A DNA stretch of 64,000 bases from Patescibacteria group bacterium (lineage in GTDB: Bacteria > Patescibacteriota > Patescibacteriia > SG8-24). Location of the stretch: positions 4,296 to 68,295 of the forward strand of contig JBAYFM010000007.1 of NCBI GenBank assembly GCA_041667185.1. The letters are read 5' to 3'. Numbering within the stretch: position 1 is the stretch's first letter; each line of letters begins with the position of its first letter. Below the pieces are notes generated by a model, which made no database searches, was not told where the DNA came from, and worked only from the letters and a program-made list of their open reading frames with translations. Of the stretch, positions 1-64,000 are shown piece after piece. The translations under genes and the position numbers were made by a program.

Positions 1-1374
1 GTGACCGTCGAACCAGAAACGGCCGGCGAGACCATCGATGGGGAGCGCGCTTACCGCGAAACTCTGGAACGCCTGAGCGAATTATCAAACGCGGTCATCG
101 TCCTGAAAATCCGCTCCGACCAGCCGACTGTCACCGTCGGCGACATCGAGCCGCTGCGCGACCAGATCGCCGCTGCCCTGGAACACGCGCCGCTCCGCCT
201 CAAGGCCAAAGAAGAGACCTGGACCGTTTCCCGGCAACTTGCCGCCGACTGGATCAGCGCCGTGACCGATCCGGCCGCGGGCCAGGGTTCCGCGGTCAGA
301 CTCGGACTCGATCGGACCAAGGTCGCGAAATACCTCGAAACCCGCGGCGGAGGCTTGCGCACTGAACCAAAGAATGCCGCTTTCGAGATGTCCGCCGCCG
401 GTCGCGTGGCCGTCTTCGAGCCCGGCCTCGACGGCGAAGAGATCGACCCCGAGGCCTCGATTATCCTGATCGAAACCCGGCTGTTCGGCGCCGACGAAGC
501 TGCTGTGAGCCCCGACGCCCTGATCCTGCCGTTCCGCGCGGTCCCGCCGCGGATCACCACGGCCGCCGCCAACCCCTTCGGCATCAAGGAGATCATCGGA
601 GTCGGCGATTCCAATTTCAAGAACAGCCCGACCAACCGCCGAACCAACATCAAGGTCGGCGCGGATTCCCTGAACGGCATCATCATTCCGGCCGGCGAAG
701 AATTCTCCCTGCTCCAGGCGCTCGGCCCCATCGACGGCGAGCACGGCTACCTGCAGGAACTGGTCATCAAACAGGACAAGACCGTGAAAGAATACGGCGG
801 CGGGCTCTGCCAGATCGGCACGACCACTTTCCGCGCCGTGATGAACGCCGGCCTGCCGGTCACGATGCGGCAGAACCATTCCTATCGCGTCCCCTACTAC
901 GAACGCGACGGCGCAGGAAACTACATGGGGCCGGGCAAAGACGCCACCATCTACGATCCCTGGCCGGACTTCAGATTCCGGAACGACACCGGCAACACCG
1001 TCCTGCTCATGACCGCGATCGACGGCAACCGGGTGACCTTCACGCTCTGGGGCGTCCTCGACGGGCGGAAAGCCGAGCAGGGTCCGGTCAAGGTCTGGAA
1101 CGAAGTGCCGCCGCCGGAAAAGAAGCTTATCGAAACGACCGATCTGAAACCCGGCCAGACCAAATGCACGGAGAGTCCGCATCCCGGAGCCGACACTTCT
1201 TTCACTTATACCGTCACGTCCTCGAACGGCGAAGTGAAAAAAACCGACTTCAAGAGCCACTACCGCCCCTGGGGCGAGGTCTGCCTTGTCGGCATCGACC
1301 CGAACGCGCCGCCGGCCGCGAATACCGCGCCAAGCCTGCCATCGATCGACGCCGCCGGGGCCGCGGGGAATTGA
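1..1374 (+). CDS. VanW-like domain protein (5' end truncated by window edge)
   Basis: ORF open from base 1; C-terminal half shows the VanW-family signature (GGGLCQIGTTTFRAVMNAG...NHSYRVPYY...DATIYDPWPDFRFRNDTGN). Confidence 0.6.
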   Translation: MTVEPETAGETIDGERAYRETLERLSELSNAVIVLKIRSDQPTVTVGDIEPLRDQIAAALEHAPLRLKAKEETWTVSRQLAADWISAVTDPAAGQGSAVRLGLDRTKVAKYLETRGGGLRTEPKNAAFEMSAAGRVAVFEPGLDGEEIDPEASIILIETRLFGADEAAVSPDALILPFRAVPPRITTAAANPFGIKEIIGVGDSNFKNSPTNRRTNIKVGADSLNGIIIPAGEEFSLLQALGPIDGEHGYLQELVIKQDKTVKEYGGGLCQIGTTTFRAVMNAGLPVTMRQNHSYRVPYYERDGAGNYMGPGKDATIYDPWPDFRFRNDTGNTVLLMTAIDGNRVTFTLWGVLDGRKAEQGPVKVWNEVPPPEKKLIETTDLKPGQTKCTESPHPGADTSFTYTVTSSNGEVKKTDFKSHYRPWGEVCLVGIDPNAPPAANTAPSLPSIDAAGAAGN

Positions 1375-1390
1375 TGGGGAAGGAAATCGG

Positions 1391-1456
1391 AGAGTGCAGG
1401 AGTGCAGGAGAGACGGAGCCACGTCGTTCGCGAACGACGTGGCGGAGAGACGATGA
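1391..1456. repeat. Composite intergenic repeat; 24-bp palindrome core CCACGTCGTTCGCGAACGACGTGG at 1419-1442 flanked by GAGTGCAGGAG x2 and GAGACGGAG units
   Basis: Perfect palindrome read directly; same core recurs at 5860, 8062, 28429, 34413, 54245. Confidence 0.8.
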
Positions 1457-1862
1457 AATATCCTAAAAGTGCGACCATAACAAAAGCGGGGGCCTGACGC
1501 TCCCGCTTTCATGATATATATCATTCTTTCGCCCTCATCTTTCACCGACTACCGTATTCTTTCACGGCAATCAAAAACACCTCAGGGAGTCGCGCTCAAG
1601 AAGATTATACTGAGGTGTCACTGAGTCGAAACCCGGTGTACCCTCGGCGTAACCCCCATGCTTGTCGTGAGCGCGATTCTCTGAGGTGTTGGTCAAAGAT
1701 CTCTGCTGACTTCGTAACGTTGTAGATTAGCAGAAGATGCCCCGCGTGTCAAGGGTCTGAATGCCTAATTGTCAATCAATTTAGCGAAAAAATATGCTTA
1801 AACATGGCAATCAAGGCTAAAATCAACGGCTGTCGTGTCAACTGATCGGGTGACAAAAATCG

Positions 1863-2045
1863 GGAGAAGTCATAAAAGAGACGGAGTCAGGGAGAGGCGG
1901 AGTGACGGAGCCATGTCGTTCGCGAACGACGCATCTCCATCTCTCCCTGATCCAATGAACGAGAGAGTGCGGGAGTGAAGGAGTTGGGGAGACCCGACAA
2001 AAACTCCCGCACTCCTGCACTCTCAAACTTCCCTACTCCGTCTCT
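1863..2045. repeat. Degenerate copy of the same repeat family (core CATGTCGTTCGCGAACGACGCATC at 1913-1936; GGAGTGAAGGAGTTGGGGAGACCCGAC / CTCCCGCACTCC arms)
   Basis: Shares GACGGAG, GAGTGCGGGAGTG and GGGGAGACCCGAC...CTCCCGCACT blocks with the 34408-34590 copy. Confidence 0.7.
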
Positions 2046-2249
2046 TCCTCAACCCCCGCCACGATTGACATGGCGGCCTTTTTATGATATATTGCTGGGT
2101 CGAGTTCTTTCACAAGCTTGAGGCGGTGCCGGACAAAAAACTCGCGGGTAGCGGGGCCTTCCAAGGTCGTCCGGGTCAGTGCAGGTTCGACTCCTGCTGC
2201 CGCCTCCAAATCCTTCCATCATCTTCGCCAAGAAGACCGAGGAGGTCTC

Positions 2250-2516
2250 ATGATGAAACCATTGACGCTGCCGCGCGGCGAAACGCCGCAGAGCGCCTAT
2301 GAGCTCGCCATGTCGAGCCAGTCATTTTTCCTCGCGGCGCAGATCGCCCTGCAGTTCAAACTCGGCGGTGACAAGATCCGCCGGGCCGCCAAACTGGCGA
2401 TCCGCCGTTATTTGGACCACGGTCACCCGGATATGGCGCTGAATACGATGGCCATCTTCGGTGTTCAAGACCGGCTCGCGGCATCCAATGAACGATGCTC
2501 GCTGTTGCCGAACTGA
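2250..2516 (+). CDS. Hypothetical small protein (88 aa)
   Basis: ATG preceded by GAGGAGG; no recognisable domain. Confidence 0.3.
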   Translation: MMKPLTLPRGETPQSAYELAMSSQSFFLAAQIALQFKLGGDKIRRAAKLAIRRYLDHGHPDMALNTMAIFGVQDRLAASNERCSLLPN

Positions 2517-2575
2517 TATGATACTAGTGCGAACTGAAACCCTGAACCTGCTGCAAGAAAGAATGGAGACATCTC

Positions 2576-2995
2576 ATGCATCCCATCATCCTGCCAGTCC
2601 AAAGTGATGAGAACCTGAAGGTCTTCGCTTACCCCGAAGGTGGCGGAATCAAGATCGGCCTGCGTGAAGGCGGTTACCTGAACGTCGGACTGTTCCGGGC
2701 GGCCTATCACAAGAAAGAGAGCATCGGCCAGACGCTCACGAGCGGACCAGTAACGGCCCAAGTGATCGCGCGCGGCGACGGGATCGAACTCGTCGTGACC
2801 ATCAAGCTGCCGCACGGCACGATCATCGAGCGGACCATCTCGCCCGCCGTCTGCGACGAGCTCGCTGAGCGCGTCAGTCAGGCCGACATGCTGCTTTACT
2901 CCTACGTCTACGACGACTCGGCGGATGTCGACCACAGCGTCCCGAAACCCCTGCCGCTGGAGCAGGCCGTTATCGACACTGTCGAAAAGGAGTGA
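2576..2995 (+). CDS. Hypothetical protein (139 aa)
   Basis: ATG with upstream GGAGA RBS; no recognisable motif. Confidence 0.4.
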   Translation: MHPIILPVQSDENLKVFAYPEGGGIKIGLREGGYLNVGLFRAAYHKKESIGQTLTSGPVTAQVIARGDGIELVVTIKLPHGTIIERTISPAVCDELAERVSQADMLLYSYVYDDSADVDHSVPKPLPLEQAVIDTVEKE

Positions 2996-3154
2996 TCTCG
3001 AACTTTCGAAGACGAGACACCAAGATCCCTGCTGCGCTTGCAGCGGGGGTCTTTTCATTTTCCGCGCCAGCCGAGGGAGGCCACATTGCCAAAACCCGCG
3101 GCCTAGGATTAACTGGGAGTGCTCTTTATAACCCCAGAACCCCGGAGGTCGGCC

Positions 3155-4138
3155 ATGGCCGGACACCATCATCATGACCACGACGGCACGGCTCGGACCG
3201 TGGCCGTGAATCTGACCGTCAACGCGACGCTCACGCTGGCCAAGTGGCTGGCCTATTTCCTAACCGGCTCGCCGTCGCTTTTCGGCGAAGCAGCCCATTC
3301 GACCGCCGACTCGCTGAATCCGATCCTGCTCTGGTTCGGCCTGCGCCGCGGCCGCCTGCCCAAGGACGCCGCCCATCCGCTCGGCCACGGCCGCGAGACC
3401 TTCTTCTGGTCGCTCATCGCGGCCGAGATGATGCTGCTCCTGGGCGCAGGACTGACCGCCTACCACGGGCTCAAGACCATCATCACCGGCGACCGCCCCG
3501 ATTACTCTCCCTGGTCGCTCGGCATCATGGGTTTCGCGCTCTGCGCCGAAGGCTTCACCCTGTTCCTGTCCTGGAAAAAGATCCGGCAGGAACGCGGCGC
3601 GACCCTCGCGGCCAAGATCCGCGGCACGAGCGACACCGTGACGCTCGGCATCCTGATTGAGAACGGCGTGGACGCGCTCGCGGTGCTCCTGGCTTTCCTG
3701 GGCTTCGGCCTGTTCGCGCTGACCGGCCAACCGCTCTGGGACGCGGGCTTCTCGCTCGCGATCGCCGCGCTGCTCGCGACCTCCTCGCTCTTTCTCATCA
3801 ACCGCAACCGGTCGCTGCTCGTCGGCGAGACCGCGCGGCCGGAGACCGTCGCCAGGATCATCCTGATCGCGGCCGTTCACCCGGCGGTCGACGTGGTCGT
3901 CGCCGCGACGGCGGTCATGCTCGACGCCGACCGGGTCCACTGCCATCTGCAGCTCAGGCTCAAGACTGACGGCTTCGTCTGGCGCTGGTGCTCCGGCCCG
4001 GCCGCGAGACCCTATCTCGCCGGCGACCCGGTGACCTGGACGCTCGACCAGCTGACCAAGGAACTCGCGTCAGTCCGATCCGCGATCAGATCCTCCGTAC
4101 CGGAAGTCGCTTCGGTCGACATCGAGATCGTCCGCTGA
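3155..4138 (+). CDS. Cation diffusion facilitator (CDF) family metal efflux transporter
   Basis: His-rich N-terminus (MAGHHHHDHD), TM helices, CDF motifs HSTADSLN and HPLGHGRETFFWS; RBS GGAGG 6 nt upstream of ATG 3155. Confidence 0.8.
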   Translation: MAGHHHHDHDGTARTVAVNLTVNATLTLAKWLAYFLTGSPSLFGEAAHSTADSLNPILLWFGLRRGRLPKDAAHPLGHGRETFFWSLIAAEMMLLLGAGLTAYHGLKTIITGDRPDYSPWSLGIMGFALCAEGFTLFLSWKKIRQERGATLAAKIRGTSDTVTLGILIENGVDALAVLLAFLGFGLFALTGQPLWDAGFSLAIAALLATSSLFLINRNRSLLVGETARPETVARIILIAAVHPAVDVVVAATAVMLDADRVHCHLQLRLKTDGFVWRWCSGPAARPYLAGDPVTWTLDQLTKELASVRSAIRSSVPEVASVDIEIVR

Positions 4139-4142
4139 CAAC

Positions 4143-4171
4143 AAAACGCTCCCCCTCGGGAGCGTTTTTTT
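4143..4171. terminator. Bidirectional intrinsic terminator (CGCTCCCCCTCGGGAGCG + T7)
   Basis: GC hairpin flanked by A- and T-tracts between convergent CDF and clpP genes. Confidence 0.6.
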
Positions 4172-4203
4172 CGCCTCTATCGGCGGGTCGCGGTCGTCCA
4201 GCC

Positions 4204-4806
4204 TCAGAAGATCTTGTCGATGATGCCGTATTTCAGCGCTTCCGGCGCGCTCATGAAATAATCACGGTCCGTGTCCTTCTCCACCTTGGCGAAAGCCTGG
4301 CCGGTACTGTCGGCCAGAATGCGATTCAATTGGTCCTTCATCTTCAGGATGCGCTCGGCGCGGATCTTGATGTCCGTGGCCTGGCCTTCGGCGCCGCCCA
4401 TGACCTGGTGGATCATGATCTCGGCGTTCGGCAAGGCGAAACGTTTGCCCTTGGTGCCGGCGGCCAAAAGGACCGCTGCCATGGAAGCCGCCATGCCGAC
4501 GCAGATCGTCGCCACGTCCGGCTTGATATAACGCATGGTGTCGTAAATGGCGAGACCGGCGGTGACCGAACCGCCCGGACTGTTGATGTAGATCTTGATG
4601 TCCTTGGTCTTGTCCTGGGACTCGAGGAACAGGAGCTGGGCGATGACGATGTTGGCCGTATCCTCGCTGATCATGTCGCCGAGGAAGATGATCCGGTCCT
4701 TGAGCAGGCGGGAGTAGATGTCGTAAGCGCGTTCGCCGTAGGTCGTCTTTTCGATGACCGTCGGGATGAGGATCTGGGAACTCAGCTCGTAGGGATTTTT
4801 AGGCAT
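4204..4806 (-). CDS. clpP: ATP-dependent Clp protease proteolytic subunit ClpP
   Basis: LIPTVIE...[19 protein letters not shown], catalytic Ser GMAASMAA and His MIHQ; start chosen at [19 protein letters not shown] (longer ORF to 4860 possible). Confidence 0.9.
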
Positions 4807-4964
4807 AATAAATAGGCTATTTAGCGCTTTCATTATATAGGCGGTCGCCCCGGCTGGCAAACCCCGACCAAACCGATAAAAAATCGCCGGGTTGACGTTC
4901 CCGGACCGTCTGCTAAGGTGCGGACACTGTTCCTTGTCAACGAGACGTGCGAAAGGGGTACGAA

Positions 4965-5756
4965 ATGCGCACTTCGATGTCGATATCTTCGTCTTATCTG
5001 GCGGCGTTCTGTCTTTTCATTTGTCTGCCCGCCTGCGCTTTCCGGCAACACGGCCCCGAGGTCTTCAAAATCCAAGAGAACCGGCAGGCGACCTACCGCC
5101 TGGACAGCCCGTTCAATGGGCATGGTTCCGGCGTGGTCGTGAGCCGCGAAGGACACGTTCTCACGGCGGCCCACGTCGCCGTGGCCGGCGATCTCGAGAT
5201 CACCATCGAAGAGGGCGGTGGCATCATCCAGACCTACCCCGCTGAACTCATCAGCCTCGATCCTGATCACGACCTGGCCGTCGTCAAGATCGACCGGCAT
5301 TTCGACCATCCGGCCGTTCTCGAAGATCCGGCCGTTGTTCACCCGGGCGATGAAGTCTACAACGTCGGCTATCCCTACAGTTTCGGGGAAATGGTCGGCC
5401 GCGGTTACGTCCAAAAATTGGACTACGGCCTGACCAAAGATGACGGTACCGTAGTTATCCAAGACGCGATCCTGGTAGACATGCCTGATGGTCCCGGAAC
5501 TTCCGGCTCCGGCATCTTCCTGGCCCGCTCCGGCAAACTCATCGGCGTGATGAGCATGGCCTTCTGGATGAGCAACGGCGACATCCCACCGACCGTGACC
5601 CGCGTCCTAGCCTCGGTCGAGTACGCCCGCAAACTACTCGAATCCAGCGGCGTCCAATATCTGACTTCCGCTGACGCGCCCCGAGATGGCGAAGTCCTGG
5701 CTTACGATACCGACCTGAAGATTACCGTCCAGGCAGCTCCACTGGCCAAGCACTGA
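4965..5756 (+). CDS. Trypsin-like (S1) serine protease, probable lipoprotein
   Basis: Lipobox LPAC after signal peptide; catalytic His (TAAHV), Asp (DLAVVKI), Ser ([10 protein letters not shown]); RBS AAAGGGG. Confidence 0.75.
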
Positions 5757-5761
5757 CTCAA

Positions 5762-5787
5762 ACGGCTCCCCTCGGAGCCGTTTTTTC
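5762..5787 (+). terminator. Intrinsic terminator (GGCTCC-CCTC-GGAGCC + T6)
   Basis: Hairpin plus U-tract directly after the protease stop. Confidence 0.6.
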
Positions 5788-5820
5788 TTAAGTTGCGATC
5801 CTAGATAGAGACGGGAATCC

Positions 5821-5851
5821 AAAAAACGGGGACCGCGGTCCCCGTCCTTTT
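5821..5851. terminator. Bidirectional terminator (A6-CGGGGACCGCGGTCCCCG-TCCTTTT)
   Basis: Perfect 8-bp GC hairpin with flanking A/T runs; serves convergent genes. Confidence 0.55.
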
Positions 5852-5945
5852 GACTCCGTCACGTCGTTCGCGAACGACGTGGCTTCGTCTCTCCATGACT
5901 CCGTCTCTCATATAACTCCCCTCCCACTACTCCACTCGCCAGCAA
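5852..5945. repeat. Composite repeat copy (core CACGTCGTTCGCGAACGACGTG at 5860-5881 plus GACTCCGTC / CTCCGTCTC units)
   Basis: Same palindrome as 1419-1442, immediately 3' of a terminator. Confidence 0.75.
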
Positions 5946-6985
5946 TTCTCCCCCTCGCAGATTTTTCCCGGTACAGAAAACCCGGCCGCTTTGCGGTGTC
6001 CGCCACCACCCAAGGCCTTGGCCACCGACGACACATCAACATCAGCCGCGGCGCGGAAACTCCCCCGCACCTGGCCGCCCGGACCCTCTTTGAGGACCAG
6101 TACAACCCCCGCGTCGAGGATGCTGCCGAGCAGATTATACAGATCGTCCGTGGCCTCCTGTGCCTTGCCTGGTTCGAAGTCCGACAGGAAAAGCGCGGTC
6201 GAAGCGATGTCGAGCCGCTTATCGTGCTTGAGCCGCGCCATGGCCGTGCCATACAACCGAAGAGACGACAGAGGGCGGCTGCGAAAAACGCGTTCCGTGA
6301 TCAGGTTGGCGTCGGCCCCGCGGCGCAGCAAGTCGGAAGCCGCTTCCAGCGCAGAACGATTCGTCGCGGAATTGGAGAAAGCGGTCGTATCATAATAGAT
6401 GCCCGTCAACAGACAGGTGGCGATGTCTTCGCTTATTTCAGCGTTGATATGCCTCAGGAAACGATAAAATACCTCACTGGCAGAGGAAGCCTGCGGGTCG
6501 ACGACATTGATATCGCCGTAACGGTCGTTCACCAGATGATGATCGAATCCGATGAGCCGCGTCCGGGCCGGACGACTGGCGATCAGGTCGACCACGCCAG
6601 TCTGATTCAGGCCGCCGCAGTCGAAAACGACGCACAAGTCATGATCCGCGGCGAAAACAGATGTGTCAGTCGTGAACTTCTCGGCGCCGGCCAAAAAGCT
6701 ATATTTCTCCGGCACGGGATCCGCGCAATAGACCGCGACCTCGATCCCCTGTTCCAGGCAATAATTGACGAATGCCGAAGACGAACCCAAAGCGTCGCCA
6801 TCCGGACGCTGATGAGTGACCGCGAGTATCTTCTTGGCCCGAGCCAGCGCTTCCCGAGCGCTATCGAATGAAAATCTGATATCCATATGGGAATGGACTA
6901 ATGTATCCTTTACCCCAATGACGGTCAAGGGGCGGCTGCGGATTGACTTTTGGATCGGTTCGGTTATAATGCGATGTTCTTTCAC
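5927..6985 (-). CDS. nrnA: DHH-family phosphoesterase, NrnA-like (oligoribonuclease / pAp phosphatase)
   Basis: HQRPDGDALGS, DHH and DHHA1-type GGGH motifs; true start may be the internal MDIRF at 6886 (listed start is GTG). Confidence 0.7.
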   Translation of the reverse strand: MKEHRIITEPIQKSIRSRPLTVIGVKDTLVHSHMDIRFSFDSAREALARAKKILAVTHQRPDGDALGSSSAFVNYCLEQGIEVAVYCADPVPEKYSFLAGAEKFTTDTSVFAADHDLCVVFDCGGLNQTGVVDLIASRPARTRLIGFDHHLVNDRYGDINVVDPQASSASEVFYRFLRHINAEISEDIATCLLTGIYYDTTAFSNSATNRSALEAASDLLRRGADANLITERVFRSRPLSSLRLYGTAMARLKHDKRLDIASTALFLSDFEPGKAQEATDDLYNLLGSILDAGVVLVLKEGPGGQVRGSFRAAADVDVSSVAKALGGGGHRKAAGFSVPGKICEGENCWRVE

Positions 6986-7008
6986 ATCAGATCAAGAGGA
7001 GTCGAATC

Positions 7009-8022
7009 ATGGGAAAATACGAACGAGCCGGACAGTATGGCATCAACTGGGATGACATCCTGCGCAAAGAATACGTCTCTCGTCTGGCCGCCGCGCCATT
7101 CTTCGAAGAAGCCGGCTCGCTGCTCATGAGCGCCGGACTCATCTGGCAAGGACGCCTCGGCGCCGGCCGCATCCGCGGCCAAGAACTCACGACACTGGGC
7201 TACACGCTCCGAGAGGCCGGCCGCAACTGGCGGCACGGCGCTCTCAGCTGGTCGCCGCCGCCGGAATGGGAGTCGTGCTACAGCCATCTGTTGGCCGAAT
7301 TCCGCGATCACCGATCCTTCAGCACCGACCGCCGGAACAGCGATCAGTCGCCCCGCCGGCACCCGCAAGCCGCCCGCACGCTCGTGGCGGCCACGATCGC
7401 GCTCGTCCAGGACCAGCTGCCGGTCATCGGCGCCACCGGACGTCACCTCTATCGCGACGACGAGGTCAAAAAATGCGAGGATCTGCTCGAGACCCTCGGC
7501 GAACATCCGGCCTCCGAACAGCCCGACCTGCCGCTCACGCAAGCCCGGATCGATCTCCTCGGCCTGCGCGCCGCGTACCGGACCTGCGAAGGCTTGTGCT
7601 GCTCGGTCGGTACGATCTGGATCTACGCCCAAACCCAAAAGGAATCCTCGGACAGGGAACCCGCCACGAAGCTGTGGTATACCCGAGGCGAAGCGTTCCG
7701 CGAACTGGCCAAGGCAGCCTACCTGCGTTTCGCCGCGGGACAACCCGAAAGCATCCGGGACTCGCTGCTCGACGCCCGCGACGACGCCATCGCCTACGGC
7801 TACGACGAACGCCACTACGCCAGCCGCGACGAGATCGCGGTGAGCGAAAAGCTGGCCGAAGCGCTCATCGACGTCCTGTTACAACTCACAGGCGAACGCT
7901 ATGGCCGCGAAGCCGCCGCGGACGCTGCCAACATCATGCGGATACAGGCATTGCCGGCCGCGGAAAGCTCAGATAAGCAGCTGACGCCGCCGCCCAAACA
8001 ACTGGCTGAACCCAAAAAATAA
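7009..8022 (+). CDS. Hypothetical protein (337 aa)
   Basis: Good RBS (AAGAGGAG) and terminator downstream; no recognisable domain. Confidence 0.5.
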   Translation: MGKYERAGQYGINWDDILRKEYVSRLAAAPFFEEAGSLLMSAGLIWQGRLGAGRIRGQELTTLGYTLREAGRNWRHGALSWSPPPEWESCYSHLLAEFRDHRSFSTDRRNSDQSPRRHPQAARTLVAATIALVQDQLPVIGATGRHLYRDDEVKKCEDLLETLGEHPASEQPDLPLTQARIDLLGLRAAYRTCEGLCCSVGTIWIYAQTQKESSDREPATKLWYTRGEAFRELAKAAYLRFAAGQPESIRDSLLDARDDAIAYGYDERHYASRDEIAVSEKLAEALIDVLLQLTGERYGREAAADAANIMRIQALPAAESSDKQLTPPPKQLAEPKK

Positions 8023-8026
8023 GCTC

Positions 8027-8052
8027 AAGGACCGCCTCGCGGTCCTTTTTTT
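8027..8052 (+). terminator. Intrinsic terminator (AGGACCGCCTCGCGGTCCT + T7)
   Basis: Hairpin plus T-run after the 7009-8022 stop. Confidence 0.65.
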
Positions 8053-8100
8053 CGCCTCCATCACGTCGCTCGCGAGTGACGTGACTCCGTCAAAAATCTC
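8053..8100. repeat. Composite repeat copy (core CACGTCGCTCGCGAGTGACGTG at 8062-8083)
   Basis: Palindromic variant of the family core, again directly 3' of a terminator. Confidence 0.7.
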
Positions 8101-8311
8101 TGGCCCAGGGCCAGAGATAGATCAATATAAGCGAATCCCCTGCACCCCGCACTACCTAGTGCTGGGGAATGGGGACGGGCCGCAAAAACCGATCGTCCGA
8201 CCAGTCGCCCTCGGGCATTGCGATTCCGCCTCAAACTGCTACAATTTTGAGGCGCTGTGGAAAGGTCGGACTTCCGGACCAGAACCATCATCCCGCCGGC
8301 GCCTCCTGATT

Positions 8312-10624
8312 ATGTATCTGCAGAAACTGGAAATCATCGGTTTCAAGTCCTTCGCTGAAAAGACGGAGCTGGATTTTTTGCCGCCGTCCGCGAATTCCAA
8401 AGGCATCACCGCGGTCGTCGGCCCGAACGGTTCCGGCAAATCAAACGTTGCTGACGCGCTCCGCTGGGTGCTCGGCGAACAGAGCACCAAACTGCTGCGC
8501 GGCAAGAAAGCCGAGGACGTCATCTTTTTCGGTTCGGAGAAACGCGCCCGCTCCGGCTTCGCCGAGGTCTCGCTCGTCCTGAACAACGAGGATGGCAAGA
8601 TCCCGCTCGATCTCTCCGAAGTCAGCATCGCGCGCCGCGTCTACCGCGACGGCGAATCCGAATATCTCATCAACAAGAACAAGGTGCGGCTCGCCGACAT
8701 CCAGATGCTTTTGGCGCAGGCGCAATTCAGCGCCCGCTCCTACTCCGTCATCGGCCAGGGCATGGCCGACGCCATCCTCACCGCCACGCCGCTCGCCCGC
8801 AAAGAATATCTCGACGAGGCCGCCGGCGTCCGCCAGTTCCAGCTGAAGCGCCAGAACTCCGTGGCCAAACTCGAAGCCACGCGCGAGAACCTGAACCAGG
8901 CCGACATGCTCGTGAACGAGATCGAACCGCGGCTGCGCTCGCTCGCCCGGCAGGTGAAGCGCCTCGAAACCCGCGCCGCCATCGAGGAAGAGTTGCACGC
9001 CATCGCGCACCAATACTACGGCCGCCAATGGCTGGAACTGAAATCCCAGATCGACAGCCGCCAGGCCACGGTCGGCAGACTCGACGAGGAATGGAAGAAG
9101 CGCGAATCCACTCTTGAGGACGCCCAGAGCGAACTCAGCGGACTCGAGGCGCAGGAGCAGGGTTCGGACGAATTCACCGCGCTGCAAACCGAATACGAAA
9201 AACTGGCCGAGGAACGCAACCGCTTGCGCGACCGCCAGGTGGGACTGCGCGGCAAGCTCGAAGTCGCGGAGCAGGTGCGCAAACAAACTGCCACGACCCT
9301 GCCGCTCTCGAAGATCATCAGCGAAGTGAAGACCATCGGCGCAGAGCAAAATAAGGCCATAACTGAGCTAAAAAACGCCACTGACCTCGCGGCGGCCCAG
9401 GCCACCGTGCCGGCTTTCGAATCTCTCCAGACGGCGACCATTTCTCTCGGCGATCGTCTGGAGCGACCGGTTCCGGAAATCAAACCCGTCGAACAGGATC
9501 CAGCCCTGCTCCGAGAGATCGAGGAGATCGGCCGGACCATCGCCGCCATCGATGAGAAGATCCGCCAGGTCCAGAACGCCCTGCAGGAATATAACCGCGG
9601 CGAACGCCAGAAAAAAGAAAAATTCTTCTCGCTCCAGCGCGGGCTGCAGGAAAAGATCTCGTCAGCGCTCGCGCTCGAACGCCAGTTGAACGATGAACGC
9701 ATCGAACTCGCCCGACTCGACACCCGCCGCGAAGCTCTCGAACAGGAGATGTCCGTCAAACTCGGCGAACGCGCAGAGCATGTCAAAACCAGCTTCATCC
9801 AGACCGGCACGGAAAGCGCCGACGAGCTCTTCGCGCAGATGCAGAAGCTCGAGTACCAGCTGAACCTCATCGGCGGCATCGACCCCGAGGTCGTCCGCGA
9901 ATATCAGGAGACCAATACCCGCCATGAATTCCTGACTGCCCAGATCGCCGACCTCCGCAAGGCCATCGAGGATCTGGAGCGTGTCATCAGCGAACTCGAC
10001 ATCGTGATCAAGACGCGCTGGGAAACGTCTTTCCGCCAGATCAACAAAGATTTCGACCGTTTCTTCAAGCAGTTATTCAACGGCGGCAAAGCCGAACTGG
10101 TCCAGATGTGGTCGGAACAGGAAGAAGCCGAAGAAGATGAACCGACCGCCGCGGCTGCGGGCTCCGAAACCGGCGAACAAGAGGCCCTCAAAAAGAAAGA
10201 ACCGTCCGCCCAGACGCTGCCGGCCTACGAACAAGGCGAGCGCATCGTCGGCATCGACATTCACGCCTGCCCGCCTGGTAAAAAGATCAAGAACGTCGAA
10301 ACACTCTCGGGCGGCGAGCGCACGCTCGTTTCCATCGCGCTCATCTGCGCCATCATGGTCTCCAACCCGTCGCCATTCGTGGTTCTTGACGAGGTGGACG
10401 CCGCGCTCGACGAGGCCAACTCCGACAAATACGCCAGCATTCTCGCCGAGCTCGCCGAAAAGACGCAATTCATCGTCGTCACCCACAACCGCTACACCAT
10501 GAAACGCGCGAACGTCCTCTATGGCGTAACCATGCGCGACGACAAGACCTCGCTTCTCTTATCCGTGAACCTCGACGAAGTGAGCGAGCTCCAGAATCAG
10601 AACCGACAAAAAGCCGTCGCCTGA
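8312..10624 (+). CDS. smc: Chromosome segregation protein SMC (short form, ~770 aa)
   Basis: N-terminal Walker A (GPNGSGKSN), coiled-coil middle, C-terminal LSGGERTLVSIAL signature and Walker B (VLDEVDAALD). ATG at 8312 matches the SMC N-terminus; the listed longer ORF start is a non-coding extension. Confidence 0.8.
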   Translation: MYLQKLEIIGFKSFAEKTELDFLPPSANSKGITAVVGPNGSGKSNVADALRWVLGEQSTKLLRGKKAEDVIFFGSEKRARSGFAEVSLVLNNEDGKIPLDLSEVSIARRVYRDGESEYLINKNKVRLADIQMLLAQAQFSARSYSVIGQGMADAILTATPLARKEYLDEAAGVRQFQLKRQNSVAKLEATRENLNQADMLVNEIEPRLRSLARQVKRLETRAAIEEELHAIAHQYYGRQWLELKSQIDSRQATVGRLDEEWKKRESTLEDAQSELSGLEAQEQGSDEFTALQTEYEKLAEERNRLRDRQVGLRGKLEVAEQVRKQTATTLPLSKIISEVKTIGAEQNKAITELKNATDLAAAQATVPAFESLQTATISLGDRLERPVPEIKPVEQDPALLREIEEIGRTIAAIDEKIRQVQNALQEYNRGERQKKEKFFSLQRGLQEKISSALALERQLNDERIELARLDTRREALEQEMSVKLGERAEHVKTSFIQTGTESADELFAQMQKLEYQLNLIGGIDPEVVREYQETNTRHEFLTAQIADLRKAIEDLERVISELDIVIKTRWETSFRQINKDFDRFFKQLFNGGKAELVQMWSEQEEAEEDEPTAAAAGSETGEQEALKKKEPSAQTLPAYEQGERIVGIDIHACPPGKKIKNVETLSGGERTLVSIALICAIMVSNPSPFVVLDEVDAALDEANSDKYASILAELAEKTQFIVVTHNRYTMKRANVLYGVTMRDDKTSLLLSVNLDEVSELQNQNRQKAVA

Positions 10625-10648
10625 CCAAACTGCCGGACAAGACGAACA

Positions 10649-10673
10649 AAACACCCTTACTGGGGTGTTTTTC
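10649..10673 (+). terminator. Probable intrinsic terminator after smc
   Basis: ACACCCTTACTGGGGTGT + TTTT. Confidence 0.45.
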
Positions 10674-10798
10674 GTCATATCTTCGGCTTCAAAATAACCC
10701 AAATAATGAATTTTGGCCGCCTAAACACCTCTGTCAAAGGAGGATAAAAAATGATAAAATTATAATAAAGTAATATAATCCGCACTAAGCCAGCAAAA

Positions 10799-13700
10799 AT
10801 GTCGAAACGGCCGCTCCAGGTCAAAAAACAGCCTCAACTCGCCGCTCTGACCGCTAAAAAGACCGACGATATAGTTTTTTGTGCTGAATCAACAGGAAAA
10901 ATAATCTTCGCCAATAAAGCGATGATTAAAACCCTGGGCTACACCGAAACCGAATTACTGGCCAAAAACCTGCAAGATATCGACTTGACGCTGAGCACCC
11001 AGGCCCAACAGCGGCTTTGGACGGAGCTGAAGAAGTCGGGCAGCAAGGTCGTCAGCAGTTCCTATCGCCGCCGCGACGGATCCGTCATCCCGGTCGAGAT
11101 CTCGACGAACTTGTTCCGTCATGGCACTTCGGAATATCTCTGCGGCATCGCCCGCGACCTCAGCGGTCATCTGGCCGCCATGGCCGATCTGGAAATGAAA
11201 GCTCTGATGTTGGACTCGATCGCGGACTCTATCTTCCTGCTCCAGCCGGACGGCGACATCGTCTACGCGAATGCAACCGCCTGCCAAGAACATGGTTATA
11301 CCTGCGCGGAGCTCATCGGCCAAAACATCAAGATCTTGCATGAAAAAAAAGACCTCCCTCAAGTGACCAAAGGACTGAGCAACTTGTCGGCCAAAGGCGG
11401 ACAAGCATCGTTCAGCGGATTCCACTTGCGGAAAGACGGCACCCCTCTGCCCATCGATGTCAACTCGCGCGCCATCAAAATCGGCGACAAACCATTCATC
11501 CTGAGCGTCGTCCGCAACGCGACCGAGCATCGTCAGCTCCAGCGGACGCTGGAACAGGAAAAACTGAGGTTCCGCCAATATTTCGACTTGGCCGCGACAC
11601 TTCTCATCTCCCTGGATCCTAACGGACTCATTCTGGCGGCTAACCGCGAGGCTTGCCGTATCCTGGGCTACGCCCGGGAAACAGACCTCATCGGCCTGAA
11701 CTGGTTCGAGAACTTCGTTCCGAAAAATATCCGCGAGCCGCTCGCCGACTATCAGCGCAAACTTATCGCCGATCGCGCTGACTCCGACGAACGCATCAAC
11801 ATGATCGTTACGCGTCACGGCAAAGAGCGGCTGATCGCCTGGCGCAACACGACCCTGAACGGCCCCGACGGCATGCCGACCATGACCATCAGTTCGGGTC
11901 GCGACATCACGAACGAGCAAGCCGCCCACAGCGAACTTCACCTCCGCTCCCAAGCCCTGGATCTGGTCGGGGAATCGGTCTTCATCCACGATCTCAACGG
12001 CAAGATTATTTTCGTCAACCGCGAGGCCTGCCTGGAGCGCGGTTACAGACCTGGCGAACTCATCGGACGGAACATCGGCACCGACATCGACGCGCCCGAA
12101 AGCAGTGCGCTCCTGAAAACACGCATTAAGAAGCTGCTGAAAACCGGCGAATCTTCTTTCGAAGTGCAGCACCGCCGCCGCGATGGATCGATTTTCCCGG
12201 CCAGCATCCACGCCCGCATCATCAAGATCGGCGGCGTGGACATGGTCCTGTCCTCCGTCCGCGACATCAGCGAGTCGCGCGAAATGGAAAATGCGCTCCG
12301 AAACGAACGGGAAAAATTCAAGAACTATTTTGAACTCGCCTCCATCATCCTGGTGGCCCTTGATCTCAAAGGGCACATCTCCGCCATCAACCGGCGCGGC
12401 GCCGAACTCTTCGGTCAGACCCCGGAAAAAATGGTCGGTCTGGAATGGCCGCAGATTTCCCTGTCGAAGGAAACACAATTGAAAATGCGGGAGTACCTGC
12501 AAAAATTACTGGCCGGACAAGTCCAGACGACGGACGAAGAGATCAATATTGCGACGCCTTCTGGCGAACGCCTGATCGCGTGGCGAAGCTCGCTCTTGCG
12601 CGATAAACACGGACAGATACTCGGCATCCTGGGATCCGGCCTCGACGTCACCGAGAGACGCCGGTTGGAAAACGAAACCGCCGCAAAAAACCGGGCTCTC
12701 GAAGTCGTCAACCGAGGCGCGGATGCGATCATGCGGGCAACCAACGAACAAAAGTTATTAACGGAGGTCTGCGACATTATCTGTCGAATCGGCGGCTACC
12801 GCCTGGCCTGGATCGGCCGCAAGTTGGCAGACAAGAACCAAACGATCGAAGCGGCAGCTTCCGCCGGAGCAGAACGAGACTACACCGTGAATCTCGGCGT
12901 CTCCTGGGGAAACAACAAACTCGGCCAGACCCCGATCGGTCTGGCGTTGCGCTCCGGCCGCCGGCAGATCGCCTTGGACCTGTTGAAAAATGATGCCTTC
13001 AAACCCTGGTCTGACCGGATCAAGCAGCATAATCTGACCGCTGATCTGGCGCTGCCGATCAAGATCGGCGACAAAGTTGAACTGGCCTTGGCCATCTATT
13101 CCAACGAGGCCGATCCATTCAACCAGAACGAGATCGAGTTGTTGGAACGGCTGGCCGCGAACCTGGCTTTTGGCATCACGAACCTCCGCACTCGTCTGGC
13201 CCAACAAGAAGCCGAGCGCACCGGCCGAGAGCTGGCCGAAAAATACGGCTTCATCATGGAGAACGCCAACGATGTTTTTTATTGGATCGCCGCGGATGGA
13301 CGGATCATCACCATTAGCCCCGGCACCAAACGCTATGCCCTGGACGCCGATCAGATGGTCGGCCACTCATTCCTCGAGTACGCCTGGGACGAAGACCGTG
13401 AATGGGTCGCCAAGGACTTCGTGGCTCTGCTGCGCGACAAAAACACGCATACGATCAAATGGCGCATTCGGGACGGACACGGCCAGCCGGTCTGGATGGA
13501 AACCGTCTCCCGCGTCGTACCCACCGACAAACCGAACAAACCCGCCGTCGTCGGCGTGTTGCGCGACATCACCGAACGCCACAATGCCGAGATGGAAAAA
13601 GCGCGCTACGACGCCATTCATCGGCTGCTGACCGAGTTGTCTTCGTTGATCCTCTCGACCACGGTCTCCAAGGTCGACACCGTGATTGACAAGATCATCG

Positions 13701-16700
13701 CGCGCGTCGGCGTTTTTGCCGGCGTCGATCGAACGTATGTGGTGACCCTCTCCGAACAGGACACCCCTCTGGCCAGCATCCGCGAATGGCGCGCCGCCGG
13801 CATCAGACCGATCACCGATAAGATCGAGGGCCTGCCTTCCGATAAAACCCCGCTCTGGGTCCAACAGCTCCTGAACGGCGAAACCCTGATCGTCAACGAC
13901 TCCGGCAAAATACCGGCTAATCAGGCCGCTGAAAAAACACTGTCGACAATGCAGGAAGCCAGATCATACGTCGGTCTGTCGCTCAAATCGCGCGGCAGCG
14001 TGATCGGCTTCGTCGGTATGAGCACGGTTCGAACGCAACGAACCTGGTCGGAAGCCGATCTCTTTCTCCTGGAACAATTGGCCAACAACATCACTGGTCT
14101 CCTCGAATGGTCCCGGGCTCAGAAAAAAACCACCGAAAGCGAGCAGCGTTTCCGCGAACTGTCCGACCTGGCGCCCCAGGCGATCATCGAGCTCGATCTG
14201 CAGGGTCGGCTGGCCTATTGCAACAAGGCCGGACTCAAAATGATGGGCTATGACCATGAGCCCTCAAGAACGCTGACCATCGCCGACTTGATCGCTCCTT
14301 CGGATCTGGCCAAGGTCTCCAAAAATATCGGCTTACGGCTGGAAGACAAAATCAACACCGGCAATGAGTATCTAGGTCGCCGTCAAGACGGCTCGACCAT
14401 ACCGATTCTGGCCTACACCAGCCCGATCATCAAGAACGGCAAGCCCGTAGGTCTGCGCGGCGTGATCTTCGATCTGACCGATATTAAAAAAACCGAAGCG
14501 CACCGAGACTACCTGGCCACTTTTCCCGGCAACAACCCCTCGCCGATCATCGAATTCAACCTCGACGGCGCCATCACTTATCTCAACCCGGCCGCTTCCA
14601 GACTGCTGACCCCGCTGCGCGTCGGACTCAATATTCATGAGGTCCTACCGGAAGTCGAATCGATTCTGAACGAAAACGCGCCGGAAACAACTGCGGTTGA
14701 AGTGGTCAGAAACAATAGCTGGTACTTGGCGCTGACCAGCCGCTCGGATCAATACAGCGGCATCCGGTTGTACATGATGGACATTACCAGCCTCAAACAG
14801 CTGGAAGCCAAGCTGACTGAAAGCGAACGACGCTATCGCGCCATCCTCGAAAACACTTCGGATGTAATTTATTCGACAGACCTCAAAGGCATCATCACTT
14901 ACGTGAGTCCGCAGGCGGCCCAATTCGGTTTCGATCCGGAAAAGATCATCGGTCACACCTTGCTGGAATTCATCTCTCCCGAAGACCGCGAACTCGTCAC
15001 CAAAGAATTCGAGCGCGCGATCACCTCGCGACACGGATTCGCCTTGCCGACGCTCCAATTCCGCCTCGTCAATCCCGAAGGCAAGATCTACTGGGTCGAA
15101 GAAAACGGCCGCGCCGTCGTTGATCCGAAAAAAGGCGCGACTGGAGCTTTCGGCGTCATGCGCGACATCACCGAACGCAAAAAGAACGAGGATCTGATCG
15201 TCAAAAAGACGGTCGCGGAAAAACTTATCTCCAACATCTCGACTGAATTCCTGAAAGCCGCTACCGAAAATTTCGACCCGATCGTCAACAACGGCCTGAA
15301 TAAACTGGCGCGGCTGACAAATGCTGATTGCGCCAAAATCTACCTGATATCCGATGATTCCAAACGATTGATCGAGCGCTTCATCGCCAATGAAGACGAC
15401 GCGGCCGGACACGAGCGTCGCGAATTCCAGCTGACCGACTTCCCCTGGATCTCCTCCAACTTCAACCGCCGCGACGTTATCCAGGTCAGCGATATCAACC
15501 AGCTGCCGAGTGAAGCTCGGCCAGAGCTCAAACGCCTCTGCAACGAACGCCTGACCTCGACTATTTTCACGCCTATTTTGGCTGGTTATCGGGTCATCGG
15601 ACTCGTCGGTTTTTCGACTTACAAAGGGATCTATACCTGGCCGCCGGAGGATGCCATCCTGCTGAAAATGTTCGCCGATATCTACGCCAACGCCCACGTC
15701 CGCCGAGAAACGGAACGGAGTCGCTTGCGGCGCTCGGAAGCGGAAAAGATCATCACCGATCTGACGGTCAAGTTCGCCTCGGTCGAAGAATCGGAACTTA
15801 ACCGCGTGTCTTCGACAGCCCTCGAAAAGATTGCCTTGTTCGCCGGCGCTGAACGTGCCGCTTTCGCCAAATTCGGACCGCAGAGAACCAATCTGTCCTG
15901 GATCCAGGAATACCACCGACCGAATCTGTCGCCAATCATCGCTACCATGCAGAATCTGCCTCTTGCGCCGGGTGATTGGCTTTTCGGCGAGATTGACTCC
16001 GACACAACCGCCACTCTGACCGATATTTCCCATCTGTCGGCCAATGTCGACGCGCGGACGATCCGCGTCAGCCCCGAAATCGGAGCTTTCGCAGCCGCGC
16101 CGATAAAACAAGGTGGGCGGGCGATCGGCTTCATCGGCCTCTACGCCACTGGTCCGAAATACTGGTCTGAAGATGAGACAAATTTATTGACCAACCTGGG
16201 CAAAATCATCGGCGACGCGCTGGAAAAAGCCGCGGCCAACGCCAAGGTCCGCGAGGCTGACTTGCTCCGCCGCAAATTCGTCCAAATCGTCTCCCATCAA
16301 CTCCGGACGCCGCTGACCGCGATCCGCTGGAACCTCGAAGCCCTGCTGACCGACGAAGTCGGCAAACTCCAACCGGAACAAAAAAGCATCATCCGCCTGG
16401 CCCACGAATCCGAGGTTGAGGTCATCAGTCGGCTCGGCCAAATGCTCACCGCGCTCGACATTGAAGAAGGCCGGGCGCTCCTGAATCCCGAACCGATGGC
16501 TCTCGATGCTTTGTGGGACTCGGTCCGTTCGTCCCTCATTCCCCGTTGCGCCAGCAAAGAACTGACCCTGACCTACAAACCGCCATCCAAACCGCTGCCA
16601 GCGATCAAAGCCGATCCGGAAAAAATCCGCGAGGTCCTGACGACCTTGGCAGATAACGCCATTGCCTATACCAACAACGGCGGCAGCATTGAAGCGCGGC

Positions 16701-16957
16701 TGGAGAATCATGGCACTTTCATTCGTTTCAGTATCAAGGATACCGGCGTCGGCATACCTAAAGCAGAGCAGCTCCGGATATTCTCCCGTTTCTACCGAGC
16801 TTCAAACGCCCCGACCATGCTGCCGAACGCCTCGGGACTCAACCTCTCCATCGCCAAATACTTCATAGAACAGCACGGCGGACAAATCGGTTTCGAAAGC
16901 CGCGATGGCCAAGGTTCAACTTTCTGGTTCGAATTGCCGCTGGTAGAAAACAGATGA
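10799..16957 (+). CDS. Giant cytoplasmic multi-PAS/GAF sensor histidine kinase (2052 aa), no receiver domain
   Basis: Many PAS-like repeats, HisKA H-box (QIVSHQLRTPLTAIRW), HATPase_c (DTGVGIP...GLNLSIAKYFIEQHGGQI...GSTFWFELP); AT-rich promoter region upstream. Confidence 0.85.
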   Translation: MSKRPLQVKKQPQLAALTAKKTDDIVFCAESTGKIIFANKAMIKTLGYTETELLAKNLQDIDLTLSTQAQQRLWTELKKSGSKVVSSSYRRRDGSVIPVEISTNLFRHGTSEYLCGIARDLSGHLAAMADLEMKALMLDSIADSIFLLQPDGDIVYANATACQEHGYTCAELIGQNIKILHEKKDLPQVTKGLSNLSAKGGQASFSGFHLRKDGTPLPIDVNSRAIKIGDKPFILSVVRNATEHRQLQRTLEQEKLRFRQYFDLAATLLISLDPNGLILAANREACRILGYARETDLIGLNWFENFVPKNIREPLADYQRKLIADRADSDERINMIVTRHGKERLIAWRNTTLNGPDGMPTMTISSGRDITNEQAAHSELHLRSQALDLVGESVFIHDLNGKIIFVNREACLERGYRPGELIGRNIGTDIDAPESSALLKTRIKKLLKTGESSFEVQHRRRDGSIFPASIHARIIKIGGVDMVLSSVRDISESREMENALRNEREKFKNYFELASIILVALDLKGHISAINRRGAELFGQTPEKMVGLEWPQISLSKETQLKMREYLQKLLAGQVQTTDEEINIATPSGERLIAWRSSLLRDKHGQILGILGSGLDVTERRRLENETAAKNRALEVVNRGADAIMRATNEQKLLTEVCDIICRIGGYRLAWIGRKLADKNQTIEAAASAGAERDYTVNLGVSWGNNKLGQTPIGLALRSGRRQIALDLLKNDAFKPWSDRIKQHNLTADLALPIKIGDKVELALAIYSNEADPFNQNEIELLERLAANLAFGITNLRTRLAQQEAERTGRELAEKYGFIMENANDVFYWIAADGRIITISPGTKRYALDADQMVGHSFLEYAWDEDREWVAKDFVALLRDKNTHTIKWRIRDGHGQPVWMETVSRVVPTDKPNKPAVVGVLRDITERHNAEMEKARYDAIHRLLTELSSLILSTTVSKVDTVIDKIIARVGVFAGVDRTYVVTLSEQDTPLASIREWRAAGIRPITDKIEGLPSDKTPLWVQQLLNGETLIVNDSGKIPANQAAEKTLSTMQEARSYVGLSLKSRGSVIGFVGMSTVRTQRTWSEADLFLLEQLANNITGLLEWSRAQKKTTESEQRFRELSDLAPQAIIELDLQGRLAYCNKAGLKMMGYDHEPSRTLTIADLIAPSDLAKVSKNIGLRLEDKINTGNEYLGRRQDGSTIPILAYTSPIIKNGKPVGLRGVIFDLTDIKKTEAHRDYLATFPGNNPSPIIEFNLDGAITYLNPAASRLLTPLRVGLNIHEVLPEVESILNENAPETTAVEVVRNNSWYLALTSRSDQYSGIRLYMMDITSLKQLEAKLTESERRYRAILENTSDVIYSTDLKGIITYVSPQAAQFGFDPEKIIGHTLLEFISPEDRELVTKEFERAITSRHGFALPTLQFRLVNPEGKIYWVEENGRAVVDPKKGATGAFGVMRDITERKKNEDLIVKKTVAEKLISNISTEFLKAATENFDPIVNNGLNKLARLTNADCAKIYLISDDSKRLIERFIANEDDAAGHERREFQLTDFPWISSNFNRRDVIQVSDINQLPSEARPELKRLCNERLTSTIFTPILAGYRVIGLVGFSTYKGIYTWPPEDAILLKMFADIYANAHVRRETERSRLRRSEAEKIITDLTVKFASVEESELNRVSSTALEKIALFAGAERAAFAKFGPQRTNLSWIQEYHRPNLSPIIATMQNLPLAPGDWLFGEIDSDTTATLTDISHLSANVDARTIRVSPEIGAFAAAPIKQGGRAIGFIGLYATGPKYWSEDETNLLTNLGKIIGDALEKAAANAKVREADLLRRKFVQIVSHQLRTPLTAIRWNLEALLTDEVGKLQPEQKSIIRLAHESEVEVISRLGQMLTALDIEEGRALLNPEPMALDALWDSVRSSLIPRCASKELTLTYKPPSKPLPAIKADPEKIREVLTTLADNAIAYTNNGGSIEARLENHGTFIRFSIKDTGVGIPKAEQLRIFSRFYRASNAPTMLPNASGLNLSIAKYFIEQHGGQIGFESRDGQGSTFWFELPLVENR

Positions 16958-17108
16958 ACGGCGTCCCGGACGACTGATATTGACTCCTGGTCCGGATTCT
17001 GGCACTCTGACGGCACGACTCTAACGTGCTGCAGGGACGCGGGTCCGCTCAGACCCTACCGTTCCGACCGAAAAAATTTTATCATCGCACCGAACATATT
17101 TTTCGCTT

Positions 17109-17432
17109 ATGTTAGTCCTCCGTCTTACCCGCGTCGGAAAGAAGAAACAGCCGAGCTACCGCCTGATCGTCCAGGAGAAGAAGCGCGATCCCTGGGGCAA
17201 AGCCCTCGAAATCATCGGCCGCTATAATCCGCGCACCAACCCCAAGACCGTCGACTTCGACGCCGAGCGCGTGAAATTCTGGCTCTCGAAGGGCGCTGTC
17301 GCTTCCGATACCGTCCACAATCTGCTCATCAACGCCAAGATCATCAAGAGCGCGAAGCGGAAGAATGCCGTTGATCCGAAGCGCAAAGATGCCGCCGCCG
17401 AGCCGGAAAAGAAGGCTGAAGAAAAGAAATAA
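17109..17432 (+). CDS. rpsP: 30S ribosomal protein S16
   Basis: MLVLRLTRVGKKKQPSYRLIV...GRYNP matches S16. Confidence 0.95.
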   Translation: MLVLRLTRVGKKKQPSYRLIVQEKKRDPWGKALEIIGRYNPRTNPKTVDFDAERVKFWLSKGAVASDTVHNLLINAKIIKSAKRKNAVDPKRKDAAAEPEKKAEEKK

Positions 17433-17444
17433 GCATTCGAAAAA

Positions 17445-17470
17445 CGACCCGCCCATGGCGGGCCGTTTTT
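17445..17470 (+). terminator. Intrinsic terminator after rpsP
   Basis: CCCGCCCATGGCGGGC hairpin + TTTTT. Confidence 0.65.
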
Positions 17471-17513
17471 GATTTCGCGGCGCGGCTGATGATGGAGACT
17501 CCCGCCGGTCTGA

Positions 17514-17542
17514 AAATAAAAAAACCCGCTGGACGAGCGGGT
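17514..17542 (-). terminator. Intrinsic terminator for the minus-strand small gene
   Basis: Minus-strand CCCGCTCGTCCAGCGGG + T7. Confidence 0.6.
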
Positions 17543-17561
17543 CATGAGACGAGGTCTTCTG

Positions 17562-17876
17562 TCAGCGGCGCCGGATCTTGCCGTGACCGAACGGATCATC
17601 GAGCAGATGCCAGGCGCCGCACGCGCACGGGCCTTCGATGACGTCGCAGGCCGTGCCGCCGTTGCGGCCGTAGTTGCCGTAACGAGCGAGATGCGCCTCG
17701 GCCAGCATCCGGTCAAAGTTGCCGCCGACCATGCAGCAAGCGTTGAACTCGGCCACATCATGACAATAATGTTCCTCGGGACGCTCGCTGATCTCGCGCA
17801 GCCGTTGCGCTAGCGGATGATCATCATTGTTCATTCCGTCGCCGACCTGGCTGCCGTTCCGATCTTCGTTCCTCAT
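17562..17876 (-). CDS. Hypothetical Cys/His-rich small protein (104 aa)
   Basis: Strong RBS (CAGGAGG) and own terminator; motifs HYCHD...CC...CDVIEGPCACGAWH suggest metal binding; no family recognised. Confidence 0.55.
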   Translation of the reverse strand: MRNEDRNGSQVGDGMNNDDHPLAQRLREISERPEEHYCHDVAEFNACCMVGGNFDRMLAEAHLARYGNYGRNGGTACDVIEGPCACGAWHLLDDPFGHGKIRRR

Positions 17877-18066
17877 GCTGAACCTCCTGATTCAAAAGGG
17901 CTGGATAATGACAGTATCTTAATATCCTCCTCTGACACCGTCAAATAATCGTCGGTCATGGCGTCTGAACCGAAAAATACCAAAAAACCGGCCGAATCAC
18001 ACCCCCACGCTGCGCCCAGCGCCGCGCTTTTTTATCCGGATAAGCCTGTTTAAGCCGCAAAATCCA

Positions 18067-18095
18067 TTGACACGGCCGCGAGGCTTGCTTATAAT
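18067..18095 (+). promoter_or_regulatory. Consensus sigma70-type promoter TTGACA-N17-TATAAT
   Basis: Perfect -35/-10 hexamers with 17-nt spacer about 110 nt upstream of the KH-protein gene. Confidence 0.5.
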
Positions 18096-18206
18096 TTTTA
18101 TGGTCCCTTTGTCCAAGGGCTCTGTGTTCCCGCCGAGGGAGCGCGCGTTAAATCTCTATAGGCACCCGCCCAAGCTCGTGAGGCAAGGGCAAAGCCAACA
18201 ACTGCT

Positions 18207-18554
18207 ATGGCAGAACGGTTTCAGGATCAGGAATTCGTCGAATACGTTGTACGGGCCATCGTCGGTCATCCGGATGATGTCCGGACCGATCGGACCATCG
18301 ATGAGCGCGGCGTCCTCATCACGCTGCACGTCAACCCGGAAGACATGGGTTACGTGATCGGCCGCCAGGGACAGACCGCCCGCTCCATCCGGACGCTCCT
18401 CAAGATCGTCGGCGCGAAGAACAATGCGCGCGTCAACCTGAAGGTCTTTGAACCGGAAGGCAGCCGCCGCCCGCCGCGCCGCTCCGAAGAGCAGCAGGCC
18501 GCTCCCGCCGCCGCTGAACCGATTGACACTTCAGCCGTCGACCTGGAGATCTAA
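18207..18554 (+). CDS. khpA: KH-domain RNA-binding protein (KhpA/YlqC-like)
   Basis: KH core MGYVIGRQGQTARSIRTLLKIV; canonical partner of rpsP/trmD operons. Confidence 0.8.
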   Translation: MAERFQDQEFVEYVVRAIVGHPDDVRTDRTIDERGVLITLHVNPEDMGYVIGRQGQTARSIRTLLKIVGAKNNARVNLKVFEPEGSRRPPRRSEEQQAAPAAAEPIDTSAVDLEI

Positions 18555-18565
18555 GATCACCACAA

Positions 18566-18598
18566 ACAAAAAAGCCCGGCTCCCAGCCGGGCTTTTTG
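18566..18598. terminator. Bidirectional terminator (A8-GCCCGGCTCCCAGCCGGGC-T5)
   Basis: Between the convergent KH gene and histidine kinase. Confidence 0.65.
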
Positions 18599-18617
18599 AT
18601 CTTCTCGAAAAACGGAG

Positions 18618-20252
18618 TTACGACCGCTTAACTTTTTGGGGCAGACTAAAACCGAAAACTGACCCCTGTCCACGGCCGGCGCTTTTCACCCAAACCTTAC
18701 CCCCCATCCGTTCAACGGTCTGCTTGACGATGAATAGTCCAAGACCGGTGCCGGCGACCTCGCCGGTCTCAGCAGTCTCAATGCGGGAGAATTTCTTGAA
18801 AAGTTTCGTGATGTCGTCGGGACTGAGCCCAAAACCGGTGTCTTCGACGCTGACATGCAACTCTCCGCCGCCAGCCGCAGTACGAATCGTGACGCTGCCC
18901 TCGACGCGATTGTACTTGATGGCGTTCGTGAGCAGATTTATCAGAACCTCGTAAACACGCCCCGGATTCCCATAAGCCACCATCGACCCGGCCGCTGTCG
19001 GCATGACCTTGATGCTGACCGATCTTTCCGCGGCCAGCGTCCCAAGGGCGGCGACGGCCCGCTCAAGGACGGGAGCGAGCTGGAATCTCTCCGAAACAAC
19101 CTTAAAGGTGCCGTACTCCAGACGCGAGACCTCCAACAGTTCGGAAACCAGCTTATTGAGCCTGGCGGTGTTCTCGCTGATGGTGCCAAGATATTCCGTC
19201 AGGTCAGCAGGCTGAGCGGCAGGCTTTGTCTGGACTTCTTTCAAAAGTTCCAGCGACCAGCTGATAGCCGTCACCGGAGCCCGCAACTCATGCGCAGCAA
19301 TAAAGATGAACTCGTCCTTCAGCTTCTGGATCGTCTTTTCTTTCTCCAAATCGCGGATATTTTGTTCCGCCAGTCTGGCTTCGATCTGTTTACGTTCGGT
19401 AATATCCTCGATAATCGCCTGATAGTATTTCAGCCGGCCACCCTCATCGCACACGGCGCCGATGTGCGTATTCGTCCAAACCACTTGACCCCGCTTGCCT
19501 ATGTAGCGTTTCTCCGCATGATAATCATCCTGAACGCAATTTCGCGCGATCCGCATGATCTTTCGGTCGGCCGATAGGTGTTCCGGGTGCGTGATGTCCC
19601 GGAGCGTCAGCCGCTTCATATCCACATCGTCGTATCCGGTGATGCGGGTGAAGGCTTGGTTGATCTCACAGACATGCAGGTCCGGATAAAGCAGCACGAC
19701 GCCCAATTGGCTGTTTTCGAATAGTTTGCGGAAACGTTCCTCGCGCTCCCACAAGATAGCCTCCAGACGGCGGCGTTCGGTCAAGTCGCGGATGGTGAAT
19801 TGTAAAAAACCGACGCCTTCAAAGCGGAAAAAACTGCATTCTAAGGCGGCATCGAAACGCCGTCCTTGTCGGGTCCGGATCGTCCAGAACTTACTGCCGG
19901 ACGAATGGCCGCATCTCAATACGCCAAAAGACCTGCGGTTACGCAAGGGACCGTTCAAAAATCCGATCTCCCACACCCTCCTCTGCGACAACTCCTTTGT
20001 GGTAAAACCCAGCAGCTTCAGCAAACTCGAGTTGCCGCCGACTATCGAACCAGTCTCAGCATCGACCAACAAGACGCCGTCACTGGTCGCTTTGAAAACC
20101 AGCTGTTGCACCTGTTCAAAAGCTGTCTTTTTAAGCATCTTGGTTCGCGATCTGCCGAATGAGGCCGATCTTGCCGACTTCGCTTTATTAAGCACATTGC
20201 AATCGTTAAAACTGATGAAAAACGCTGATATTATTATACAGTTTTTTTGCAA
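18618..20252 (-). CDS. PAS-domain sensor histidine kinase (544 aa)
   Basis: PAS repeats, H-box (AAHELRAPVTAISW), HATPase_c (DTGFGL...GTGLGLFIVK). Confidence 0.85.
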   Translation of the reverse strand: MQKNCIIISAFFISFNDCNVLNKAKSARSASFGRSRTKMLKKTAFEQVQQLVFKATSDGVLLVDAETGSIVGGNSSLLKLLGFTTKELSQRRVWEIGFLNGPLRNRRSFGVLRCGHSSGSKFWTIRTRQGRRFDAALECSFFRFEGVGFLQFTIRDLTERRRLEAILWEREERFRKLFENSQLGVVLLYPDLHVCEINQAFTRITGYDDVDMKRLTLRDITHPEHLSADRKIMRIARNCVQDDYHAEKRYIGKRGQVVWTNTHIGAVCDEGGRLKYYQAIIEDITERKQIEARLAEQNIRDLEKEKTIQKLKDEFIFIAAHELRAPVTAISWSLELLKEVQTKPAAQPADLTEYLGTISENTARLNKLVSELLEVSRLEYGTFKVVSERFQLAPVLERAVAALGTLAAERSVSIKVMPTAAGSMVAYGNPGRVYEVLINLLTNAIKYNRVEGSVTIRTAAGGGELHVSVEDTGFGLSPDDITKLFKKFSRIETAETGEVAGTGLGLFIVKQTVERMGGKVWVKSAGRGQGSVFGFSLPQKVKRS

Positions 20253-20377
20253 TTATTGTAAGTTTGAAAAACATTCCCGGACGGACGCCCCCCCCCCTAC
20301 CCGCGGCGCGCCAGCTGTTCATAATCCGGACGAACCTGTATGCTTAAGCGGTAACGACCGCTAATCAAAAAAATATT

Positions 20378-20941
20378 GTGAAAAAATTCAAGAAACTGGC
20401 CAATAAACTGCAAATTTCAGCCGAAACCGTCTGGGAGACCGGTTGGACCTACATCCGCCACGTCGTCGACACCGCGCGGGAGCCGTTCCTGATCCTGGAC
20501 AAGGATCTGCGCGTCTTGTCGGCCAATGAATCTTTCTATCGGACCTTTCAGACCATGACGCGGGATACCGAGAAAAAACTCGTCTACCAACTGGGCGGCG
20601 GTCAGTGGAATATCCCGGCGCTCAGGAGGCTGCTTGAGGACGTGCTGCCCAAAGAATCGTTCTTCCGCGATTTCGAGGTCGAGCACGATTATCCGGTCGT
20701 GGGCAAAAAGATCATGCTCATGAACGCCCGCGAAGTCTTCGAGCCGGTGAAAAAAAACCAGAAATCTTTGAAGATGATCGTTCTGGCCATGGAAGACGTG
20801 ACGAAGCAGCGTATGCTCGAAGAGAAGCTCACAGCCTACTCGAAAGAGCTCGAGGAGCGCGTGCTCGAAAGGACCAAAACCCTCGAGGAGCGCATCGCCG
20901 TGTTGGAGAGCGGAGTCAAGAAACGGCCGGGCAAACAATAG
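20378..20941 (+). CDS. PAS-domain protein with C-terminal coiled coil (187 aa)
   Basis: PAS-like fold (REPFLILDKDLRVLSANESFYRTFQ), heptad-rich C-terminus; divergent from the kinase gene. Confidence 0.7.
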   Translation: MKKFKKLANKLQISAETVWETGWTYIRHVVDTAREPFLILDKDLRVLSANESFYRTFQTMTRDTEKKLVYQLGGGQWNIPALRRLLEDVLPKESFFRDFEVEHDYPVVGKKIMLMNAREVFEPVKKNQKSLKMIVLAMEDVTKQRMLEEKLTAYSKELEERVLERTKTLEERIAVLESGVKKRPGKQ

Positions 20942-21107
20942 ATCCGCGGCGCCAGCCTGGAGATCTAATAACAAAACCAGAAACGCCCTCGGCAATCGCC
21001 GGGGGCGTTTTGAATACAGTCTGAGACAGGATGGGGACGTACATCAACAAAAAAATGGCTTATTTCAACGCCGCGCCCCAGCCTCCGGGACAGTCCCGGA
21101 ATATTCG

Positions 21108-24100
21108 TCACCCGGCCAGCGGCAGCTCGAACCAGAAAGTGCTGCCTTTACCTTCCTGGCTTTCATACCCCATCTTGCCACCGTGCGCTTCGATGACGCT
21201 CTTGGCGATATGAAGTCCGATACCGGATCCTTCAGGTTTGATGATAGCGGCGTTGCTAAAACGGTGAAAACGCCGGAACAACTGCTCTTGCTCGCCAGTC
21301 GGAATGCCGATGCCGGTATCGGTGACCTCCACGCGCACCGTCTTCTGTTCCTTTTTGATCCGAGTAGTGATCCGACCGCCTTCGGGCGTATAGCTGATGG
21401 CATTATCCAAGAGCCGCCCGAACAGATCCCGGAACTTCTCCTGATCAACATTTACCGTGCTGATTTGGTCATCACTATACGTATGTTCATGCGTGATTTT
21501 TTTGAGTTCGAACTTTTGTTTATTGTTCGCGCAAACCGAACGTACCAGATCTTCAAGAATGATTTTTTCCGGCTCCAACCGCAGGCGTCCGGCTTCGATA
21601 TCCATGACCAAAAGCAGGTCCGCGATGCGACCAACCGCTTCTTTATTGGCCTCAAGAGACATCCTCAAGATCTGCCGCTGGCTGCCGGTCAGCGGCCCCA
21701 TTTTATCGGATAAAACCTGTTCCAGCCCCCAACGAACCGAGCTCAATGGCGTACGCATCTGCTGAGACACGACCTGCACGAATTTATTCTTGATAGTATC
21801 AAGTTCGTAGGCGTGCTCTTCAGCGACTTTGCGTTCGTGGATATTGCGAACCACGCCGATCGTGCCGGCTAATTTATTGTCGGAATTTTTATAATGCGAA
21901 CCAGACGCCTCCACCCAGACGAATTGCCCATCCCGGCGTCTGAACCGCAAACTGAACGGTTTGAATACGCCGGTCTTCATGAACTCCGACCAATTAACCC
22001 GAGCCCGCTCCAGATCTTCCTCGAAGAAAAACTCCGCGGACACGAACTCCGTGAAGCTACGTCCGATCAGATCGCTTTCCTTATAACCATACATGCTGAC
22101 CTGCGGACTGATATAAGTCAGGACGCCAGATGGATCGGCGGCATAAATGATATCCTGGGTGTTCTCAATGAAATTGCGGTATTTCTCCTCGCTGGCCCGC
22201 AAGGCGCTCTCCGCCTCAACCCGAGCCGTCACATCCTCGATGACGCCATCAAAATATTCTTTGTCGATCTCATTCTTTTTCAATACGGCAGTCACCGCGC
22301 CCCAGATCTTGCGACCCTTGAGCGTCTTGAGCCGGACAACCTCGCTCTTAACGAAACCGAGTTTCTTGATCTTTTCGCTGATCAAAAGACGATCGGCGGG
22401 GTCAACATAAAGATCGGAGACGCTGATCTTCAGCAACTCTTCTTTCGAATCGGCTTCGAACATCGCCACCATCGCCGGATTCACTTCGATGAAACTGCCT
22501 TTGGGTCCGGGCGTATTGCGATAAATGCAAACCGGCAAGCTATTGAACAATTCGACAAACCGCTGGCGCGCTTCAGTAAATTTGTGCTCAACCCGACGAC
22601 GGTCAGTAATATCCTGGACGATCCCGGACAAGACGCTGATCTTGCCGGCGGCATCGCGGATAAATTCAAAAGCCTCGGCCCAAACCGTGAAAACAGCGCC
22701 GTCAGGATGAACGATGCGATACTCCATCGGCATCGGCTGCGCCTTCTCAATCACGGAACGATTGGCGACCTCAACCCGCATGCGATCGTCAGGATGGATA
22801 GCTGCGGTCATTACATCAGTCAACCGACCCGTAAATTTGGCTTTGTCGATGCCGAAAATCCGGTACATCTCGTCCGACCACTCAAGCTTATCGGCTTGGA
22901 CATGCCAGCGCCAACTGCCGATCTTGGCGAACTTCTGAGCCTGGCGCAGGTCGGCTTCCGAACGACGAATCTGTTCATGCACCCTCTTAACTTCAGCCTC
23001 ACTCTCCTGTTGATCGGTGACATCCTCGGCAATCGTCAGCAGCAGCCTTCGTTCGCCCACCGTAACCGGCTCGGTCGTGAGCCGACAAATGCGGCGACTG
23101 CCACCTTTCTGCCATATGACCGTATCCATGCCATGCGCACGGCCGGAAATACGCAGGGTCTCGACCACCCGCTGGCGATCTTCAGCGCTTACAATCCCTA
23201 ATTTGACTTCCGTCTGGCCAAGAACCTCGTCACGGGAATACCCGGTGATGCGCGTAAAAGCCTCGTTGACCTCGATGAACTCACCCCCATCAACGGTCGC
23301 CAGCGTCATCATGAGCGGCGCGGTGTTGAACGCCTGCATGAACATCTTAGCCTGTTGCTCGCGTTCAGAAAGGTCGCGCAAAAATGCGTGACATCTGAAC
23401 CGGCCATGCACCTCGAACGACGACAGCGTAACCTCGGCCAAAAAATCCTGGCCGCCCATCCGCCGATGCATCCACTCGAACCGAAAAAATTTAAGCTTCA
23501 AAGCGCGATCAACCGCTTCCCGCGCGGCCGTTTGCGAATCCTGTCCGCTGGGCTGCTGCAATGGCGAGATTTCGTCGGGGCGCCTGCCAATGATCTGCGT
23601 CCGTTCTGTCGTGCCGAACATCTTCAAGGTGGCATCATTGCAATCGACAATGGTCATGCCATCCAGAAGGATAAAAGCCTCCTGAGAACCCTCGAATACC
23701 TGGCGATAGGCCATTTCGCTCTCGCGCAAATCTTTTTCCACCTGGCGTTGCCGGATGATCTTGAACAAAGTAGCGGCTACCAGCTGGACCTGGGCAATAT
23801 CGCGCTCGTTATACGGTTTCTGCTTGTTTCCGACCCCGAAAAGGATCCGAAAACTTTCATTCTCGAACGTCGGCACGCTCATGAGGCGCTTCAGTTCGAC
23901 ATGGCCGCTCGGGAACCCTTTGCGGTTGGGCGAAGCGGCGAAATCATTGTAGATTACCGGCTTCTTTTGCCGCATCGCGTCCATCCAGTTGCCGGCCGAT
24001 TCGATCGGACGATGGCCGACATCAGGAGCCCGACAGCTCTTCAACGCCTCTTTATTCCAAGTATTCAGAATTATCTCCTTTTGGCCATCGATCACCAGAT

Positions 24101-25085
24101 GGAAGAAACCGACAGCGCTGTCAGTCAGCCGTACCACGCGATCAAGAACGAACTCATAAAGTTCCTGATCCGACATCTTGGCCGCCCGGCCGTAAACATC
24201 GAGGAGGAAAGACTCCCGCTCCGCCTCCTTGATCAAAACAAGTTCAGCCGTCCGCTGCGCCGTGATATCCTGGATCATCGTCAGGAAATAAAGCGGCTGG
24301 CCGGAAGCGTCGCGAATAAGGTTGACGTGGGTTGAAGCCCAGATTTCCTGACCCGACTTGGTCAAATAACGTTTGACCGTGTTGTACTCCCGTAACGTCC
24401 CCTTGAGGAGATCGCCGATACCCTGGCGATTAGCGGCAATATGATCGGGATGCGTGATATCCGCGTACGTCAGTTTCAACAGTTCCGACTCGGAGCGGCC
24501 GACGATCTCGCAGAACTTCCGGTTGACGCGAATGAATTTAAAATCCAGTCCGGACAGCACGATACCGACAGTAGCCTCTTCGAAGATGCGGCGAAATCTC
24601 TCCTCGCTCGATCGCAGATTTTCCTCGATTCGCTGGCGTTCAGTGATGTCGCGCGGCACGAAACGAATCATCTTCCGACCGCATTCGTCGTAGACATTAG
24701 CATCGACTTCAACCGGAATAAGCTCTCCTTTGTGGGTCTTGAGGCTTCGAGCAGCCTGGTGCAATACTCCCTCGCGGATAAAATCGGCGAATTCCGCCTT
24801 ATCAGCGAACAAGGTGCGGAGACAACACTGTTTGTCCCAAAGACTACGGCCCACGGCATCTTTTCGCTGGCAACCGGACATTTTTTCAAAACTGACGTTG
24901 ATATCCTCAATCCGCGCCGTGTCTGCATCAACGATCGCGATGCCAGACTGAGCGGTATTAAAAACTAACCGATACCGATCAGCACACTCGGCCAACAAAC
25001 CCGTAGCGGCGGATTGCGCATGATTGACCGCCGCTGTTGTCGTTTTATTTTCCGGGGCGCCGTTGCGCTTGAATAGGGACAACAT
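21108..25085 (-). CDS. Cytoplasmic multi-PAS sensor histidine kinase (1325 aa), no receiver domain
   Basis: At least 6 PAS-like repeats, H-box (QVVSQQMRTPLSSVRW), HATPase_c (DTGIGIP...GSGIGLHIAKSVIEAHGGK...GSTFWFELP). Confidence 0.85.
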   Translation of the reverse strand: MLSLFKRNGAPENKTTTAAVNHAQSAATGLLAECADRYRLVFNTAQSGIAIVDADTARIEDINVSFEKMSGCQRKDAVGRSLWDKQCCLRTLFADKAEFADFIREGVLHQAARSLKTHKGELIPVEVDANVYDECGRKMIRFVPRDITERQRIEENLRSSEERFRRIFEEATVGIVLSGLDFKFIRVNRKFCEIVGRSESELLKLTYADITHPDHIAANRQGIGDLLKGTLREYNTVKRYLTKSGQEIWASTHVNLIRDASGQPLYFLTMIQDITAQRTAELVLIKEAERESFLLDVYGRAAKMSDQELYEFVLDRVVRLTDSAVGFFHLVIDGQKEIILNTWNKEALKSCRAPDVGHRPIESAGNWMDAMRQKKPVIYNDFAASPNRKGFPSGHVELKRLMSVPTFENESFRILFGVGNKQKPYNERDIAQVQLVAATLFKIIRQRQVEKDLRESEMAYRQVFEGSQEAFILLDGMTIVDCNDATLKMFGTTERTQIIGRRPDEISPLQQPSGQDSQTAAREAVDRALKLKFFRFEWMHRRMGGQDFLAEVTLSSFEVHGRFRCHAFLRDLSEREQQAKMFMQAFNTAPLMMTLATVDGGEFIEVNEAFTRITGYSRDEVLGQTEVKLGIVSAEDRQRVVETLRISGRAHGMDTVIWQKGGSRRICRLTTEPVTVGERRLLLTIAEDVTDQQESEAEVKRVHEQIRRSEADLRQAQKFAKIGSWRWHVQADKLEWSDEMYRIFGIDKAKFTGRLTDVMTAAIHPDDRMRVEVANRSVIEKAQPMPMEYRIVHPDGAVFTVWAEAFEFIRDAAGKISVLSGIVQDITDRRRVEHKFTEARQRFVELFNSLPVCIYRNTPGPKGSFIEVNPAMVAMFEADSKEELLKISVSDLYVDPADRLLISEKIKKLGFVKSEVVRLKTLKGRKIWGAVTAVLKKNEIDKEYFDGVIEDVTARVEAESALRASEEKYRNFIENTQDIIYAADPSGVLTYISPQVSMYGYKESDLIGRSFTEFVSAEFFFEEDLERARVNWSEFMKTGVFKPFSLRFRRRDGQFVWVEASGSHYKNSDNKLAGTIGVVRNIHERKVAEEHAYELDTIKNKFVQVVSQQMRTPLSSVRWGLEQVLSDKMGPLTGSQRQILRMSLEANKEAVGRIADLLLVMDIEAGRLRLEPEKIILEDLVRSVCANNKQKFELKKITHEHTYSDDQISTVNVDQEKFRDLFGRLLDNAISYTPEGGRITTRIKKEQKTVRVEVTDTGIGIPTGEQEQLFRRFHRFSNAAIIKPEGSGIGLHIAKSVIEAHGGKMGYESQEGKGSTFWFELPLAG

Positions 25086-25321
25086 ATTTGGACTGTCTGA
25101 CCGATCTTTATTTTATAATTATATCAATAAATCACCGCCTTGGACAGTTCAAAAACGGCGTTATTCGGACCAAATGCCGCACGCCGGCGGTCCGAGCGCC
25201 GAGCTCTCAATTCGGCGTAAAAAGGCGGCGGATCAGTCGGCGACCGCCGAGGTGTTGATTATTTCAGCGGCGCTTGCTAAGCTCGGCTGTTCTTTGAAAA
25301 TCCAGCGACAGGAGCGTGCTC

Positions 25322-25585
25322 ATGAACCGACAGCGGACTTATAAGCTCCAAAAAGACGGCCGCACGATCTCGAGCCGGCAACCGTGGCGCTACGCCGGCT
25401 GGAGGTTGGGCAAGATCTTCGGCCGGCTGGACTGCGCTTCAGGCCGACGGATGAAGCCGGAGAACCGCGTCTTTTTTCTCACTTGGGACGATGCTATCGC
25501 CGCCGGCTACCGGCCATGCAAGAACTGCCGGCCGACGCCGTCGGATCGTTACACAACCCCTAACCGAAAAACGAGGCCGCGATGA
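25322..25585 (+). CDS. Ada-like Zn-ribbon (Ada_Zn_binding-type) small protein lacking the methyl-acceptor Cys
   Basis: AAGYRPCKNCRP aligns with Ada N-domain FRPCKRCQP; first Cys of the CRPSC pair is Gly here; RBS AGGAG 7 nt upstream; stop overlaps next start (ATGA). Confidence 0.6.
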   Translation: MNRQRTYKLQKDGRTISSRQPWRYAGWRLGKIFGRLDCASGRRMKPENRVFFLTWDDAIAAGYRPCKNCRPTPSDRYTTPNRKTRPR

Positions 25586-26466
25586 CAAAAATGTTCAGTT
25601 TGCGTTTCGATCCCGATCTCTGGCAGCTCGAACAGCGACAACCAGTCAACACGCTGCAAATGTTCATCACGGCCGCCTGCGACCGCCGCTGTCCGGAATG
25701 TTTCTTCCGACAGCACTTCAACGCCGGAGCGATGACCCTGGATTTCTACCGCCGGACGGTCGAGCAATATCGCCCATCCATCGGCAAGGTCATCATCCTG
25801 GGCGGCGAACCGACGCTACATCGCGACCTGCCGGCCATGCTCGCATTCAACCGCGACCTCGGCCTGCCGACCACGCTCTACACCAACGGCCGACGGCTGA
25901 TGGCGCTCGCGCCGAAAGATCTGGCCGGCGTTTCGGTCAGGCTGTCAGTCGACGGCCTGACCGGCGGACTCAAGCCGGCGCTGGCCCTGCCGAAACTCGG
26001 ACCAGTGATCATGCCGGTCTTCATGACGAGCCGGAATAACACCGGCGACTTGCTGCCGTTCCTGGACCACGTCGAGCGCTCCCTCGGCTGCACCGAGGCG
26101 TTCATCTCGAGCATCCGTGACATCCAAGAAAGCAGCGATTTCTGGCTGGATACGTCGACGACCCTGCCTCTTCGCGATTATGCGGCGACCGTCCAACGGA
26201 CGATCGACGCTTACCGCGGACGGCTGACCTTGCATATCTCCCGGCGCGGCGTGATCGCTGCCGGCGGCCCGCGCCGAACGGCCGAACCGCCTAACCGCTG
26301 CCGCTTCGGCAACGTCCTGCCCGACGGACGGCTCATCACTTGTCCGTTCGACATCTGCAAAAACCGCGTCACGGACGGTCTGCGCTTCGGCGAACAACGC
26401 TGCGAAAAGACGAGGGGCGGCGGCTGTCTGCTGCAGAAACTCGTCCTGCGACGAAAACCGACATGA
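25582..26466 (+). CDS. Radical SAM protein (CxxxCxxC) with Cys-rich C-terminal extension
   Basis: CDRRCPECFFRQHF cluster, glycine-rich GGEPTL SAM motif, C-terminal 6-Cys region (CRFG...CPFDIC...C...C). Confidence 0.75.
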   Translation: MTKMFSLRFDPDLWQLEQRQPVNTLQMFITAACDRRCPECFFRQHFNAGAMTLDFYRRTVEQYRPSIGKVIILGGEPTLHRDLPAMLAFNRDLGLPTTLYTNGRRLMALAPKDLAGVSVRLSVDGLTGGLKPALALPKLGPVIMPVFMTSRNNTGDLLPFLDHVERSLGCTEAFISSIRDIQESSDFWLDTSTTLPLRDYAATVQRTIDAYRGRLTLHISRRGVIAAGGPRRTAEPPNRCRFGNVLPDGRLITCPFDICKNRVTDGLRFGEQRCEKTRGGGCLLQKLVLRRKPT

Positions 26467-26473
26467 TCACAAA

Positions 26474-26506
26474 CCCCGCCGGCGACTGCCGACGGGGATT
26501 TTTTTA
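26474..26506 (+). terminator. Intrinsic terminator after the radical SAM gene
   Basis: CCCCG-N14-CGGGG + ATTTTTTT. Confidence 0.55.
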
Positions 26507-26573
26507 TTGACGGCCGAAATTCCCGGGCGCCGCCGCAAAGCGATGAAAGTTTTCTGGCGCGACGGATCCGCGT

Positions 26574-27335
26574 TCAAAACTTGATGTCGTTCGCGACGGT
26601 CGACGTCGCCTGGAAACCGCGGACATTCAGGAGCATGTCGCCGGGAAACTGGCTGGAGTGATACAAGCAGTAGGTCACGGACGTGCCCCACTTGGCGTTG
26701 AGCGCGTCCATGAGCGCCGTCATTTTCTTCAAATCAACCTCGGTGGCGTGAATGCCACCCAGGTCGAAGTCGAGTTCGTCGTCATCCTGGGCGATAAGCA
26801 TGGCCGACAGCACGCCGTGAAGTTTGAAAGGGAATTTCAATCCTTCGACCACCTCTTTGACGAACGGCTCGTAACGGAAAGGCCGCTCGCGATCGAATTC
26901 CGGATGAAAAACCAACGCGATCGCCTGAGGTTTCACAGCCGGACGACTATTCTGCGGCGGAGCATAAAGATCGTCGCCGCGAACTTCGAGTTCAACCGTG
27001 CTGACGGCCTTTTTGGCCGGACCACTGATCGCTTCGCCAGTCTCCGCCTTGAATTCGGAGCCGTGCCAGGGACAAACGACGATCCCATCCTTGACCACGC
27101 CCTTGCACAACGGGCCGCCCAAGTGGGTACAAGCGTTATCGAGGGCGAAAAAACGATCGCCCGAACGCACGATGGATATTTTCCTGCCGCCGATCGCGGC
27201 GCAATACGACTTATCGGCGGCGATATCCTTGACCGCGGCCACGCGCACAGGCTCGCTGGCGGCGCAATCGCAACCTCCGCCCGGACAAACCCAGGCCTGA
27301 AACATCTTCTTGAGTGGGTTGCGAACCATAAACAA
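26574..27335 (-). CDS. Rieske [2Fe-2S] domain protein fused to an uncharacterised C-terminal domain
   Basis: CTHLGGPL...CPWHGSEF (CxH...CxxH) Rieske motifs in the N-terminal half; C-terminal ~130 aa unassigned. Confidence 0.7.
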   Translation of the reverse strand: MFMVRNPLKKMFQAWVCPGGGCDCAASEPVRVAAVKDIAADKSYCAAIGGRKISIVRSGDRFFALDNACTHLGGPLCKGVVKDGIVVCPWHGSEFKAETGEAISGPAKKAVSTVELEVRGDDLYAPPQNSRPAVKPQAIALVFHPEFDRERPFRYEPFVKEVVEGLKFPFKLHGVLSAMLIAQDDDELDFDLGGIHATEVDLKKMTALMDALNAKWGTSVTYCLYHSSQFPGDMLLNVRGFQATSTVANDIKF

Positions 27336-27407
27336 CGCGAGTTTGAAATTATGTCTCCATTATAGCCGAGGGTCGGTAATGCTCCAACCACCGCCGCTTG
27401 AAAGGGA

Positions 27408-27436
27408 TTGACCGTTCACGCTAGATAAGCTATATT
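27408..27436 (+). promoter_or_regulatory. sigma70-type promoter TTGACC-N17-TATATT for sigma paralog 1
   Basis: Same architecture conserved upstream of all three sigma paralogs. Confidence 0.5.
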
Positions 27437-27489
27437 ATGCGGTCCTGCCGAATGCAAGACATTGTCCTTTACAACCGGGAGAACGTGCC

Positions 27490-28266
27490 ATGACCAACCC
27501 TCAAAGATCGACGTTCCCTGAATCGCTGAGCAAACTTTTGAAACATTCCCTGCTCGACCGAGAAGAGGAGCTTCGACTCATCCGCCGGGCCCAGCAAGGC
27601 GACCGCCAGGCGCTCGATTCGCTCGTGCACCACAACCTCAAATTAGTGATGCGCGTGGCCGGGCGCTATGCCCGACGCTACGCCGACTACAACGTCGAAC
27701 TGCAAGACTTGTTCAGCGAAGGTGTGATCGGTCTGCACAAGGCCATCATGAAATTCGATGCCGCTCGCGGCGCGAATCTGAACACCTACGCCGACTACTG
27801 GATAAAACAAGTGATCGGCCGCTATCTGGCGAACCAGCGCTACCTGATCCGCGTGCCGATCAACGCTCAGCAGAACCTGCGGGATGAGGAGGCGGGAAAC
27901 GGCAAAAAAGGTCTCACTAAAACCGACCTCCGCAACTTCTCTGCCGTCTCGCTCGACCAGGAAATTTCCTCCAACGACGCCGGCAACCAAAACGGCTGCA
28001 CGCTCGCCGATATCTGCGTAGACGGACGTGAAACGACGTCATCGGAAACCGCTGTCGCGCGCTCCGAAGTTGCAGCCATCCTCGCCGAAGCATTCGGCCA
28101 GCTCACGCCACGAGAACAGGACATCATCAAAAAACGTTTTTGTGATGAACTGTCCCAGAACCAGGTCTCGGATATCTGCGGCCTGACGCGCATGCGCGTC
28201 CGCTGGATCGAAGCCAAGGCGCTCGGCAAACTCCGGTGCCTGCTCCAAGACAAGGACATCTTCTGA
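27490..28266 (+). CDS. Sigma-70 family RNA polymerase sigma factor (group 3-like, 258 aa), paralog 1
   Basis: Region 2 (DLFSEGVIGLHKAIMKFD...TYADYWIKQVIGRYL) and region 4.2 (VRWIEAKALGKLR). Confidence 0.85.
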   Translation: MTNPQRSTFPESLSKLLKHSLLDREEELRLIRRAQQGDRQALDSLVHHNLKLVMRVAGRYARRYADYNVELQDLFSEGVIGLHKAIMKFDAARGANLNTYADYWIKQVIGRYLANQRYLIRVPINAQQNLRDEEAGNGKKGLTKTDLRNFSAVSLDQEISSNDAGNQNGCTLADICVDGRETTSSETAVARSEVAAILAEAFGQLTPREQDIIKKRFCDELSQNQVSDICGLTRMRVRWIEAKALGKLRCLLQDKDIF

Positions 28267-28273
28267 ATCTGAC

Positions 28274-28304
28274 GCGGCCGAGCCCAGCTCGACCGCGTTT
28301 TCTT
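28274..28304 (+). terminator. Terminator after sigma paralog 1
   Basis: GCGGCCGAG-CCCAG-CTCGACCGC + GTTTTCTT; homologous hairpin follows each paralog. Confidence 0.45.
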
Positions 28305-28361
28305 ATCAAAAGCCACAATTTTAAGGTCCCGCCACGGACTGATGACAAACAGTCGCCCAGC

Positions 28362-28390
28362 TTGACCAAAGACGAGAAACGCGCTACATT
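28362..28390 (+). promoter_or_regulatory. sigma70-type promoter TTGACC-N17-TACATT for sigma paralog 2
   Basis: Hexamers and spacing read directly. Confidence 0.5.
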
Positions 28391-28394
28391 ATGC

Positions 28395-28500
28395 GGTCCT
28401 GCCGTACGGAGAGACGGAGAGACGAAGTCATGTCGCTTGCGAGCGACGTGGCCGGAGTCAGCGAAATATCAGCGGACTTTGTATCTTCGCTACTCCCTGA
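28395..28500. repeat. Composite repeat copy inside the sigma paralog 2 leader (core CATGTCGCTTGCGAGCGACGTGG at 28429-28451)
   Basis: GGAGAGACGGAGAGACGAAG + palindrome + GGAGTCAGCG...CTCCCTGACTTC; lies between conserved leader blocks GCGGTCCTGCC and GTAGGACC. Confidence 0.7.
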
Positions 28501-28548
28501 CTTCTCAACAATGTAGGACCTCGCCCTTTACAATCAGGAGAACACGCC

Positions 28549-29316
28549 ATGACCGATCATCAAGGATCGCCGATCTCTGAATCGCTGAGCAAATTATTGC
28601 GTCATTCCATGCTCGATCGGGAAGAGGAACTCCGACTCATCGGCCGGTCTCAGCAAGGCGACCGCCAGGCCCTCGACTCGCTCGTGCGCCACAATCTCAA
28701 GTTCGTGATGAGCATCGCCAAGCGCTATGCCGGCCGCGGCGTCGAACTCGAGGATCTGTTCAGCGAAGGCGCCATCGGCCTGCAGATAGCCATCAAGAAA
28801 TTCGACGTCACGAGCGGTAATCGGCTCAGCACCTACGCCATCTGGTGGATCCGGCAGCTGATCGCCCGCTACCTGGATGATCATTGCCGCACGATCCGCG
28901 TACCGATCAGAGTCCAAAAGAACCTGCGCGACGAGGAATCGGCAGAAGAAAACGACAACCGCCTCACCAAGGCCGGCCTCGACAACTTCTCGCCCGTCTC
29001 GCTCGACCAGGAACTGTCGTCCGGCGACGATTCCAACCAGAACGGATGCACGCTCGCCGATACCTGCGCGGACGAATGCAAAACAGCGTCGCCAGAAACA
29101 GCCGTCGCTCGCGCCGAGGTCTCGGACATCATCACTGAGGCGATCAGCCAGCTCACGCCCCGAGAACAATACGTCATCGTAAAACGTTTTCGCGAAGAGC
29201 TGACCCTGCGCAATATCGCCGGAACCCACACTCTGTCACGCGAGCGCATTCGCCAGATCGAAGCCAAGGCGCTCGGCAAACTCCGGCGTCTGCTCCAAAA
29301 CAAGGACATCTTCTGA
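28549..29316 (+). CDS. Sigma-70 family sigma factor, paralog 2 (255 aa)
   Basis: Collinear with paralog 1 (about 65% identical by eye); region 4.2 RIRQIEAKALGKLR. Confidence 0.85.
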   Translation: MTDHQGSPISESLSKLLRHSMLDREEELRLIGRSQQGDRQALDSLVRHNLKFVMSIAKRYAGRGVELEDLFSEGAIGLQIAIKKFDVTSGNRLSTYAIWWIRQLIARYLDDHCRTIRVPIRVQKNLRDEESAEENDNRLTKAGLDNFSPVSLDQELSSGDDSNQNGCTLADTCADECKTASPETAVARAEVSDIITEAISQLTPREQYVIVKRFREELTLRNIAGTHTLSRERIRQIEAKALGKLRRLLQNKDIF

Positions 29317-29323
29317 CCCGCAC

Positions 29324-29352
29324 GCGGTCGAGCTCAGCTCGACCGCTTTTTC
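29324..29352 (+). terminator. Terminator after sigma paralog 2
   Basis: GCGGTCGAGC-TCA-GCTCGACCGC + TTTTTC (perfect 10-bp stem). Confidence 0.55.
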
Positions 29353-29410
29353 TTATCAAAATCCGTAATTTAAGGCTCCAAATAAGGCTAGTGGCGCACA
29401 GCCGCCAAGC

Positions 29411-29439
29411 TTGACAAAAAACGTAAAATAAGCTATATT
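29411..29439 (+). promoter_or_regulatory. sigma70-type promoter TTGACA-N17-TATATT for paralog 3
   Basis: Hexamers and spacing read directly. Confidence 0.5.
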
Positions 29440-29491
29440 ATACGGTCCCGCCAGTAACGGGATGAAGCTCTTTTCCAACCAGGAGATCATC

Positions 29492-29824
29492 ATGTCCAAT
29501 CACGAACAAGAAATGCTTGAGGTTTCGTTCGACGACAACACCTACCAGCTCGAATGCGCGCTCGCCGATACCGGCGCGGACGAACGCTACGCCGCGTCGT
29601 CGCCCGAAACCGCCGTCGCCCGCTCTGAAGCTGAGGTCATCGTCACCAAGGCGCTCAACAGACTCACGCCTCGGGAACAGAGCATCATCGTCAAGCGCTT
29701 CTGGGGCGACCTGGACCAGCGCGAGATCTCCAAGATCTACGGCATGACGTACGCAAACATCGACAAGATCGAAGCCCAGGCGTTCGACAAACTCCGTCAG
29801 CATCTTTCGAGAGACCTCTTCTGA
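29492..29824 (+). CDS. Sigma-70 region-4-only paralog (110 aa): decayed third copy, pseudogene or sigma-region-4 mimic
   Basis: Retains only SPETAVARSE...LTPREQSIIVKRF...IDKIEAQAFDKLR (region 4); intact RBS AGGAG and same promoter/terminator design as paralogs 1-2. Confidence 0.55.
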   Translation: MSNHEQEMLEVSFDDNTYQLECALADTGADERYAASSPETAVARSEAEVIVTKALNRLTPREQSIIVKRFWGDLDQREISKIYGMTYANIDKIEAQAFDKLRQHLSRDLF

Positions 29825-29831
29825 GACCAAC

Positions 29832-29869
29832 GCGGTCGAGCCTAGCTCGGCCGCGTTTCATTTTATCTT
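29832..29869 (+). terminator. Terminator after sigma paralog 3
   Basis: GCGGTCGAGC-CTA-GCTCGGCCGC + GTTTCATTTT. Confidence 0.45.
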
Positions 29870-29872
29870 CGC

Positions 29873-29910
29873 CGCTCCGTCTCCCCAGGACTCCCCAACT
29901 CCCGCGCTTC
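29873..29910. repeat. Short inverted-orientation fragment of the repeat family (CTCCGTCTCCCCAGGACTCCCCAACTCCCGC)
   Basis: Reverse complement of GAGACGGAG / GAGTTGGGGAGTCC units, just upstream of trmD. Confidence 0.4.
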
Positions 29911-29929
29911 ATGTTAACGTAAATTTGCT

Positions 29930-30625
29930 ATGCGCTTCGACCTTCTCACCATCTTCCCCTCGATGTTCGAGAGCTACTTCTCGGAGTCGATCATCAAACG
30001 CGCCGTCGAGCGCGGCCTTTTGGATATCCGGGCGCACGACCTGCGCCAGTGGTCCGAGGACAAACACCGCAAAGTCGACGACCGACCGTTCGGTGGCGGA
30101 CCAGGCATGGTCATGGCGGTCGGCCCTTTCTTCAAAGCGTTGAGGGCTTTAAGAGTTGGGAAGTCAGGGAGAGACGGAGATACGAAGAAACGGAACAAGA
30201 TGCGCGTCGTCCTGTTGTCCGCCAAGGGCAAAAAATTCACCCACAAAGAAGCCGTCCGGCTCGCCAAATACAAGCAGCTTATTCTGCTCTGCGGCCGCTA
30301 TGAAGGCGTGGACGAACGTGTCGCGTCCGAACTGGCCGACGAGGAAATTTCGATCGGTGACTACGTGCTCACCGGCGGCGAACTGCCAGCCATGGTCGTA
30401 GTCGACGCGGTAGCCCGCCAAGTCCCCGGCGTCTTGGGCAAAGCCGAATCCCTAGTGCAAGAATCCCACGCCGAAGAAGGCGTCACCGAATATCCGCAAT
30501 ACACCCGGCCGGAAATTTTCTCCCCGAAAAAAGGCGTGAACTGGAAAGTTCCCAAGATATTGCTCTCCGGCGACCATAAGAAGATCGCCGCGTGGCGTAC
30601 CGCGAAAAGCCGCGCCAAAAAATGA
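29930..30625 (+). CDS. trmD: tRNA (guanine37-N1)-methyltransferase TrmD
   Basis: MRFDLLTIFPSMF..., DDRPFGGGPGMVM, LILLCGRYEGVDERV, DYVLTGGELPAMVVVDAV all match TrmD. Confidence 0.9.
   Translation: MRFDLLTIFPSMFESYFSESIIKRAVERGLLDIRAHDLRQWSEDKHRKVDDRPFGGGPGMVMAVGPFFKALRALRVGKSGRDGDTKKRNKMRVVLLSAKGKKFTHKEAVRLAKYKQLILLCGRYEGVDERVASELADEEISIGDYVLTGGELPAMVVVDAVARQVPGVLGKAESLVQESHAEEGVTEYPQYTRPEIFSPKKGVNWKVPKILLSGDHKKIAAWRTAKSRAKK
30153..30187. repeat. Repeat-family fragment (GAGTTGGGAAGTCAGGGAGAGACGGAGATACGAAG) in-frame inside trmD
   Basis: 20/20 nt match to AGGGAGAGACGGAGATACGG of the 54212-54240 copy; encodes about 10 extra residues (RVGKSGRDGDT) in the TrmD inter-domain linker relative to E. 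coli TrmD. Confidence 0.5.
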
Positions 30626-30637
30626 CCGTAAACATGA

Positions 30638-30664
30638 AAAAGGCGCATCTGCGCCTTTTTTTGC
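30638..30664 (+). terminator. Intrinsic terminator after trmD
   Basis: AAGGCGCATCTGCGCCTT + T8. Confidence 0.7.
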
Positions 30665-30761
30665 TGAAATCAGCCAGGAAGCCCGGCCGACTTGCCAAGA
30701 CGCCGACGGCTAAGTAGGATGCGGCCAGAAGCAGTTCCTTGCCAAAACAAAGGAGCGAATC

Positions 30762-31502
30762 ATGACGGACCGCGCCGTTCGAATCGACCTTGCCACTGAC
30801 GCCATCGTGAACATCGACCTCCAGCCGACTTTCATGCCCGGCGGCGGACTGCCGGTTGCCGGCGGCGACGAGATCATCCCGCTCGTCCAACGCCTCAACC
30901 TGCTGTTCCCGCCCAGACAGCGCTACGCGACCCTCGACAAGCATCCGCGAGGCCACATCTCGCTCGCCAGTTCGTACAAAGGCCTGGCTCCATATTCCCA
31001 GCTCACAGCCGCCGAGGTCGCGAGCTGGACGGCAGCCGATAATCGGTTCGCCGCCGGCGCCCACTTCCGTCTCCCCGATCTGCAGAGCTATCTGGCTCAG
31101 GTCAAAACCCAGACGCTCTGGCCGGACCACGGCCTCATCGGCACGCCTGAGTCCGAACTGCATCCCGACCTGGTCCGCCGCGACTACCGGTTCGTCCTGA
31201 TCAAAGGGACCAACCCGAGGTGCGACTCCTACTCCGGCCTGCGCGATAATCTGCGGCATCCGACCGGACTGGGCGAGCTGCTGCACGTGGACGGAGTGAA
31301 GCGTATTTTCCTCACCGGCCTGGCCCTCGACTTCTGCGTCGGCTTCACCGCTCTCGACGCCCGGGACTACGGCTTCGAGGTCTTCGTCATCGAGGACGCC
31401 ACGCGCGCGGTCGCGCTGCCGGGCACCGTCGAGGCCATGAGAGCGGCTTTTCTCAAAGCCGGCGTCCGGCTCATCCAGTCGGAAGACCTCATCGCTTTCT
31501 GA
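30762..31502 (+). CDS. pncA: Nicotinamidase/pyrazinamidase (isochorismatase family, PncA-like)
   Basis: IVNIDLQPTFMPGG (Asp), Lys in LIKGT, catalytic Cys in LALDFCVGFTALDA; RBS AAGGAG. Confidence 0.75.
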   Translation: MTDRAVRIDLATDAIVNIDLQPTFMPGGGLPVAGGDEIIPLVQRLNLLFPPRQRYATLDKHPRGHISLASSYKGLAPYSQLTAAEVASWTAADNRFAAGAHFRLPDLQSYLAQVKTQTLWPDHGLIGTPESELHPDLVRRDYRFVLIKGTNPRCDSYSGLRDNLRHPTGLGELLHVDGVKRIFLTGLALDFCVGFTALDARDYGFEVFVIEDATRAVALPGTVEAMRAAFLKAGVRLIQSEDLIAF

Positions 31503-31521
31503 CCACCGCTCCATCTCTACC

Positions 31522-31553
31522 AGGACGGACCCTTGCCGGGACCGTCCTTTTTC
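31522..31553 (+). terminator. Intrinsic terminator after pncA
   Basis: GGACGGACCCTTGCCGGGACCGTCC + TTTTTC. Confidence 0.5.
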
Positions 31554-31620
31554 TTCGACCGCTTTTCTTTTCTTTACTCGCTGCCCGCGGCCGAGTAACA
31601 TTCAGATTGAACTGGATCTT

Positions 31621-33003
31621 ATGAATAAAAAAATCGCCATCTTCGGCGGCAGCTTCAATCCCGCCGGCCGCCACCACCGCGCCGTCGCGGAAGCGCTCAG
31701 CCAGCACTTCGACGAGATCATCGTCGTGCCTTGCGGCCCGCGCCCGGACAAACCGATCGTGGTGGACATCGAACCAGTCCATCGCGCGGTCATGGCCGAC
31801 CTGGCTTTCCGCGGCCTGCCGAAGGTCCGCGTGGAACTTTTCGATCTGGAACTCGACACTTATACGCGCACCATTGACCTGGACCGGATGTTCAGCCGCG
31901 AAGGCGAGATCTGGCATGTGGTCGGCACGGACCTCGTCAAAGGCGGCCGCGCCAAAAATTCCGAGATCCACCACTGGGAACGCGGCCCGGAACTTTGGGA
32001 CAACGCCAATTTTGCCGTCATCCAGCGCGCCGGCTACGACATCGACCCGGCCGACCTGCCGCCGCACAGCCAGCTCTTCCGTTCCGAACACTCCAGTTCC
32101 AGCTCCGAGATCCGCGAACGGACCTTCAAGCGCCAGCCCATCTCCGATCTGGTCACGCCCGAGGTCGAGAGCTACATCAACCGCTACAACCTGTACCGCG
32201 GCACGACGCCGCAGCGTTCGGTCAGCCTGAAGCTCGACCCGCGCGCGCTCATCGTCGCCGACGACCGCAATCCGGTGGCGGTCGAACTCGCGACCTCCCT
32301 CCAGCGCCTCGAAGACGCGGCAAATCCCAACTGCATCATCGTGATCGGCGGCGACGGCACCATGATCCGCGCCATCCGCCGACACTGGCGCTTGCGGCTC
32401 CCGTTCATCGGACTGAACGCCGGCCACCGCGGTCACCTGCTGAACGACCTCGACAAGAACGGCGTCCCCGACGTCCTGGAATCGGAGAAACACGTCCACC
32501 AGCTGCCGCTCCTCTACTCCGAGGTCTTCGACGCGGACGGTGCGCTCGCCGACAGCAGCTACGCCGTGAACGACACCTGGGTCGAACGCGCGAGCGGCCA
32601 AGCGGCCTGGATCCAGGTCAAAGTGAACAACGAGATCAAGATCCCGAAACTCGTCGCTGATGGCGCGCTCGTCGCCACGGCTTCCGGCTCGACAGCCTAC
32701 GCCAAAGCCATGGGCGGCAAGCCGCTGCTCGTCGGCGCGCAGGAGATCACACTCGTCGGCTCGAACGTGACCGCGCCTTTCGGTTTCAAATCCGCCTCGC
32801 TGCCGCTCGACGCCGCGGTCGAATTCGAATCCCTGAATCCGCAGAAACGTCCGATCCGCGCCTTCGTCGACGGCCTGGAAAAAGGCGTCGTCTCCCGGGT
32901 GAAGACCCGCGTCAGCCGCATCGCTGCGGTCGAAGTGGCTTTCTCCCCCAAACGCGACATGGCCGCCAAATTGGCCGATTTCTTCTTCACCTCGGCCAGC
33001 TGA
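31621..33003 (+). CDS. nadD-nadK: Bifunctional nicotinate-nucleotide adenylyltransferase (NadD) - NAD kinase (NadK) fusion
   Basis: N-terminus GGSFNPAGRHH, YTRTIDL, SSSEIRER (NadD); C-terminus IIVIGGDGTMIRAIR, GLNAGHRGHLLN, DGALVATASGSTAYAKAMGG (NadK GGDGT / NxGxxGFL / DGxxxxTxxGSTAY motifs). Confidence 0.8.
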   Translation: MNKKIAIFGGSFNPAGRHHRAVAEALSQHFDEIIVVPCGPRPDKPIVVDIEPVHRAVMADLAFRGLPKVRVELFDLELDTYTRTIDLDRMFSREGEIWHVVGTDLVKGGRAKNSEIHHWERGPELWDNANFAVIQRAGYDIDPADLPPHSQLFRSEHSSSSSEIRERTFKRQPISDLVTPEVESYINRYNLYRGTTPQRSVSLKLDPRALIVADDRNPVAVELATSLQRLEDAANPNCIIVIGGDGTMIRAIRRHWRLRLPFIGLNAGHRGHLLNDLDKNGVPDVLESEKHVHQLPLLYSEVFDADGALADSSYAVNDTWVERASGQAAWIQVKVNNEIKIPKLVADGALVATASGSTAYAKAMGGKPLLVGAQEITLVGSNVTAPFGFKSASLPLDAAVEFESLNPQKRPIRAFVDGLEKGVVSRVKTRVSRIAAVEVAFSPKRDMAAKLADFFFTSAS

Positions 33004-33101
33004 CGACGATAGCCGGCCGGCAGCGCTTGACAAAAGCGCTGATTTTTATTTAATTTAAGCCGTTCTTTGACAACGCATCCGCACCAGCATAGGAGGCCGC
33101 G

Positions 33102-34355
33102 ATGATCATCAAATCGCTACTCGATCTCGACTACTACAAACTGACCATGGCCCAGGTGGCCTGGCGGCATTTCTTTCATCGCGTTCCGGTGACCTACAGT
33201 TTCACCAACCGGACCCAAAAAGTCCGCTTGGCGGACCACATCGCCGAAGCCGACCTGCGGCGCGAACTCGACGCCGCGCGCGAACTGCGGTTCACGCCCA
33301 AAGAGCTCGGCTATCTCTCCAGACTCGGACCTTTCCAGCCGGACTTCCTCCAATTCCTGCGTACGTTCACATTGCCGCCCTACGACCTCGCGTTAACGGA
33401 CGGGCAATTCCGGATCGAGGTTTCCGGACCCTGGCACGAGGCCATCTTCTGGGAGACACTGATCCTCTCGATCGTGAACGAGCTGTACTACGCCAGCCTG
33501 ACCACCGGTCCTGACGCGACGAGCGGTCGCAGTCGGCTGTGCCTCGCGCATCTTGAAGGATGGCGTCGACTGGACGAAAAGATCCGGCGTCTCGAACAGC
33601 ATCCGGACATCCGTTTCATCGAGTTCGGCACGCGCCGCCGCTTCAGCCGCGCCTGGCAGGAAATGGCCGCGGTCAAACTCGCCACGCGCATCCCGCAGCA
33701 GATGATCGGCACCTCGAACGTGGACCTGGCCCGCCGTCTCGGCCTCCAGCCGATCGGCACCTTCGCCCACGAGATGTTCATGGTCTTCTCCGGCATCTAC
33801 CGCGGCGCGGGATACTCCGGCTTCTTCGCGGATGAAGACGAGGCCATCCGCTCGTCGCACAATGCCGTCCTGCAATGCTGGTGGCGCAACTACGGCGAGG
33901 CGCTCTCGATCGCGCTGACCGACACGTTCGGCACCGGTTTCTTCTTCCGCGATTTCACTCCCGAACAGGCAGCCAAGTGGCGCGGCCTGCGGCAGGACTC
34001 CGGCGACCCCTTCGTCTTCGGTGAAACCGCGATCGAGTTCTATCGGAACCTGGGGATCGACCCCCGGACCAAGACGATCGTCTTCAGCGACGGACTGGAT
34101 CTCGATCTGATCGAGTCGCTGCAAGCGGTCTTCGGCAGCCGCATCAAGACCGCCTTCGGTTGGGGTACGAACCTCACGAACGATTGCGGCCCCGATCCAC
34201 TCTCGCTCGTGGTCAAAGTGACTGGCGTGAACGGCTACCCGACCGTGAAACTCTCGGACAACCTCGCCAAGGCGATGGGGCCATCCGACGAAGTCGAACA
34301 TTTCAAACGGATCTTCGGTTACGAAGGCGGCACCAACGAAGAATGTCGCTACTGA
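33102..34355 (+). CDS. pncB: Nicotinate phosphoribosyltransferase
   Basis: MIIKSLLDLDYYKLTMAQ N-terminus and overall collinearity with PncB; RBS AGGAGG. Confidence 0.85.
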   Translation: MIIKSLLDLDYYKLTMAQVAWRHFFHRVPVTYSFTNRTQKVRLADHIAEADLRRELDAARELRFTPKELGYLSRLGPFQPDFLQFLRTFTLPPYDLALTDGQFRIEVSGPWHEAIFWETLILSIVNELYYASLTTGPDATSGRSRLCLAHLEGWRRLDEKIRRLEQHPDIRFIEFGTRRRFSRAWQEMAAVKLATRIPQQMIGTSNVDLARRLGLQPIGTFAHEMFMVFSGIYRGAGYSGFFADEDEAIRSSHNAVLQCWWRNYGEALSIALTDTFGTGFFFRDFTPEQAAKWRGLRQDSGDPFVFGETAIEFYRNLGIDPRTKTIVFSDGLDLDLIESLQAVFGSRIKTAFGWGTNLTNDCGPDPLSLVVKVTGVNGYPTVKLSDNLAKAMGPSDEVEHFKRIFGYEGGTNEECRY

Positions 34356-34376
34356 CATCTTCTCTCCCGACCCACC

Positions 34377-34407
34377 AGAGGCGCGCACCCCGCGCCTCTT
34401 TTTTTTA
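34377..34407 (+). terminator. Intrinsic terminator after pncB
   Basis: GAGGCGCGCACCCCGCGCCTC + T8. Confidence 0.7.
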
Positions 34408-34509
34408 CTCCGCCACGTCGCTCGCAAACGAAGTGACGGAGTCAGGGAGATACGGAGACGGAGTTTGGGAGAGTGCAGGAGTGGAGGAGTCGGGGAGACC
34501 CGACGCAAA
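34408..34509. repeat. Composite repeat copy (degenerate core CCACGTCGCTCGCAAACGAAGTGACGG; GACGGAG, GAGTGCAGGAGTGGAGGAG, GGGGAGACCCGAC blocks)
   Basis: Shares blocks with the 1863-2045 copy. Confidence 0.7.
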
Positions 34510-34589
34510 CTCCCGCACTTCAGCACTCCCGCACTTCAGCACTCCCGCACTTCAGCACTCCCGCACTTCAGCACTCCCGCACTTCCGCC
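34510..34589. repeat. Minisatellite: 16-bp unit CTCCCGCACTTCAGCA x5
   Basis: Five perfect tandem units read directly, about 60 bp upstream of the 16S P1 promoter. Confidence 0.9.
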
Positions 34590-34647
34590 CCTAATGCCGC
34601 CAAAAAATTTATCACCAGTTAATCCCCACAACCACCTTGCATATCCC

Positions 34648-34676
34648 TTGACATGTTTCGCCTCTTACCCTATACT
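34648..34676 (+). promoter_or_regulatory. rRNA promoter P1 candidate TTGACA-N17-TATACT
   Basis: Consensus-like hexamers about 280 nt upstream of the 16S 5' end. Confidence 0.5.
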
Positions 34677-34747
34677 CCTCCCAGAGCATTCGAACCCCTC
34701 AAAAAGAGGTCAACGAAGCGCTCTCTTTATTTCTGCCACGCAGGCCC

Positions 34748-34776
34748 TTGACGCATATCGCGACTTGGCCTAAAAT
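34748..34776 (+). promoter_or_regulatory. rRNA promoter P2 candidate TTGACG-N17-TAAAAT
   Basis: Second tandem promoter about 100 bp downstream of P1, as in classical rrn P1/P2. Confidence 0.5.
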
Positions 34777-34948
34777 GCGCAGCACCGGTCAAGAGAGACC
34801 GGACAGAGAACTTTGACAATCTGAACGAGATAGCAAACTCGTCGCGAATAGCGACGGGTGAGGAACCTAACGTCTATTTAGTTGAGTTTTCGGGAACCGT
34901 AAGGTTACGGAAGCTATGGAAGGCATAGTACCTGCCAGGTCTATGATC

Positions 34949-36456
<1,508 letters not shown>

Positions 36457-36617
36457 TAGGGAGACACTTCGTCGAGGAGAGCATATGCCTCCTTGACGAC
36501 AGAACATCGCGTTGTACAAACGCGGTGCTCCTAGGTCGTTCGCTTGGCAAGTTTACTTGCTGGGCGCCAATCTCAGACGTTAGATTCCTCTGCTATCTCG
36601 TTCAGATCGCCAAAGCG

Positions 36618-36646
36618 AAAAAGTCCCGTCATGCGGGGCTTTTTTC
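36618..36646 (+). terminator. Intrinsic terminator about 170 nt after the 16S 3' end
   Basis: GTCCCG-TCAT-GCGGGGC + T6. Confidence 0.55.
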
Positions 36647-36760
36647 GTTCCCGCAACCTGTCCTCCGTAGCCCGTAGGCGAAGGAGGAAAGCGGTGATCC
36701 ATGATCGTACACCCGACCGCGAGGCGGGATTTCAGCACAACGACAGCGGCTCGGCGACAA

Positions 36761-36784
36761 TAAAAAACCTCCGCAGGCGCGGAG
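36761..36784 (-). terminator. Terminator for the minus-strand hypothetical gene
   Basis: Minus-strand CCTCCGCGCCTGCGGAGG + T6. Confidence 0.6.
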
Positions 36785-36792
36785 GCTCAAGA

Positions 36793-37221
36793 CTACTTGT
36801 AGTTCACGGTGATGAGGCGGGAGTCGGACAAACGATCCTTGAGCCGCACGGTGCAGCCAGAATCCCGAAGCCAATAGGCCACGGCCTGGACAATCGCATC
36901 CGACGGACATCGGCCAAGAACGGACAGGTACAACCTGGCGTCGCGGCGGCCGTAGCGGGTGGCGCTCACGCACAGGGCATAAAGCGCGTCGTACCAGAGC
37001 AGGATCGCCTGATCGAGGCGGCTGATCTTTTTGCGTCTGATGCTGGTCTTCCTGATCTCGAGTCTGAAGCCTGGCATCCGAGACGCCATCTGATCGCGGT
37101 TCAACTCGGCGAGCAGGCCCAGCAGAACGGTCAGGGATTTCTTCTCCGCCTGCTCAAACAACATATCCATCAATTCGAGATCTTCTATCCTAAAAGTCTC
37201 GACAGGTCTTTTGTCGGCCAT
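36793..37221 (-). CDS. Hypothetical protein (142 aa)
   Basis: Start MADKRPVETF with AAGGAGG RBS; no recognisable domain. Confidence 0.5.
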   Translation of the reverse strand: MADKRPVETFRIEDLELMDMLFEQAEKKSLTVLLGLLAELNRDQMASRMPGFRLEIRKTSIRRKKISRLDQAILLWYDALYALCVSATRYGRRDARLYLSVLGRCPSDAIVQAVAYWLRDSGCTVRLKDRLSDSRLITVNYK

Positions 37222-37331
37222 CTGAACCTCCTTATTTCCAAAGATCTGCCGCCATCTCAACACGGACCAGGCCGACAGTCAAGCGCGCTGACCGATAAAA
37301 AAGCCGTCCCTGACAAGAGACGGCGGCGGTT

Positions 37332-37583
37332 TCAGCGTCCGATGGCGACGCCGATGCGATAATGGCTGCGTTCGATGTTCTCTTCATACCGGGCGTTGAA
37401 ACCTTCCTGCCGCAGACGGGCAGCCGCCGCGGCATAAGCCTTCTTGGTGAGCGACAGGTCGCCGGCATCGGAACGGACGATGACCTCGTGACAGATCCGG
37501 CCGTGCCAGCTCCGCCACCCCGAACCGCCAGGAAAACTTTTCAAGAGGTTATCGACCCGGCGCTGAAGTTCAGACCTGGGCAT
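37332..37583 (-). CDS. Hypothetical small protein (84 aa; start MPRSELQRRV)
   Basis: ATG overlaps the upstream gene end by 14 nt; GC-rich region so spurious ORF possible. Confidence 0.25.
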   Translation of the reverse strand: MPRSELQRRVDNLLKSFPGGSGWRSWHGRICHEVIVRSDAGDLSLTKKAYAAAAARLRQEGFNARYEENIERSHYRIGVAIGR

Positions 37584-38304
37584 GGCCGCACCCCTTATTG
37601 ATCGCGGCCCGGGGATACCGAGCGGCGAGAAAGATGCGGCCGGCTTCGAACGAGGGTGTCGACAGACCCGACAGGCGCTCGAGTCCGATCTCGAAACCAC
37701 TGCCGTCAGCGAGCCTTTGGATGACCGGACAAGCGATCTGATCGGCCGCGGCGTCGGCGGCACTCGCGGCGCTGATCGTGGCGAGCGTGCCCGTGGCCAT
37801 CAACCGATCCGGCAAGTCGTCCGCGTGCTCGGCGGCGAAAGCGACGAGCTGCGTCAGACTCGCGGGAACGAGTTCTTTGGCTAGCAGCATCTTCTCCACG
37901 TCGTGAAAACTCGTCTCCAGGTCGAAACGCAGCAACTTGAGACGCACGACCGATCCGGATTCCGAACCGGCCGCCATCGTCCATGATCCGCTGGCCAAAA
38001 GCTCGGCGGAACACCTGAGTTCCGGGGTAAGCAGCGATTCGAGGGCCAGGCCATCGATAGCTCTTACGGAATACTGCCGCAGACGCTCGCACACCCGGCT
38101 CCAGTCGGCCATCGCGGATGTTTCGTTTGGCGGCTGGATCGGCACGAACTCCTTCAGACACTGTTCCAGCCGGCCATCCATGACCGCGCGGATCAGGTGA
38201 AAATTGTCATGCAGCCGTCGGATCTGCTCGACGTTCGCGATGCCCAGCATCTGGCTAAAACGCTGCGAAACCCTCTCGATCAGGGCCCAATCGACGTTGG
38301 TCAT
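37570..38304 (-). CDS. Hypothetical protein (244 aa)
   Basis: GAGGAG RBS 7 nt upstream of ATG; no recognisable domain. Confidence 0.55.
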   Translation of the reverse strand: MTNVDWALIERVSQRFSQMLGIANVEQIRRLHDNFHLIRAVMDGRLEQCLKEFVPIQPPNETSAMADWSRVCERLRQYSVRAIDGLALESLLTPELRCSAELLASGSWTMAAGSESGSVVRLKLLRFDLETSFHDVEKMLLAKELVPASLTQLVAFAAEHADDLPDRLMATGTLATISAASAADAAADQIACPVIQRLADGSGFEIGLERLSGLSTPSFEAGRIFLAARYPRAAINKGCGHAQV

Positions 38305-38603
38305 GGGTAAAACTCCTCGCTTTCGTGACGTCAGCTATAAAAGAACGCCCGCTCAAACTAGCAGTATTCAGCCTAAAAGTCAAGGTGGCGGACGGCTGAA
38401 ATAAGGTCGACCCCGCCTTGCCAAACTCCGGACTTCTTGCTATATTTTTCCCGCATCGTTAAGATGTTTTTGCGTTATTTTGGGCGTATAGCTTCCCCTT
38501 TCGCCCCTCGGGAGGCTGCGGAGGTAGGCAGTTGATCAGAGCGCCGCACTGACCCAGTACAGAATCGGCAGTTCATTATAATCTCTCTGGTGGGCGTTCT
38601 CAT

Positions 38604-38680
38604 GGGCGTATAGCTCAGTTGGTTAGAGCGTCACACTGATAATGTGAAGGTCGATGGTTCGAATCCATCTACGCCCACCA
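38604..38680 (+). tRNA. tRNA-Ile (anticodon GAT), CCA encoded
   Basis: GGGCGTATAGCTCAGTTGGTTAGAGCG...CTGATAA anticodon loop...GGTTCGAATCC T-arm...TACGCCCACCA. Confidence 0.9.
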
Positions 38681-38798
38681 GAGAGATTAAAATGTTTGCC
38701 GATTATTGCGAGGCAAGCGCGGAAACCGCAGGTTGGCAAGCCGCCTGTTCAAAGGCTTACGCGACCATAATTTCTCGAGAGCGTGTCGGTCCAAAATT

Positions 38799-39332
38799 AT
38801 GCCCATCACTGAACTGGACGTTGTGATTCGTCTGGTCGTCATCACGGCCATTTCCGGATTCATCGGCCTGGAACGCGAGTATCACGCCAAGCCGGCCGGA
38901 CTCCGCACCAACATCATGGTGGGTCTTGGTTCGACCGTCATGACAATTGCCGGCCTCAGAGCCGTTGATCTGTTCGTCAACGCTCCCGTCGACCCGACCC
39001 GTATCGCCGGCCAGGTCATCACTGGCATCGGCTTCATCGGCGCTGGAGCGATCCTCCGACCGTCCGGCCGCGGTGTCAGCAATGTCGTCGGCCTCACGAC
39101 CGCCGCGACCTTGTGGGTGGTGAGTGGACTAGGCATTGCTGTGGGTATGGGTCTGTATTTAGAAGCCCTGCTCGCAACCCTCCTGGTTTTCTTCACTTTC
39201 TTCGTCCTGGGCAGAATGGTCACTTACATCCGCCGGCATTCCAAGAACTACCCGACGGACATCAAGGCTCACGAAGAGGCGGATGAAAAGACGAACCATG
39301 ACAATGAGGATCCATCAGGACGGGAATCATGA
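38799..39332 (+). CDS. mgtC: MgtC/SapB family membrane protein
   Basis: MPITELDVVIRLVVITAISGFIGLEREYHAKPAGLRTNIMVGLGSTVMT matches the MgtC N-terminal domain; listed longer ORF start is non-coding. Confidence 0.75.
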   Translation: MPITELDVVIRLVVITAISGFIGLEREYHAKPAGLRTNIMVGLGSTVMTIAGLRAVDLFVNAPVDPTRIAGQVITGIGFIGAGAILRPSGRGVSNVVGLTTAATLWVVSGLGIAVGMGLYLEALLATLLVFFTFFVLGRMVTYIRRHSKNYPTDIKAHEEADEKTNHDNEDPSGRES

Positions 39333-39362
39333 GACAGCGGAAGTAAATCGGTTTTCCGTGAC

Positions 39363-39437
39363 GCCGAGGTAGCTCAGTGGTAGAGCAGAGGACTGAAAAT
39401 CCTCGTGTCGCCAGTTCAATCCTGGCCCTCGGCACCA
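39363..39437 (+). tRNA. tRNA-Phe (anticodon GAA), CCA encoded
   Basis: GCCGAGGTAGCTCAGTGGTAGAGC...CTGAAAA loop...GTTCAATCC...CCTCGGCACCA. Confidence 0.9.
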
Positions 39438-39470
39438 CGGAAAGCCGATTTTTTGATAAGATGACGTCAT

Positions 39471-39546
39471 CGGGGCGTGGCCTAATGGCTAAGGCACTTG
39501 CTTTGGGAGCAAGGGATTGAGAGTTCGAGTCTCTCCGCCCCGACCA
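39471..39546 (+). tRNA. tRNA-Pro (anticodon TGG), CCA encoded
   Basis: CGGGGCG acceptor, anticodon stem CTTGC/GCAAG with loop TTTGGGA, T-arm GTTCGAGTC, 3' CGCCCCGACCA. Confidence 0.85.
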
Positions 39547-39573
39547 AATTTCATATGAATATCGGTTTCATCT

Positions 39574-39649
<76 letters not shown>

Positions 39650-39657
39650 CTGAAAAC

Positions 39658-39681
39658 GCTCCGCCACAGGCGGAGCTTTTT
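39658..39681 (+). terminator. Intrinsic terminator after tRNA-Gly
   Basis: GCTCCGCC-ACAG-GCGGAGC + T5. Confidence 0.65.
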
Positions 39682-39692
39682 CAATACCAAAC

Positions 39693-39911
39693 GGGTGATG
39701 GGAATCGAAGGGTATCCGAGGACGTGCCTAGTATGGCACGTCCGAGGAACCGGGGTGCGGCGCAAGCTGGCGTCGCGCCGCACGGGCGGGACGCACCCGC
39801 CCAGGGTTTCGCGAGTGATTCCGATTAAATACGAGCGAAACCGAAGGAGGCGGCGCACATGAGAACTTTTCCAGCGCCGCCGGGTGAGCCGGATTCCCAT
39901 CACCCGCTCCA
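39693..39911 (+). other. tRNA-Gly-derived structured element 1
   Basis: 5' GGGTGATGGGAATCGAA is the inverted tRNA-Gly T-arm/acceptor; 3' GATTCCCATCACCCGCTCCA is a direct copy of the tRNA 3' end; interior forms perfect hairpins (CCGAGGACGTGCC/GGCACGTCCGAGG, GTGCGGCGC/GCGCCGCAC, GGGCGG/CCGCCC, GGTTTCGC/GCGAAACC). Confidence 0.5.
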
Positions 39912-39917
39912 CAAAAA

Positions 39918-39943
39918 ATCCTCACCCGGTGTGAGGATTTTTT
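39918..39943 (+). terminator. Terminator-like hairpin after element 1 (ATCCTCAC-CCGGT-GTGAGGAT + T6, preceded by A6)
   Basis: Near-identical hairpin recurs at 40216-40241. Confidence 0.6.
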
Positions 39944-40198
39944 GTAGCTCAATGGTAAGCCCGCTTGATACACCAAGGAAAAGTTATGCGTGCTTGCGGC
40001 GAGAAGTGGCGGCCTTAGCCGCGCATCCGTAATGGTCCGGCTGCGCCGGACCGACGTCGTAGAGCTCCAGGTTTCCAACCTGGCCACGTGGGGTACGCCG
40101 CGAGCCGGCGCAGCGACGCACGGGCGGCAAGGGCCGCCCAGGGTCAACCGAATCATTTCCGATCCTAGACGAGGTCGACGATTCCCATCACCCGCTCA
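39943..40198 (+). pseudogene. Degenerate tRNA-Gly(TCC) copy with two ~90-100 nt insertions
   Basis: Contains TGTAGCTCAATGGTA (D-arm), then a 100-nt insert, then GTAGAGCTCCAGGTTTCCAACCTGGCCACGTGGGG (intact anticodon arm), then an 86-nt insert sharing CGCACGGGCGG...GCCCAGGGT...TTCCGAT blocks with element 1, then GATTCCCATCACCCGCTCA. The 5' acceptor strand is missing. Confidence 0.5.
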
Positions 40199-40215
40199 GT
40201 AAATAGAAATGAAAG

Positions 40216-40241
40216 ATCCTCACCTAGCATGAGGATTTTTT
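40216..40241 (+). terminator. Terminator-like hairpin after element 2 (ATCCTCA-CCTAGCA-TGAGGAT + T6)
   Basis: Paralogous to 39918-39943. Confidence 0.6.
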
Positions 40242-40251
40242 GTATAAGAAT

Positions 40252-40282
40252 TATAAAAGCGGCCCCTCCATGGAGGGGCCGC
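40252..40282 (-). terminator. Terminator for the AAA+ ATPase gene
   Basis: Minus-strand GCGGCCCCTCCATGGAGGGGCCGC + TTTTAT. Confidence 0.55.
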
Positions 40283-40307
40283 GTTGCGGTCTGATAAAGA
40301 TCCGGAC

Positions 40308-41564
40308 TCACTTGCTGCCAGGAGACAGCAGAACGGGACGGTGCTTGCGGTACAATCCGGGCTTGTTGAACTCATCCACGCGAAACATGAGTTCGTCACC
40401 GGGTTCGACTTCTCCGCCTTCGATGGCGTTGGCGAGCGGCAGCGCGACATGCTTGTTCACGATCTGCTGCAGTTCGCGCAAGCCGTACTCGCGGCTCACG
40501 CCTTCGTCGAGCAGGAACTCCTTGTAGCCGTCGCTGAAGCGGAGCTGCACCGGAACATTATTCGCCGCGACGCCGGTGAGCTTATCCTGCTCCTTCTTGA
40601 GCATGAGTTCGAGCACCCTGGCACTCTGTTCTCGATCGAGCGACCGGAAGACGATGATGTTGGTCCGGATGCGGCCGACGAACTCCGCGGGGAAGAACTT
40701 GTAGATGAGCTTCGACGTCTCCGTGTAGATGGCGGCATCGATCTCATCGGCATTGTCCTTTTCCGATCTCGTCGGCGGACGCAGACCGATCGTCTTGTCG
40801 TTTCCCGACAAGAGCTCGTTCGAACGCTGGCCGCCGATGTTGCAGGTCAGCATGATGACCGAACTCGAGAAGTCGGTGATGTCGCCGTTCGCTAGCGAAA
40901 GGCGACCGCCGTCGATGATGCGCAAAAGCGCGTTGTGCACCGTCCGGTGGGCTTTCTCGATCTCGTCGAACAATACCACGGACAAGTAGGGCTTGTTCCG
41001 CTGGTAGAATTCCGCGAGGAGACGCTCCATCTTCTTCGCATCCAAGTCCGGATCGACGCCATTCAGATTGGCGCGCACATGCTCGCGCCACTTCATCCAG
41101 AAATGAAAATCATCGATCTTCATCTGAGCCAGCTTGGGCGTGCCGTCGAAACCGACGTAACCCGGAGGCGAACCGATGAGTTCGGCGAGCTGATGATGCT
41201 CGGTGAACGTGGTGCAGTCGATGAACGTGAGCGGCGCATCCGCCTGATCGGCGATGAGCGCACGAGCCAATTCCTGGGCCATGAGCGTCTTGCCGACGCC
41301 GGTGGGACCAGCGAAGATGACCGCGTTGATCGGCTTCACCTGATCCTTGAGGCCGGCATGATAGATGGCAAAACTGCGGGCCAGACGTTCAGCCGCGCGA
41401 TCCTGGCCGATGACTCGGCTCGTCAGGAAGTCGTAGATCCGCTTCGTCTTGGGACCGAAAGCGTCCGACGAGACGTGCTCGGTGAACAGGCTTTCATCAT
41501 GAGCGAGCAGAGGTTTGGTGGACATGATCTGCCTCCCTAGCTGACGGTTGCGAAATCCGGACAC
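40308..41564 (-). CDS. Single-module AAA+ ATPase of the Clp/Hsp100 family (ClpA/ClpB D2-domain-like)
   Basis: VIGQDRAAERLARSFAIYHAGL, Walker A GPTGVGKT, Walker B VVLFDEIEKAH, sensor/arginine-finger region, C-terminal D2-small domain; no N-domain or second AAA module. Confidence 0.75.
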   Translation of the reverse strand: MSGFRNRQLGRQIMSTKPLLAHDESLFTEHVSSDAFGPKTKRIYDFLTSRVIGQDRAAERLARSFAIYHAGLKDQVKPINAVIFAGPTGVGKTLMAQELARALIADQADAPLTFIDCTTFTEHHQLAELIGSPPGYVGFDGTPKLAQMKIDDFHFWMKWREHVRANLNGVDPDLDAKKMERLLAEFYQRNKPYLSVVLFDEIEKAHRTVHNALLRIIDGGRLSLANGDITDFSSSVIMLTCNIGGQRSNELLSGNDKTIGLRPPTRSEKDNADEIDAAIYTETSKLIYKFFPAEFVGRIRTNIIVFRSLDREQSARVLELMLKKEQDKLTGVAANNVPVQLRFSDGYKEFLLDEGVSREYGLRELQQIVNKHVALPLANAIEGGEVEPGDELMFRVDEFNKPGLYRKHRPVLLSPGSK

Positions 41565-41761
41565 CGGATCCGATTTTATATGTCAACGAACACATTTATC
41601 CGCTGGCCTCATCTAAACAAAAAGGAGCAGAAAGGTCAATATCCGCTCGGACAACGATTTTTTGGCCCAACCCTGCGAAAATATCACTTGCGATAGCCAA
41701 TCAAACTAGGCCGCCGGCAAGGACCGATCCGCGCTTTCATGCCGACGCCACGGATCAACTT

Positions 41762-43009
41762 TCACCCGACTGGCTGGATCAACGGTATCTTTCTATTGCC
41801 CGCGAATACCAGCGCACCATCTCTCTTCATGGCTATCAGATTCTGCCAGGCCAGCCAGGCAATCACCGCCAGCAGAAGACCACTCGCGAACTTGTAGGTC
41901 CAGGCGAAAGGATCCAGACCGAACAGGATCGGAAATTGCAGATAGGCTGTCAGGCCCAACAAGACCAGCGCGACCGTTTCCCGCTTATCAGAGACTAGGA
42001 CAGCGAGCGGTATGAACCACACGACCCACTGCGGCGAAACAAAACGGTTGAAAAGCATGAACGGCAGCAGCAGGAACAGACAGGCGCGGATGAAAGCCTT
42101 CGCGTCAGCGATCCGACCGAAGACCAGCAGAAAAATGAAAGGAATGAACTGCAACAAGGAGAATATTCCGGCCAGGATGACCGCGAACCAAACGGAACCG
42201 CCGCCGAGGAAACTGGCCGCCCACAAGCTGATGTCGCCGAGCGAACCGATCTCAAAAGTCCGTCCCAGGTGGAACAGGATCGGCGACAGGAAAGCGTCCG
42301 GACCAGCCCAGATCAGGATGCCGCCGAGGAGGACGACCGGCGCCGCCGCTGCCGCCACCAGGACGCGGCGGCGGCCAGGCTCCGAACTGGACCCGGCCGC
42401 GCTCTGCGCCGCCAGCATGAGCAGCGGCAAAAGAAAGAAAGCTGGATAAAATTTGACCAGACCGCCCAGGATCAGCCAGAGAGCCGCTAGGACGCGACGA
42501 CCCCTGATCACTTCATGCGCCGCCGCGGCGACGAGCACCGCCGGCAGGATATCGAAACGCCAGACTGAAAAATAGATGACCCCGGGGAGAAAAAACAACC
42601 ACAAGTATTTAAGCGGCCGTCCGAGCGAAATGAGGATCTTCCCCGTGAGCCAGACCAGCAAGCCGAACAGAATACTCGTCAACAGAGCGAAAATATCCTG
42701 ATAGATGAAAGGGTTGGAAGTGAACAGCCGCGGCAAGGCCAGGAATAAGACGCCGGCCGGCGGATATTCCTGCGGCGACGCCGCGCTGTACGGACGGCCG
42801 CCGTCAGCCAGCCATTGGCCGCGTTCGAAATAAACTCGCATCTCCTGCTCGTCCCGCAAGAGCCGCAGACCGGAATCAAAAAATTCGCCATCGGAAAAAA
42901 GCGCCGGCGGAAGCAGTAGTCCGACCAGGGAAAAAACGAGGGCGAACAAAAAAGCCGCCGCGCCCCAATAACGAAGCTGAGCGGCGAGCGCGGCGCGATC
43001 ATTCATCAT
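41762..43009 (-). CDS. Polytopic integral membrane protein (GT-C/DUF2029-like), start overlapping the ruvC stop
   Basis: About 11 predicted TM segments; ATG of MMNDRAA overlaps the ruvC TGA (ATGA); listed longer N-terminal extension is Arg-rich non-coding. Confidence 0.6.
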   Translation of the reverse strand: MMNDRAALAAQLRYWGAAAFLFALVFSLVGLLLPPALFSDGEFFDSGLRLLRDEQEMRVYFERGQWLADGGRPYSAASPQEYPPAGVLFLALPRLFTSNPFIYQDIFALLTSILFGLLVWLTGKILISLGRPLKYLWLFFLPGVIYFSVWRFDILPAVLVAAAAHEVIRGRRVLAALWLILGGLVKFYPAFFLLPLLMLAAQSAAGSSSEPGRRRVLVAAAAAPVVLLGGILIWAGPDAFLSPILFHLGRTFEIGSLGDISLWAASFLGGGSVWFAVILAGIFSLLQFIPFIFLLVFGRIADAKAFIRACLFLLLPFMLFNRFVSPQWVVWFIPLAVLVSDKRETVALVLLGLTAYLQFPILFGLDPFAWTYKFASGLLLAVIAWLAWQNLIAMKRDGALVFAGNRKIPLIQPVG

Positions 43010-43521
43010 AGACGCGAGATCTTGGCCGCCAACCGACTGGTGTTCGCGAGCGTGATAGCAAGCGCAAGCGCGTCGGCGGCGTCGTCGGGCTTCGGTATTT
43101 CCTTGAGGCCGAGCAGGGCTTTGACCATGGCCTGGACCTGTTTCTTGCCGGCCGCGCCGTAACCGCTCACGGCGTCCTTGACCTCGCCGGGCGAGAACTC
43201 GCGGCACGGTATACCGCGCTCTTCGATGCAGAGCCTGATGACGCCGCGCGCTTCGGCGACGGCGATCGCGGTCTTCACATTCTTGGAAAAGAAAAGTTTT
43301 TCGATGCCGACCTCGGCCGGGCGATATTTATCCAGGAGCGCGCCGCAGTTCTCGTGCAGCCGCCGCAGCCGCTCGCCGCCCGGCATCCCGGCCGGCGTCT
43401 TCAGGCTGCCGTAAGCCAGACAACGCGGTCGGCCGGCCGACTGTTCGATCACGCCGAAACCGGCATCAGCGATGCCTGGATCGATCCCGATGAGCGTCAC
43501 AGACTCGGCCGAGACCGGCAT
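43006..43521 (-). CDS. ruvC: Crossover junction endodeoxyribonuclease RuvC
   Basis: IGIDPGIADAGFGVIE N-terminus and overall RuvC collinearity. Confidence 0.9.
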   Translation of the reverse strand: MPVSAESVTLIGIDPGIADAGFGVIEQSAGRPRCLAYGSLKTPAGMPGGERLRRLHENCGALLDKYRPAEVGIEKLFFSKNVKTAIAVAEARGVIRLCIEERGIPCREFSPGEVKDAVSGYGAAGKKQVQAMVKALLGLKEIPKPDDAADALALAITLANTSRLAAKISRL

Positions 43522-43522
43522 A

Positions 43523-44245
43523 TCAGATGTCGACGTTATAATAGATATTGTTCACGTCCTCGTCGTCGTCCAAAGCTTCGAACAAGCCTTCCAGTTTGGC
43601 TTGCGCTTCGGGATCAGCCACAGCCAGCATCTCTTTGGGCAGCCATTCCAGGCCGGCGCCGACGACCTTCAGTCCGAGTTTGTCCGCCGCCTCGCGCAAT
43701 CCATTCAAAGCCTCGACCGGACCAGTGACGTCGAGCCCCTCGGCGTCGGCCGCGATATCCTCGGCTCCGGCGTCGATGAGCGCCAGCTCCTCGGCTTCGC
43801 CGAGCGGCTGAGCGCGCTCGATCCGCAAAACACTTTTCCGCACGAACATCCACAGCACCGATCCGGCGCTGCCGAGATTGCCGCCGTGGACCGACAGGAT
43901 ATGTTTGATGTTGGAGCTGGTGCGATTCCGGTTGCTGGTCAGAGCCTCGACCACGACCGCCGCGCCGCCCGGACCATAGCCTTCATAGGTGACCTCTTCG
44001 ATATTCTCGCCCTCCGCGCCGCCGCTGCCGCGCTTGATGGCCCGTTCGATATTGTCTTTGGGCATGCTGCCGGCCTGCGCCAGTTCGATGGCGGTCCGCA
44101 GTTTGAAATTGAAATTCGGATCGCTCCCGCCCTCGCGGGCCGCGACCGTGATGACACGGGCGAGCTTGGTGAAAACCGCGGCCCGTTTGGAATCAGTGGT
44201 GCCTTTCTGATGTTTGACCTTGGCCCATTTGGAATGTTTGGACAT
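43523..44245 (-). CDS. yebC: YebC/PmpR family DNA-binding transcriptional regulator
   Basis: MSKHSKWAKVKHQKG...KLARVITVAAREGGSDPNFNFKLRTAIE matches YebC; conserved yebC-ruvC pairing. Confidence 0.85.
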   Translation of the reverse strand: MSKHSKWAKVKHQKGTTDSKRAAVFTKLARVITVAAREGGSDPNFNFKLRTAIELAQAGSMPKDNIERAIKRGSGGAEGENIEEVTYEGYGPGGAAVVVEALTSNRNRTSSNIKHILSVHGGNLGSAGSVLWMFVRKSVLRIERAQPLGEAEELALIDAGAEDIAADAEGLDVTGPVEALNGLREAADKLGLKVVGAGLEWLPKEMLAVADPEAQAKLEGLFEALDDDEDVNNIYYNVDI

Positions 44246-44261
44246 ATGAGAAGTTGGGGAG

Positions 44262-44440
44262 TTGGGAAGTGCTGGAGTGCGGGAGTCCTGAAGATTTGAA
44301 ATCAAGCTTCAGCACTCCAGTACTTCAAAACTTCTGCACTTCAGAAAAAGTTGAGGAGTTGGGAAGTGCGGGAGTGCTGGAGTGACGAAGACATCTTGTC
44401 TACCCAACTCCCTCACTTCCGCACTCTCCAACTCCTAAAG
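44262..44440. repeat. Two adjacent imperfect hairpin repeats built from GAGTTGGGAAGTGC(G/T)GGAGTG units
   Basis: GAAGTGCTGGAGTG...CACTCCAGTACTTC and GAGTTGGGAAGTGCGGGAGTG...CACTTCCGCACTCTCCAACTC inverted repeats. Confidence 0.6.
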
Positions 44441-44573
44441 AGTCTACCACTTGCCCTAAATTCGCTCAATATAGCCCCGATACAAGCCCGACAAAATGCT
44501 CTTTTTAAAGCAGCATCCGAAGACGGAGCCGCTTGGTAGCTCGGACTGGCTAAGAAGTTGGGAAGTGCAGGAG

Positions 44574-44613
44574 CACTCCAGCACTCCAGCACTCCAGCAC
44601 TCCAGCACTCCGA
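44574..44613. repeat. Microsatellite: 8-bp unit CACTCCAG x5
   Basis: Perfect tandem octamers read directly. Confidence 0.85.
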
Positions 44614-44620
44614 AGTATAA

Positions 44621-44647
44621 CCAAAACCCCGCCTGGTGAGGGCGGGG
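44621..44647 (-). terminator. Intrinsic terminator after rpoC
   Basis: Minus-strand CCCCGCCCTCACCAGGCGGGG + TTTTGG. Confidence 0.6.
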
Positions 44648-44685
44648 TTCGGCGGTTTTTCCAACCTTGATATTTTCTCTTCGGC

Positions 44686-48624
<3,939 letters not shown>

Positions 48625-48633
48625 GGCAATGAA

Positions 48634-52155
<3,522 letters not shown>

Positions 52156-52845
52156 AGGCAGTGCGATGGGTTACCTGGCTAATTTTTTCGAAATAATGTT
52201 TAAGAACCTGAGTTTGGAAACCGGACGCGCCGGCGGATCCTGACTTCCATTTTCAGGGCCTCAAATTTTCGACGGCAGTAAAAAAACACCCCCCTGCCAA
52301 TTCTTTGGGCTTGAAATTGACTTCACGACAGGGGCGTTTATTGTTTCCGCTGGATCACGATTTTTTGTTGGCGAACATGGACTGTTCGACCGCGAATTTA
52401 TTGGCCAGATTGCGCGGAATTGCGCGCCGACCAACCCCCAAAAAGGGTAGCGGTGTTCCGAATGAAGATAGCAAAGTTATGGCAATCCGTCAAGGCCAAG
52501 AGGCATAATTTTGTCAACTTGACAGATCGACCTGATAATAAATTAGGCTAAAAATGAATAAAATAAAGGCTTTACATATATAAATATCTGGTCCTGATTT
52601 ATCCACAAGCTGAGTTTTATTTTTCGCCTCCACGACCATCACTGGTCTTTTGTCCAGCCAGAGCGATTTTTGATGCGTTTCCGTAATTTTTTCCGGCAAC
52701 GGCGAGCTCCGGACAGTGTCAACGACGATTGACAAGAACGCCAAAATATGGTCTACTCAGCAGTCATCTGTTCTTTACAAAAGGTGACGCAACCATTATC
52801 AGGGGCAGGACGTTTTTGTCTCATCCCCAACCAAGGAGGAAGGCC

Positions 52846-53583
52846 ATGAGCCGAGAGTCCAGCAACACCGGTCGGGGTGAAGGCACCGCGACCACCGAAA
52901 CGTTCAAGTGCTGCACCGTGAACTGCGAGAACACCGGGACCGCCGAAAAGATGTTCAACGTCTCCCTCGACCCGGCCGCCGCCACCCGCGAGGAAATCCT
53001 CGCGAAGAAGGTGCGCTGCCAGGACTGCGCGGAAAAGATCTCCGCCGAGCGCGGCAAGCGTTTGCGCGAGCCCGGCTGCGGCGTCTACCCGCTCGTCCGG
53101 ACCCTCGCGAAGCTGACGGGTCATGATCCCATCAGCGCCCAGCGGCTGGATACCATCCGGTGGGTCGAGGCCAAGAAGCAGGAGCGCGAAGCCGCCCGCC
53201 ACGCAGCGGACCGCCAGCAGCGCATCGAGAATGCTCGCCTCAACCGCGAGGAGATCATCCGCCGCTACGCCCGGGACTACGTCCAGATGGCGTACAACGC
53301 CGACCTGGCGCAGTTCCCCGCCGCGAGACACAACGAGCACCACGACCAACTGGTCTGCGGACTGCCAGTCAACTGTTGTCGCCACGACCTTCCAGCCGAC
53401 CGGTTCATCACCGTCTTCGGCGAGGTCGTCGGCATCTGTCGGCTGGCGGCCCAGGTGTTCCTTGAGACGTTCAAGGAATTGGATGACGGCAGCGAATCTG
53501 CGCGCCGCCTGCTTTCCACGCGCGACCCCGAATCCGCCGGACATTTCGCGGACGAGTGGGCCGGCGAAAACCAGGACGAGTAG
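52846..53583 (+). CDS. Hypothetical Cys-rich protein (245 aa)
   Basis: RBS AAGGAGGAAGG + ATG; CCTVNCEN...CQDC...C and later CGLPVNCC clusters; no family recognised; sits after an AT-rich island. Confidence 0.5.
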   Translation: MSRESSNTGRGEGTATTETFKCCTVNCENTGTAEKMFNVSLDPAAATREEILAKKVRCQDCAEKISAERGKRLREPGCGVYPLVRTLAKLTGHDPISAQRLDTIRWVEAKKQEREAARHAADRQQRIENARLNREEIIRRYARDYVQMAYNADLAQFPAARHNEHHDQLVCGLPVNCCRHDLPADRFITVFGEVVGICRLAAQVFLETFKELDDGSESARRLLSTRDPESAGHFADEWAGENQDE

Positions 53584-53677
53584 CTTCCTGATGAGATGAG
53601 ATAGGATGATCCGGCGGCGGTGCGACCGATCTTGGCCGCGCCGCCGCATCCACCCTCACCCAGCAAAGGCGGTCTTC

Positions 53678-53803
53678 ATGTCATATCTGATGACAACCGG
53701 TCGCTTCCTGGTCCAGGCCATCATCGCTCTCGCTCTGCCGGGAGGGCTCGTCGTGGTCGGCGCCTGCCACTTGGTACGTCGCTACCGGAAGCGTCACCGC
53801 TAA
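53678..53803 (+). CDS. Putative small membrane peptide (41 aa, single TM helix)
   Basis: MSYLMTTGRFLVQAIIALALPGGLVVVGACHLVRRYRKRHR; followed by a strong terminator; no clear RBS. Confidence 0.3.
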   Translation: MSYLMTTGRFLVQAIIALALPGGLVVVGACHLVRRYRKRHR

Positions 53804-53826
53804 AGAAAATCCCGCTTCGACAAAAT

Positions 53827-53856
53827 GAGAACCCGCCTGATGGGTTCTCTTTTTTT
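53827..53856 (+). terminator. Intrinsic terminator (GAGAACCC-GCCTGAT-GGGTTCTC + T7)
   Basis: Perfect 8-bp stem plus U-tract. Confidence 0.65.
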
Positions 53857-53977
53857 GACGCGGCGACAAGATTGAACGTCGAAAAAAATAAAAGCCCGGG
53901 AAACCCGAGCTTTAACGAAAGCGTTGATTCGGACTCCGAGAGCGATCTCAAACATCCGCGCGAGGAGACTGATGGCG

Positions 53978-54139
53978 CTATTTGTCAGGCCGCGCGAAAC
54001 CCAAGCAGTTCACGAGGATGATCAGCGAAGCGGCGATCACGCCGACTGCCAGACCGTAGCCAAGCGTTTTGTGCAGGATCAGGGGGTAACAAACCAGATT
54101 GCCAGCTAATGTCCCCAATACCAAAGGCCAATTAATCAT
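53978..54139 (-). CDS. Putative small membrane peptide (53 aa, single TM helix)
   Basis: MINWPLVLGTLAGNLVCYPLILHKTLGYGLAVGVIAASLIILVNCLGFARPDK with AGGAGAGG RBS 5 nt upstream. Confidence 0.35.
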   Translation of the reverse strand: MINWPLVLGTLAGNLVCYPLILHKTLGYGLAVGVIAASLIILVNCLGFARPDK

Positions 54140-54211
54140 GATTACCTCTCCTCTGTCGAAGTCGAAAGAAGGAACAGTGGGTACTTTAACCGGTGGCGTG
54201 CAAACGTCAAG

Positions 54212-54325
54212 TAAGGGAGAGACGGAGATACGGAGAGACGGAGTCACGTCGTTCGCGAGCGACGTGATGTGACGTGATCAAGGAATGATGAAGCACTCCA
54301 GCACTCCAGCACTACCCTTTTAACA
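54212..54325. repeat. Composite repeat copy (GGGAGAGACGGAGATACGGAGAGACGGAG + core CACGTCGTTCGCGAGCGACGTG at 54245-54266 + CACTCCAG x2)
   Basis: Full-length member: GACGGAG units, palindrome, then CACTCCAG octamers. Confidence 0.8.
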
Positions 54326-54986
54326 ACCCCTCGGGTATACTTAAAAACACATCCGAACCTTGCAGCCATCATCAAAAGTTCGCGGCCAAATCCGTCAGGA
54401 AGGCTGCGGATCCGGTTAAGCACGATCGGCATTGAGACCCGAATGCGGTCCGACACCGACGGTCTTTCCGCCCTTGTGGCGGATACTCATCAGGCGATCT
54501 TTCGCCAGCTGACATTGTCCAGAGGTCTCAGACCATTCTCCCCGTCTCGGGGAGCGATCTTTCATCATTCCCGTCTCGGCACGAATCGAACAGCTTTTTC
54601 TGGACTCGCAGCCTTCCGGGCGGATTTTGTTAACGTCCAAAATTTCCAAGCGCCGCCGCAGGCGGTGAGCAGGAAATTTTGTGACAGTTAACAACCCCTC
54701 ACCGCGTCGCGCGACCGGGACGGAGGACGACGTGCGGGAAGCCGAATAAGGCGTTGCCGCGAGACCGATCTGTGGGCCGGCAAGCGCAAACTTCGGACGC
54801 GGTGATGGAGTAACGTCCAAAATTTCCAAGCAACACCAGTTGGCTGTGGCCCATGACCAACAGCTAATAGCCAATGGCTAATCGGACTGGCCCGCATTTT
54901 CTTAAAATGCTATCATTTTGAGGCCTAATGGAGCTTATAATGGCACCGACCCGACATTTCAGCTAACAAGCAAGCTCCGCCTCCTT

Positions 54987-57221
54987 ATGTCCAAGAACAA
55001 CCGCGCGAAAAAGAACGGTTCCAAACCCAAACGCCGCGAACCCAGCGCTCCGAAAATCAACCCGCTGGCCAAAAAAGAACTGGCCGCGCTCTTCCTGTTC
55101 GTCGTCTCTGTCATCTGCTTGTTGTCTTTCTTTGATCTCGCCGGCGCGGCTGGCCGTGGTATCGACTCTTTCTTCGCGGCGCTGTTCGGCATTGATAAAT
55201 TCCTCATTCCCTTCGTCGTTCTCGGCCTCGCCGGCCGCATCGTTTTCCCGGAAAAATTCTCCTTCCGCCTGCCGACCTGGCTCGGACTCTTCCTGTTCGT
55301 GACCGGCTGGGGCGGACTCCTCGACGTGATCATGTTCCGCACCGTCGACGCCATCCTGATCGTCGACAACGTTTCGCGCGCCGGCGGTTTCGCCGGACTG
55401 CTCCTGGCCTACCCGCTGCTCGCGGTCGCCGGCTTCTGGGCCGCGCTGATCATCCTGGTCATGACCGTCATCATCGCGCTCGTACTCACTTTCAACGTCT
55501 CGTTGCACGAACTTTCCGCGAAACTCGCCGGCGTCCGCCATCTGTCCTGGCCCTGGCCTTTCGGACACCGGATCCCGGCCGACCCGGGCGCGCCAGCCAT
55601 TGAACCGGCCGGAGAATTCAAGAAACGCCAGCTGAACCAGTCCGAAACGGACGGGGAAACCGCTGTCACTACTCCCCGCGAAGCCAAGTACGCCGAACCG
55701 CCGGTCAAACTCAGAAAAAAATATCCGCCGGTCGCCGTCCCGACCGACCTGCTGGAGAACCGTTTCGAAAAACCGACCGCCGGCGACATCAACGGCCGCC
55801 TGAACGTCATCAAAAAAACGCTGGAGAATTTCGGCATCCCCGTCGAGATGGGCGAATTCAGCGTCGGTCCGACCGTCACCCAGTTCACTCTGAAGCCGGC
55901 CGAGGGCATCAAACTGACGCGCATCACCTCGCTCTCGAACGACCTGGCGCTGTCCCTGGCCGCCCACCCGATCCGCATCGAAGCGCCGATCCCGGGCAAG
56001 TCGCTCGTCGGCATCGAAGTGCCGAACCAGACCGTCGCGGTCGTGGGTCTCCGCGAAGTCCTCGAATCCAATGCCTTCCAGACCCGCCGCACCAACCTGA
56101 CCGTCTGTCTCGGCAAGGACGTCTCCGGCAAACCCTGGGTCGCGGACCTCGGCAAGATGCCGCACCTGCTCGTCGCCGGCGCCACGGGTTCGGGCAAGAC
56201 CGTCTGTCTGAACTCCGTCATCCTCTCGCTCCTCTATCAGAACAGCCCCGACGACCTGCGGCTGATCCTCATCGATCCGAAGCGCGTCGAGATGCCGGTC
56301 TACAACGGCGTCCCACACCTACTCACACCAGCCATCACCGAAGTACCGAAGATCATCAACGCCCTCAAATGGTGCATCCGCGAAATGGACCGCCGCTTCG
56401 AACTCCTGTCGCAGAAAGGCTGCCGCGACATCGGCGCCTACAACTCTCGCGTCGATGAAAAAATGCCTTACATCGTGGTGCTCATCGACGAGCTCGCCGA
56501 CCTCATGGTCGCTTCGGCCTCCGAGGTCGAAGCCTCGATCATCCGCCTGGCCCAGATGGCCCGCGCCGTGGGCATTCACCTGATCGTCGCCACGCAGCGC
56601 CCGTCGGTCGACGTCATCACCGGCCTCATCAAAGCGAACATCACGAGCCGCATCGCATTCTCCGTCGCTTCCGTGACCGACTCGCGCACCATCCTCGACA
56701 CGGCCGGCGCCGAAAAACTCGTCGGCCGCGGCGACTCCCTCTTCCAGACCCCGGAACTCTCGAAACCGAAACGCATCCAGTGCTGCTATGTGAGCGACTC
56801 CGACACGCGGCGCGTCGTGGATTTCCTGATCTCCAAACTCGAGGAGCCGGCCGATTACGACGACACCGTGACGGCCAAGCCCGGCCACGGCGGTCCGAAC
56901 GGCAACGGCGGCATGGATTTCGGCTATAACAACGACGGAGACGACGAATTATTGGACGAAGCCAAGGAAACCGTGGTCAAAGCCGGCAAAGCCTCGGCCT
57001 CTTATCTCCAGCGCCGCCTGAAGATCGGCTACGCTCGCGCCGCCCGACTCTTGGATTTGCTCGAAGAAAGGGGTATCATTGGCCCTGGAGACGGCGCGAA
57101 GCCGCGCCAAGTGCTCGTGACCCCGATCAACGATGTTGACGGCGTCCATGTCATTGATCCGGAGGATAAGGAGGAAACCTCCGCTGAAGCTGATGAAGAC
57201 GACCAAAGCGAACAATCCTGA
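54987..57221 (+). CDS. ftsK: DNA translocase FtsK
   Basis: N-terminal TM helices, Walker A VAGATGSGKT, LIDELADLM, HLIVATQRPSVDVITGLIKANI, C-terminal winged-helix gamma domain (ASYLQRRLKIGYARAARLLDLLEERGIIG). Confidence 0.9.
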   Translation: MSKNNRAKKNGSKPKRREPSAPKINPLAKKELAALFLFVVSVICLLSFFDLAGAAGRGIDSFFAALFGIDKFLIPFVVLGLAGRIVFPEKFSFRLPTWLGLFLFVTGWGGLLDVIMFRTVDAILIVDNVSRAGGFAGLLLAYPLLAVAGFWAALIILVMTVIIALVLTFNVSLHELSAKLAGVRHLSWPWPFGHRIPADPGAPAIEPAGEFKKRQLNQSETDGETAVTTPREAKYAEPPVKLRKKYPPVAVPTDLLENRFEKPTAGDINGRLNVIKKTLENFGIPVEMGEFSVGPTVTQFTLKPAEGIKLTRITSLSNDLALSLAAHPIRIEAPIPGKSLVGIEVPNQTVAVVGLREVLESNAFQTRRTNLTVCLGKDVSGKPWVADLGKMPHLLVAGATGSGKTVCLNSVILSLLYQNSPDDLRLILIDPKRVEMPVYNGVPHLLTPAITEVPKIINALKWCIREMDRRFELLSQKGCRDIGAYNSRVDEKMPYIVVLIDELADLMVASASEVEASIIRLAQMARAVGIHLIVATQRPSVDVITGLIKANITSRIAFSVASVTDSRTILDTAGAEKLVGRGDSLFQTPELSKPKRIQCCYVSDSDTRRVVDFLISKLEEPADYDDTVTAKPGHGGPNGNGGMDFGYNNDGDDELLDEAKETVVKAGKASASYLQRRLKIGYARAARLLDLLEERGIIGPGDGAKPRQVLVTPINDVDGVHVIDPEDKEETSAEADEDDQSEQS

Positions 57222-57957
57222 ACGCTCCGGATCCGCTGCTGGCTGCAAGATCGCCGACTCCGTCGGTGCTTTGCTGAAGAAAGCGCGGACCGATCTTGGC
57301 TGTTCCCGGCGCGAAGCCGCGACGCGGATGAAGATCCCCGAGCGCTATATCGCGTTCTTCGAGGACGGCGCTTACGACAAGATGCCGGAGGACATCTATT
57401 CGAAGATCTACCTGAAAGTTTATTGTAAGTTCCTCGGACTCGACTCGCCGACGATGGTGAACCTCTATCGTCAGGAACGCTCGCGCTACGTCGCGGGACA
57501 GAAAAGCGTCGCCGAACCCGCGACCCGGCATCCGGCCCGGGCCGTGCCGGCCAGCGCGCTCGTCACGACGCCGCATCTTTTGCGCAATATCTTCCTGGGC
57601 TTGCTCGCCGCCAGCCTGCTCGTTTATCTCGGCTGGGCCGTCCAGAATATCGTCGCCGCGCCGGCCATCAGCCTGTCTTCGCCGACGGAAGGACTCATGA
57701 CCTCGGACTCCGAAATCTGGGTCGAGGGCCGCACTGAACGCGAGATCACGCTGCGCATCAACGGCAAATACGTCGCCCCGGATGACAACGGCAATTTCCG
57801 CGACAAGCTGACGCTCCAGGATGGCTGGAACGAGATCCGCGTCGTCGGCGCCAAGAAACACAGCAAGGAAGCGGTGATCACGCGGCGCGTCTTCGTCAGC
57901 ACGCCGGCCGAAGCGCTGGTCCAACCGACCGAGCAACTCACGGCCGATCTGCGCTGA
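57193..57957 (+). CDS. RodZ-like HTH (Xre-type) domain membrane protein
   Basis: HTH VGALLKKARTDLGCSRREAATRMKIPERYIAFFEDG, central TM helix, C-terminal domain; start overlaps the ftsK 3' end and is uncertain (57148/57193). Confidence 0.55.
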   Translation: MKTTKANNPERSGSAAGCKIADSVGALLKKARTDLGCSRREAATRMKIPERYIAFFEDGAYDKMPEDIYSKIYLKVYCKFLGLDSPTMVNLYRQERSRYVAGQKSVAEPATRHPARAVPASALVTTPHLLRNIFLGLLAASLLVYLGWAVQNIVAAPAISLSSPTEGLMTSDSEIWVEGRTEREITLRINGKYVAPDDNGNFRDKLTLQDGWNEIRVVGAKKHSKEAVITRRVFVSTPAEALVQPTEQLTADLR

Positions 57958-57964
57958 GACCGCG

Positions 57965-58015
57965 GATACATAGATATAGAGAGTGCGGGAGTGAAGGAGT
58001 GCGGGAGCGCAGAAC
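57965..58015. repeat. Short repeat-family fragment (GAGAGTGCGGGAGTGAAGGAGTGCGGGAGCG)
   Basis: GAGTGCGGGAGTG units as in the 1981/44370 copies. Confidence 0.5.
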
Positions 58016-58017
58016 AT

Positions 58018-58040
58018 CTGACCCCAGGTCAGATTTTTTC
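58018..58040 (+). terminator. Intrinsic terminator (CTGACC-CCA-GGTCAG + ATTTTTT)
   Basis: Directly after the RodZ-like gene and repeat fragment. Confidence 0.55.
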
Positions 58041-58110
58041 ATTGTTGACACCACGTCCGTGCCGAGTAAGATGAGGATACTTCGCCCTTTCTTTGACCAG
58101 AGGAGAAAAA

Positions 58111-58287
58111 ATGGCGCGCAAAACCAACGAAACGTACACTGTGAAAGCCGCTTCACCACTGCTCCGTCCAGGCCTGACGATCTCCACTAAAGTCAGCAAA
58201 CAGTATCTCGTGCCGACCCTGATTGAACTTTTGGACAAAATCCGGGAGTTCAATCTATCGCAGGACCCGAAAGAGGGTCAGAAATAG
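58111..58287 (+). CDS. Hypothetical small protein (58 aa)
   Basis: RBS AGAGGAG + ATG, own terminator; no recognisable family. Confidence 0.4.
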   Translation: MARKTNETYTVKAASPLLRPGLTISTKVSKQYLVPTLIELLDKIREFNLSQDPKEGQK

Positions 58288-58304
58288 GACGGTCCGACCA
58301 GCTG

Positions 58305-58330
58305 CCCGGCTTAAATAGCCGGGTTTTTTA
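58305..58330 (+). terminator. Intrinsic terminator (CCCGGC-TTAAATA-GCCGGG + T6)
   Basis: Hairpin plus U-tract. Confidence 0.65.
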
Positions 58331-58525
58331 ATGGGCAAATATTTATTTTTTATGGTCGCTGACGGCTATTGGCCATTAGCTATCAACCAATTATCCACAC
58401 CCTCCCCCTTGCCTACCGAACAAAAACCGAACATAATTAGATTAGGTGCTAGTTGCTAGGTTTTAGGGGAGCGAACCAGCTCCCTCAACCTAGAACCTAC
58501 AAACTAAAACCTACAACCTAAAAAC

Positions 58526-58554
58526 TTGACTCATTCCGTGTTAATATCTATCTT
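58526..58554 (+). promoter_or_regulatory. Candidate recA promoter TTGACT-N17-TATCTT overlapped by AACCTACAA direct repeats
   Basis: Hexamers about 55 nt upstream of the recA ATG; tandem repeats ACCTAGAACCTACAAACTAAAACCTACAACCTAAAAAC abut the -35. Confidence 0.35.
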
Positions 58555-58608
58555 GTCCCCGTTAATTTATCCGTCCCGAACCCACGCCCGGGACCGAATT
58601 GACCATTT

Positions 58609-59703
<1,095 letters not shown>

Positions 59704-59722
59704 CCCGAACGATCCCCGGACG

Positions 59723-59754
59723 CAAAAGAAGGCCGCCAATGCGGCCTTCTTTTA
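59723..59754. terminator. Bidirectional terminator after recA (GAAGGCCGCCAATGCGGCCTTC + TTTT)
   Basis: Perfect 9-bp stem with flanking A/T runs. Confidence 0.7.
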
Positions 59755-59904
59755 TATATCTGGATCCCGGCTCGCGCTGCGCTCGGCCGGGATGACAGTA
59801 TCTAAAAATGGGCGCTTACGCGCCCACTGATAATTCGGTGTGTCACTTCGCGCGCTCTTACCCGTCAGGCGAGCGGAACAGCCAGCCTCTTTAAATGTGC
59901 AGAT

Positions 59905-59934
59905 CAAAAACGCCTCCGGCTTGCGCCGAGGCGT
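59905..59934 (-). terminator. Terminator after efp
   Basis: Minus-strand ACGCCTCGGCGCAAGCCGGAGGCGT + TTTTT. Confidence 0.55.
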
Positions 59935-59990
59935 CTTGCATGTCCTACTACCGCCTGACTGGGTCTCGCGCGCCTAATGAACCGGCTGTT

Positions 59991-60554
59991 TTATTTGGCA
60001 CGCTCGACGTACTCACCGTTCTCGGTGTTCACGACCACGAACTCGTCCTGCTGGACGAACAGCGGCACCTGAATCTTCATCCCGGTCTCCAGCGTCGCTT
60101 CCTTGGTCACGCGGCCGGAAGCCGTATCGCCTTTGACGGCCGGCATGGACTCGACCACTTTGAAAGTCAGTTTCTTCGGCAGATCAACGGACAGCGGCAG
60201 ACCCTGATAAAGCAGGACGCTGACCTCCTGCCCCTCTTTCAGATACTGCCCTTTCTCGGACAGAAGCTCGGCCGAGATTGCCTGCTGTTCGAAACTGGCG
60301 TTGTCCATGAAATAATAATTGTTGGCGTCCTTGTACAGATACTGCATCGTCGCCCGGTCGAGCTCGACGACCTCCACGGATTCGCTGACCTTGAAGGTGT
60401 TCTCCATCGTCTTGCCGGTCTGCACGTTCTTCAGTTTGGCGCGCACGAAAGCACTGCCCTTGCCGGGGTTGACGTGCTGGGCGTCGGTGACGACGTGCAC
60501 GGCGTCCTTGAACATGATGAAAGTCTCCTTCTTGAGCGCTGTAGTGTCAGCCAT
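59991..60554 (-). CDS. efp: Translation elongation factor P (Lys34-type, KPGKG loop)
   Basis: VNPGKGSAFVRAKLKNVQTGK loop with the conserved modifiable Lys; collinear with EF-P. Confidence 0.9.
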   Translation of the reverse strand: MADTTALKKETFIMFKDAVHVVTDAQHVNPGKGSAFVRAKLKNVQTGKTMENTFKVSESVEVVELDRATMQYLYKDANNYYFMDNASFEQQAISAELLSEKGQYLKEGQEVSVLLYQGLPLSVDLPKKLTFKVVESMPAVKGDTASGRVTKEATLETGMKIQVPLFVQQDEFVVVNTENGEYVERAK

Positions 60555-60605
60555 AGTGGCGTTGAGCTAGTGGCCATGAGCTGGTCGCTGACGGCCGTAT
60601 TTTTG

Positions 60606-61676
60606 CTAATTTCCGAACAGGTCGGAGGCGGGAAAAAAGAGGACGTCTCGGATATCCTTGGCGTCCGTGAGCAACATTACCAGACGATCAAGGCCAAAAG
60701 CAATACCCGCGCTGGGCGGCATCCGCCCGACCGCCTCCAGGAACTGTTCATCGAGCTCCAGGACCGGCTTGCCGAGCTGGCGCCGCAATTCCTGCTCTTC
60801 GACCAGGCGTTGCCGCTGTTCAGCGGCGTCATTCAATTCCGAAAAGGCGTTACCGAGCTCGATGCCGAGGCAGTAAGCCTCGAAACGCTCGGCGTAGCGT
60901 CCATCGCCGGGTTTCAGGCGGGCCAGCGCGGCCATGGAACGCGGATAGTCGTATAGGATGACCGGTTTGGCTGTCGCGCCGGGCGTCTCCGGCTGCCCCA
61001 GTTTCGGTTCGATGTCCCGCAAAAACAATTTGAAGAAAACATCATCGAACGTATCGGTCCCGTCGATGGTGCAGCCGCGACCGGCGACTTCGCTCCGGAA
61101 CCACTCCGGATCATCAATGCCTCGCCCCAGATCCAGGGAACAATAATGGTCAAAAGCCTCGGCTACGGAAAGCCTGGTCCAGGCCGGAGCCAGCTCCACG
61201 ACCTGTCCCTGATAGTTCAACGCGGTCTGACCGACGACCTTGAGCGCCGCCTCGGCGACCAATTCCTCGGTGTCGCGCATGAGCGCGCGGTAATCGTCAT
61301 GAGCGCGATACCACTCGATCAGGCTGAACTCGGGATTGTGCGTGCCACCCCAGGGTTCGCCGTTCCGGAACGACCGGGTGATCTCGAAGATCTTCGGCAG
61401 GCCGGCCGCGAGCAATTTCTTGAGCGAGTACTCCGGCGACGTGATCAGATAACCGGCCCGCGTACCGCCGCGCTCGTCGGCGAGTCCGGTCGCGAACGGT
61501 TCCAGGTGCGGCTCCATGCCGGGATGCGCCACCAGGATCGGCGTCTCGACCTCGAGAAAACCGCGGCTGGCGAAAAAATCACGCACCGCTTTCATGATGG
61601 CGGAACGCTGAAGCATCCGACCGCGGTAAACCGCGTCCGAGCCGAGACGCCGCCAGTTTGGAGTTGAGGTGGTCAT
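60606..61676 (-). CDS. epmA: EF-P-(R)-beta-lysine ligase EpmA (PoxA/GenX; LysRS class II catalytic-domain paralog)
   Basis: RSAIMKAVRDFFASRGFLEVETP aligns with E. coli EpmA [23 protein letters not shown]; class II motifs; no anticodon-binding domain; adjacent to efp. ATG at 61676 with GGAG RBS (listed ORF starts at an upstream TTG). Confidence 0.8.
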   Translation of the reverse strand: MTTSTPNWRRLGSDAVYRGRMLQRSAIMKAVRDFFASRGFLEVETPILVAHPGMEPHLEPFATGLADERGGTRAGYLITSPEYSLKKLLAAGLPKIFEITRSFRNGEPWGGTHNPEFSLIEWYRAHDDYRALMRDTEELVAEAALKVVGQTALNYQGQVVELAPAWTRLSVAEAFDHYCSLDLGRGIDDPEWFRSEVAGRGCTIDGTDTFDDVFFKLFLRDIEPKLGQPETPGATAKPVILYDYPRSMAALARLKPGDGRYAERFEAYCLGIELGNAFSELNDAAEQRQRLVEEQELRRQLGKPVLELDEQFLEAVGRMPPSAGIAFGLDRLVMLLTDAKDIRDVLFFPASDLFGN

Positions 61677-61686
61677 GGTTCTCCAC

Positions 61687-61714
61687 AAAACCCCGTCCGA
61701 TTGGACGGGGTTTT
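61687..61714 (-). terminator. Hairpin plus U-tract between rpsR and epmA (CCCCGTCCAATCGGACGGGG + TTTTG), ending 14 nt before the epmA start
   Basis: Perfect 8-bp GC stem; T-tract runs into the epmA RBS. Confidence 0.55.
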
Positions 61715-61810
61715 AGGGTCATTGCGAGGCCGAAGGCCGAAGCAATCCCGTCGGTTGCCAGGCGGAGATCCCTCAGGCCTAAGCCCTCGGGATGATCCGC
61801 CCCGGACGGA

Positions 61811-62053
61811 TCATTTAACCAGGAACGGGATCAGCGCCATCTGCCGCGCCCGCTTGATCGCCTGGGCGAGCATGCGCTGATGCTTGGCGCAGACGCCGCT
61901 GCGGCGGCGCGGCACGATCTTGCCGTAAGACGACAGGAACCGCTTCATGCCGTTGATATTCTTGTAGTCGATGGCCATGACGCCGTGAATGCAGAACACG
62001 CAATGGCGCTGCTGGTTCATCAGGCCGGACTTCTTTTGATTCGATCTCATCAT
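61811..62053 (-). CDS. rpsR: 30S ribosomal protein S18
   Basis: CVFCIHGVMAIDYKNINGMKRFLSSYGKIVPRRRSGVCAKHQRMLAQAIKRAR matches S18. Confidence 0.9.
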   Translation of the reverse strand: MMRSNQKKSGLMNQQRHCVFCIHGVMAIDYKNINGMKRFLSSYGKIVPRRRSGVCAKHQRMLAQAIKRARQMALIPFLVK

Positions 62054-62059
62054 AAGGGT

Positions 62060-62494
62060 CTAAAAGGGAATGTCTTCAACCTTGATCTCGTCGTCTCCGC
62101 CGGTCTGCACTGCCGCGGCCGGAACCTTCTCCTGGCGGGGAGCCGCCGAGGTCTGGCCGTTGCCGCGATCCAACATGATGACATTGTCAGCCACGATCTC
62201 CGTCCGGTTGCGCTTCTGGCCGTCCTGGCCGGTCCACTCGCGGGTCTGCAAACGACCCTCGACGTAAACCTTGCGCCCCTTGGTGAGATATTGCCCGCAG
62301 ATCTCCGCGAGCTTGCTCCAGGCGACGATGTTGTGGAATTCCGCCTTCTCCTGGCGCTGGCCGGACGCGTCGGTCCAGGAATGATTCGTAGCCACGCCGA
62401 AAGAAGCGACGTTCTGGCCGTTGGTGGTGGTCCTGATTTCGGGGTCCCTGGTCAGATTGCCGATGATCATGGCCCGATTGAGATTCATGCTCAT
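62060..62494 (-). CDS. ssb: Single-stranded DNA-binding protein
   Basis: MNLNRAMIIGNLTRDPEIR OB-fold N-terminus, acidic C-terminal tip DIPF. Confidence 0.9.
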   Translation of the reverse strand: MSMNLNRAMIIGNLTRDPEIRTTTNGQNVASFGVATNHSWTDASGQRQEKAEFHNIVAWSKLAEICGQYLTKGRKVYVEGRLQTREWTGQDGQKRNRTEIVADNVIMLDRGNGQTSAAPRQEKVPAAAVQTGGDDEIKVEDIPF

Positions 62495-62571
62495 ATTTGG
62501 GTGAGTTCATCCGGCGCGCGGCGCGGCGATCGTGGGGGTCGCCTGGTCCGCTGGTCGGCTGGTTAGCCCGT

Positions 62572-63042
62572 TTAGAGGATGTCGTCGGTCAGGATCTGCT
62601 CCAGTTTCTTATCCAGTTCGGCGATGCTCATCTTGTCCTTGGCCGGCTGTTGCTGCTGGATGGTGGCGGGCTGGGACGCAACCTGGCCCTGTGGCCGCCC
62701 TTCGTAGCGCTCATGCCGCGGTTCTTCCTCGATGAGCGACGGGATCTTGGTGATATGCGGATCGCGGACTATGATCAAGTGGCGCAAGATGTCGGTCGAC
62801 ATGCGCAAAAGCTCGTTGAGTTTGATCGTCACCGCCGGTTCGGCTTCGTAGAAGAACAGGACGTAATTCCCGTTGCGGGCGTTCTTGATCGGATACGCGA
62901 GCTTGCGCCGACCGAGATCGTGAGTCTCCTTGATCGTGCCTCCAGCCGAGGTCACGATGCCAGCCACCTTGTCGGAAAGCTGCTTCAGCTCCTCCTCGGT
63001 GTACTTTGCCGGGATGATGAATAAAAGTTCGTACTGCTCCAT
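62572..63042 (-). CDS. rpsF: 30S ribosomal protein S6 (with extended C-terminal tail)
   Basis: MEQYELLFIIPAKYTEEE...GRRKLAYPIKN matches S6; conserved rpsF-ssb-rpsR order. Confidence 0.9.
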   Translation of the reverse strand: MEQYELLFIIPAKYTEEELKQLSDKVAGIVTSAGGTIKETHDLGRRKLAYPIKNARNGNYVLFFYEAEPAVTIKLNELLRMSTDILRHLIIVRDPHITKIPSLIEEEPRHERYEGRPQGQVASQPATIQQQQPAKDKMSIAELDKKLEQILTDDIL

Positions 63043-63189
63043 AATCTTTGGCCCTACTCGCGCGGTTTTGGACCGCTCATTCGCGGTTCCTGCCGTCGCG
63101 GATCAGTCAGACTTGACAGACCTTGGAAATAAGGCTTAACTGCGCCTTAATCAGCGCGTTGGCCTAGATTAACACAGATATCCCCAAGA

Positions 63190-63300
63190 TGGCAAGACGG
63201 GACGAAGTTGCGGAGTCATGGAGTTACGGAGATGCGAAGTCAGAACTATTATATTCTCCCTGACTCCGTCTCTTTCTTACTCCCCTACTCCCTGCTAAGA
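63190..63300. repeat. Degenerate repeat-family copy (GACGAAGTTGCGGAGTCATGGAGTTACGGAGATGCGAAGTCAG...CCCTGACTCCGTCTC)
   Basis: GGAG/CTCC-rich units with inverted arms; between the rpsF promoter region and the next gene. Confidence 0.5.
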
Positions 63301-63307
63301 TGCTCAC

Positions 63308-64000
63308 ATGCGCTACTTCTTCATATTAGGACTGCACCCCGCGCTCTCGTTCGCCGAGATCTCGGCCGTGCTCGCGGACAACAGATTCGAGATCAAAGAC
63401 CTCCTGGAGGCCGCGATTGTGATTGAGACCGAAAAAGAACTCGACCTGCCGGCGCTCATGAGACGGCTGGGCGGCACGATCAAAGCCGGCCGCATCATCG
63501 ACGGACCAGCCAAACTCACGGACGACGAGGTTCTCGCCAAAGCCGCCGACCACCTGCTCACCGCGCACGGCGATGATTCGCGCCCAGTCTTCGGTTTCAG
63601 CGCCTACACCGCTTTAGGCGTCGAAGGCGTACGCAGTCTGGCGAAGAAGATCATCGTCCGCGGCATGGAGACCAAAAAAATTCTCCGGGAGCAGGACCGC
63701 GCTTCGCGCTGGGTGCGTCCGCAGACCGGACTCACACTGAGCTCGGTCGTCGTGACCAAGAACAAACTCATCGAAGAGGGAGCCGAGTTTGTGGTCCTGA
63801 TCGACCGCAACAGCCTCGTGAGCCTCGCAGTCACCGAAGCCGTCCAACCTTTCGAAGAATTCTCCCGCGCCGATTACGGCCGTCCGGCCCGCGATACCCA
63901 TCAGGGCATGCTACCGCCGAAACTCGCCCGCATGATGATCAACCTGGCCGGCGTCGGCACAGATGCCGTCATCATCGATCCATTCTGCGGCTCGGGAACC
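63308..64000 (+). CDS. Class I SAM-dependent RNA/DNA methyltransferase with N-terminal THUMP-like domain (3' end truncated by window edge)
   Basis: ATG at 63308, open to the window end; motif I DPFCGSGT at the very end; MLPPKLARMMINLAG typical of RlmL/Trm11-type N2-G / N6-A methyltransferases. Confidence 0.6.
   Translation, partial: MRYFFILGLHPALSFAEISAVLADNRFEIKDLLEAAIVIETEKELDLPALMRRLGGTIKAGRIIDGPAKLTDDEVLAKAADHLLTAHGDDSRPVFGFSAYTALGVEGVRSLAKKIIVRGMETKKILREQDRASRWVRPQTGLTLSSVVVTKNKLIEEGAEFVVLIDRNSLVSLAVTEAVQPFEEFSRADYGRPARDTHQGMLPPKLARMMINLAGVGTDAVIIDPFCGSGT

Follow-up and report, generated by a model that had tools for sequence, protein, structure and literature searches.

A solo 24-bp palindromic insertion unit of the candidate phyla radiation probably overlaps a lineage-specific octamer minisatellite in a Patescibacteria genome

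The dispersed repeats in a 64-kb stretch of Patescibacteria DNA (hereafter the window, taken at its full length) are best explained by the overlap of two repeat systems: a selfish 24-bp palindromic element of the candidate phyla radiation (CPR), present here as solo copies, and a lineage-specific octamer minisatellite. We put the probability of this reading at roughly 0.6. The original prediction had described a single composite family built around the palindrome, which does not agree with our results: the palindrome is a CPR-wide 24-bp module, and the octamer arrays occur in this lineage only.

Palindromes and octamer arrays in the window

A pattern search allowing up to three mismatches recovered seven copies of CACGTCGYTCGCGARCGACGTG in the window, each adjoining arrays of 8-nt units with GGAG or CTCC. 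Three copies are perfect (1420-1441, 5860-5881 and 54245-54266) and four are mutated, with one mismatch at 8062-8083, two at 28429-28450 and 34414-34435, and three at 1912-1933. No match occurred in any of 100 dinucleotide-preserving shuffles of the window (0 expected by chance), confirming that the predicted dispersed palindrome is real. The positions previously assigned to the copies were correct within 1-2 nt, and several already took in an extra outer base pair. An eighth match with three mismatches (55925-55946), inside the ftsK ORF and without repeat flanks, was set aside as a chance near-match. With the outer base pair included, the copies are as follows.

1419-1442, no strand: copy 1; perfect 22-mer of the T/A variant between C and G; CGGAG on either side; 46 nt past the stop of a VanW-domain ORF
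1911-1934, no strand: copy 2; decayed, three mismatches; between a left-hand GGAG and a right-hand CTCC array
5859-5882, no strand: copy 3; 22-mer without mismatch, T..G as outer pair; in the spacer of the convergent protease and DHH genes, adjoining terminator hairpin 5826-5845
8061-8084, no strand: copy 4; one mismatch, C/G variant; 15 nt past terminator 8027-8047, upstream of smc
28428-28451, no strand: copy 5; flanked by two sigma-factor genes; two mismatches, each a C>T change that leaves a G-T pair
34413-34436, no strand: copy 6; two mismatches to the degenerate pattern, 3 of 11 base pairs broken
54244-54267, no strand: copy 7; mixed variant (T..G); upstream of ftsK, with four GGAG octamers ahead of it

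At three of the seven copies, a terminator-like hairpin stands immediately before the palindrome (5826-5845, 8027-8047 and 34377-34399), so that the placement 3′ of terminators stands for these, while its attribution to most copies was overstated. Copy 6 lies past the NAPRTase terminator (34377-34399) and is followed by octamer arrays and then by the 16S rRNA gene. The region around copy 2 (1877-1950) folds with a predicted dG of -32 kcal/mol (z -2.1). CGGAG-like pentamers flank both sides of five of the seven copies. The window contains no GIY-YIG gene, and its palindrome copies are solo.

Tandem units in the window had a period of 8 throughout as determined by TRF, and runs of at least three GGAG motifs at exact 8-nt spacing were found nine times, compared with 0.01 in shuffles; the short tandem units noted earlier are thus genuine. 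All of the unit-only copies listed before were present, one of them (30153-30187) falling within the trmD ORF. The long imperfect hairpins that had been proposed were borne out for the octamer modules (z -5.1 to -8.0), with the most stable fold at 44350-44440 (dG -52 kcal/mol, z -8.0) and others at 1955-2040 (z -6.2) and 44255-44330 (z -5.1). The octamer features are listed below.

1389-1418, + strand: GGAG octamer array abutting copy 1 (TRF and GGAG spacing)
1877-1910, + strand: GGAG octamer array abutting copy 2 (TRF and GGAG spacing)
1963-2035, no strand: octamer hairpin module (GAGTGCGGGAGTG...GGGGAGACCCGAC...CTCCCGCACTCC); dG -42.6 kcal/mol, z -6.2; aligns with 34466-34545
5883-5925, - strand: octamer array directly next to copy 3, reading CTCC on the + strand
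28406-28427, + strand: ACGGAGAG octamers abutting copy 5 (TRF)
29873-29910, - strand: octamer array without palindrome, past terminator 29829-29857
30153-30187, + strand: octamer units within the trmD ORF; in frame, adding 8 aa (24 nt) compared with solved TrmD structures
34437-34590, no strand: GGAG array, hairpin module and 4.8 tandem copies (100% identity) of a 16-nt unit, in this order (TRF and fold)
44250-44440, no strand: two octamer hairpin modules without palindrome (z -5.1 and -8.0)
44556-44612, no strand: AGTTGGGAAGTGCAGGAG, then (AGCACTCC)x5 at 100% identity (TRF and GGAG spacing)
54216-54243, + strand: GGAGAGAC octamers abutting copy 7 (TRF and GGAG spacing)
54292-54313, - strand: (AGCACTCC)x2.8 array (TRF)
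57981-58007, + strand: GAGTGCGG octamer array without palindrome (TRF and GGAG spacing)
63202-63300, no strand: GGAG array facing a CTCC array, no palindrome (TRF and fold)

Within the last of these, ...GCGAAGTCAG... looks like the flanks of copies 3 and 5 with no palindrome between them.

No octamer arrays were found in 120 palindrome-bearing CPR loci. The arrays are a separate, lineage-specific, hairpin-forming minisatellite, distinct from the palindrome, and their expansion would be due to slippage of GGAG/CTCC units. Because they are rich in CGGAG/CTCCG, the pentamer that is duplicated at tRNA-Ser ends, they may attract the palindrome. Some blocks of array and palindrome seem to have been copied later as larger units.

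Distribution and insertion signature of the palindrome

The palindrome is not private to this genome, and it behaves as a 24-bp insertion unit across the CPR. A search of one-genome-per-species contigs with the 22-mer matched at least 120 loci, and the same 22-mer was present in at least 116 loci of many CPR/Patescibacteria lineages with 30-66% GC. Among the matches listed, the exceptions were Agromyces (L024) and Thermoleophilaceae (L119), every other label being CPR, unspecific or "Gammaproteobacteria"; in 4 of the 17 loci with this last label, the encoded proteins share 66-74% identity with proteins from loci labelled as CPR. A search of 2.9 million viral contigs gave no palindrome match. 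In literature searches, we found no earlier description of the palindrome, its docking at tRNA genes or its link to a nuclease.

The unit measures 24 bp, and in it a variable but complementary outer base pair surrounds CACGTCG-Y-TCG/CGA-R-CGACGTG. Complementary bases occupy -1/+1 in 92% of copies, with all four Watson-Crick pairs represented, and positions 8/15 are T-A in 64 copies, C-G in 53 and mixed in one; a G-C form also exists. The unit is flanked by direct repeats of 4-5 nt of the form YNN(N)R, within a weakly palindromic target consensus, G-S-[YNNR]-S-C. Exact repeats flank 63 of 118 copies, compared with about 4.6 expected, comprising 52 of 4 nt and 11 of 5 nt (4.1 and 0.46 in shuffled flanks); 26 further copies have repeats with one mismatch, and 29 have none even at one mismatch. 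One element is nested inside another with a CGAG duplication (L053, 7607-7656), and insertions were also found in -35-like TTGAC boxes and terminator loops. Copies lie within long open frames in 28% of cases, compared with 74% for random positions.

The palindrome occupied the N73/CCA junction of a tRNA gene in exact register in 28 of 124 copies. Its first two bases then form the CA of the tRNA CCA, and no other register was seen. The outer base was C in all 28 docked copies, and N70-73 plus CCA recurs past the palindrome in most of them. At non-tRNA sites with an exact duplication, 40 of 44 had no adjacent CCA and are therefore ordinary targets. The earlier view that the element inserts at gene ends holds only in a loose sense: targeting is sharpest at the 3′ end of tRNA genes, and in the window the target is the CGGAG pentamer within octamer arrays.

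We also compared orthologous sites. Relatives with 64-79% amino-acid identity have neither palindrome nor arrays at two orthologous spacers, and L121 likewise at one. The orthologue of the copy 3 spacer in L124 has no palindrome; at the copy 4 site, L124 and L125 retain the terminator and promoter, but the palindrome is missing together with some 150 bp of its surroundings, and it is likewise absent from L126, which is more diverged. No near-identical genome pair with a clean 28-29-bp presence/absence was found, and the next relatives are too diverged for boundaries to be placed. The duplication-like direct repeats and the relatives' sites without the palindrome indicate that it is a dispersed intergenic repeat of insertion type rather than a product of chance.

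The linked GIY-YIG nuclease and a proposed mechanism

In a search of neighbouring genes, a GIY-YIG ORF was the only protein family clustering beside the palindrome. By tblastn, 10 of 120 loci had this ORF, separated from the palindrome by 61-134 nt and in every case downstream of both tRNA and palindrome, and a search seeded with the nuclease returned the same arrangement of tRNA, palindrome and nuclease on one strand in all five protein clusters looked up. The protein is a stand-alone nuclease of 85 aa encoded 16-170 nt downstream of the palindrome on the same strand; it matches Pfam PF01541 (E 3e-12 to 3e-14), has invariant catalytic residues, is nearest to SLX1 and UPF0213 proteins among solved structures, and belongs to a family of 238 clusters at 90% identity. 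The inner palindrome varies with the nuclease lineage, and the outer CACGTC..GACGTG is retained. Of the 15 loci with a linked nuclease, 10 found from the palindrome and 5 from the nuclease, only 2 had a second palindrome past the ORF, and the right boundary of the cassette is therefore undefined. In L049, the ORF lies between two copies of tRNA end, palindrome and tRNA end, as after integration of a circle.

We infer that this nuclease mobilises the palindrome and that the coding form of the element family carries it downstream. The element would enter DNA at YNN(N)R sites and leave a 4-5-nt duplication; at a tRNA end, its own C plus CA would restore CCA, and the duplicated N70-73 with the original CCA would then follow the palindrome. 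A structure-specific nuclease may recognise the palindrome as a hairpin or cruciform, which would account for the constant covariation of its two halves. In the extruded form, each 12-bp arm would resemble a terminal repeat and both element-flank junctions would lie side by side, so that cuts by the nuclease could allow both exit and entry of the unit; fill-in and ligation by the host would then produce the duplication. Characterised GIY-YIG enzymes produce 1-2-nt 3′ overhangs or single nicks rather than 4-5-nt staggers, and they are not known to join DNA; host repair must therefore be invoked. Copies would decay after insertion. The nuclease could also sit at tRNA and palindrome for a reason unrelated to palindrome movement, such as read-through expression.

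Alternative explanations and related systems

It is rather unlikely that the palindrome is instead an RNA or single-stranded DNA hairpin under selection, serving tRNAs and mRNAs, for example, as a signal for 3′ processing, termination or stabilisation. As a mimic of the 12-bp acceptor/T minihelix, it would have spread by its usefulness, with the nuclease riding on tRNA read-through. The 12-bp stem with two covarying pairs and occasional G-T intermediates, the predicted RNA hairpin (dG -19.5 kcal/mol, z -3.7), the exact register at CCA, the 3′ UTR-like positions of window copies beside terminators, and the nuclease ORF, always on the tRNA strand and at times only 16 nt downstream, are all consistent with this. 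However, a processing signal leaves unexplained the direct repeats at the 40 non-tRNA sites, the insertions in TTGAC boxes and terminator loops and the nested element; moreover, many tRNAs in the same loci have no palindrome, and individual copies decay. A classical MITE, made of the abutted terminal inverted repeats of a DDE-transposase IS (IS1380-, ISH3- or IS5-like) and mobilised in trans with the GIY-YIG ORF as an unrelated passenger, is decidedly unlikely. IS1380-family ends begin with CC and their duplications are 4-5 bp; the inverted-repeat structure, the duplications and the weakly palindromic target fit as well. Against it, a search of 940 kb of CPR DNA for longer elements with the 11-nt halves at their ends found none, the window showed no transposase, and only the GIY-YIG ORF clusters beside the palindrome. 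A 24-bp duplex cannot pair its two ends in one complex unless extruded as a cruciform, and binding of a dimeric transposase needs no covariation of the halves. The MITE-like reading of the original prediction survives in part, as an inverted-repeat unit with duplications, but the search turned up no parent IS sharing its ends, and the partner candidate is a nuclease. An IS with CCACGTCG... termini in a CPR genome, if found, would favour the MITE explanation.

The perfect 22-bp dyad conserved across phyla, and the bracketed nuclease ORF of L049, might suggest a protein operator, a site-specific recombination (att/dif-like) site or a DNA-uptake signal, and CPR genomes encode competence machinery. 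We nevertheless regard such roles as very unlikely. There is no conserved neighbouring gene set or recurrent regulon; the hairpin-like covariation of the halves (one mixed copy in 118) is needless for a symmetric dimer; single half-sites are not above chance and copies lie mostly outside long open frames, which speaks against uptake; direct-repeat flanks and copy decay do not fit; and multiple recombination sites per genome would destabilise it. Mobilisation as a REP/BIME-type element by a RAYT (IS200-like tyrosine transposase) is extremely improbable. The palindrome is, like REPs, BIMEs and REPINs, a short GC-rich extragenic hairpin often found past genes and terminators, and CGTC-tagged REPs with CCA tails and without a known transposase exist (PMC3733652). 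It is, however, a perfect dyad with no unpaired GTAG/CGTC tag (CGTC lies within the stem), occurs singly rather than in inverted doublets, is flanked by direct repeats and, among the matches listed, is almost confined to the CPR. Neither the window nor the surroundings of any copy yielded a RAYT gene; the context in other genomes suggests the small GIY-YIG nuclease in place of the IS200-like partner first envisaged. An assembly or library artefact has a practically negligible probability. Palindromes can break or confuse short-read assemblies, and contig L123 ends at copy 3, but the same sequence occurs in MAGs of many projects and assemblers, internal to contigs and in exact tRNA-end register, it is almost confined to the CPR among the matches listed, and three contigs from independent assemblies of the window's strain are 100% identical.

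Organelle genomes harbour GC-rich palindromic clusters of about 20-40 bp that are non-coding, intergenic and often beside tRNA genes; they are considered mobile and have short target duplications, with no dedicated transposase identified. The palindrome described here is likewise very short, GC-rich, non-coding, dispersed intergenically and often beside tRNA genes. The organelle clusters differ in being mitochondrial, in sequence, in not being locked to N73/CCA and in having no GIY-YIG link, whereas here one 22-mer is common to a whole bacterial superphylum. They comprise the yeast mitochondrial GC clusters and the Neurospora "PstI palindromes" flanking tRNA genes (PMC4478555 and works cited there). 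In CPR rRNA genes, GIY-YIG ORFs occur in non-intron insertions, and short ORF-less insertions lie at stem-loop tops or bases (PMC11270868). Like GIY-YIG homing endonuclease genes, whether free-standing or encoded in insertions, the nuclease studied here is a small selfish gene in or beside stable-RNA genes that has spread among lineages. Unlike them, its product is a bare 85-aa catalytic domain without a DNA-binding domain, and the fixed palindrome that accompanies it is found by itself as well, flanked by duplications, at many unrelated sites; in classical homing, a gene is copied into one cognate site and no duplications arise. The palindrome shares with MITEs its inverted-repeat termini, target-site duplication, lack of an ORF, multiple decaying copies and a presumed trans-acting enzyme, but at 24 bp with no internal sequence it is several-fold shorter than described bacterial MITEs. 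The octamer arrays, not the palindrome, recall Rickettsia palindromic elements, which also occur in frame within core genes, as the array in trmD does; those elements are 100-150 bp long, in contrast to the 8-nt tandem units.

Under the two-system reading, the palindromes of this genome would be solo, non-coding copies of a very small selfish insertion element that has spread through the CPR, and exaptation of copies after insertion is possible and compatible with this explanation.

Palindrome copies and octamer arrays in the window

A mismatch-tolerant search of the window with the degenerate pattern CACGTCGYTCGCGARCGACGTG recovered all seven palindrome copies named in the original prediction. 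At up to three mismatches, the pattern occurred at eight sites, compared with none in 100 dinucleotide-preserving shuffles. The eighth site (55925) lies within ftsK without repeat flanks and was set aside as a chance near-match.

Palindrome copies in the window (start position; match to the degenerate pattern)
1420 (copy 1); exact match
1912 (copy 2); three mismatches
5860 (copy 3); exact match
8062 (copy 4); one mismatch
28429 (copy 5); two mismatches
34414 (copy 6); two mismatches
54245 (copy 7); exact match in the mixed T..G form, hence an imperfect palindrome

All seven copies are solo, without a linked nuclease gene, and the genes adjoining them are ordinary, mutually unrelated housekeeping genes. 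When oriented alike, six of the seven have ...GAGACG(G/A)AG-Y as one flank, and in five a CGGAG-like pentamer borders the palindrome left and right; tRNA-Ser ends show a duplication of this pentamer as well. An identical imperfect pair, CGAAG ... CGGAG-TCA, is found at copies 3 and 5, and the array at 63233-63247, which lacks a palindrome, reads GCGAAGTCAG; on these grounds, some array-plus-palindrome blocks were probably duplicated as larger pieces. Terminator-like hairpins were found directly 5′ of three of the seven copies, and thus not of most of them as had been proposed. A Pfam scan of ORFs in the window detected no transposase, integrase, or nuclease. Rfam gathering scores were reached by the 16S rRNA and four tRNAs alone; no curated RNA family matched the palindrome or the repeats, and none of the four tRNAs carries a palindrome. 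An independent assembly of the same strain (contig L123, from Logan SRR6484324) starts at window position 5855, 5 nt before copy 3, and the element therefore fragments short-read assemblies.

Two features of the surrounding genome were also observed. The 16S rRNA gene (34950-36455) is followed, over 36456-39650, by ORFs and tRNA genes and not by a 23S gene, and the rRNA genes are therefore unlinked; beyond the ORFs that come first are tRNA-Ile (at 38604), an MgtC-family ORF, tRNA-Phe, tRNA-Pro, and tRNA-Gly. In addition, three big PAS/GAF-rich sensor histidine kinases lie within 15 kb, a sensory investment that is unusual for a genome of this kind.

Sensor histidine kinases in the window
10799-16957; 2052 aa
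18618-20252; 544 aa
21108-25085; 1325 aa

The mosaic of short tandem units described around the palindromes was borne out: all arrays have a period of 8, with GGAG (CTCC on the other strand) at each eighth base. Runs of at least three octamer units occurred nine times in the window against 0.01 in shuffles. Where GGAG arrays stand opposite CTCC arrays, they fold into long hairpins, which bears out, for the octamer modules, the long hairpins of the original prediction.

Predicted octamer hairpins in the window
44350-44440; dG -52 kcal/mol, z -8.0
1955-2040; z -6.2
44255-44330; z -5.1

These arrays are a system separate from the palindrome. [quoted passage not shown] An origin as footprints of palindrome excision was unsupported, as their 3-nt spacers (AGA, ATA, and TGA) differ from the element termini. 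Two arrays consist of perfectly identical tandem units (16 nt × 4.8 at 34509-34585 and 8 nt × 5 at 44572-44611), which indicates very recent growth by slippage, and length variation between strains would be expected. Within trmD (29930-30625), three GGAG octamer units (24 nt, 30153-30187) lie in frame and correspond to an 8-residue insertion, DGDTKKRN, relative to solved TrmD structures, recalling the in-frame Rickettsia palindromic elements. In Moranbacteria MAGs (L018 at 2223, L093 at 1293, and L068 at 3352 and 4159), the palindrome likewise lies within bigger repeats that are specific to the lineage, such as ...CCCACCCCTCA..TCAT-palindrome-..CAAGCAG...GCTCCCC; the window is thus not the sole case of a palindrome nested in local repeats.

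Distribution and insertion signature of the palindrome

Extending the count to relatives and beyond, as the original prediction had suggested, we searched for the exact 22-mer in 185,579 species, each represented by one genome, and found it in at least 120 loci. The palindrome is present in at least 116 loci beyond the window and is not private to this genome. By our own estimate, fewer than one chance occurrence is expected over 596 Gb. The labels among the matches listed were Uhrbacteria, Moranbacteria, Peribacteria/Peregrinibacteria, Doudnabacteria, Saccharibacteria, Woesebacteria, Wirthbacteria, Kerfeldbacteria, Buchananbacteria, Minisyncoccota, Parcubacteria, and "Patescibacteria group", and the GC content of the listed loci ranged from 30 to 66%. 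The remaining listed loci had unspecific or "Gammaproteobacteria" labels, apart from Agromyces and Thermoleophilaceae (67-73% GC), which clearly fall outside; in both, the palindrome lies in coding-looking DNA and fits chance. Seventeen listed MAG contigs are titled "uncultured Gammaproteobacteria" (including L003, L008, L010, L011, L032, L041, and L044); in four of these 17, proteins are 66-74% identical to those of CPR-labelled loci, which makes the label doubtful, and these public labels look wrong. Among 2.9 million viral contigs (IMG/VR), the 22-mer had no match, leaving a viral reservoir unsupported.

Flank statistics were compiled from 118 non-redundant copies. The bases flanking the 22-mer are complementary in 92% of copies (C-G 64, T-A 24, A-T 13, G-C 8, and T-G 5), with all four Watson-Crick pairs represented, and positions 8/15 are T-A in 64, C-G in 53, and mixed in 1, a G-C form having also been seen. 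These pairs make the unit a dyad of 24 bp in which two pairs covary. Such covariation is characteristic of either a hairpin or the copying of one half from the other, and not of a site for a symmetric protein dimer.

Outside the dyad, bases -5 to -2 recur at +2 to +5 with 66-68% agreement per position, compared with about 25% at other offsets. Exact direct repeats of 4 nt were found in 52 copies and of 5 nt in 11, against 4.1 and 0.46 with shuffled flanks; the target-site duplications that had been suggested for checking were thus detected in 63 of 118 copies where about 4.6 were expected, and 26 more copies have them at one mismatch. A 6-bp duplication was rejected because the outer positions match in only 35-38% of copies, compared with 66-68% for the inner four. 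We also rejected the idea that the outer pair is target-derived, or is made P-nucleotide-like as the complement of the adjacent flank base, in view of counter-examples (L014, L011, L002, and L036) and the low match frequency at -1/+6 (0.35). The direct repeats have the form YNN(N)R (CAAG/CTTG 12, CAGG/CCTG 10, TAAA/TTTA 9, CGGAG/CTCCG 8, and CCCA/TGGG 5), avoid self-complementarity at the centre, and are set in a weakly palindromic target consensus, G-S-[YNNR]-S-C. One palindrome is nested inside another with a CGAG duplication (L053). Full copies are depleted from long ORFs and lie mostly beyond long open frames, and extra copies within the same loci are often slightly mutated, as in the window. 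Taken together, the duplications, nesting, position, and mutated copies are the marks of a putative insertion element that decays after landing.

The window most resembles an Uhrbacteria MAG, with 66-76% nucleotide identity in genes. Three contigs that share a 337-aa protein with the window proved 100% identical to it, and the other relatives found were 64-79% identical in this protein; a near-identical strain with a clean presence/absence difference was not found between these two groups. In the 64-79% relatives, the orthologous spacers of the copies at 5860 and 8062 contain neither palindrome nor arrays, and the terminator and promoter flanking the 8062 site are still present in two of them (L124 and L125). 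A separate 1.9-kb relative from the metagenome scan (L121) also lacks both at one orthologous spacer. Candidate empty sites, which the original prediction had proposed looking for, are thus seen at these two spacers, while divergence bars base-level definition of their boundaries. For copy 7, the spacers could not be aligned with those of the syntenic Uhrbacteria locus L072.

Docking on tRNA genes and the linked GIY-YIG nuclease

Using ARAGORN, we found that 28 of 124 palindromes begin with the CA of a tRNA's CCA, and no other tRNA-palindrome offset was found within 40 nt. The outer base is C in all 28, so that C plus CA rebuilds CCA. Downstream of the docked palindrome come a G and then a second copy of N70-73, which is 4 nt long or, as with CTCCG at tRNA-Ser, 5 nt, followed in about 20 of the 28 by the original CCA. 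The docked tRNAs are mostly tRNA-Ser (11) and tRNA-Trp (6), and because a tRNA 3′ end is predictable, they serve as built-in controls with a predicted empty site. Targets other than tRNAs, which include -35-like TTGAC boxes and terminator loops, are genuine as well. Since 40 of 44 such sites with exact duplication have no adjacent CCA, CCA microhomology was rejected as a general targeting rule. Separately, palindrome-free tRNA trailers in five loci (L002, L029, L033, L060, and L064) contain a recurring CTTCGC/GCGAAG motif, for example TTCGACTTCGCTCACTTCG and TTCTGCTTCGCAAGCTTCGCAGAA, which may represent another family of small repeats at the ends of CPR tRNAs.

Clustering of ORFs over the 120 listed loci yielded one family close to the palindrome, at a median distance of 56 nt. 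This family is an 85-aa ORF, as read in locus L049. By tblastn, it is present in 10 of the 120 listed loci, 61-134 nt 3′ of the tRNA and palindrome and on the tRNA strand, and is absent from the window; weaker homologues adjoin the palindrome in three further loci. Outside the window, the ORF matches the GIY-YIG catalytic domain (PF01541) with E-values of 3e-12 to 3e-14, which pass the curated cut-off. Seven residues are invariant in 14 sequences (Y5, Y7, Y19, G21, R29, H33, and E53), comprising the GIY and YIG motif residues plus the conserved Arg, His, and Glu positions. The nearest solved structures are SLX1 structure-specific endonucleases and UPF0213 proteins, both weak matches (E ~1e-3). 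At 85 aa, the protein is the catalytic domain alone, with no separate DNA-binding domain. The family comprises 238 clusters at 90% identity, of which the few with a source organism name are CPR, and 124 representatives at E ≤ 1e-10; identity is 56-87% between hosts labelled Peribacteria, Peregrinibacteria, and Uhrbacteria, and NCBIfam yielded no named family for it.

Starting instead from the protein, we looked up five clusters (P0015, P0016, P0053, P0100, and P0101), and in all five found a tRNA or tRNA end, an in-register palindrome, the duplication plus CCA, 16-171 nt, and then the ORF. The linkage is thus reciprocal, holding when seeded from either side. Cassettes were found at the 3′ ends of four kinds of tRNA (Ser, Trp, Asp, and Gln), whose common features are limited to N73-CCA and the tRNA fold. 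Towards its centre, the palindrome varies with nuclease lineage (CGGTCGCGACCG with P0100 and CAGATTAATCTG with P0101), while the outer CACGTC...GACGTG is constant. Other palindromes at the same tRNA and nuclease sites share only the outer (C/T)ACGTC...GACGT(G/A), such as CACGTCAGATTAATCTGACGTG and GATACGTCATTCGCAAATGACGTATC (L136 390-411; L134 1808-1829 and ~1835-1860; L058 ~2747-2775), and so belong to a wider family of ACGTC-ended palindromes.

A tandem unit consisting of the right part of the palindrome, the duplicated tRNA end, CCA, and 9-12 nt is repeated in two to three copies with a period of 29-32 nt in independent lineages (L049 4223-4290, L103, L130, L076, and L085), lying between tRNA-Ser and the GIY-YIG ORF in L103 and L130. 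The repeat starts exactly at the dyad centre in L049 and within the right half in the others, which suggests that these repeats may be left behind as the palindrome is repeatedly broken and repaired.

Nature of the element and implications

The REP/BIME reading of the original prediction can be set against the definition of a REP as a palindrome that is imperfect and bears at its 5′ end an unpaired tetranucleotide tag (GTAG or CGTC) that signals cleavage (PMC3733652). Here the dyad is perfect, CGTC is part of the stem, where it pairs with GACG, and all variable positions are paired. Elements of the REP/BIME type are arranged mainly as inverted doublets around a spacer, whereas these palindromes are single in the window and the 120 listed loci; such elements also insert without target duplication, whereas exact 4-5-nt repeats accompany 63 of 118 copies. 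The reading fails on tag, organisation, and duplication alike, and the repeat-flanked RAYT (IS200-like Y1 transposase) gene that would go with it was found neither among the Pfam-scanned window ORFs nor as a family clustering beside the palindrome in the 120 listed loci. The MITE-like reading fares better in part: two 12-nt inverted halves, no ORF, dispersed copies (seven in the window, plus at least 116 other loci), and a short duplication (4 nt in 52 copies, 5 nt in 11, and CGAG at the nested copy) all agree with it, whereas the size does not, and no parent transposase-encoding IS with the same termini was found. In a scan of 940 kb for palindrome halves as ends of an autonomous IS, no pair of halves bounded a longer element; all hits were chance matches, pieces of partial tandems, or a single nested copy. 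An operator would be expected beside recurrent neighbours; the GIY-YIG ORF is the only recurrent family in the 120 listed loci, and the window neighbours are unrelated. As for an uptake signal, isolated 11-nt halves occurred only as one-mismatch chance matches, and the depletion of full copies from long ORFs also speaks against it.

Homing-endonuclease cassettes resemble the present system in nuclease fold and in their address at stable RNA genes, whereas solo palindromes with duplications belong to the palindrome system alone, and the DNA-binding specificity domain of GIY-YIG homing endonucleases is absent from the 85-aa protein. The closest parallel is with the mobile GC-rich palindromes in mitochondria of fungi; these likewise flank tRNA genes (PMC4478555). 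No description of the system emerged from literature searches by sequence and by concept (CPR with palindrome, MITE, GIY-YIG, or tRNA). The element groups with an already known kind, the mobile palindromic repeats, and there is a substantial chance that the nuclease-driven mechanism is new in kind.

We tentatively propose, with a probability of about 0.4, that the 24-bp palindrome and the 85-aa SLX1-like GIY-YIG nuclease constitute a new kind of mobile element, in which a structure-specific nuclease, neither transposase nor recombinase, moves a cruciform-forming mini-palindrome via its two hairpin arms, targets tRNA N73|CCA across the CPR, and seeds solo copies genome-wide. This reading draws on distribution, flank statistics, tRNA register, nuclease linkage, the decay of copies, and their absence at orthologous sites in relatives. 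The nuclease would recognise the extruded palindrome, in which each 12-bp arm would act as a terminal repeat with both junctions held together; extrusion would get round a geometric obstacle, namely that the two ends of a 24-bp duplex cannot meet in one complex. Staggered target cuts, followed by host fill-in and ligation, would yield the duplication, and selection for a pairable hairpin would give the covariation. To our knowledge, known GIY-YIG enzymes neither make 4-5-nt staggers nor join DNA, which counts against a nuclease mechanism. A further weak point is the right end of the coding cassette, as a second palindrome lies just beyond the ORF in only two of 15 nuclease-linked loci, after the same tRNA tetramer or pentamer. 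A role of the hairpin at tRNA 3′ ends, in processing or in separating tRNA from nuclease mRNA, may coexist with mobility.

In the text of PMC11270868 covered by a term search, GIY-YIG ORFs and short ORF-less insertions are reported, as unexplained, in CPR rRNA genes, and neither "palindrom" nor "tRNA gene" is mentioned. Those insertions and the nuclease cassettes at tRNA genes may be one phenomenon.

If the proposal is true, this would be the shortest insertion element with target duplication known to us in bacteria, and its 85-residue nuclease, paired with a defined 24-bp DNA partner, would inform the study of structure-specific GIY-YIG enzymes and possibly provide a compact tool. For CPR genomics, the palindrome breaks contigs, as in the same-strain assembly, inflates spurious ORFs, and could be mistaken for a regulatory site. 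It would also be a sequence marker common to a superphylum otherwise poor in common non-coding sequence. Finally, it would bear on tRNA 3′-end formation in the CPR: the element rebuilds the encoded CCA in 28 tRNAs, and the outer C in every docked case argues that an encoded CCA matters.

Follow-up and report, generated by a model that had tools for sequence, protein, structure and literature searches.

Compact transcription unit of an Ada-like zinc-domain gene and a gene of an unnamed radical-SAM family in a Patescibacteria group bacterium, probably encoding two functionally independent proteins

The window analysed here, a stretch of 64,000 nucleotides from a Patescibacteria group bacterium, carries a gene for a stand-alone Ada N-terminal-like zinc-domain protein of 87 aa (25322–25585, + strand), followed on the same strand by a gene for a 294 aa radical-SAM (rSAM) enzyme of an unnamed twitch-like family (25582–26466, +). 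The two genes overlap in an ATGA element (25582–25585, +), in which the TGA of the Ada-like gene occupies positions 25583–25585 and the ATG of the rSAM gene positions 25582–25584, as an earlier, sequence-only reading of this DNA had proposed. A Shine-Dalgarno sequence (AGGAG, 25310–25314, +) can be read upstream of the Ada-like gene, 7 nt from its start codon, and a GAGG, likewise read from the sequence, lies 5 nt 5' of the rSAM start codon, within the end of the Ada-like gene. A sigma-70-like promoter candidate (TTGACC, 16 nt, TATTTT; 25024–25051, +) is located in the divergent intergenic region 5' of the unit; it is a weak candidate, matching nine of 12 positions, with one site found where 0.5 would be expected. 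Comparison of the 5' region of the unit with Rfam returned no riboswitch or leader RNA at E ≤ 1. Downstream of the rSAM gene an intrinsic terminator (26474–26505, +) consists of a GC-rich hairpin (26474–26497; folding energy −17.9 kcal/mol, z −2.5) followed by U7. This terminator is common to the two-gene unit and a convergent Rieske-type gene (26574–27335, −), and was also flagged when the minus strand was read. With one promoter region, one terminator and the ATGA coupling, the two genes are certainly co-expressed at this locus. The local rise in GC raised the possibility of recent horizontal transfer, which is not supported, as the GC and GC3 values of both genes fall within the range of the other genes in the window.

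The small protein matches the Pfam model PF02805 (Ada_Zn_binding) with 43.9 bits and an E-value of 2.3e-11 (gathering cut-off 23), and residues 28–74 align with residues 32–77 of E. coli N-Ada (1ADN; phmmer, E 1.3e-5). In this alignment 'ifGrldC' of the small protein is placed against 'IFCRPSC' of 1ADN, so that Gly34 takes the position of Ada Cys38; the codons for G34-R-L-D-C38, within the motif FGRLDC, lie at 25421–25435 (+) and correspond to C38-R-P-S-C42 of Ada. [quoted passage not shown] The last three residues are the equivalents of Ada C42, C69 and C72, meaning that three of the four zinc cysteines are kept, and no conserved Cys or His substituting for the fourth ligand was found in the family alignment. 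By a regular-expression search, Gly occurs at the Cys38 position in 77 of 81 Ada-like loci, a selected figure, as the pattern used for the genomic scan already demanded Gly. A protein identical to that of the window (P0096) is labelled 'Ada metal-binding domain-containing protein [Patescibacteria group bacterium]'.

Similarity to the E. coli domain (N-Ada10/N-Ada16; PDB 1ADN, 1EYF and 1U8B) thus comprises a significant match over the core, a Pfam score above cut-off, and retention of the G[YF]RPCxxC helix and of the second cysteine of the first pair. Conversely, the window protein stands alone, without the HTH_AraC and MGMT domains of E. coli Ada, and has the invariant Gly and three Cys ligands only. 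Ada Cys38 is reportedly the methyl acceptor in the repair of methylphosphotriesters, and with Gly at this position methyl transfer to it is impossible for the Ada-like protein. An ECOD paper on ADA_N-like domains names Cys69 as the methyl acceptor of Ada (PMC12353581), and the counterpart of that residue is retained in the small protein. A non-catalytic, DNA-binding role of this protein, as put forward in the sequence-only reading, is plausible. In a search for anti-phage defence genes (PADLOC) it gave a weak match to PDC-S40 (E 1e-5), while the rSAM protein gave partial pVip matches only.

The Gly-variant proteins constitute a family of stand-alone proteins of 70–100 aa found at no fewer than 554 genomic loci and common in Patescibacteria and DPANN archaea; the domain is folded and highly conserved, with 60–74% identity across phyla. 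One Acinetobacter locus (L071) displays the gene order [HTH_AraC+MGMT]-[PF09859 2OG oxygenase]-[Ada-like]-[AlkB], and the HTH_AraC+MGMT and PF09859 oxygenase genes recur as neighbours of the Ada-like gene in 20–21 loci. The same oxygenase and MGMT neighbours were identified, by ORF clustering only, in Nocardia and Bacteroidota. In the Acinetobacter and Nocardia operons the AraC-MGMT protein beside the Ada-like gene has no zinc domain of its own. The small protein of these split adaptive-response operons belongs to the same family as that of the window, with the motif [FY]GRL[DT]C...G[YF]RPCxxC; there, however, its gene is flanked by AraC-MGMT, PF09859 oxygenase and AlkB genes, whereas in the window its neighbours encode a PAS histidine kinase and the rSAM enzyme, and no alkylation-repair gene is adjacent. 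No recurrent neighbour of the Ada-like gene was found among 41 loci of Patescibacteria or DPANN type, and the closest relative (P0097, 74% identity) is followed by unrelated genes.

The second protein of the unit matches PF04055 (Radical_SAM) with 41.4 bits (cut-off 29.5) and displays the features of the radical SAM superfamily, namely the CX3CX2C motif, a GGE motif and a partial TIM-barrel fold. The [4Fe-4S] cluster motif C33-x3-C37-x2-C40 (codons at 25678–25701, +) is invariant in all 52 family members aligned, the family consensus over the cluster loop being CNLRCxGCFYxHxLG, and G74-G75-E76 is likewise invariant in the family. The earlier assignment as a radical-SAM enzyme with six extra cysteines proved correct (Cys 170, 240, 254, 259, 274 and 282), and their conservation differs: C240, C254, C274 and C282 are present in 52/52 members, C170 in 43 and C259 in seven. 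The four invariant residues form a C-terminal module, C240-x8-G-x4-C254 and C274-x7-C282 (26299–26427, +), presumed to be an auxiliary-cluster (twitch-like) domain; going by the Cys pattern, an auxiliary Fe-S cluster is the most likely cofactor of the module, with a Zn(Cys)4 site as the alternative reading. The twitch β-hairpin is classically defined as CX9-15GX4C, and the motif found here is one residue shorter than that range. Against the auxiliary cluster, the SPASM HMM does not match, and the only similarity that a profile of the C-terminal part showed to the PDB is a weak one to a CHHC zinc finger (GTSF1; E 0.014, not significant per domain), which makes a structural zinc conceivable.

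An AF2 model of the protein (pLDDT 91) matches rSAM structures with a probability of 1.00, the top Foldseek matches being SuiB, PqqE, SkfB, BlsE, MoaA and viperin (TM 0.5–0.6). Twitch and SPASM enzymes (BtrN, MoaA, SkfB, BlsE, SuiB and PqqE) provide the best matches both in Foldseek (E 5e-9 to 1e-6) and in profile comparison with the PDB, and share with the window protein the CX3CX2C and GGE motifs, the partial TIM barrel and a Cys-rich C-terminal extension that opens with a putative CxxG...DGxxxxC β-hairpin. The likeness nevertheless stops at TM 0.5–0.6 and 12–21% identity; the window protein has its own Cys spacing (C-x13-C-x19-C-x7-C), lacks an RRE domain and is not accompanied by a recurrent substrate gene. 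SPASM and QueE had been suggested earlier as families for comparison: the SPASM domain PF13186 gave no Pfam match at E ≤ 1, only four conserved C-terminal cysteines standing against the seven-Cys SPASM motif that serves two auxiliary clusters, the corresponding model TIGR04085 is absent from the best 25 of 31 NCBIfam matches at E ≤ 1, and QueE matches the N-terminal core only, far under its cut-off. None of the NCBIfam models reaches its cut-off. The best-scoring named model is viperin/pVip (NCBIfam E 1.7e-7; PADLOC E 1.2e-11), whose members are of similar size, and nucleotide-metabolism genes occur among the neighbours of the rSAM family. This match is, however, confined to the first ~100 residues, i.e. 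the rSAM core (NF038283, 30.7 bits, cut-off 180, residues 26–116; pVip in PADLOC, residues 25–124), and does not reach the C-terminal nucleotide-binding extension of the model; viperins are not known to carry a C-terminal four-Cys module. Viperin, NrdG, MoaA and QueE were rejected as identities, all being N-terminal core matches far under the respective cut-offs. PHROGs yielded nothing specific, and a fold search of BFVD retrieved generic phage rSAM proteins only (TM ~0.5).

The window also contains efp (59991–60554, −) and epmA (60606–61688, −; TIGR00462, 334 bits, cut-off 287), both of which the sequence-only reading had recognised, together with the lack of an adjacent epmB; in fact no epmB was found anywhere in the window, where, among ORFs of 150 aa or more, the rSAM gene alone encodes a CX3CX2C motif. 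That reading had therefore considered the enzyme as a possible divergent lysine 2,3-aminomutase, also in view of a superficial resemblance to EpmB in this one sequence (CxxxCxxCF.R.HF, with an aromatic residue after CX3CX2C). As an EpmB, the enzyme would supply β-lysine to the EpmA encoded 34 kb downstream. This identity is extremely improbable and was discarded. KamA/EpmB models are absent from the best 25 of the 31 NCBIfam matches at E ≤ 1, the rSAM family profile aligns with lysine 2,3-aminomutase (2A5H) over the cluster loop only (residues 25–81, E 0.026), and KamA is not among the Foldseek matches. Moreover, the 294 aa protein has the four-Cys tail in place of the PLP-binding C-terminal part, the 'FFRQHF' stretch that recalls EpmB is not kept across the family, and the family, found chiefly in DPANN archaea and phages, has a phyletic distribution other than that of KamA/EpmB.

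The rSAM family is small and sharply bounded, with some 60 clusters at 50% identity (60 clusters at E ≤ 1e-30 among 1.84 billion representatives) and an abrupt drop in score to generic matches of the rSAM core. Its members occur mostly in DPANN archaea and huge phages and in a few bacteria, and the longer ones carry no extra Pfam domain. The genes are mostly found alone or inside phage nucleotide-metabolism modules; a near relative (P0006, 45% identity) stands alone amid bacterial housekeeping genes. Among 106 immediate neighbours, neither ORF clustering nor Pfam scans revealed a recurrent partner apart from a TrmBL2-like regulator, present beside the rSAM gene in 14 of 66 loci that are DPANN-type by appearance, and often divergently oriented. 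ZPR1 adjoins the gene in five loci, and both associations look like lineage synteny within DPANN-type loci. Singleton neighbours include NAPRTase, SIR2, NADAR, dGTP diphosphohydrolase, dCMP deaminase and HAD genes, while MazG was observed in two loci. A literature search found no account of the Ada-like family, the rSAM family or their pairing, the only related publication being that on ADA_N-like domains cited above.

Among 81 loci with an Ada-like ORF and 76 with an ORF of the rSAM family, the window is the sole locus that has both. No rSAM gene lies within 4 kb of the Ada-like gene in any of the 80 other Ada-like loci (70 of which extend at least 900 nt downstream), and an Ada-like ORF is absent from all 75 other rSAM loci, of which 68 include 300 nt or more of upstream sequence. 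Fusions of the two proteins are likewise missing among the family members. The adjacency is a one-off among the loci compared and not a conserved two-gene system; lack of conservation as a pair is what the sequence-only reading had itself named as refuting the idea of a meaningful pairing.

A working partnership, in which the Ada-like module would bind DNA or a lesion of backbone or base and deliver it to the rSAM enzyme for radical repair or modification, would make the unit an oxygen-independent counterpart of the operons that combine the Ada-like protein with AlkB or 2OG oxygenases. It would suit the ATGA coupling in a single transcription unit, the Acinetobacter gene order, where the Gly-variant protein is encoded between the PF09859 oxygenase and AlkB (ORF clustering being similar in Nocardia and Bacteroidota), and the divergent arrangement of one near rSAM relative with PolX; spore photoproduct lyase is a precedent for radical-SAM DNA repair and was counted in favour of this reading. 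The zero counts in both directions, the solitary or phage-module setting of most rSAM genes and the lack of two-domain fusions argue against it, and we regard the partnership as quite improbable. Its more specific version, in which the Cys38-less module would recognise alkylated DNA and pass it to the twitch-type enzyme, so that the lesion is removed or reworked by radical chemistry, is very improbable. That the small protein is a DNA-binding transcription factor, autoregulating the operon and controlling expression of the rSAM gene without any catalytic part, is unlikely. Its gene is the first of the operon, N-Ada is said to be a sequence-specific DNA-binding domain, and in DPANN-type loci the rSAM gene is often divergent from the DNA-binding TrmBL2-like protein noted above, so that a regulator beside this gene recurs there in a different guise. 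Against this, the small protein is encoded elsewhere in unrelated, non-recurrent contexts, which is a poor fit to a dedicated regulator, and N-Ada needs an adjacent HTH domain for activation of transcription.

The structural matches to SuiB, PqqE and SkfB, all peptide-modifying SPASM/twitch enzymes, could suggest a peptide or protein maturase (RiPP-type) acting on the Cys-bearing upstream protein or on another short neighbour, and a small ORF followed by an rSAM gene does resemble a precursor-maturase pair. Short unannotated ORFs are also present beside many family members, but these do not cluster together, and the neighbourhoods show no recurrent RRE domain, peptidase or transporter. Furthermore, the upstream protein is folded and conserved, and belongs to a family whose other loci showed no rSAM neighbour where checked, making maturation of this kind highly doubtful.

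Certain observations nonetheless count against independence of the two genes. Co-expression is compatible with a lineage-specific link that would be invisible to comparative data, both families are over-represented in Patescibacteria and DPANN alike, and aerobes place the same small-protein family beside oxidative DNA-dealkylating enzymes. An rSAM enzyme in the corresponding place may then not be fortuitous in what is presumably an anaerobe.

The preferred reading, to which we assign a probability of roughly three in four, is that of an ordinary compact transcription unit of two functionally independent genes rather than a dedicated two-component system, the ATGA overlap being a matter of gene packing and co-expression without a conserved partnership. 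In such a unit the small Ada-like protein would most likely serve in an accessory role, binding DNA or sensing lesions, as suggested by its homology to N-Ada and by the alkylation-repair operons of Acinetobacter, Nocardia and Bacteroidota. For the rSAM enzyme, the superfamily leads us to expect that the [4Fe-4S] cluster bound by the CX3CX2C motif would cleave SAM by reduction and that the resulting 5'-deoxyadenosyl radical would take a hydrogen atom from the substrate, while an auxiliary Fe-S cluster at the four-Cys module may position or oxidise that substrate, as in BtrN, MoaA, BlsE and SkfB. Our best guess, held with low confidence, is that the substrate may be a small anionic compound akin to nucleotides, NAD or sugar phosphates, based on the many invariant Arg and Lys residues and on genes of nucleotide and NAD metabolism that occur here and there beside members of the family.

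The pair as such matters little, and there is no case for listing its adjacency as a system; the significance lies with the two families. Ada-like proteins with Gly for Cys38 make up a very widespread stand-alone family, encoded in the alkylation-repair operons of cultivable bacteria, Acinetobacter and Nocardia among them, which renders the role of an Ada domain without its methyl acceptor testable in tractable organisms. The rSAM family is small, clean and uncharacterised, and families of this kind often yield new radical chemistry or prove to be part of virus-host nucleotide warfare.

The Ada-like gene (25322-25585, + strand, 87 aa) and the radical-SAM (rSAM) gene (25582-26466, + strand, 294 aa) are two same-strand ORFs with a stop/start overlap, as claimed in the sequence-only reading; the ATG of the second overlaps the TGA of the first as ATGA, and an AGGAG motif is located 7 nt 5' of the Ada-like ATG. 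On the 5' side lies a 236-nt divergent intergenic region with a single weak sigma-70-like site, followed by a 1325-aa PAS histidine kinase gene on the opposite strand, while 3' of the rSAM gene a GC-rich hairpin (26474-26497; fold -17.9 kcal/mol, z = -2.5) followed by U7 lies between the unit and a convergent Rieske-type gene. The overlap, the divergent upstream region and the downstream hairpin with U7 argue for one compact, translationally coupled transcription unit. No Rfam family was matched in this region. GC content rises locally over the rSAM gene (sliding window), and per-gene GC (0.61-0.63) and GC3 (0.74-0.78) of the two genes lie within the range of other window genes, giving no sign of recent acquisition.

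The Ada-like protein scored 43.9 bits against Pfam Ada_Zn_binding (gathering score 23) and directly matched E. coli N-Ada structures (1ADN, E 1.3e-5). In the 1ADN alignment 'ifGrldC' stands opposite 'IFCRPSC', so Gly34 occupies the position of Ada Cys38, bearing out the replacement proposed earlier, and the residues equivalent to Ada C42, C69 and C72 are all kept. The protein database yielded 90 relatives (70-100 aa, 50-74% identity), mostly from Patescibacteria lineages (e.g. Kaiserbacteria, Paceibacterota, Falkowbacteria, Spechtbacterales); alignment of 31 of these revealed Gly34, C38, C66 and C69 to be invariant, with no other conserved Cys or His. Alignment and a regex check indicated that the Cys38-to-Gly replacement is shared across the family rather than specific to this locus. 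Scanning a single genome from each species identified at least 554 loci, including DPANN archaea, Melainabacteria, Nocardia, Streptomyces, Acinetobacter, Marinobacter and Bacteroidota; its pattern demanded the Gly, so these loci are selected for that residue, as are the 81 loci among which the regex check found Gly in 77. Cys38 of Ada is the methyl acceptor, reportedly according to He and colleagues in 2005. The ECOD paper (PMC12353581) still gives Cys69 as the acceptor, a residue whose counterpart is retained here. The Ada-like protein belongs to a widespread family of Cys38-less Ada-like zinc proteins and probably has an accessory role in DNA binding or lesion sensing.

The sequence-only reading had considered the coupled pair noteworthy, which was not borne out. 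HMMs of both families were run against six-frame ORFs of all fetched loci, and identified an Ada-like ORF in 81 loci and an rSAM-family ORF in 76 (window counted); the two genes occur together in the window only, the adjacency being absent from the 80 other Ada-like and 75 other rSAM loci. At least 900 nt of downstream sequence was available in 70 of the 80, and at least 300 nt upstream in 68 of the 75, and therefore contig ends do not account for the absent pairing. Furthermore, the rSAM HMM also picks up generic rSAM cores, and detected none near the Ada-like gene at the other Ada-like loci. A recurrent neighbour of the Ada-like gene was likewise absent from 41 Patescibacteria/DPANN-type loci (L010-L050), where unrelated housekeeping genes adjoin it, and unrelated ORFs follow the closest relative (74% identity). 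In an Acinetobacter colistiniresistens locus (L071, 2358-4790), Pfam scans identified a fusion of HTH_AraC and O6-methylguanine methyltransferase (AraC-MGMT), a PF09859 2OG oxygenase ('Oxygenase-NA'), the Ada-like protein and an AlkB-type 2OG oxygenase, in this order. The AraC-MGMT and PF09859 neighbours recur in 20-21 Acinetobacter, Nocardia and Bacteroidota loci (similar neighbours in L052-L089), in which the Ada-like family belongs to an alkylation-repair operon. The AraC-MGMT protein of these operons carries no zinc domain of its own, and the L071 arrangement is apparently a split adaptive-response operon holding a Cys38-to-Gly Ada-like protein. Because the family adjoins AlkB-type oxygenases in aerobes, the rSAM enzyme might be imagined as an oxygen-independent DNA-dealkylation partner of the Ada-like protein, which we regard as very improbable. 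Most likely, two independent genes have come to lie side by side by chance in this lineage.

The rSAM protein exceeded the Pfam Radical_SAM cut-off (41.4 versus 29.5 bits), while no NCBIfam model came near its cut-off among the best 25 of 31 matches. The best of these (viperin, TrsS, NrdG, MoaA), and likewise the PADLOC pVip models, were confined to the cluster-binding core (residues ~20-125), and viperin, NrdG and MoaA were rejected as identities. An identical database protein bears the annotation 'radical SAM protein [Patescibacteria group bacterium]'; of ~90 full-length relatives (280-300 aa, 35-47% identity), those with a label are mostly Nano-, Pace- or Woesearchaeota, with one Chloroflexi. 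Invariant among 52 aligned members are C33/C37/C40, G74-G75-E76, several Arg/Lys residues (R120, R222, R241, K286) and four C-terminal Cys residues (C240, C254, C274, C282), while C170 is common (43/52) and C259 rare (7/52). C240 and C254 bracket CRFGN[IV][FL]PDGxKIIC, i.e. CX8GX4C, which falls one residue below the range of CX9-15GX4C, the hairpin with which twitch and SPASM domains open. The AF2 model (pLDDT 91) has SuiB, PqqE, SkfB, BlsE, GDGT-MAS, DesII, MoaA and viperins as its closest PDB folds, although at TM of only 0.5-0.6 and 12-21% identity. A SPASM HMM match was absent (Pfam; best 25 of 31 NCBIfam matches), and a profile built from the last 70 residues returned solely a weak CHHC zinc finger similarity (GTSF1, E 0.014 over the full protein, without per-domain significance). 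Within the four-Cys module (26299-26427, residues 240-282), this weak likeness to RNA-binding zinc fingers of the CHHC (U11-48K/GTSF1) type lies in the CPFD...C segment; the His positions are not conserved in the rSAM. With the twitch-like Cys pattern and SPASM/twitch-type fold neighbours set against the missing SPASM match and the weak CHHC similarity, an auxiliary [4Fe-4S] cluster is the preferred inference (roughly 70%), a structural Zn(Cys)4 site being a minority possibility.

The adjacent efp and epmA genes (59991-61688, - strand; recA just upstream at 58609-59703, + strand) were confirmed, and they indeed lack an accompanying epmB: the 64-kb window contains neither a KamA/EpmB-type gene nor any CX3CX2C ORF of at least 150 aa besides the rSAM gene. 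The suggestion that the latter encodes a divergent lysine 2,3-aminomutase did not hold. No KamA/EpmB model was present among the best 25 of 31 NCBIfam matches, the family profile met 2A5H (lysine 2,3-aminomutase) over the cluster loop alone (E 0.026), and the enzyme was not among the Foldseek matches. Additionally, the 'FFRQHF' likeness is missing from the family consensus, and archaea and phages account for most of the family. On these matches a KamA-family identity of the rSAM protein was rejected.

A search of 1.84 billion cluster representatives with the family profile recovered just 60 at E<=1e-30, after which scores drop abruptly to generic rSAM-core matches within unrelated long proteins. 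Seventeen full-length members are located on IMG/VR viral contigs, several very large (L092/L179, 435 kb; L101, 461 kb; L093, 229 kb; L095, 164 kb; L105, 128 kb; L091, 114 kb). In a neighbour-joining tree the window protein clusters with the member of a phage-like contig (L001), which also encodes dCMP deaminase, helicase, PRTase, dUTPase/DCD, an ATP-grasp protein and DnaB; close by are a Chloroflexi member and a viral one. Neither a large clade of metagenome/MAG loci, apparently DPANN-type, nor a distinct all-viral clade (L093-L106) includes this group.

Among 106 immediate neighbours, ORF clustering and Pfam scans identified no recurrent functional partner of the rSAM family. One frequent neighbour (14/66 loci) is a highly conserved, divergently transcribed protein of ~278 aa (L150, 5049-5885, - strand; L005, 5047-5883, - strand) with no Pfam domain, whose relatives, where labelled, belong to Pacearchaeota, Nanoarchaeota and unclassified archaea (55-94% identity). 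Its AF2 model (pLDDT 80) combines a TrmBL2-like wHTH with a PLD-like domain at the C-terminus, and Foldseek pairs it with TrmBL2, an archaeal chromatin/transcription protein (5BPD, E 7e-9). Synteny shared within the lineage is the likeliest reason for this adjacency, which might at most have a regulatory meaning. Neighbours that occur once tend to nucleotide/NAD metabolism, including MazG (two loci), NAPRTase, SIR2, NADAR, ADP-ribosylglycohydrolase, an AAA_28 kinase-like protein, dGTP diphosphohydrolase, dCMP deaminase and HAD phosphatases, which hints at such a context. In a single instance (L231, 2143-4878), the monocistronic gene of a near bacterial relative (P0006, 45% identity) is divergent from that of a PHP-domain DNA polymerase of PolX type.

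Elsewhere in the window, two tandem paralogous sigma-70-family genes (27490-28266 and 28549-29316, + strand) have near-identical N-terminal regions, and a third, shorter ORF (29462-29824, + strand) resembles their C-terminal part only. NCBIfam matches of the first include RpoS and, far under the model's cut-off, the MZA anti-phage sigma factor MzaA (E 2.9e-35). Window proteins carry the public label 'Patescibacteria group bacterium'. The window has 58% GC and also holds the 1325-aa multi-PAS histidine kinase, a 2052-aa ORF, a weak RodZ-like match, EpmA and several sigma factors; such GC and gene content are unusual for CPR genomes, and the bin assignment may therefore deserve a check.

The rSAM protein most likely belongs to an uncharacterised and rare family of twitch-like radical-SAM enzymes, possibly with a substrate of nucleotide type. 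Such interest as the locus has lies with the two families themselves and not with their pairing.

Follow-up and report, generated by a model that had tools for sequence, protein, structure and literature searches.

Tandem repeats built from heptamer or octamer units are common in bacteria and poorly understood. A few described systems show how such repeat DNA can be organized and where it can settle. The Rickettsia palindromic elements sit in-frame in conserved genes, and the peptide that they add has been reported to be compatible with fold and function (PMC10969869). The G-rich heptamers of Xanthomonas and Nostoc (GGGNATC) and the cyanobacterial heptanucleotide repeats run to about four units, with an intergenic excess and a deficit in coding sequence; in the Xanthomonas and Nostoc repeats the G-rich strand is the antisense one where the repeat immediately precedes an ORF and the sense one where it closely follows a stop codon, and the repeats sometimes form inverted pairs (PMC4692102). 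Geobacter metallireducens carries sets of four tandem octa- or heptanucleotides, including a heptamer family (GGGACCG) found both within and between genes, and these elements have been read, without experimental test, as regulator-binding or RNA elements (PMC2700814).

Here we consider an octamer repeat that lies inside the trmD gene of a Patescibacteria bacterium. We refer to the whole 64-kb stretch of DNA that was analysed as the window. The gene and the repeat sequence within it are:

Positions 29930..30625, + strand: trmD coding sequence (231 aa), from the ORF list, Pfam, PDB and Foldseek.
Positions 30152..30199, + strand: period-8 stretch with GGAG/GAAG anchors, six units in constant phase, from an array scan.
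Positions 30155..30187, + strand: 33-nt in-frame insert, codons 76-86, encoding VGKSGRDGDTK, seen as a gap in the DNA alignment with relatives.

By profile and by solved structures, the ORF at 29930-30625 is assigned as TrmD tRNA (m1G37) methyltransferase: its product matches Pfam PF01746 over residues 23-228 in a profile search (E=1.7e-55) and PDB TrmD chains at E~1e-56, and an AlphaFold model built on 40 relatives leads Foldseek to TrmD structures (E~1e-21, TM 0.60). An identical protein from a Patescibacteria MAG (accession MFA6603849.1) is TrmD by annotation. The GGGPGM, CGRYEG, R163 and SGDH motifs are all kept, while the cover loop reads SAKG, not SPQG, and Glu178 aligns opposite the catalytic Asp; both changes are invariant in a 40-sequence alignment of relatives. 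The ORF is intact across the insert, so that the repeat is indeed retained in-frame, as a sequence-only reading of this locus had proposed. Met91 was considered as an internal start and rejected, with the closest GGAG 19 nt upstream and a product that would be without its 90 N-terminal residues.

The insert, four units long, is the core of a period-8 array, AGAGTTGG GAAGTCAG GGAGAGAC GGAGATAC GAAG, which inside trmD continues as the unit series AGAGTTGG GAAGTCAG GGAGAGAC GGAGATAC GAAGAAAC. Taking at least four tandem 8-nt units in phase as the mark of an array, we find six anchored units. The sequence-only reading had quoted a 35-mer, which we locate at 30153-30187, and had called it repeat-family sequence within the trmD frame; the matches to other copies bear this out. 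AGGGAGAGACGGAGATACG (30166-30184) recurs exactly (19/19) at 54214-54232, and GAGTTGGGAAGT recurs exactly (12/12) at 44259-44270 and 44356-44367. Both matches had been noticed before, with partner coordinates that were off by 7-14 nt: the first had been placed at 54221-54240, where the 20th base differs, and the second at 44370 instead of 44259 and 44356. When up to three mismatches are allowed, AGGGAGAGACGGAGATACG has 7 sites in the window against 0.01 expected from shuffles, and with at most one mismatch GAGTTGGGAAGT has 6 sites against 0.27 expected. A 48-nt query around the insert finds at least 10 other repeat copies at 29-33 of 48 positions, whereas shuffled queries reach at most 28. Outside the window, the right end of the trmD array, GGAGATACGAAGAAACGGA, matches 21/21 in an intergenic arm of the relative L002 (positions 11-31), which reads AGATACGGAGATACGAAGAAACGGAG. 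The order of units in the insert is also common to the copies at 28475-28514 and 29866-29901.

Could such a likeness arise by chance in a loop encoded by purine-rich Lys, Arg and Gly codons, or by chimeric assembly? The AAG, AGA and GGA codons that flank the loop do resemble GGAG or GAAG units, and P0026 has LRVGKS from unrelated codons. Against chance stand the number of sites relative to shuffles and an octamer phase that is continuous over six units. Against an artefact stand the intact frame, the presence of the identical protein in NCBI, JGI and ENA records on 2 contigs, and the independent assemblies L002 and L090, which also have arrays in this loop. We therefore find chance or misassembly scarcely credible, and the insert very probably derives from the intergenic GGAGnnnn repeat family of the window. 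Three intergenic sites of this family hold close counterparts of the insert:

Positions 54214..54264, + strand: intergenic copy with the best match to the insert, GGAGAGAC GGAGATAC GGAGAGAC GGAGTCA and then the 18-nt palindrome CGTCGTTCGCGAGCGACG.
Positions 28475..28514, - strand: copy of the same subtype, GTTGAGAAGTCAGGGAGTAGCGAAGATACAAAG, upstream of a sigma-factor gene, from sequence match and pairing energy.
Positions 44250..44394, + strand: two intergenic arrays with exact GAGTTGGGAAGT, directly upstream of the yebC start (44245, minus strand).

Arrays of at least four GGAGnnnn units number 17 in the 64-kb window and 0 in the shuffled window, and TRF, run separately, gives many period-8 rows here. 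About 620 kb of mostly distant TrmD loci contain five such arrays, four of them in L002. In a complete element, an 18-nt palindrome stands between a tandem array of GGAGnnnn octamers and a complementary array of nnnnCTCC units. The palindrome, CGTCGTTCGCGARCGACG, has seven sites against 0.44 expected. The copy at 54214-54264 displays the layout of a complete element. Just 1 of 21 repeat arms lies in a supported gene, the trmD arm alone, although the window is about 81% coding (P=6e-14); doubtful ORFs under arms were checked by Pfam (VanW, 1-1374; YebC, 43526-44245). G-rich arms are found on the sense strand right after stop codons or antisense right before start codons. At the gathering threshold, Rfam reports a 16S rRNA and four tRNAs only, with no match at the repeats, and CRISPR or TIGR arrays are ruled out by the 8-nt period and the absence of spacers. 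We also searched the translated GGAGTGCG repeat (GVRECGSA x5) against 5.8 billion proteins, which returned only hypothetical ORFs of 28-69 aa with no Pfam domains. These look like spurious calls over intergenic arrays, and the search, which is insensitive to 10-aa arrays, gives no support for long in-frame arrays in real proteins.

The trmD copy is a fragment and not a whole repeat element. The 18-nt palindrome core, searched for in this copy, is absent, and the copy does not have the combination of an intergenic site with a local complementary arm and/or the palindrome that characterizes the family. Folded by itself, the insert is without self-structure (-1.9 kcal/mol, z=+0.24). A search for target-site duplication at the insert junctions found no in-register direct repeat (each end has an AAGA, but the two are spaced by 34 nt instead of 33), and neither a donor copy nor a junction signature of the insertion mechanism was found. 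A miniature inverted-repeat transposable element is rejected on the lack of both self-complementarity and target-site duplication.

The sequence-only reading had assigned the insert to the linker between the two TrmD domains. Alignment to P. aeruginosa TrmD puts the gap between residues 83 and 84, and because that enzyme has its N-terminal domain at 5-165 and its linker at 166-177 (PMC6795141), the insert lies outside the inter-domain linker. Mapping onto structure likewise contradicts the linker placement, since our AlphaFold model has the insert between the helix at 64-73 and a strand that begins at residue 91. The insert is thus in the N-terminal SPOUT domain, in a helix-to-strand loop. Published tRNA and AdoMet contacts of TrmD are Arg52, Tyr54, Arg154, Asp169, Arg183, the SPQG cover loop and SGxH and, judged from sequence, none of the contact or catalytic residues named in that work falls in the insert-bearing loop (PMC5372744). 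The model gives pLDDT below 50 at residues 77-87, within this floppy surface loop. In alpha/beta folds, the connection from a helix to a strand generally runs along the edge of the sheet that is across from the cofactor pocket. From this general geometry, the insert loop should lie opposite the AdoMet/knot pocket.

The reading that we favour, and consider reasonably probable, is that the insert came as a copy of another member of the family and is a passenger, tolerated in a loop that is highly permissive. On this view trmD would have received one G-rich arm, of about four units, of the dispersed intergenic family. Recombination with another copy, or repair templated by one, is the probable route, and the purine-rich Lys/Arg/Gly codons of the loop may have assisted this step. 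The lack of a donor copy, of a target-site duplication and of a junction signature in our searches counts against this account. Three features would let such a copy survive: its net 33 nt preserve the reading frame, its G-rich strand encodes a hydrophilic and flexible peptide (VGKSGRDGDTK), and it sits in the helix-to-strand loop of the N-terminal SPOUT domain. Because the insert is in-frame, hydrophilic and flexible, and its loop is away from the named contact residues, we expect TrmD with the insert to work normally, and we infer that it is neutral.

The repeat in trmD is accompanied by a second copy of the same subtype just ahead of the gene, an inverted partner that the sequence-only reading had missed:

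Positions 29866..29901, - strand (G-rich strand): inverted copy of the same repeat subtype in the trmD leader, from an inverted-repeat search.
Positions 29829..29857, + strand: terminator-like hairpin, a 13-pair stem followed by TCATTTTATC, from the promoter/terminator scan.

The leader arm ends 29 nt before the trmD start codon and 251 nt from the insert, and is the only complementary arm near the trmD copy, in reverse order (C-arm then G-arm). The terminator-like hairpin lies 3' of an upstream sigma-fragment ORF and directly 5' of the leader arm. An alternative to passenger DNA is that leader arm and insert form a paired nucleic-acid element, either as a long-range RNA stem around the trmD start, with an effect on translation or stability, or as paired protein sites for DNA looping, like internal operators. 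The two arms form an inverted repeat (29866-29901 with 30153-30188) of 36 nt at 81% complementarity and are paired in both the minimum-energy and the centroid structures (z=-3.05). A promoter scan between leader arm and trmD found no promoter-like site, and a strong promoter-like site at 29411-29439 could drive a read-through transcript that contains both. L002 has leader arrays as well as an in-gene array, L001 has neither, and the G. metallireducens precedent is one of paired sets of 4 tandem octamers read as regulator sites (PMC2700814).

Quantitative inspection of the pairing weakens this alternative. The duplex of leader arm and insert, at -43.0 kcal/mol, ranks only 34 of 132 among the combinations of G-arm and C-arm in the window, and the strongest predicted partner of the insert is instead the arm at 28475 (-49.2 kcal/mol). 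The equivalent pairing in L002 amounts to 70% over 20 nt, with a fold z of +1.05. In L090, L091 and L092 the array in the gene has no complementary arm in the leader, L089 has an array in its leader and none in the gene, and the terminator-like hairpin precedes the leader arm. The unexceptional duplex energy and the weak L002 pairing rule out specific co-evolution of leader arm and insert and, together with the single arms of these relatives, mark complementarity as a family-wide property. A regulatory pairing of the two arms may be possible but is unsupported, and we hold a paired element to be quite unlikely.

The comparison with relatives shows that this loop varies in length. As had been suspected from the sequence, the insert is lineage-specific: DNA alignment to the closest relative (L001/P0002), with 92% identity outside the loop, has a clean 33-nt gap at the insert, which is also absent from P0146-P0148 (members of the P0002 cluster) and P0004, and the four nearest relatives (87-90% identity) are without the 11 residues. 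No loop length polymorphism is seen among the P0002 cluster members. The distance from GGGPGM to CGRYEG is 60 residues in the window's TrmD, and across 113 relatives it has a mode of 51 and a range of 49-88. The same distance is 51 in E. coli TrmD. The excess is therefore +9 over the mode and +11 over the nearest relatives (49), in agreement with the ten or so extra residues first noted between the two motifs.

In L002/P0003 this register is occupied by another GGAG octamer array, AGTGCTGA AGATGGGG AGTGCTGG AGTACTGA. The window and L002 inserts share the register, yet each has closer relatives without an insert, a pattern that counts against the passenger reading. Either the two lineages gained their inserts independently at the same place, or one ancestral insert was lost more than once. 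DNA identity is 85-87% to L001 and 82-83% to L002, a gap too small to decide ancestry. A recombinant origin of the 5' half of trmD in common with L002 is excluded, as the 5' and 3' parts rank relatives alike.

The sequence-only reading had missed that the loop varies widely in length and is repeat-built in many relatives. The loop of L090/P0098 carries a perfect (AGTGCGGG)x4.4, that of L091 carries (GCGGGGC)x3.3 and that of L092 carries (AAGCGGG)x3.9, while L084 and L085 carry palindromic inserts of 96 nt (z=-4.4) and 45 nt (z=-3.6). Each lengthened loop that we examined among close relatives (7/7) consists of tandem-repeat or palindromic DNA, and such tandem or palindromic repeats are found in none of five loops of baseline length (L001, L083, L087, L088, L089).

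These loops raise the question of whether the lengthening itself is selected. A longer, mostly basic loop could aid tRNA binding in TrmDs as short as these, or a G-rich mRNA could slow ribosomes before the knot-forming segment, as an element that is Shine-Dalgarno-like or G-quadruplex-forming. Lys and Arg are abundant in many long loops of the clade; the 16S rRNA 3' end reads CACCUCCUUUCU, which makes GGAG units complementary to the anti-Shine-Dalgarno sequence; and in their sense strand the L090 and L091 arrays have four G3+ tracts, which are canonical quadruplex motifs. The sense strand is the G-rich one in all five arrays of the close clade (5/5). This could mean selection on RNA rather than protein and counts against the passenger reading. 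Against selection of the loop, the peptide of the window's insert has a net charge of only +1, and by inspection the G-tracts of its array are GGG, GGG and GG with no comparable fourth tract close by, and thus not four G3 tracts. Loop length and sequence are unconstrained in the clade, short loops are the mode, and AT-rich units of other lineages (AATTTTC, AATACTA) are neither G-rich nor Shine-Dalgarno-like. A selected loop is, in our judgement, very unlikely.

To place these loops in a wider frame, we mapped the GGGPGM-CGRYEG segment by tblastn in 93 loci and ran TRF on all of them; the broad control set comprises 80 loci of TrmD relatives with at most 60% identity, among the matches listed. 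With the window set aside, the other 92 loci contain 76 tandem repeats of period 7 or 8, and 13 of these lie in the segment, which makes up 2.2% of bases. The expectation is 1.7, so that the segment is 8-fold enriched (P=1.3e-8). TRF found no period-7/8 repeats elsewhere in trmD in these 92 loci. Units of the loop arrays are lineage-specific and mostly present in about four copies (for example GAATCAG x4.6, AAGACGC x4.7, GCAAAGC x4.1 and AATTTTC x4.4), and their carriers are chiefly MAGs of the candidate phyla radiation together with two Omnitrophota. The reading frame continues through the loop in each of the 93 trmD genes. A scan of metagenome contigs with the loop segment gave 1 locus among many chance hits of degenerate patterns. 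Other genes with in-frame heptamer arrays are tgt, smc, a Mur ligase gene and lgt. The TrmD loop is a recurrent sink for repeat DNA in relatives, and a favoured array site rather than the sole one.

Recurrence at one loop invites an explanation in which the repeat was never copied from elsewhere. The loop would be a mutational hot spot in which arrays of 7-8 nt arise by slippage or iterative templated synthesis, with later gene conversion, and the likeness to intergenic arrays would reflect the same genome-wide mutational process rather than the transfer of a copy that already existed. The same loop does hold arrays in L090, L091, L092, L011, L023, L057, L042 and others, with units that are unrelated, specific to the lineage and often perfect, and across these loci more tandem repeats have period 7 than any other period (56/161). 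For L090, L091 and L092, a strict scan of 7-14 kb finds the trmD array as the sole period-7/8 tandem repeat of at least 3 copies, which is easier to reconcile with a site-specific process than with random capture out of a dense repeat family and likewise speaks against a passenger. The window's insert, in contrast, has imperfect units, differing at 4/8 positions, yet shares exact stretches of 19 and 21 nt with distant copies and its unit order with two others. Exact stretches and a common unit order are predicted by copying and not by fresh slippage. In addition, slippage in steps of 7 or 8 nt would pass through frameshifted intermediates that are presumably lethal in an essential gene. A local origin of the window's insert is accordingly unlikely in our view, and copying from the intergenic family is still the reading that we prefer.

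There is a broader claim that would absorb all of these cases, one that we regard as quite unlikely: that the TrmD helix-to-strand loop is a conserved hot spot in candidate-phyla-radiation bacteria and Omnitrophota, where arrays of about four 7-8-nt units continually arise in-frame. If it were true, the window's insert would be one instance, and there would have to be either a mutational mechanism dedicated to adding several units per step or a selected role of the arrays in mRNA or DNA. That role could be a pause site, G-rich or anti-Shine-Dalgarno-binding, that precedes the knot-forming segment; a further option would be frameshift-sensitive control of an enzyme that itself suppresses +1 frameshifting.

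What is new here is the 36-nt inverted copy in the leader, the finding that lengthened loops are built from repeats, and the 8-fold enrichment of the loop across 92 TrmD loci. At this locus, intergenic repeat DNA would directly remodel an enzyme that is essential and deeply knotted, in a Patescibacteria lineage with a reduced genome. The phenomenon of "selfish DNA in coding genes", familiar from Rickettsia, would thereby gain a new phylum and a different kind of repeat, the short-period G-rich array. The recurrence of arrays of about four 7-8-nt units in the TrmD loop, and in the four other genes named above, amounts to a natural experiment: only net changes divisible by three survive in an essential gene, and so the surviving arrays set limits on the number of units that a single mutational event can add. 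It is also important for annotation that length variation of the TrmD loop should not be taken as functional divergence, and that the G-rich repeat may give rise to assembly errors and frameshift errors when genomes are assembled from metagenomes.

How does this locus compare with the known systems? Our literature search, the coverage of which is incomplete, found no description of such a repeat family in Patescibacteria or the candidate phyla radiation, nor of repeat-built TrmD loops or TrmD loop insertions in Patescibacteria. With contingency loci the insert shares a non-triplet tandem repeat in a reading frame, where one unit gained or lost means a frameshift; unlike them, it has imperfect and few units in an essential housekeeping enzyme, and it does not behave as a phase-variable locus, since trmD is in-frame in 93/93 cases with no copy-number polymorphism among the P0002 cluster members. 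The intergenic arms of the window obey the placement rule of the Xanthomonas and Nostoc heptamers and share their preference for about four units, their excess between genes and their occasional inverted pairing. They differ in their 8-nt unit, with a constant GGAG and a variable 4-nt half, and in flanking an 18-nt palindrome, and the trmD copy is without four G3 tracts. Geobacter shares the sets of four octamers and the pairs on opposite strands at variable distance, whereas unit sequences and phylum differ.

The Rickettsia palindromic element is, by way of analogy, the closest functional counterpart that we can point to: both are dispersed non-coding repeats found in-frame in a conserved housekeeping gene at a structurally permissive site. 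The Rickettsia elements are complete palindromes of about 150 bp, with a conserved peptide, in dozens of genes, and the insert is not a member of that class of complete palindromic elements. It is a 33-nt single arm of 8-nt tandem units with no fold of its own, affecting one gene in 64 kb. The 96-nt and 45-nt palindromic inserts in the same loop of L084 and L085, on the other hand, do resemble palindromic elements of the Rickettsia type.

We find the 18-nt palindrome CGTCGTTCGCGARCGACG seven times in the window, against 0.44 matches expected, and at most of these sites it is adjoined by a GGAGAGAC-type array. In the complete intergenic element the palindrome apparently forms the core, and it lies at the following positions.

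Window 1422, 1914, 5862, 8064, 28431, 34416 and 54247: palindrome sites

The 3' end of the window's 16S rRNA is CACCTCCTTTCT, and because of this GGAG units are complementary to the anti-Shine-Dalgarno sequence. The surroundings of this rRNA gene, together with a second kind of array in the same genome, are as follows.

Window 34430-34585: large arrays in the rRNA leader
Window 34950-36455: 16S rRNA gene, downstream of these arrays
Window 38604-39646: four clustered tRNA genes, 3' of the 16S rRNA gene
Window 58443-58526: inverted pair of period-7 arrays, (TAGGTNN)x4 and (NAACCTA)x5, around a short GC hairpin

The rRNA-leader arrays include a perfect (ACTCCCGCACTTCAGC)x4.8, and in the inverted period-7 pair the octamer family has a heptamer counterpart.

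Upstream of trmD, the window carries a partial paralogue of its sigma-factor gene.

Window 28549-29316: full sigma-factor gene
Window 29411-29439: strong promoter-like site (TTGACA, 17-nt spacer, TATATT; 11/12), 5' of the short ORF
Window 29462-29824, + strand: the paralogue, a 120-aa ORF with sigma-70 region 4 only, between the sigma-factor gene and trmD

In three trmD loci of relatives (L001, L087 and L088) there is no region-4 ORF between the sigma gene and trmD, and the two are directly adjacent. Two other relatives' loci have period-8 arrays directly 5' of trmD, built from different units.

L089:1-84: CCACTCAA-type period-8 array in the trmD leader
L084:3880-4000: AGAGTGTA-type period-8 hairpin arms in the trmD leader

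The leader array of L089 abuts a CTTCATGTTAAC motif. In the window, too, this motif stands shortly before the start of trmD, and L001 has it there in the form CTTCGTGTTAAC.

The window's TrmD, encoded at 29930-30625, shares three peculiarities with 39 aligned relatives: the cover loop (residues 97-100) reads SAKG, not SPQG; in the alignment, Glu178 stands at the position of the catalytic Asp (169 in H. influenzae, 174 in P. aeruginosa); and the C-terminus is about 30 residues short of that of the P. aeruginosa enzyme.

Heptamer arrays are also found within genes of other loci, and in L023 (Omnitrophica WOR_2) two tRNA-modification genes of one locus, tgt and trmD, each contain a perfect in-frame array.

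L023:3120-3147: (GTCACAG)x4.0, perfect and in-frame, in tgt
L023, trmD loop: (AAGACGC)x4.7, perfect and in-frame
L038: heptamer array inside smc
L005: heptamer array inside a Mur ligase gene
L008: heptamer array inside lgt
L036: two heptamer arrays at a TPR protein's N-terminus

Two relatives' TrmD proteins, P0029 and P0011, have inserts in the same loop as the window's.

L084:4001-4744 (trmD): P0029 loop insert, GC-rich and palindromic, 96 nt, folding z-score -4.4
L085:467-1180 (trmD): P0011 loop insert, GC-rich and palindromic, 45 nt, folding z-score -3.6

These L084 and L085 inserts are closer in kind to in-frame palindromic elements than is the insert of the window.

What the first reader, a model, noticed from the sequence alone, without database searches (positions are those of the whole stretch)
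30762..34355. Compact NAD salvage cluster with an unusual NadD-NadK fusion protein
pncA (nicotinamidase), a 460-aa ORF and pncB (nicotinate phosphoribosyltransferase) are adjacent and co-oriented. The 460-aa ORF has an N-terminal half that is NadD-like (GGSFNPAGRHH, YTRTIDL, SSSEIRER). Its C-terminal half has the NAD kinase motifs GGDGT, GLNAGHRGHLLN and DGALVATASGSTAY. A single polypeptide would thus carry out NaMN to NaAD and NAD to NADP. The intervening NadE step is not encoded here, unless the NMNAT half is NadM-like and accepts NMN directly. I do not recall a NadD-NadK fusion as a described architecture.
Basis: partly seen in the sequence, partly recalled or inferred. Interest (0 to 1): 0.55.

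Follow-up and report, generated by a model that had tools for sequence, protein, structure and literature searches.

The report
Fused NadD–NAD kinase in salvage cluster
A candidate-phyla-radiation bacterium has a three-gene vitamin-B3 salvage cluster whose middle gene joins an NAD-building enzyme (NadD) to NAD kinase in one protein; this fusion is real and common in uncultured bacteria, but I found no paper describing it.

Summary
pncA (30762-31502), a 460-aa ORF (31621-33003) and pncB (33102-34355) are adjacent and co-oriented.

**The fusion.** Residues 1-195 are a NadD-type nucleotidyltransferase by HMM and predicted fold. Residues ~197-460 are a short-type NAD kinase with all kinase motifs.

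**It is not an artefact.**
- The identical ORF occurs in three contigs from three data sources.
- More than 220 full-length homologues (33-84% identity) were collected, and at least 399 metagenome loci encode a relative.

**The host.** RpoB in the same window places it in Patescibacteria (Uhrbacteria/Parcubacteria-like).

**The "missing" NadE.** Close relatives have nrtR-pncA-fusion-pncB-nadE, sometimes with pnuC and a NadR-type NMNAT. This window lacks nadE and nrtR.

**The NadD half** is a distinct subfamily. The canonical HxGH motif is replaced by an invariant GxHH. The same subfamily occurs as a stand-alone gene next to nadE in Parcubacteria, which argues that it is an active NaMN adenylyltransferase.

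**Most likely function:** a bifunctional NaMN adenylyltransferase/NAD kinase of the Preiss-Handler salvage route.

**Status:** no paper found in five full-text searches; databases name it only "NAD kinase". It is a new domain architecture of known enzymes, of modest interest. No enzyme activity was tested.

The parts
30692..30720 (+). sigma-70-type promoter-like site (TTGCCA-17-TAGGAT), 42 bp upstream of pncA
   Evidence: 9 of 12 matches. This is a consensus match only, not shown to be functional.
30762..31502 (+). pncA, nicotinamidase (nicotinamide -> nicotinate), 246 aa
   Evidence: Pfam Isochorismatase 58.5 bits. NCBIfam PRK11609, E = 6.8e-33 but below the cut-off. Aligns to nicotinamidase 2wt9 at E = 6e-33, with catalytic D/K/C and the metal site conserved.
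31522..31548 (+). hairpin followed by a U-tract after pncA (terminator-like)
   Evidence: -17.3 kcal/mol, z = -3.4. Analogous hairpin + T-run sequences lie after pncA in L006, L094 and L095.
31621..32205 (+). N-terminal half of the fusion (aa 1-195): NadD-type NaMN adenylyltransferase domain of a GxHH subfamily
   Evidence: HMMs; PDB sequence hits are NadD structures; AF2 model pLDDT 94.3 and Foldseek top 50 all NadD. Motifs: GGSFNPAGRHH, PCGPRPDK, SSSEIR.
31666..31677 (+). codons for G16-R17-H18-H19: the variant of the (H/T)xGH nucleotidyltransferase motif
   Evidence: Aligned to PHNGH of B. subtilis NadD 1kam. The xxHH form occurs in 180 of 225 full-length family members.
32209..33003 (+). 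C-terminal half of the fusion (aa ~197-460, plus stop): short-type NAD kinase domain
   Evidence: NCBIfam PRK04761 132.8 bits, aa 231-451. PDB hits 1y3h/1yt5. Foldseek TMt 0.73-0.79 to NAD kinases. GGDGT, NxGxxGxL, ND and DGxLxxTxxGSTAY are conserved.
32347..32361 (+). codons for GGDGT (aa 243-247), the NAD-kinase catalytic motif
   Evidence: Invariant in alignment A1. GGDG is present in 224 of 225 family members.
33021..33041 (+). hairpin followed by a U-tract after the fusion gene (terminator-like)
   Evidence: (-13.5 kcal/mol, z = -2.8).
33102..34355 (+). pncB, nicotinate phosphoribosyltransferase, 417 aa
   Evidence: NCBIfam PRK05321 433.5 bits (cut-off 379) and TIGR01514 356.9 bits (cut-off 269.55). 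Pfam NAPRTase_N and NAPRTase.
34377..34399 (+). strong intrinsic-terminator-like hairpin that closes the cluster
   Evidence: (-16.6 kcal/mol, z = -6.5, followed by eight U).

Best explanation
The 460-aa protein is most likely a bifunctional enzyme. Its N-terminal NadD-type domain would adenylylate nicotinate mononucleotide (NaMN + ATP -> NaAD + PPi). Its C-terminal short-type NAD kinase domain would phosphorylate NAD to NADP.

It sits between pncA (nicotinamide -> nicotinate) and pncB (nicotinate -> NaMN), in a self-contained Preiss-Handler salvage cluster of a Patescibacteria (CPR) genome. The intervening amidation step (NaAD -> NAD, by NadE) must be encoded elsewhere in this genome. In close relatives nadE is the next gene after pncB and the whole cluster is preceded by nrtR.

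The two fused activities are therefore not consecutive. I infer that the fusion gives fixed stoichiometry and co-expression of two housekeeping steps, and possibly lets NAD(P) status sensed by one domain influence the other.

**Shown:** domain identity, motif conservation, predicted folds, the reality and breadth of the fusion, and the gene context.
**Inferred:** the catalytic activities, the NaMN preference, and any cross-talk between the domains.
For: **Domains and folds**
- Domain HMMs cover both halves.
- PDB sequence hits split cleanly: NadD structures for aa 1-196 and NAD kinases for aa 204-451.
- The AF2 whole-protein model has pLDDT 90.6 and pTM 0.90, and its Foldseek top 50 are all NAD kinases.
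- The N-half model has pLDDT 94.3, and its top 50 are all NadD structures, TM 0.75-0.84.

**Conservation**
- Both halves are under purifying selection in 35 diverse homologues, with 58 invariant columns spread over both.
- In 225 full-length members GGDG is kept in 224. The adenylyltransferase motif is xxHH in 180 and canonical HxxH/TxxH in 25. GxHH is therefore most simply read as a derived state of a genuine (H/T)xxH enzyme; no phylogeny was built.

**Gene context**
- nrtR-pncA-fusion-pncB-nadE, in that order, in L006/L007, L013, L014/L094, L021 and L055, with partial copies on the short contigs L015 and L024.
- L095 has nrtR-pncA-fusion-nudix-pncB-prs-nadE.
- L094 adds pnuC and a NadR-type NMNAT+RNK. 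NMN adenylylation is thus already covered there, and the fusion is the only NaMN adenylyltransferase and the only NAD kinase candidate in that cluster.

**Stand-alone relatives**
- ~200-aa GxHH NadD proteins exist as stand-alone-only clades.
- In Parcubacteria contigs one lies immediately upstream of nadE, in a cluster with nrtR and pncA, and with pncB nearby on L101.

**Triple fusions**
- In P0180 and P0194 a canonical NadD domain (above the TIGR00482 cut-off) is fused in front, and the internal NadD-like domain has lost its His motif. This is consistent with displacement of the same function.
Against: - No enzymology exists, and none can be done here.
- The canonical first His of HxGH is Gly, and PPHK is RPDK. 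Activity of this variant has not been shown for any member.
- All NCBIfam equivalog scores are below their curated cut-offs (80 vs 112 for NadD; 133 vs 211 for NadK).
- About 10 of 225 family members lack the last His of the motif, so the N-domain can apparently be dispensable for catalysis in some lineages.
- I could not check whether this genome also has separate nadD or nadK genes outside the window.
- Terminator-like hairpins follow each of the three genes, so a single transcript is not established.
- About 55 of 80 related loci have no NAD genes nearby. That fits a housekeeping gene but gives no functional support.
Confidence: 0.7

Rival explanations
1. The protein is essentially only an NAD kinase. 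The NadD-like half would be a catalytically dead pseudo-enzyme that serves as a dinucleotide-binding regulatory or scaffolding domain.
For: - The non-canonical GxHH and RPDK motifs.
- Sub-threshold NadD equivalog scores.
- NCBI names the protein only 'NAD(+)/NADH kinase'.
- About 10 of 225 members lack the final His.
- Triple fusions carry a canonical NadD in front of a degenerate NadD-like domain.
- The PDB holds M. tuberculosis NadD-NADP complexes (4s1o, 4ybr, 5das), showing that NadD folds can bind NADP.
Against: - H18-H19, PCGPRPDK and GSSxxIR are invariant or nearly so in the main clade.
- The same GxHH subfamily occurs as a stand-alone gene directly upstream of nadE, in clusters with pncA and nrtR that show no other NadD.
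- Salvage operons of relatives have no other NaMN adenylyltransferase within +/-10 kb.
- Distant members keep canonical HxGH/TxxH.
Confidence: 0.12
2. The adenylyltransferase half accepts NMN, alone or as well as NaMN. The single chain would then perform two consecutive steps, NMN -> NAD -> NADP, bypassing NadE.
For: - nadE is absent from the window.
- The closest relative, L011 (84% identity), has pnuC, a nicotinamide riboside transporter, right after the fusion.
- From my own recall rather than a tool result, the GSFNP start of the motif resembles eukaryotic dual-specificity NMNATs.
- An E. faecium NadD-NMN complex exists in the PDB (9fyb).
Against: - The N-half matches NadD models and structures, not NadM or NadR models.
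- It is flanked by pncA and pncB, which produce NaMN.
- Relatives have nadE in the same cluster.
- L094 has a separate NadR-type NMNAT next to pnuC.
Confidence: 0.15
3. The fusion is an assembly or sequencing artefact that joins two adjacent genes.
For: None found. A few ~200-aa 'stand-alone' N-halves are 80-99% identical to fused genes and are probably themselves fragments or frameshifted copies.
Against: - The identical 460-aa product is encoded on three contigs from three data sources.
- More than 120 clusters at 48-84% identity and 96-100% coverage.
- More than 100 representatives at the 50% identity level.
- At least 399 metagenome loci.
- The junction segment (LYRG...EPRxLxVxDERNP) is conserved.
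Confidence: 0.01
4. The C-terminal half is a diacylglycerol- or sphingosine-kinase-like lipid kinase rather than an NAD kinase.
For: From general knowledge, those families share the GGDG fold family.
Against: - No DAGK family reached E <= 0.01 in Pfam.
- All 25 NCBIfam hits shown for the whole protein are NAD kinase or NadD models, and every hit covering the C-half is an NAD kinase.
- The Foldseek top 50 are all NAD(H) kinases.
- The NADK-specific ND and GSTAY motifs are conserved.
Confidence: 0.01

Closest known systems
Stand-alone bacterial NadD (for example B. subtilis NaMNAT, PDB 1kam/1kaq; TIGR00482)
   Same: Same fold (TM 0.80-0.84). The GxFxP start of the motif, the last His, and the ISSTxxR-like SSSEIR motif are shared. 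It has the same genomic partners (pncB, nadE).
   Different: About 25-27% identity. HxGH is replaced by GxHH and PPHK by RPDK. It scores below the equivalog cut-off. Here it is fused to a kinase.
Short-type NAD kinase (NCBIfam PRK04761, ~257 aa) and solved NadK/PpnK structures (M. tuberculosis 1y3h, T. maritima 1yt5)
   Same: GGDGT, NxGxxGxL, ND and DGxLxxTxxGSTAY motifs, and the two-domain fold.
   Different: 132.8 bits against a cut-off of 211. It has an N-terminal NadD domain instead of a free N-terminus. Stand-alone relatives of ~265 aa exist at 43-53% identity.
NadR (enterobacterial HTH-NMNAT-ribosylnicotinamide kinase)
   Same: A pyridine-nucleotide adenylyltransferase fused to a kinase in one chain, and part of NAD salvage. 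A NadR-type gene even lies in the related operon L094.
   Different: A different adenylyltransferase subfamily (TIGR01526). Its kinase is a P-loop RNK acting upstream (NR -> NMN), not an NAD kinase.
NadM-Nudix bifunctional NMNAT/ADP-ribose pyrophosphatase (NCBIfam PRK05379)
   Same: A known precedent for fusing an NAD adenylyltransferase to a second NAD-metabolic activity.
   Different: The adenylyltransferase is archaeal-type NadM and the partner is a Nudix hydrolase. The fusion itself showed no match to these models; only the NrtR of L094 matched their Nudix part.
Archaeal bifunctional NADP phosphatase/NAD kinase (NCBIfam PRK14076)
   Same: A precedent for NAD kinase fused to another enzyme of the NAD(P) pool. 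Its kinase part is weakly matched (E = 1.6e-10).
   Different: The partner is an inositol-monophosphatase-like NADP phosphatase, not an adenylyltransferase.

Membership tests
NadD / NaMN adenylyltransferase (PF01467 superfamily; TIGR00482) | Rossmann-like nucleotidyltransferase fold superimposable on solved NadD | tested here: met
   N-half AF2 model pLDDT 94.3. The Foldseek top 50 are all NadD, TM 0.75-0.84, rmsd 2.5-3.9.
NadD / NaMN adenylyltransferase (PF01467 superfamily; TIGR00482) | Canonical (H/T)xGH ATP-binding motif | tested here: not met
   PAGRHH aligns to PPHNGH of 1kam: the first His is Gly, the Gly is His, and the last His is kept. The xxHH form is found in 180 of 225 family members, and 25 distant members keep HxxH/TxxH.
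NadD / NaMN adenylyltransferase (PF01467 superfamily; TIGR00482) | ISSTxxR-type second motif | tested here: met
   SSSEIR at aa 160-165. G159, S161 and R165 are at least 90% conserved.
NadD / NaMN adenylyltransferase (PF01467 superfamily; TIGR00482) | Score above the curated family threshold | tested here: inconclusive
   Pfam CTP_transf_like 32.9 bits against a cut-off of 21: met. NCBIfam equivalog TIGR00482 80.2 bits against 112.45: not met.
NadD / NaMN adenylyltransferase (PF01467 superfamily; TIGR00482) | Catalyses NaMN + ATP -> NaAD, with a preference for NaMN over NMN | not testable with these tools
   Only context evidence is available: the position between pncA and pncB, nadE adjacent in relatives, and a stand-alone GxHH homologue next to nadE.
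NAD kinase (PF01513 / PF20143; PRK04761) | GGDG catalytic motif | tested here: met
   GGDGT at aa 243-247, invariant in A1. Present in 224 of 225 members.
NAD kinase (PF01513 / PF20143; PRK04761) | NADK-specific NE/D motif and Gly-rich (T)xxGSTAY motif | tested here: met
   VNDT at aa 316-319 and DGALVATASGSTAY at aa 347-360. Both are conserved across the family.
NAD kinase (PF01513 / PF20143; PRK04761) | Two-domain NAD kinase fold | tested here: met
   Foldseek E = 2.5e-19 to 1y3h, TMt 0.79. The top 50 are all NAD(H) kinases.
NAD kinase (PF01513 / PF20143; PRK04761) | Score above the curated family threshold | tested here: inconclusive
   Pfam NAD_kinase 32.4 bits against 25.5: met. NAD_kinase_C 21.3 bits against 23.7: not met. 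NCBIfam PRK04761 132.8 bits against 211: not met.
NAD kinase (PF01513 / PF20143; PRK04761) | Phosphorylates NAD(H) using ATP or polyphosphate | not testable with these tools
PncA nicotinamidase | Asp-Lys-Cys catalytic triad and D-x-H...H metal site | tested here: met
   Alignment to 2wt9: IDlQ/VDvQ, DkHPrgH/DwHPdnH, KG...DSYS and DFCV. The NCBIfam equivalog score is below its cut-off (114.3 vs 174).
PncB nicotinate phosphoribosyltransferase | Score above the curated family threshold, over the full length | tested here: met
   PRK05321 433.5 bits (cut-off 379), aa 1-409. TIGR01514 356.9 bits (cut-off 269.55).
NrtR-controlled NAD regulon | An nrtR gene and its palindromic operator at the cluster | tested here: not met
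   No NrtR homologue in the window at E <= 1e-8. TAGTGTA-N5-TACACTA gives only two unrelated 3-mismatch hits. Both features are present in relatives.
Diacylglycerol/sphingosine kinase-like lipid kinases | Match to DAGK catalytic-domain models or structures | tested here: not met
   No such family at E <= 0.01, and none among the Foldseek top 50.

The most novel reading that the evidence does not exclude
The fusion may be more than co-expression of two housekeeping enzymes; it could be a functional coupling. I see two forms this could take.

1. The kinase domain, or the NADP it makes, allosterically gates the NadD domain, so that flux into the whole NAD pool is set by NADP(H) status. Solved M. 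tuberculosis NadD-NADP complexes show that NadD folds can bind NADP.
2. The kinase acts on the NadD product NaAD to give NaADP (NAADP), which is then amidated. That would be an alternative order of steps to NADP.

Either would be a new regulatory or pathway logic for NAD(P) homeostasis in reduced-genome bacteria.
Probability: 0.1. Interest if true: 0.65.

Novelty: new variant of a known kind. Interest (0 to 1): 0.38.

Why it matters
NadD and NAD kinase are both essential in the bacteria studied so far (general knowledge). A natural single-chain NadD-NadK would matter in four ways:

- It is a previously undiscussed way of organising NAD(P) synthesis, and it is widespread in uncultured Patescibacteria, Acidobacteriota, Planctomycetota and Verrucomicrobiota.
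- It defines a NadD subfamily with a rearranged catalytic signature (GxHH), which tests assumptions about the (H/T)xGH motif.
- It corrects annotation. The fusion is currently named only "NAD kinase", and that name has been transferred to ~200-aa stand-alone NadD proteins.
- It helps metabolic reconstruction of CPR genomes, where a "missing nadD" may be hidden in a gene labelled NAD kinase.

The finding is incremental: both activities and the salvage pathway are textbook.

Tried and rejected
- **Genome-collection scan with the single protein.** I therefore have no species-level distribution.
- **Regex motif census.** It was too strict (63 sequences scored 'none'). I replaced it with an alignment-based census.
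- **NrtR operator in the window.** None was found, so NrtR control of this particular cluster is rejected.
- **nadE, nrtR or a canonical nadD elsewhere in the 64 kb window.** None was found.
- **Viral contigs.** No full-length fusion, only separate halves at 24-33% identity. A phage NAD-reconstitution origin is rejected.
- **Is the stand-alone short NadK P0257 preceded by a NadD-like gene?** The upstream 411-aa ORF has no Pfam hit, and hhalign gives only 0.2% probability around a SANPLHFGH motif. This is inconclusive and was not used.
- **Is the stand-alone GxHH NadD P0255 next to a NadK?** It is not. It lies between smc and rpsP.
- **Literature.** Five full-text searches and a term search within the NrtR paper PMC2330246 gave no description of the fusion. 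Subscription-only reviews were not searchable.
- **Inter-domain geometry.** It could not be analysed because the model coordinates are not exposed.

Full report
**1.

All quoted motifs are present in the 460-aa translation.

Domain models split that protein in two:
- Pfam CTP_transf_like covers aa 7-167 and NCBIfam NadD TIGR00482 covers aa 7-192 (E = 1.9e-22).
- Pfam NAD_kinase and NAD_kinase_C cover the C-half, and NCBIfam NAD kinase PRK04761 covers aa 231-451 (E = 1.2e-38).
- The Pfam CTP_transf_like and NAD_kinase domain cut-offs are passed (NAD_kinase_C is just below its cut-off). The stricter NCBIfam equivalog cut-offs are not.

PncB is above its curated cut-off (433.5 vs 379 bits). PncA aligns to the Acinetobacter nicotinamidase 2wt9 (E = 6e-33), with the catalytic Asp, Lys and Cys and the metal-binding residues in place.

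**2. The fusion is real**

- The identical 460-aa product is encoded on three contigs from three data sources: 72 kb NCBI/JGI, 59.8 kb ENA and 3.8 kb Logan.
- The word-indexed search returned more than 120 clusters with 96-100% coverage at 48-84% identity.
- The exhaustive search of 50%-identity representatives gave 289 proteins at E <= 1e-30. More than 100 of these are full-length fusions, down to 33% identity.
- A metagenome scan found at least 399 loci that encode a relative.
- The junction segment (LYRG...EPRxLxVxDERNP) is itself conserved.
- No full-length copy occurs in viral contigs.

**3. Which organism**

The window carries a 16S rRNA gene, rpoB, rpoC, recA, ftsK and smc, so it is chromosomal. 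RpoB's nearest relatives (72-87% identity) that carry a taxon name are Patescibacteria: Uhrbacteria, Parcubacteria and Magasanikbacteria (one is labelled only 'bacterium'). That supports the NCBI label of the record.

Named homologues of the fusion at ~51-57% identity come from Acidobacteriota, Blastocatellia, Verrucomicrobiota, Planctomycetota and Patescibacteria/Parcubacteria MAGs.

**4. Both halves look like working enzymes**

In an alignment of 35 diverse homologues, 58 columns are invariant, and they are spread over both halves.

*Kinase half.* It keeps GGDGT, NxGxxGxL, ND and DGxLxxTxxGSTAY. GGDG is present in 224 of 225 full-length family members. The AF2 model is confident (pLDDT 90.6, pTM 0.90). 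Its 50 best PDB matches are all NAD(H) kinases, with TM-scores relative to the target of about 0.6-0.8.

*N-half.* Modelled with its stand-alone relatives it reaches pLDDT 94.3. Its 50 best PDB matches are all NadD/NaMNAT structures (TM 0.75-0.84).

**5. A twist in the NadD half**

Aligned to B. subtilis NadD, the canonical PPHNGH reads PAGRHH, and PPHK reads RPDK. The first His of (H/T)xGH is Gly, the Gly is His, and the last His is kept.

Across 225 full-length members the census is:

| State of the motif | Members | Note |
|---|---|---|
| xxHH | 180 | the main clade, including this window |
| HxxH or TxxH (canonical) | 25 | all at 33-49% identity to the window protein |
| only the last His | 5 | |
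| last His absent | 15 | 4 of these are N-terminally truncated, 1 more is a suspected alignment gap |

GxHH is therefore most simply read as a derived state within a genuine nucleotidyltransferase lineage (no tree was built). It is not a sign of a different family.

The same signature (GGSFNPPGxHHR, PCGPRPDK, GSSxEIR) is found in many ~200-aa stand-alone proteins. Some of these are probably fragments of fused genes (80-99% identical to them). Several clades, however, are stand-alone only.

**6. Gene context gives the function**

| Locus | Identity of its fusion to the window's | Gene order |
|---|---|---|
| L013, L014/L094 | 66% | nrtR-pncA-fusion-pncB-nadE |
| L006/L007, L021, L055 (partial copies on short contigs L015, L024) | 49-68% | the same order |
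| L094, additional genes | 66% | pnuC and a NadR-type NMNAT+RNK (TIGR01526, 194 bits) upstream of nrtR |
| L095 (Parcubacteria MAG) | 56-57% | nrtR-pncA-fusion-nudix-pncB-prs-nadE |
| L011 | 84% | pncA-fusion-pnuC |
| L100-L102 (Parcubacteria) | stand-alone GxHH NadD, 47% to the N-half | NadD directly upstream of nadE, in a cluster with nrtR and pncA; pncB nearby on L101 |

- In L094 each step of both salvage routes is represented once. The fusion is the only candidate there for NaMN adenylylation and for NAD phosphorylation.
- The L100-L102 arrangement is the strongest available argument that the GxHH domain is an active NaMN adenylyltransferase.
- About 55 of the 80 metagenome loci carry the fusion without NAD neighbours, as expected for a housekeeping gene.

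**7. Triple fusions**

P0180, P0194 and P0242 (~633-763 aa) carry a canonical NadD domain upstream of the NadD-like and NadK domains. That domain scores above the TIGR00482 cut-off and has HxGH intact. In P0180 and P0194 the internal domain has lost its His motif (PPSLSDR, PPTSAQV).

P0180 lies directly after nadE. This looks like replacement of the same activity inside the fusion. It indicates that what is retained across these lineages is the pairing of NadD and NadK activities on one chain.

**8. This window's cluster**

It is a trimmed version. trmD lies upstream and the 16S rRNA gene downstream. There is no nadE, nrtR or canonical nadD anywhere in the 64 kb.

A 19-bp palindrome, TAGTGTA-N5-TACACTA, overlaps the promoters of nrtR or pnuC in relatives. 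I read it as a candidate NrtR operator. It is absent here.

The cluster has a promoter-like site at 30692-30720. Stable hairpins with U-tracts follow pncA, the fusion and pncB. Co-transcription is therefore not established.

**9. Interpretation**

The best-supported reading (confidence ~0.7) is a bifunctional NaMN adenylyltransferase/NAD kinase serving the Preiss-Handler salvage route, with NadE encoded elsewhere in this genome. The two steps are not consecutive. The benefit is probably co-expression and fixed stoichiometry, and any allosteric coupling is speculative.

Rivals:
- A catalytically dead NadD-like domain (~0.12).
- NMN use, which would make the two steps consecutive (~0.15; this overlaps partly with the main reading).
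- An assembly artefact, or a lipid-kinase identity for the C-half. Both are refuted.

**10. Novelty**

Five full-text searches, and a term search within the NrtR regulon paper PMC2330246, found no description of a NadD-NadK fusion. Subscription-only literature was not searchable.

Automated annotation has half-noticed it. NCBI calls it 'NAD(+)/NADH kinase', while some IMG entries call it 'NAD kinase/nicotinic acid mononucleotide adenylyltransferase'. The kinase name has also leaked onto stand-alone NadD proteins.

I rate it a new variant (domain architecture) of known enzymes. It is of modest interest, and useful mainly for annotation and for metabolic reconstruction of CPR genomes.

Noticed in passing
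window 27490-29824: Three tandem sigma-70-family ORFs just upstream of trmD. Two are full-length paralogues (258 and 255 aa, with near-identical N-termini). The third is a 120-aa copy with region 4 only. A sigma70-trmD pairing also occurs next to the stand-alone GxHH NadD in L091.
   Followed up: partly
window 34950-36455 and 38604-39649: A complete 16S rRNA gene directly after the salvage cluster, with no 23S or 5S rRNA anywhere in the 64 kb. tRNA-Ile lies 2.1 kb downstream, past intervening ORFs, followed by tRNA-Phe, tRNA-Pro and tRNA-Gly. The rRNA genes therefore appear to be unlinked.
   Followed up: no
window 34509-34585: A perfect 16-bp tandem repeat (ACTCCCGCACTTCAGC, 4.8 copies). It lies between the pncB terminator and two strong promoter-like sites (34648-34676 and 34748-34776) ahead of the 16S gene. 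Its function is unknown.
   Followed up: no
window 10799-16957 (+) and 21108-25085 (-): Sensor histidine kinases of 2052 aa and 1325 aa with many PAS and GAF domains, together with 52-63% GC. Both are unusual for a genome whose RpoB is Uhrbacteria/Parcubacteria-like.
   Followed up: partly
L006 6380-6398; L094 6509-6527; L013 8207; L055 6685 and 7419; L011 2555; L012 1895; L016 482: A conserved 19-bp palindrome, TAGTGTA-N5-TACACTA, overlapping or next to promoters of nrtR or pnuC in relatives. I read it as a candidate NrtR operator for this lineage. It is absent near the window's cluster.
   Followed up: partly
P0180, P0194, P0242, P0172 (proteins): Longer architectures. The first three have a ~90-aa N-terminal segment, a canonical NadD, a degenerate NadD-like domain and NadK. 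P0172 has a CobT-like (DBI_PRT) N-terminal half fused to the NadD-like and NadK domains. P0180 lies directly downstream of nadE.
   Followed up: partly
P0416, P0420, P0411, P0434: Stand-alone NadD-like proteins of ~120-200 aa (P0434 is only 121 aa), some from Parcubacteria MAGs, are named 'inorganic polyphosphate/ATP-NAD kinase' or 'NAD+ kinase' in public records. This looks like annotation transferred from the fusion.
   Followed up: no
L097 695-2711: A stand-alone short NadK (P0257, 265 aa) overlaps by 17 bp an upstream 411-aa ORF that has no Pfam hit but contains a nucleotidyltransferase-like SANPLHFGH motif. It may be a split or very divergent version of the pairing.
   Followed up: partly
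window 31522-31548, 33021-33041, 34377-34399: Each of the three salvage genes is followed by its own stable hairpin and U-tract. Similar hairpins follow pncA in L006, L094 and L095. This raises the possibility of gene-by-gene termination, attenuation or mRNA stabilisation rather than a simple operon.
   Followed up: partly
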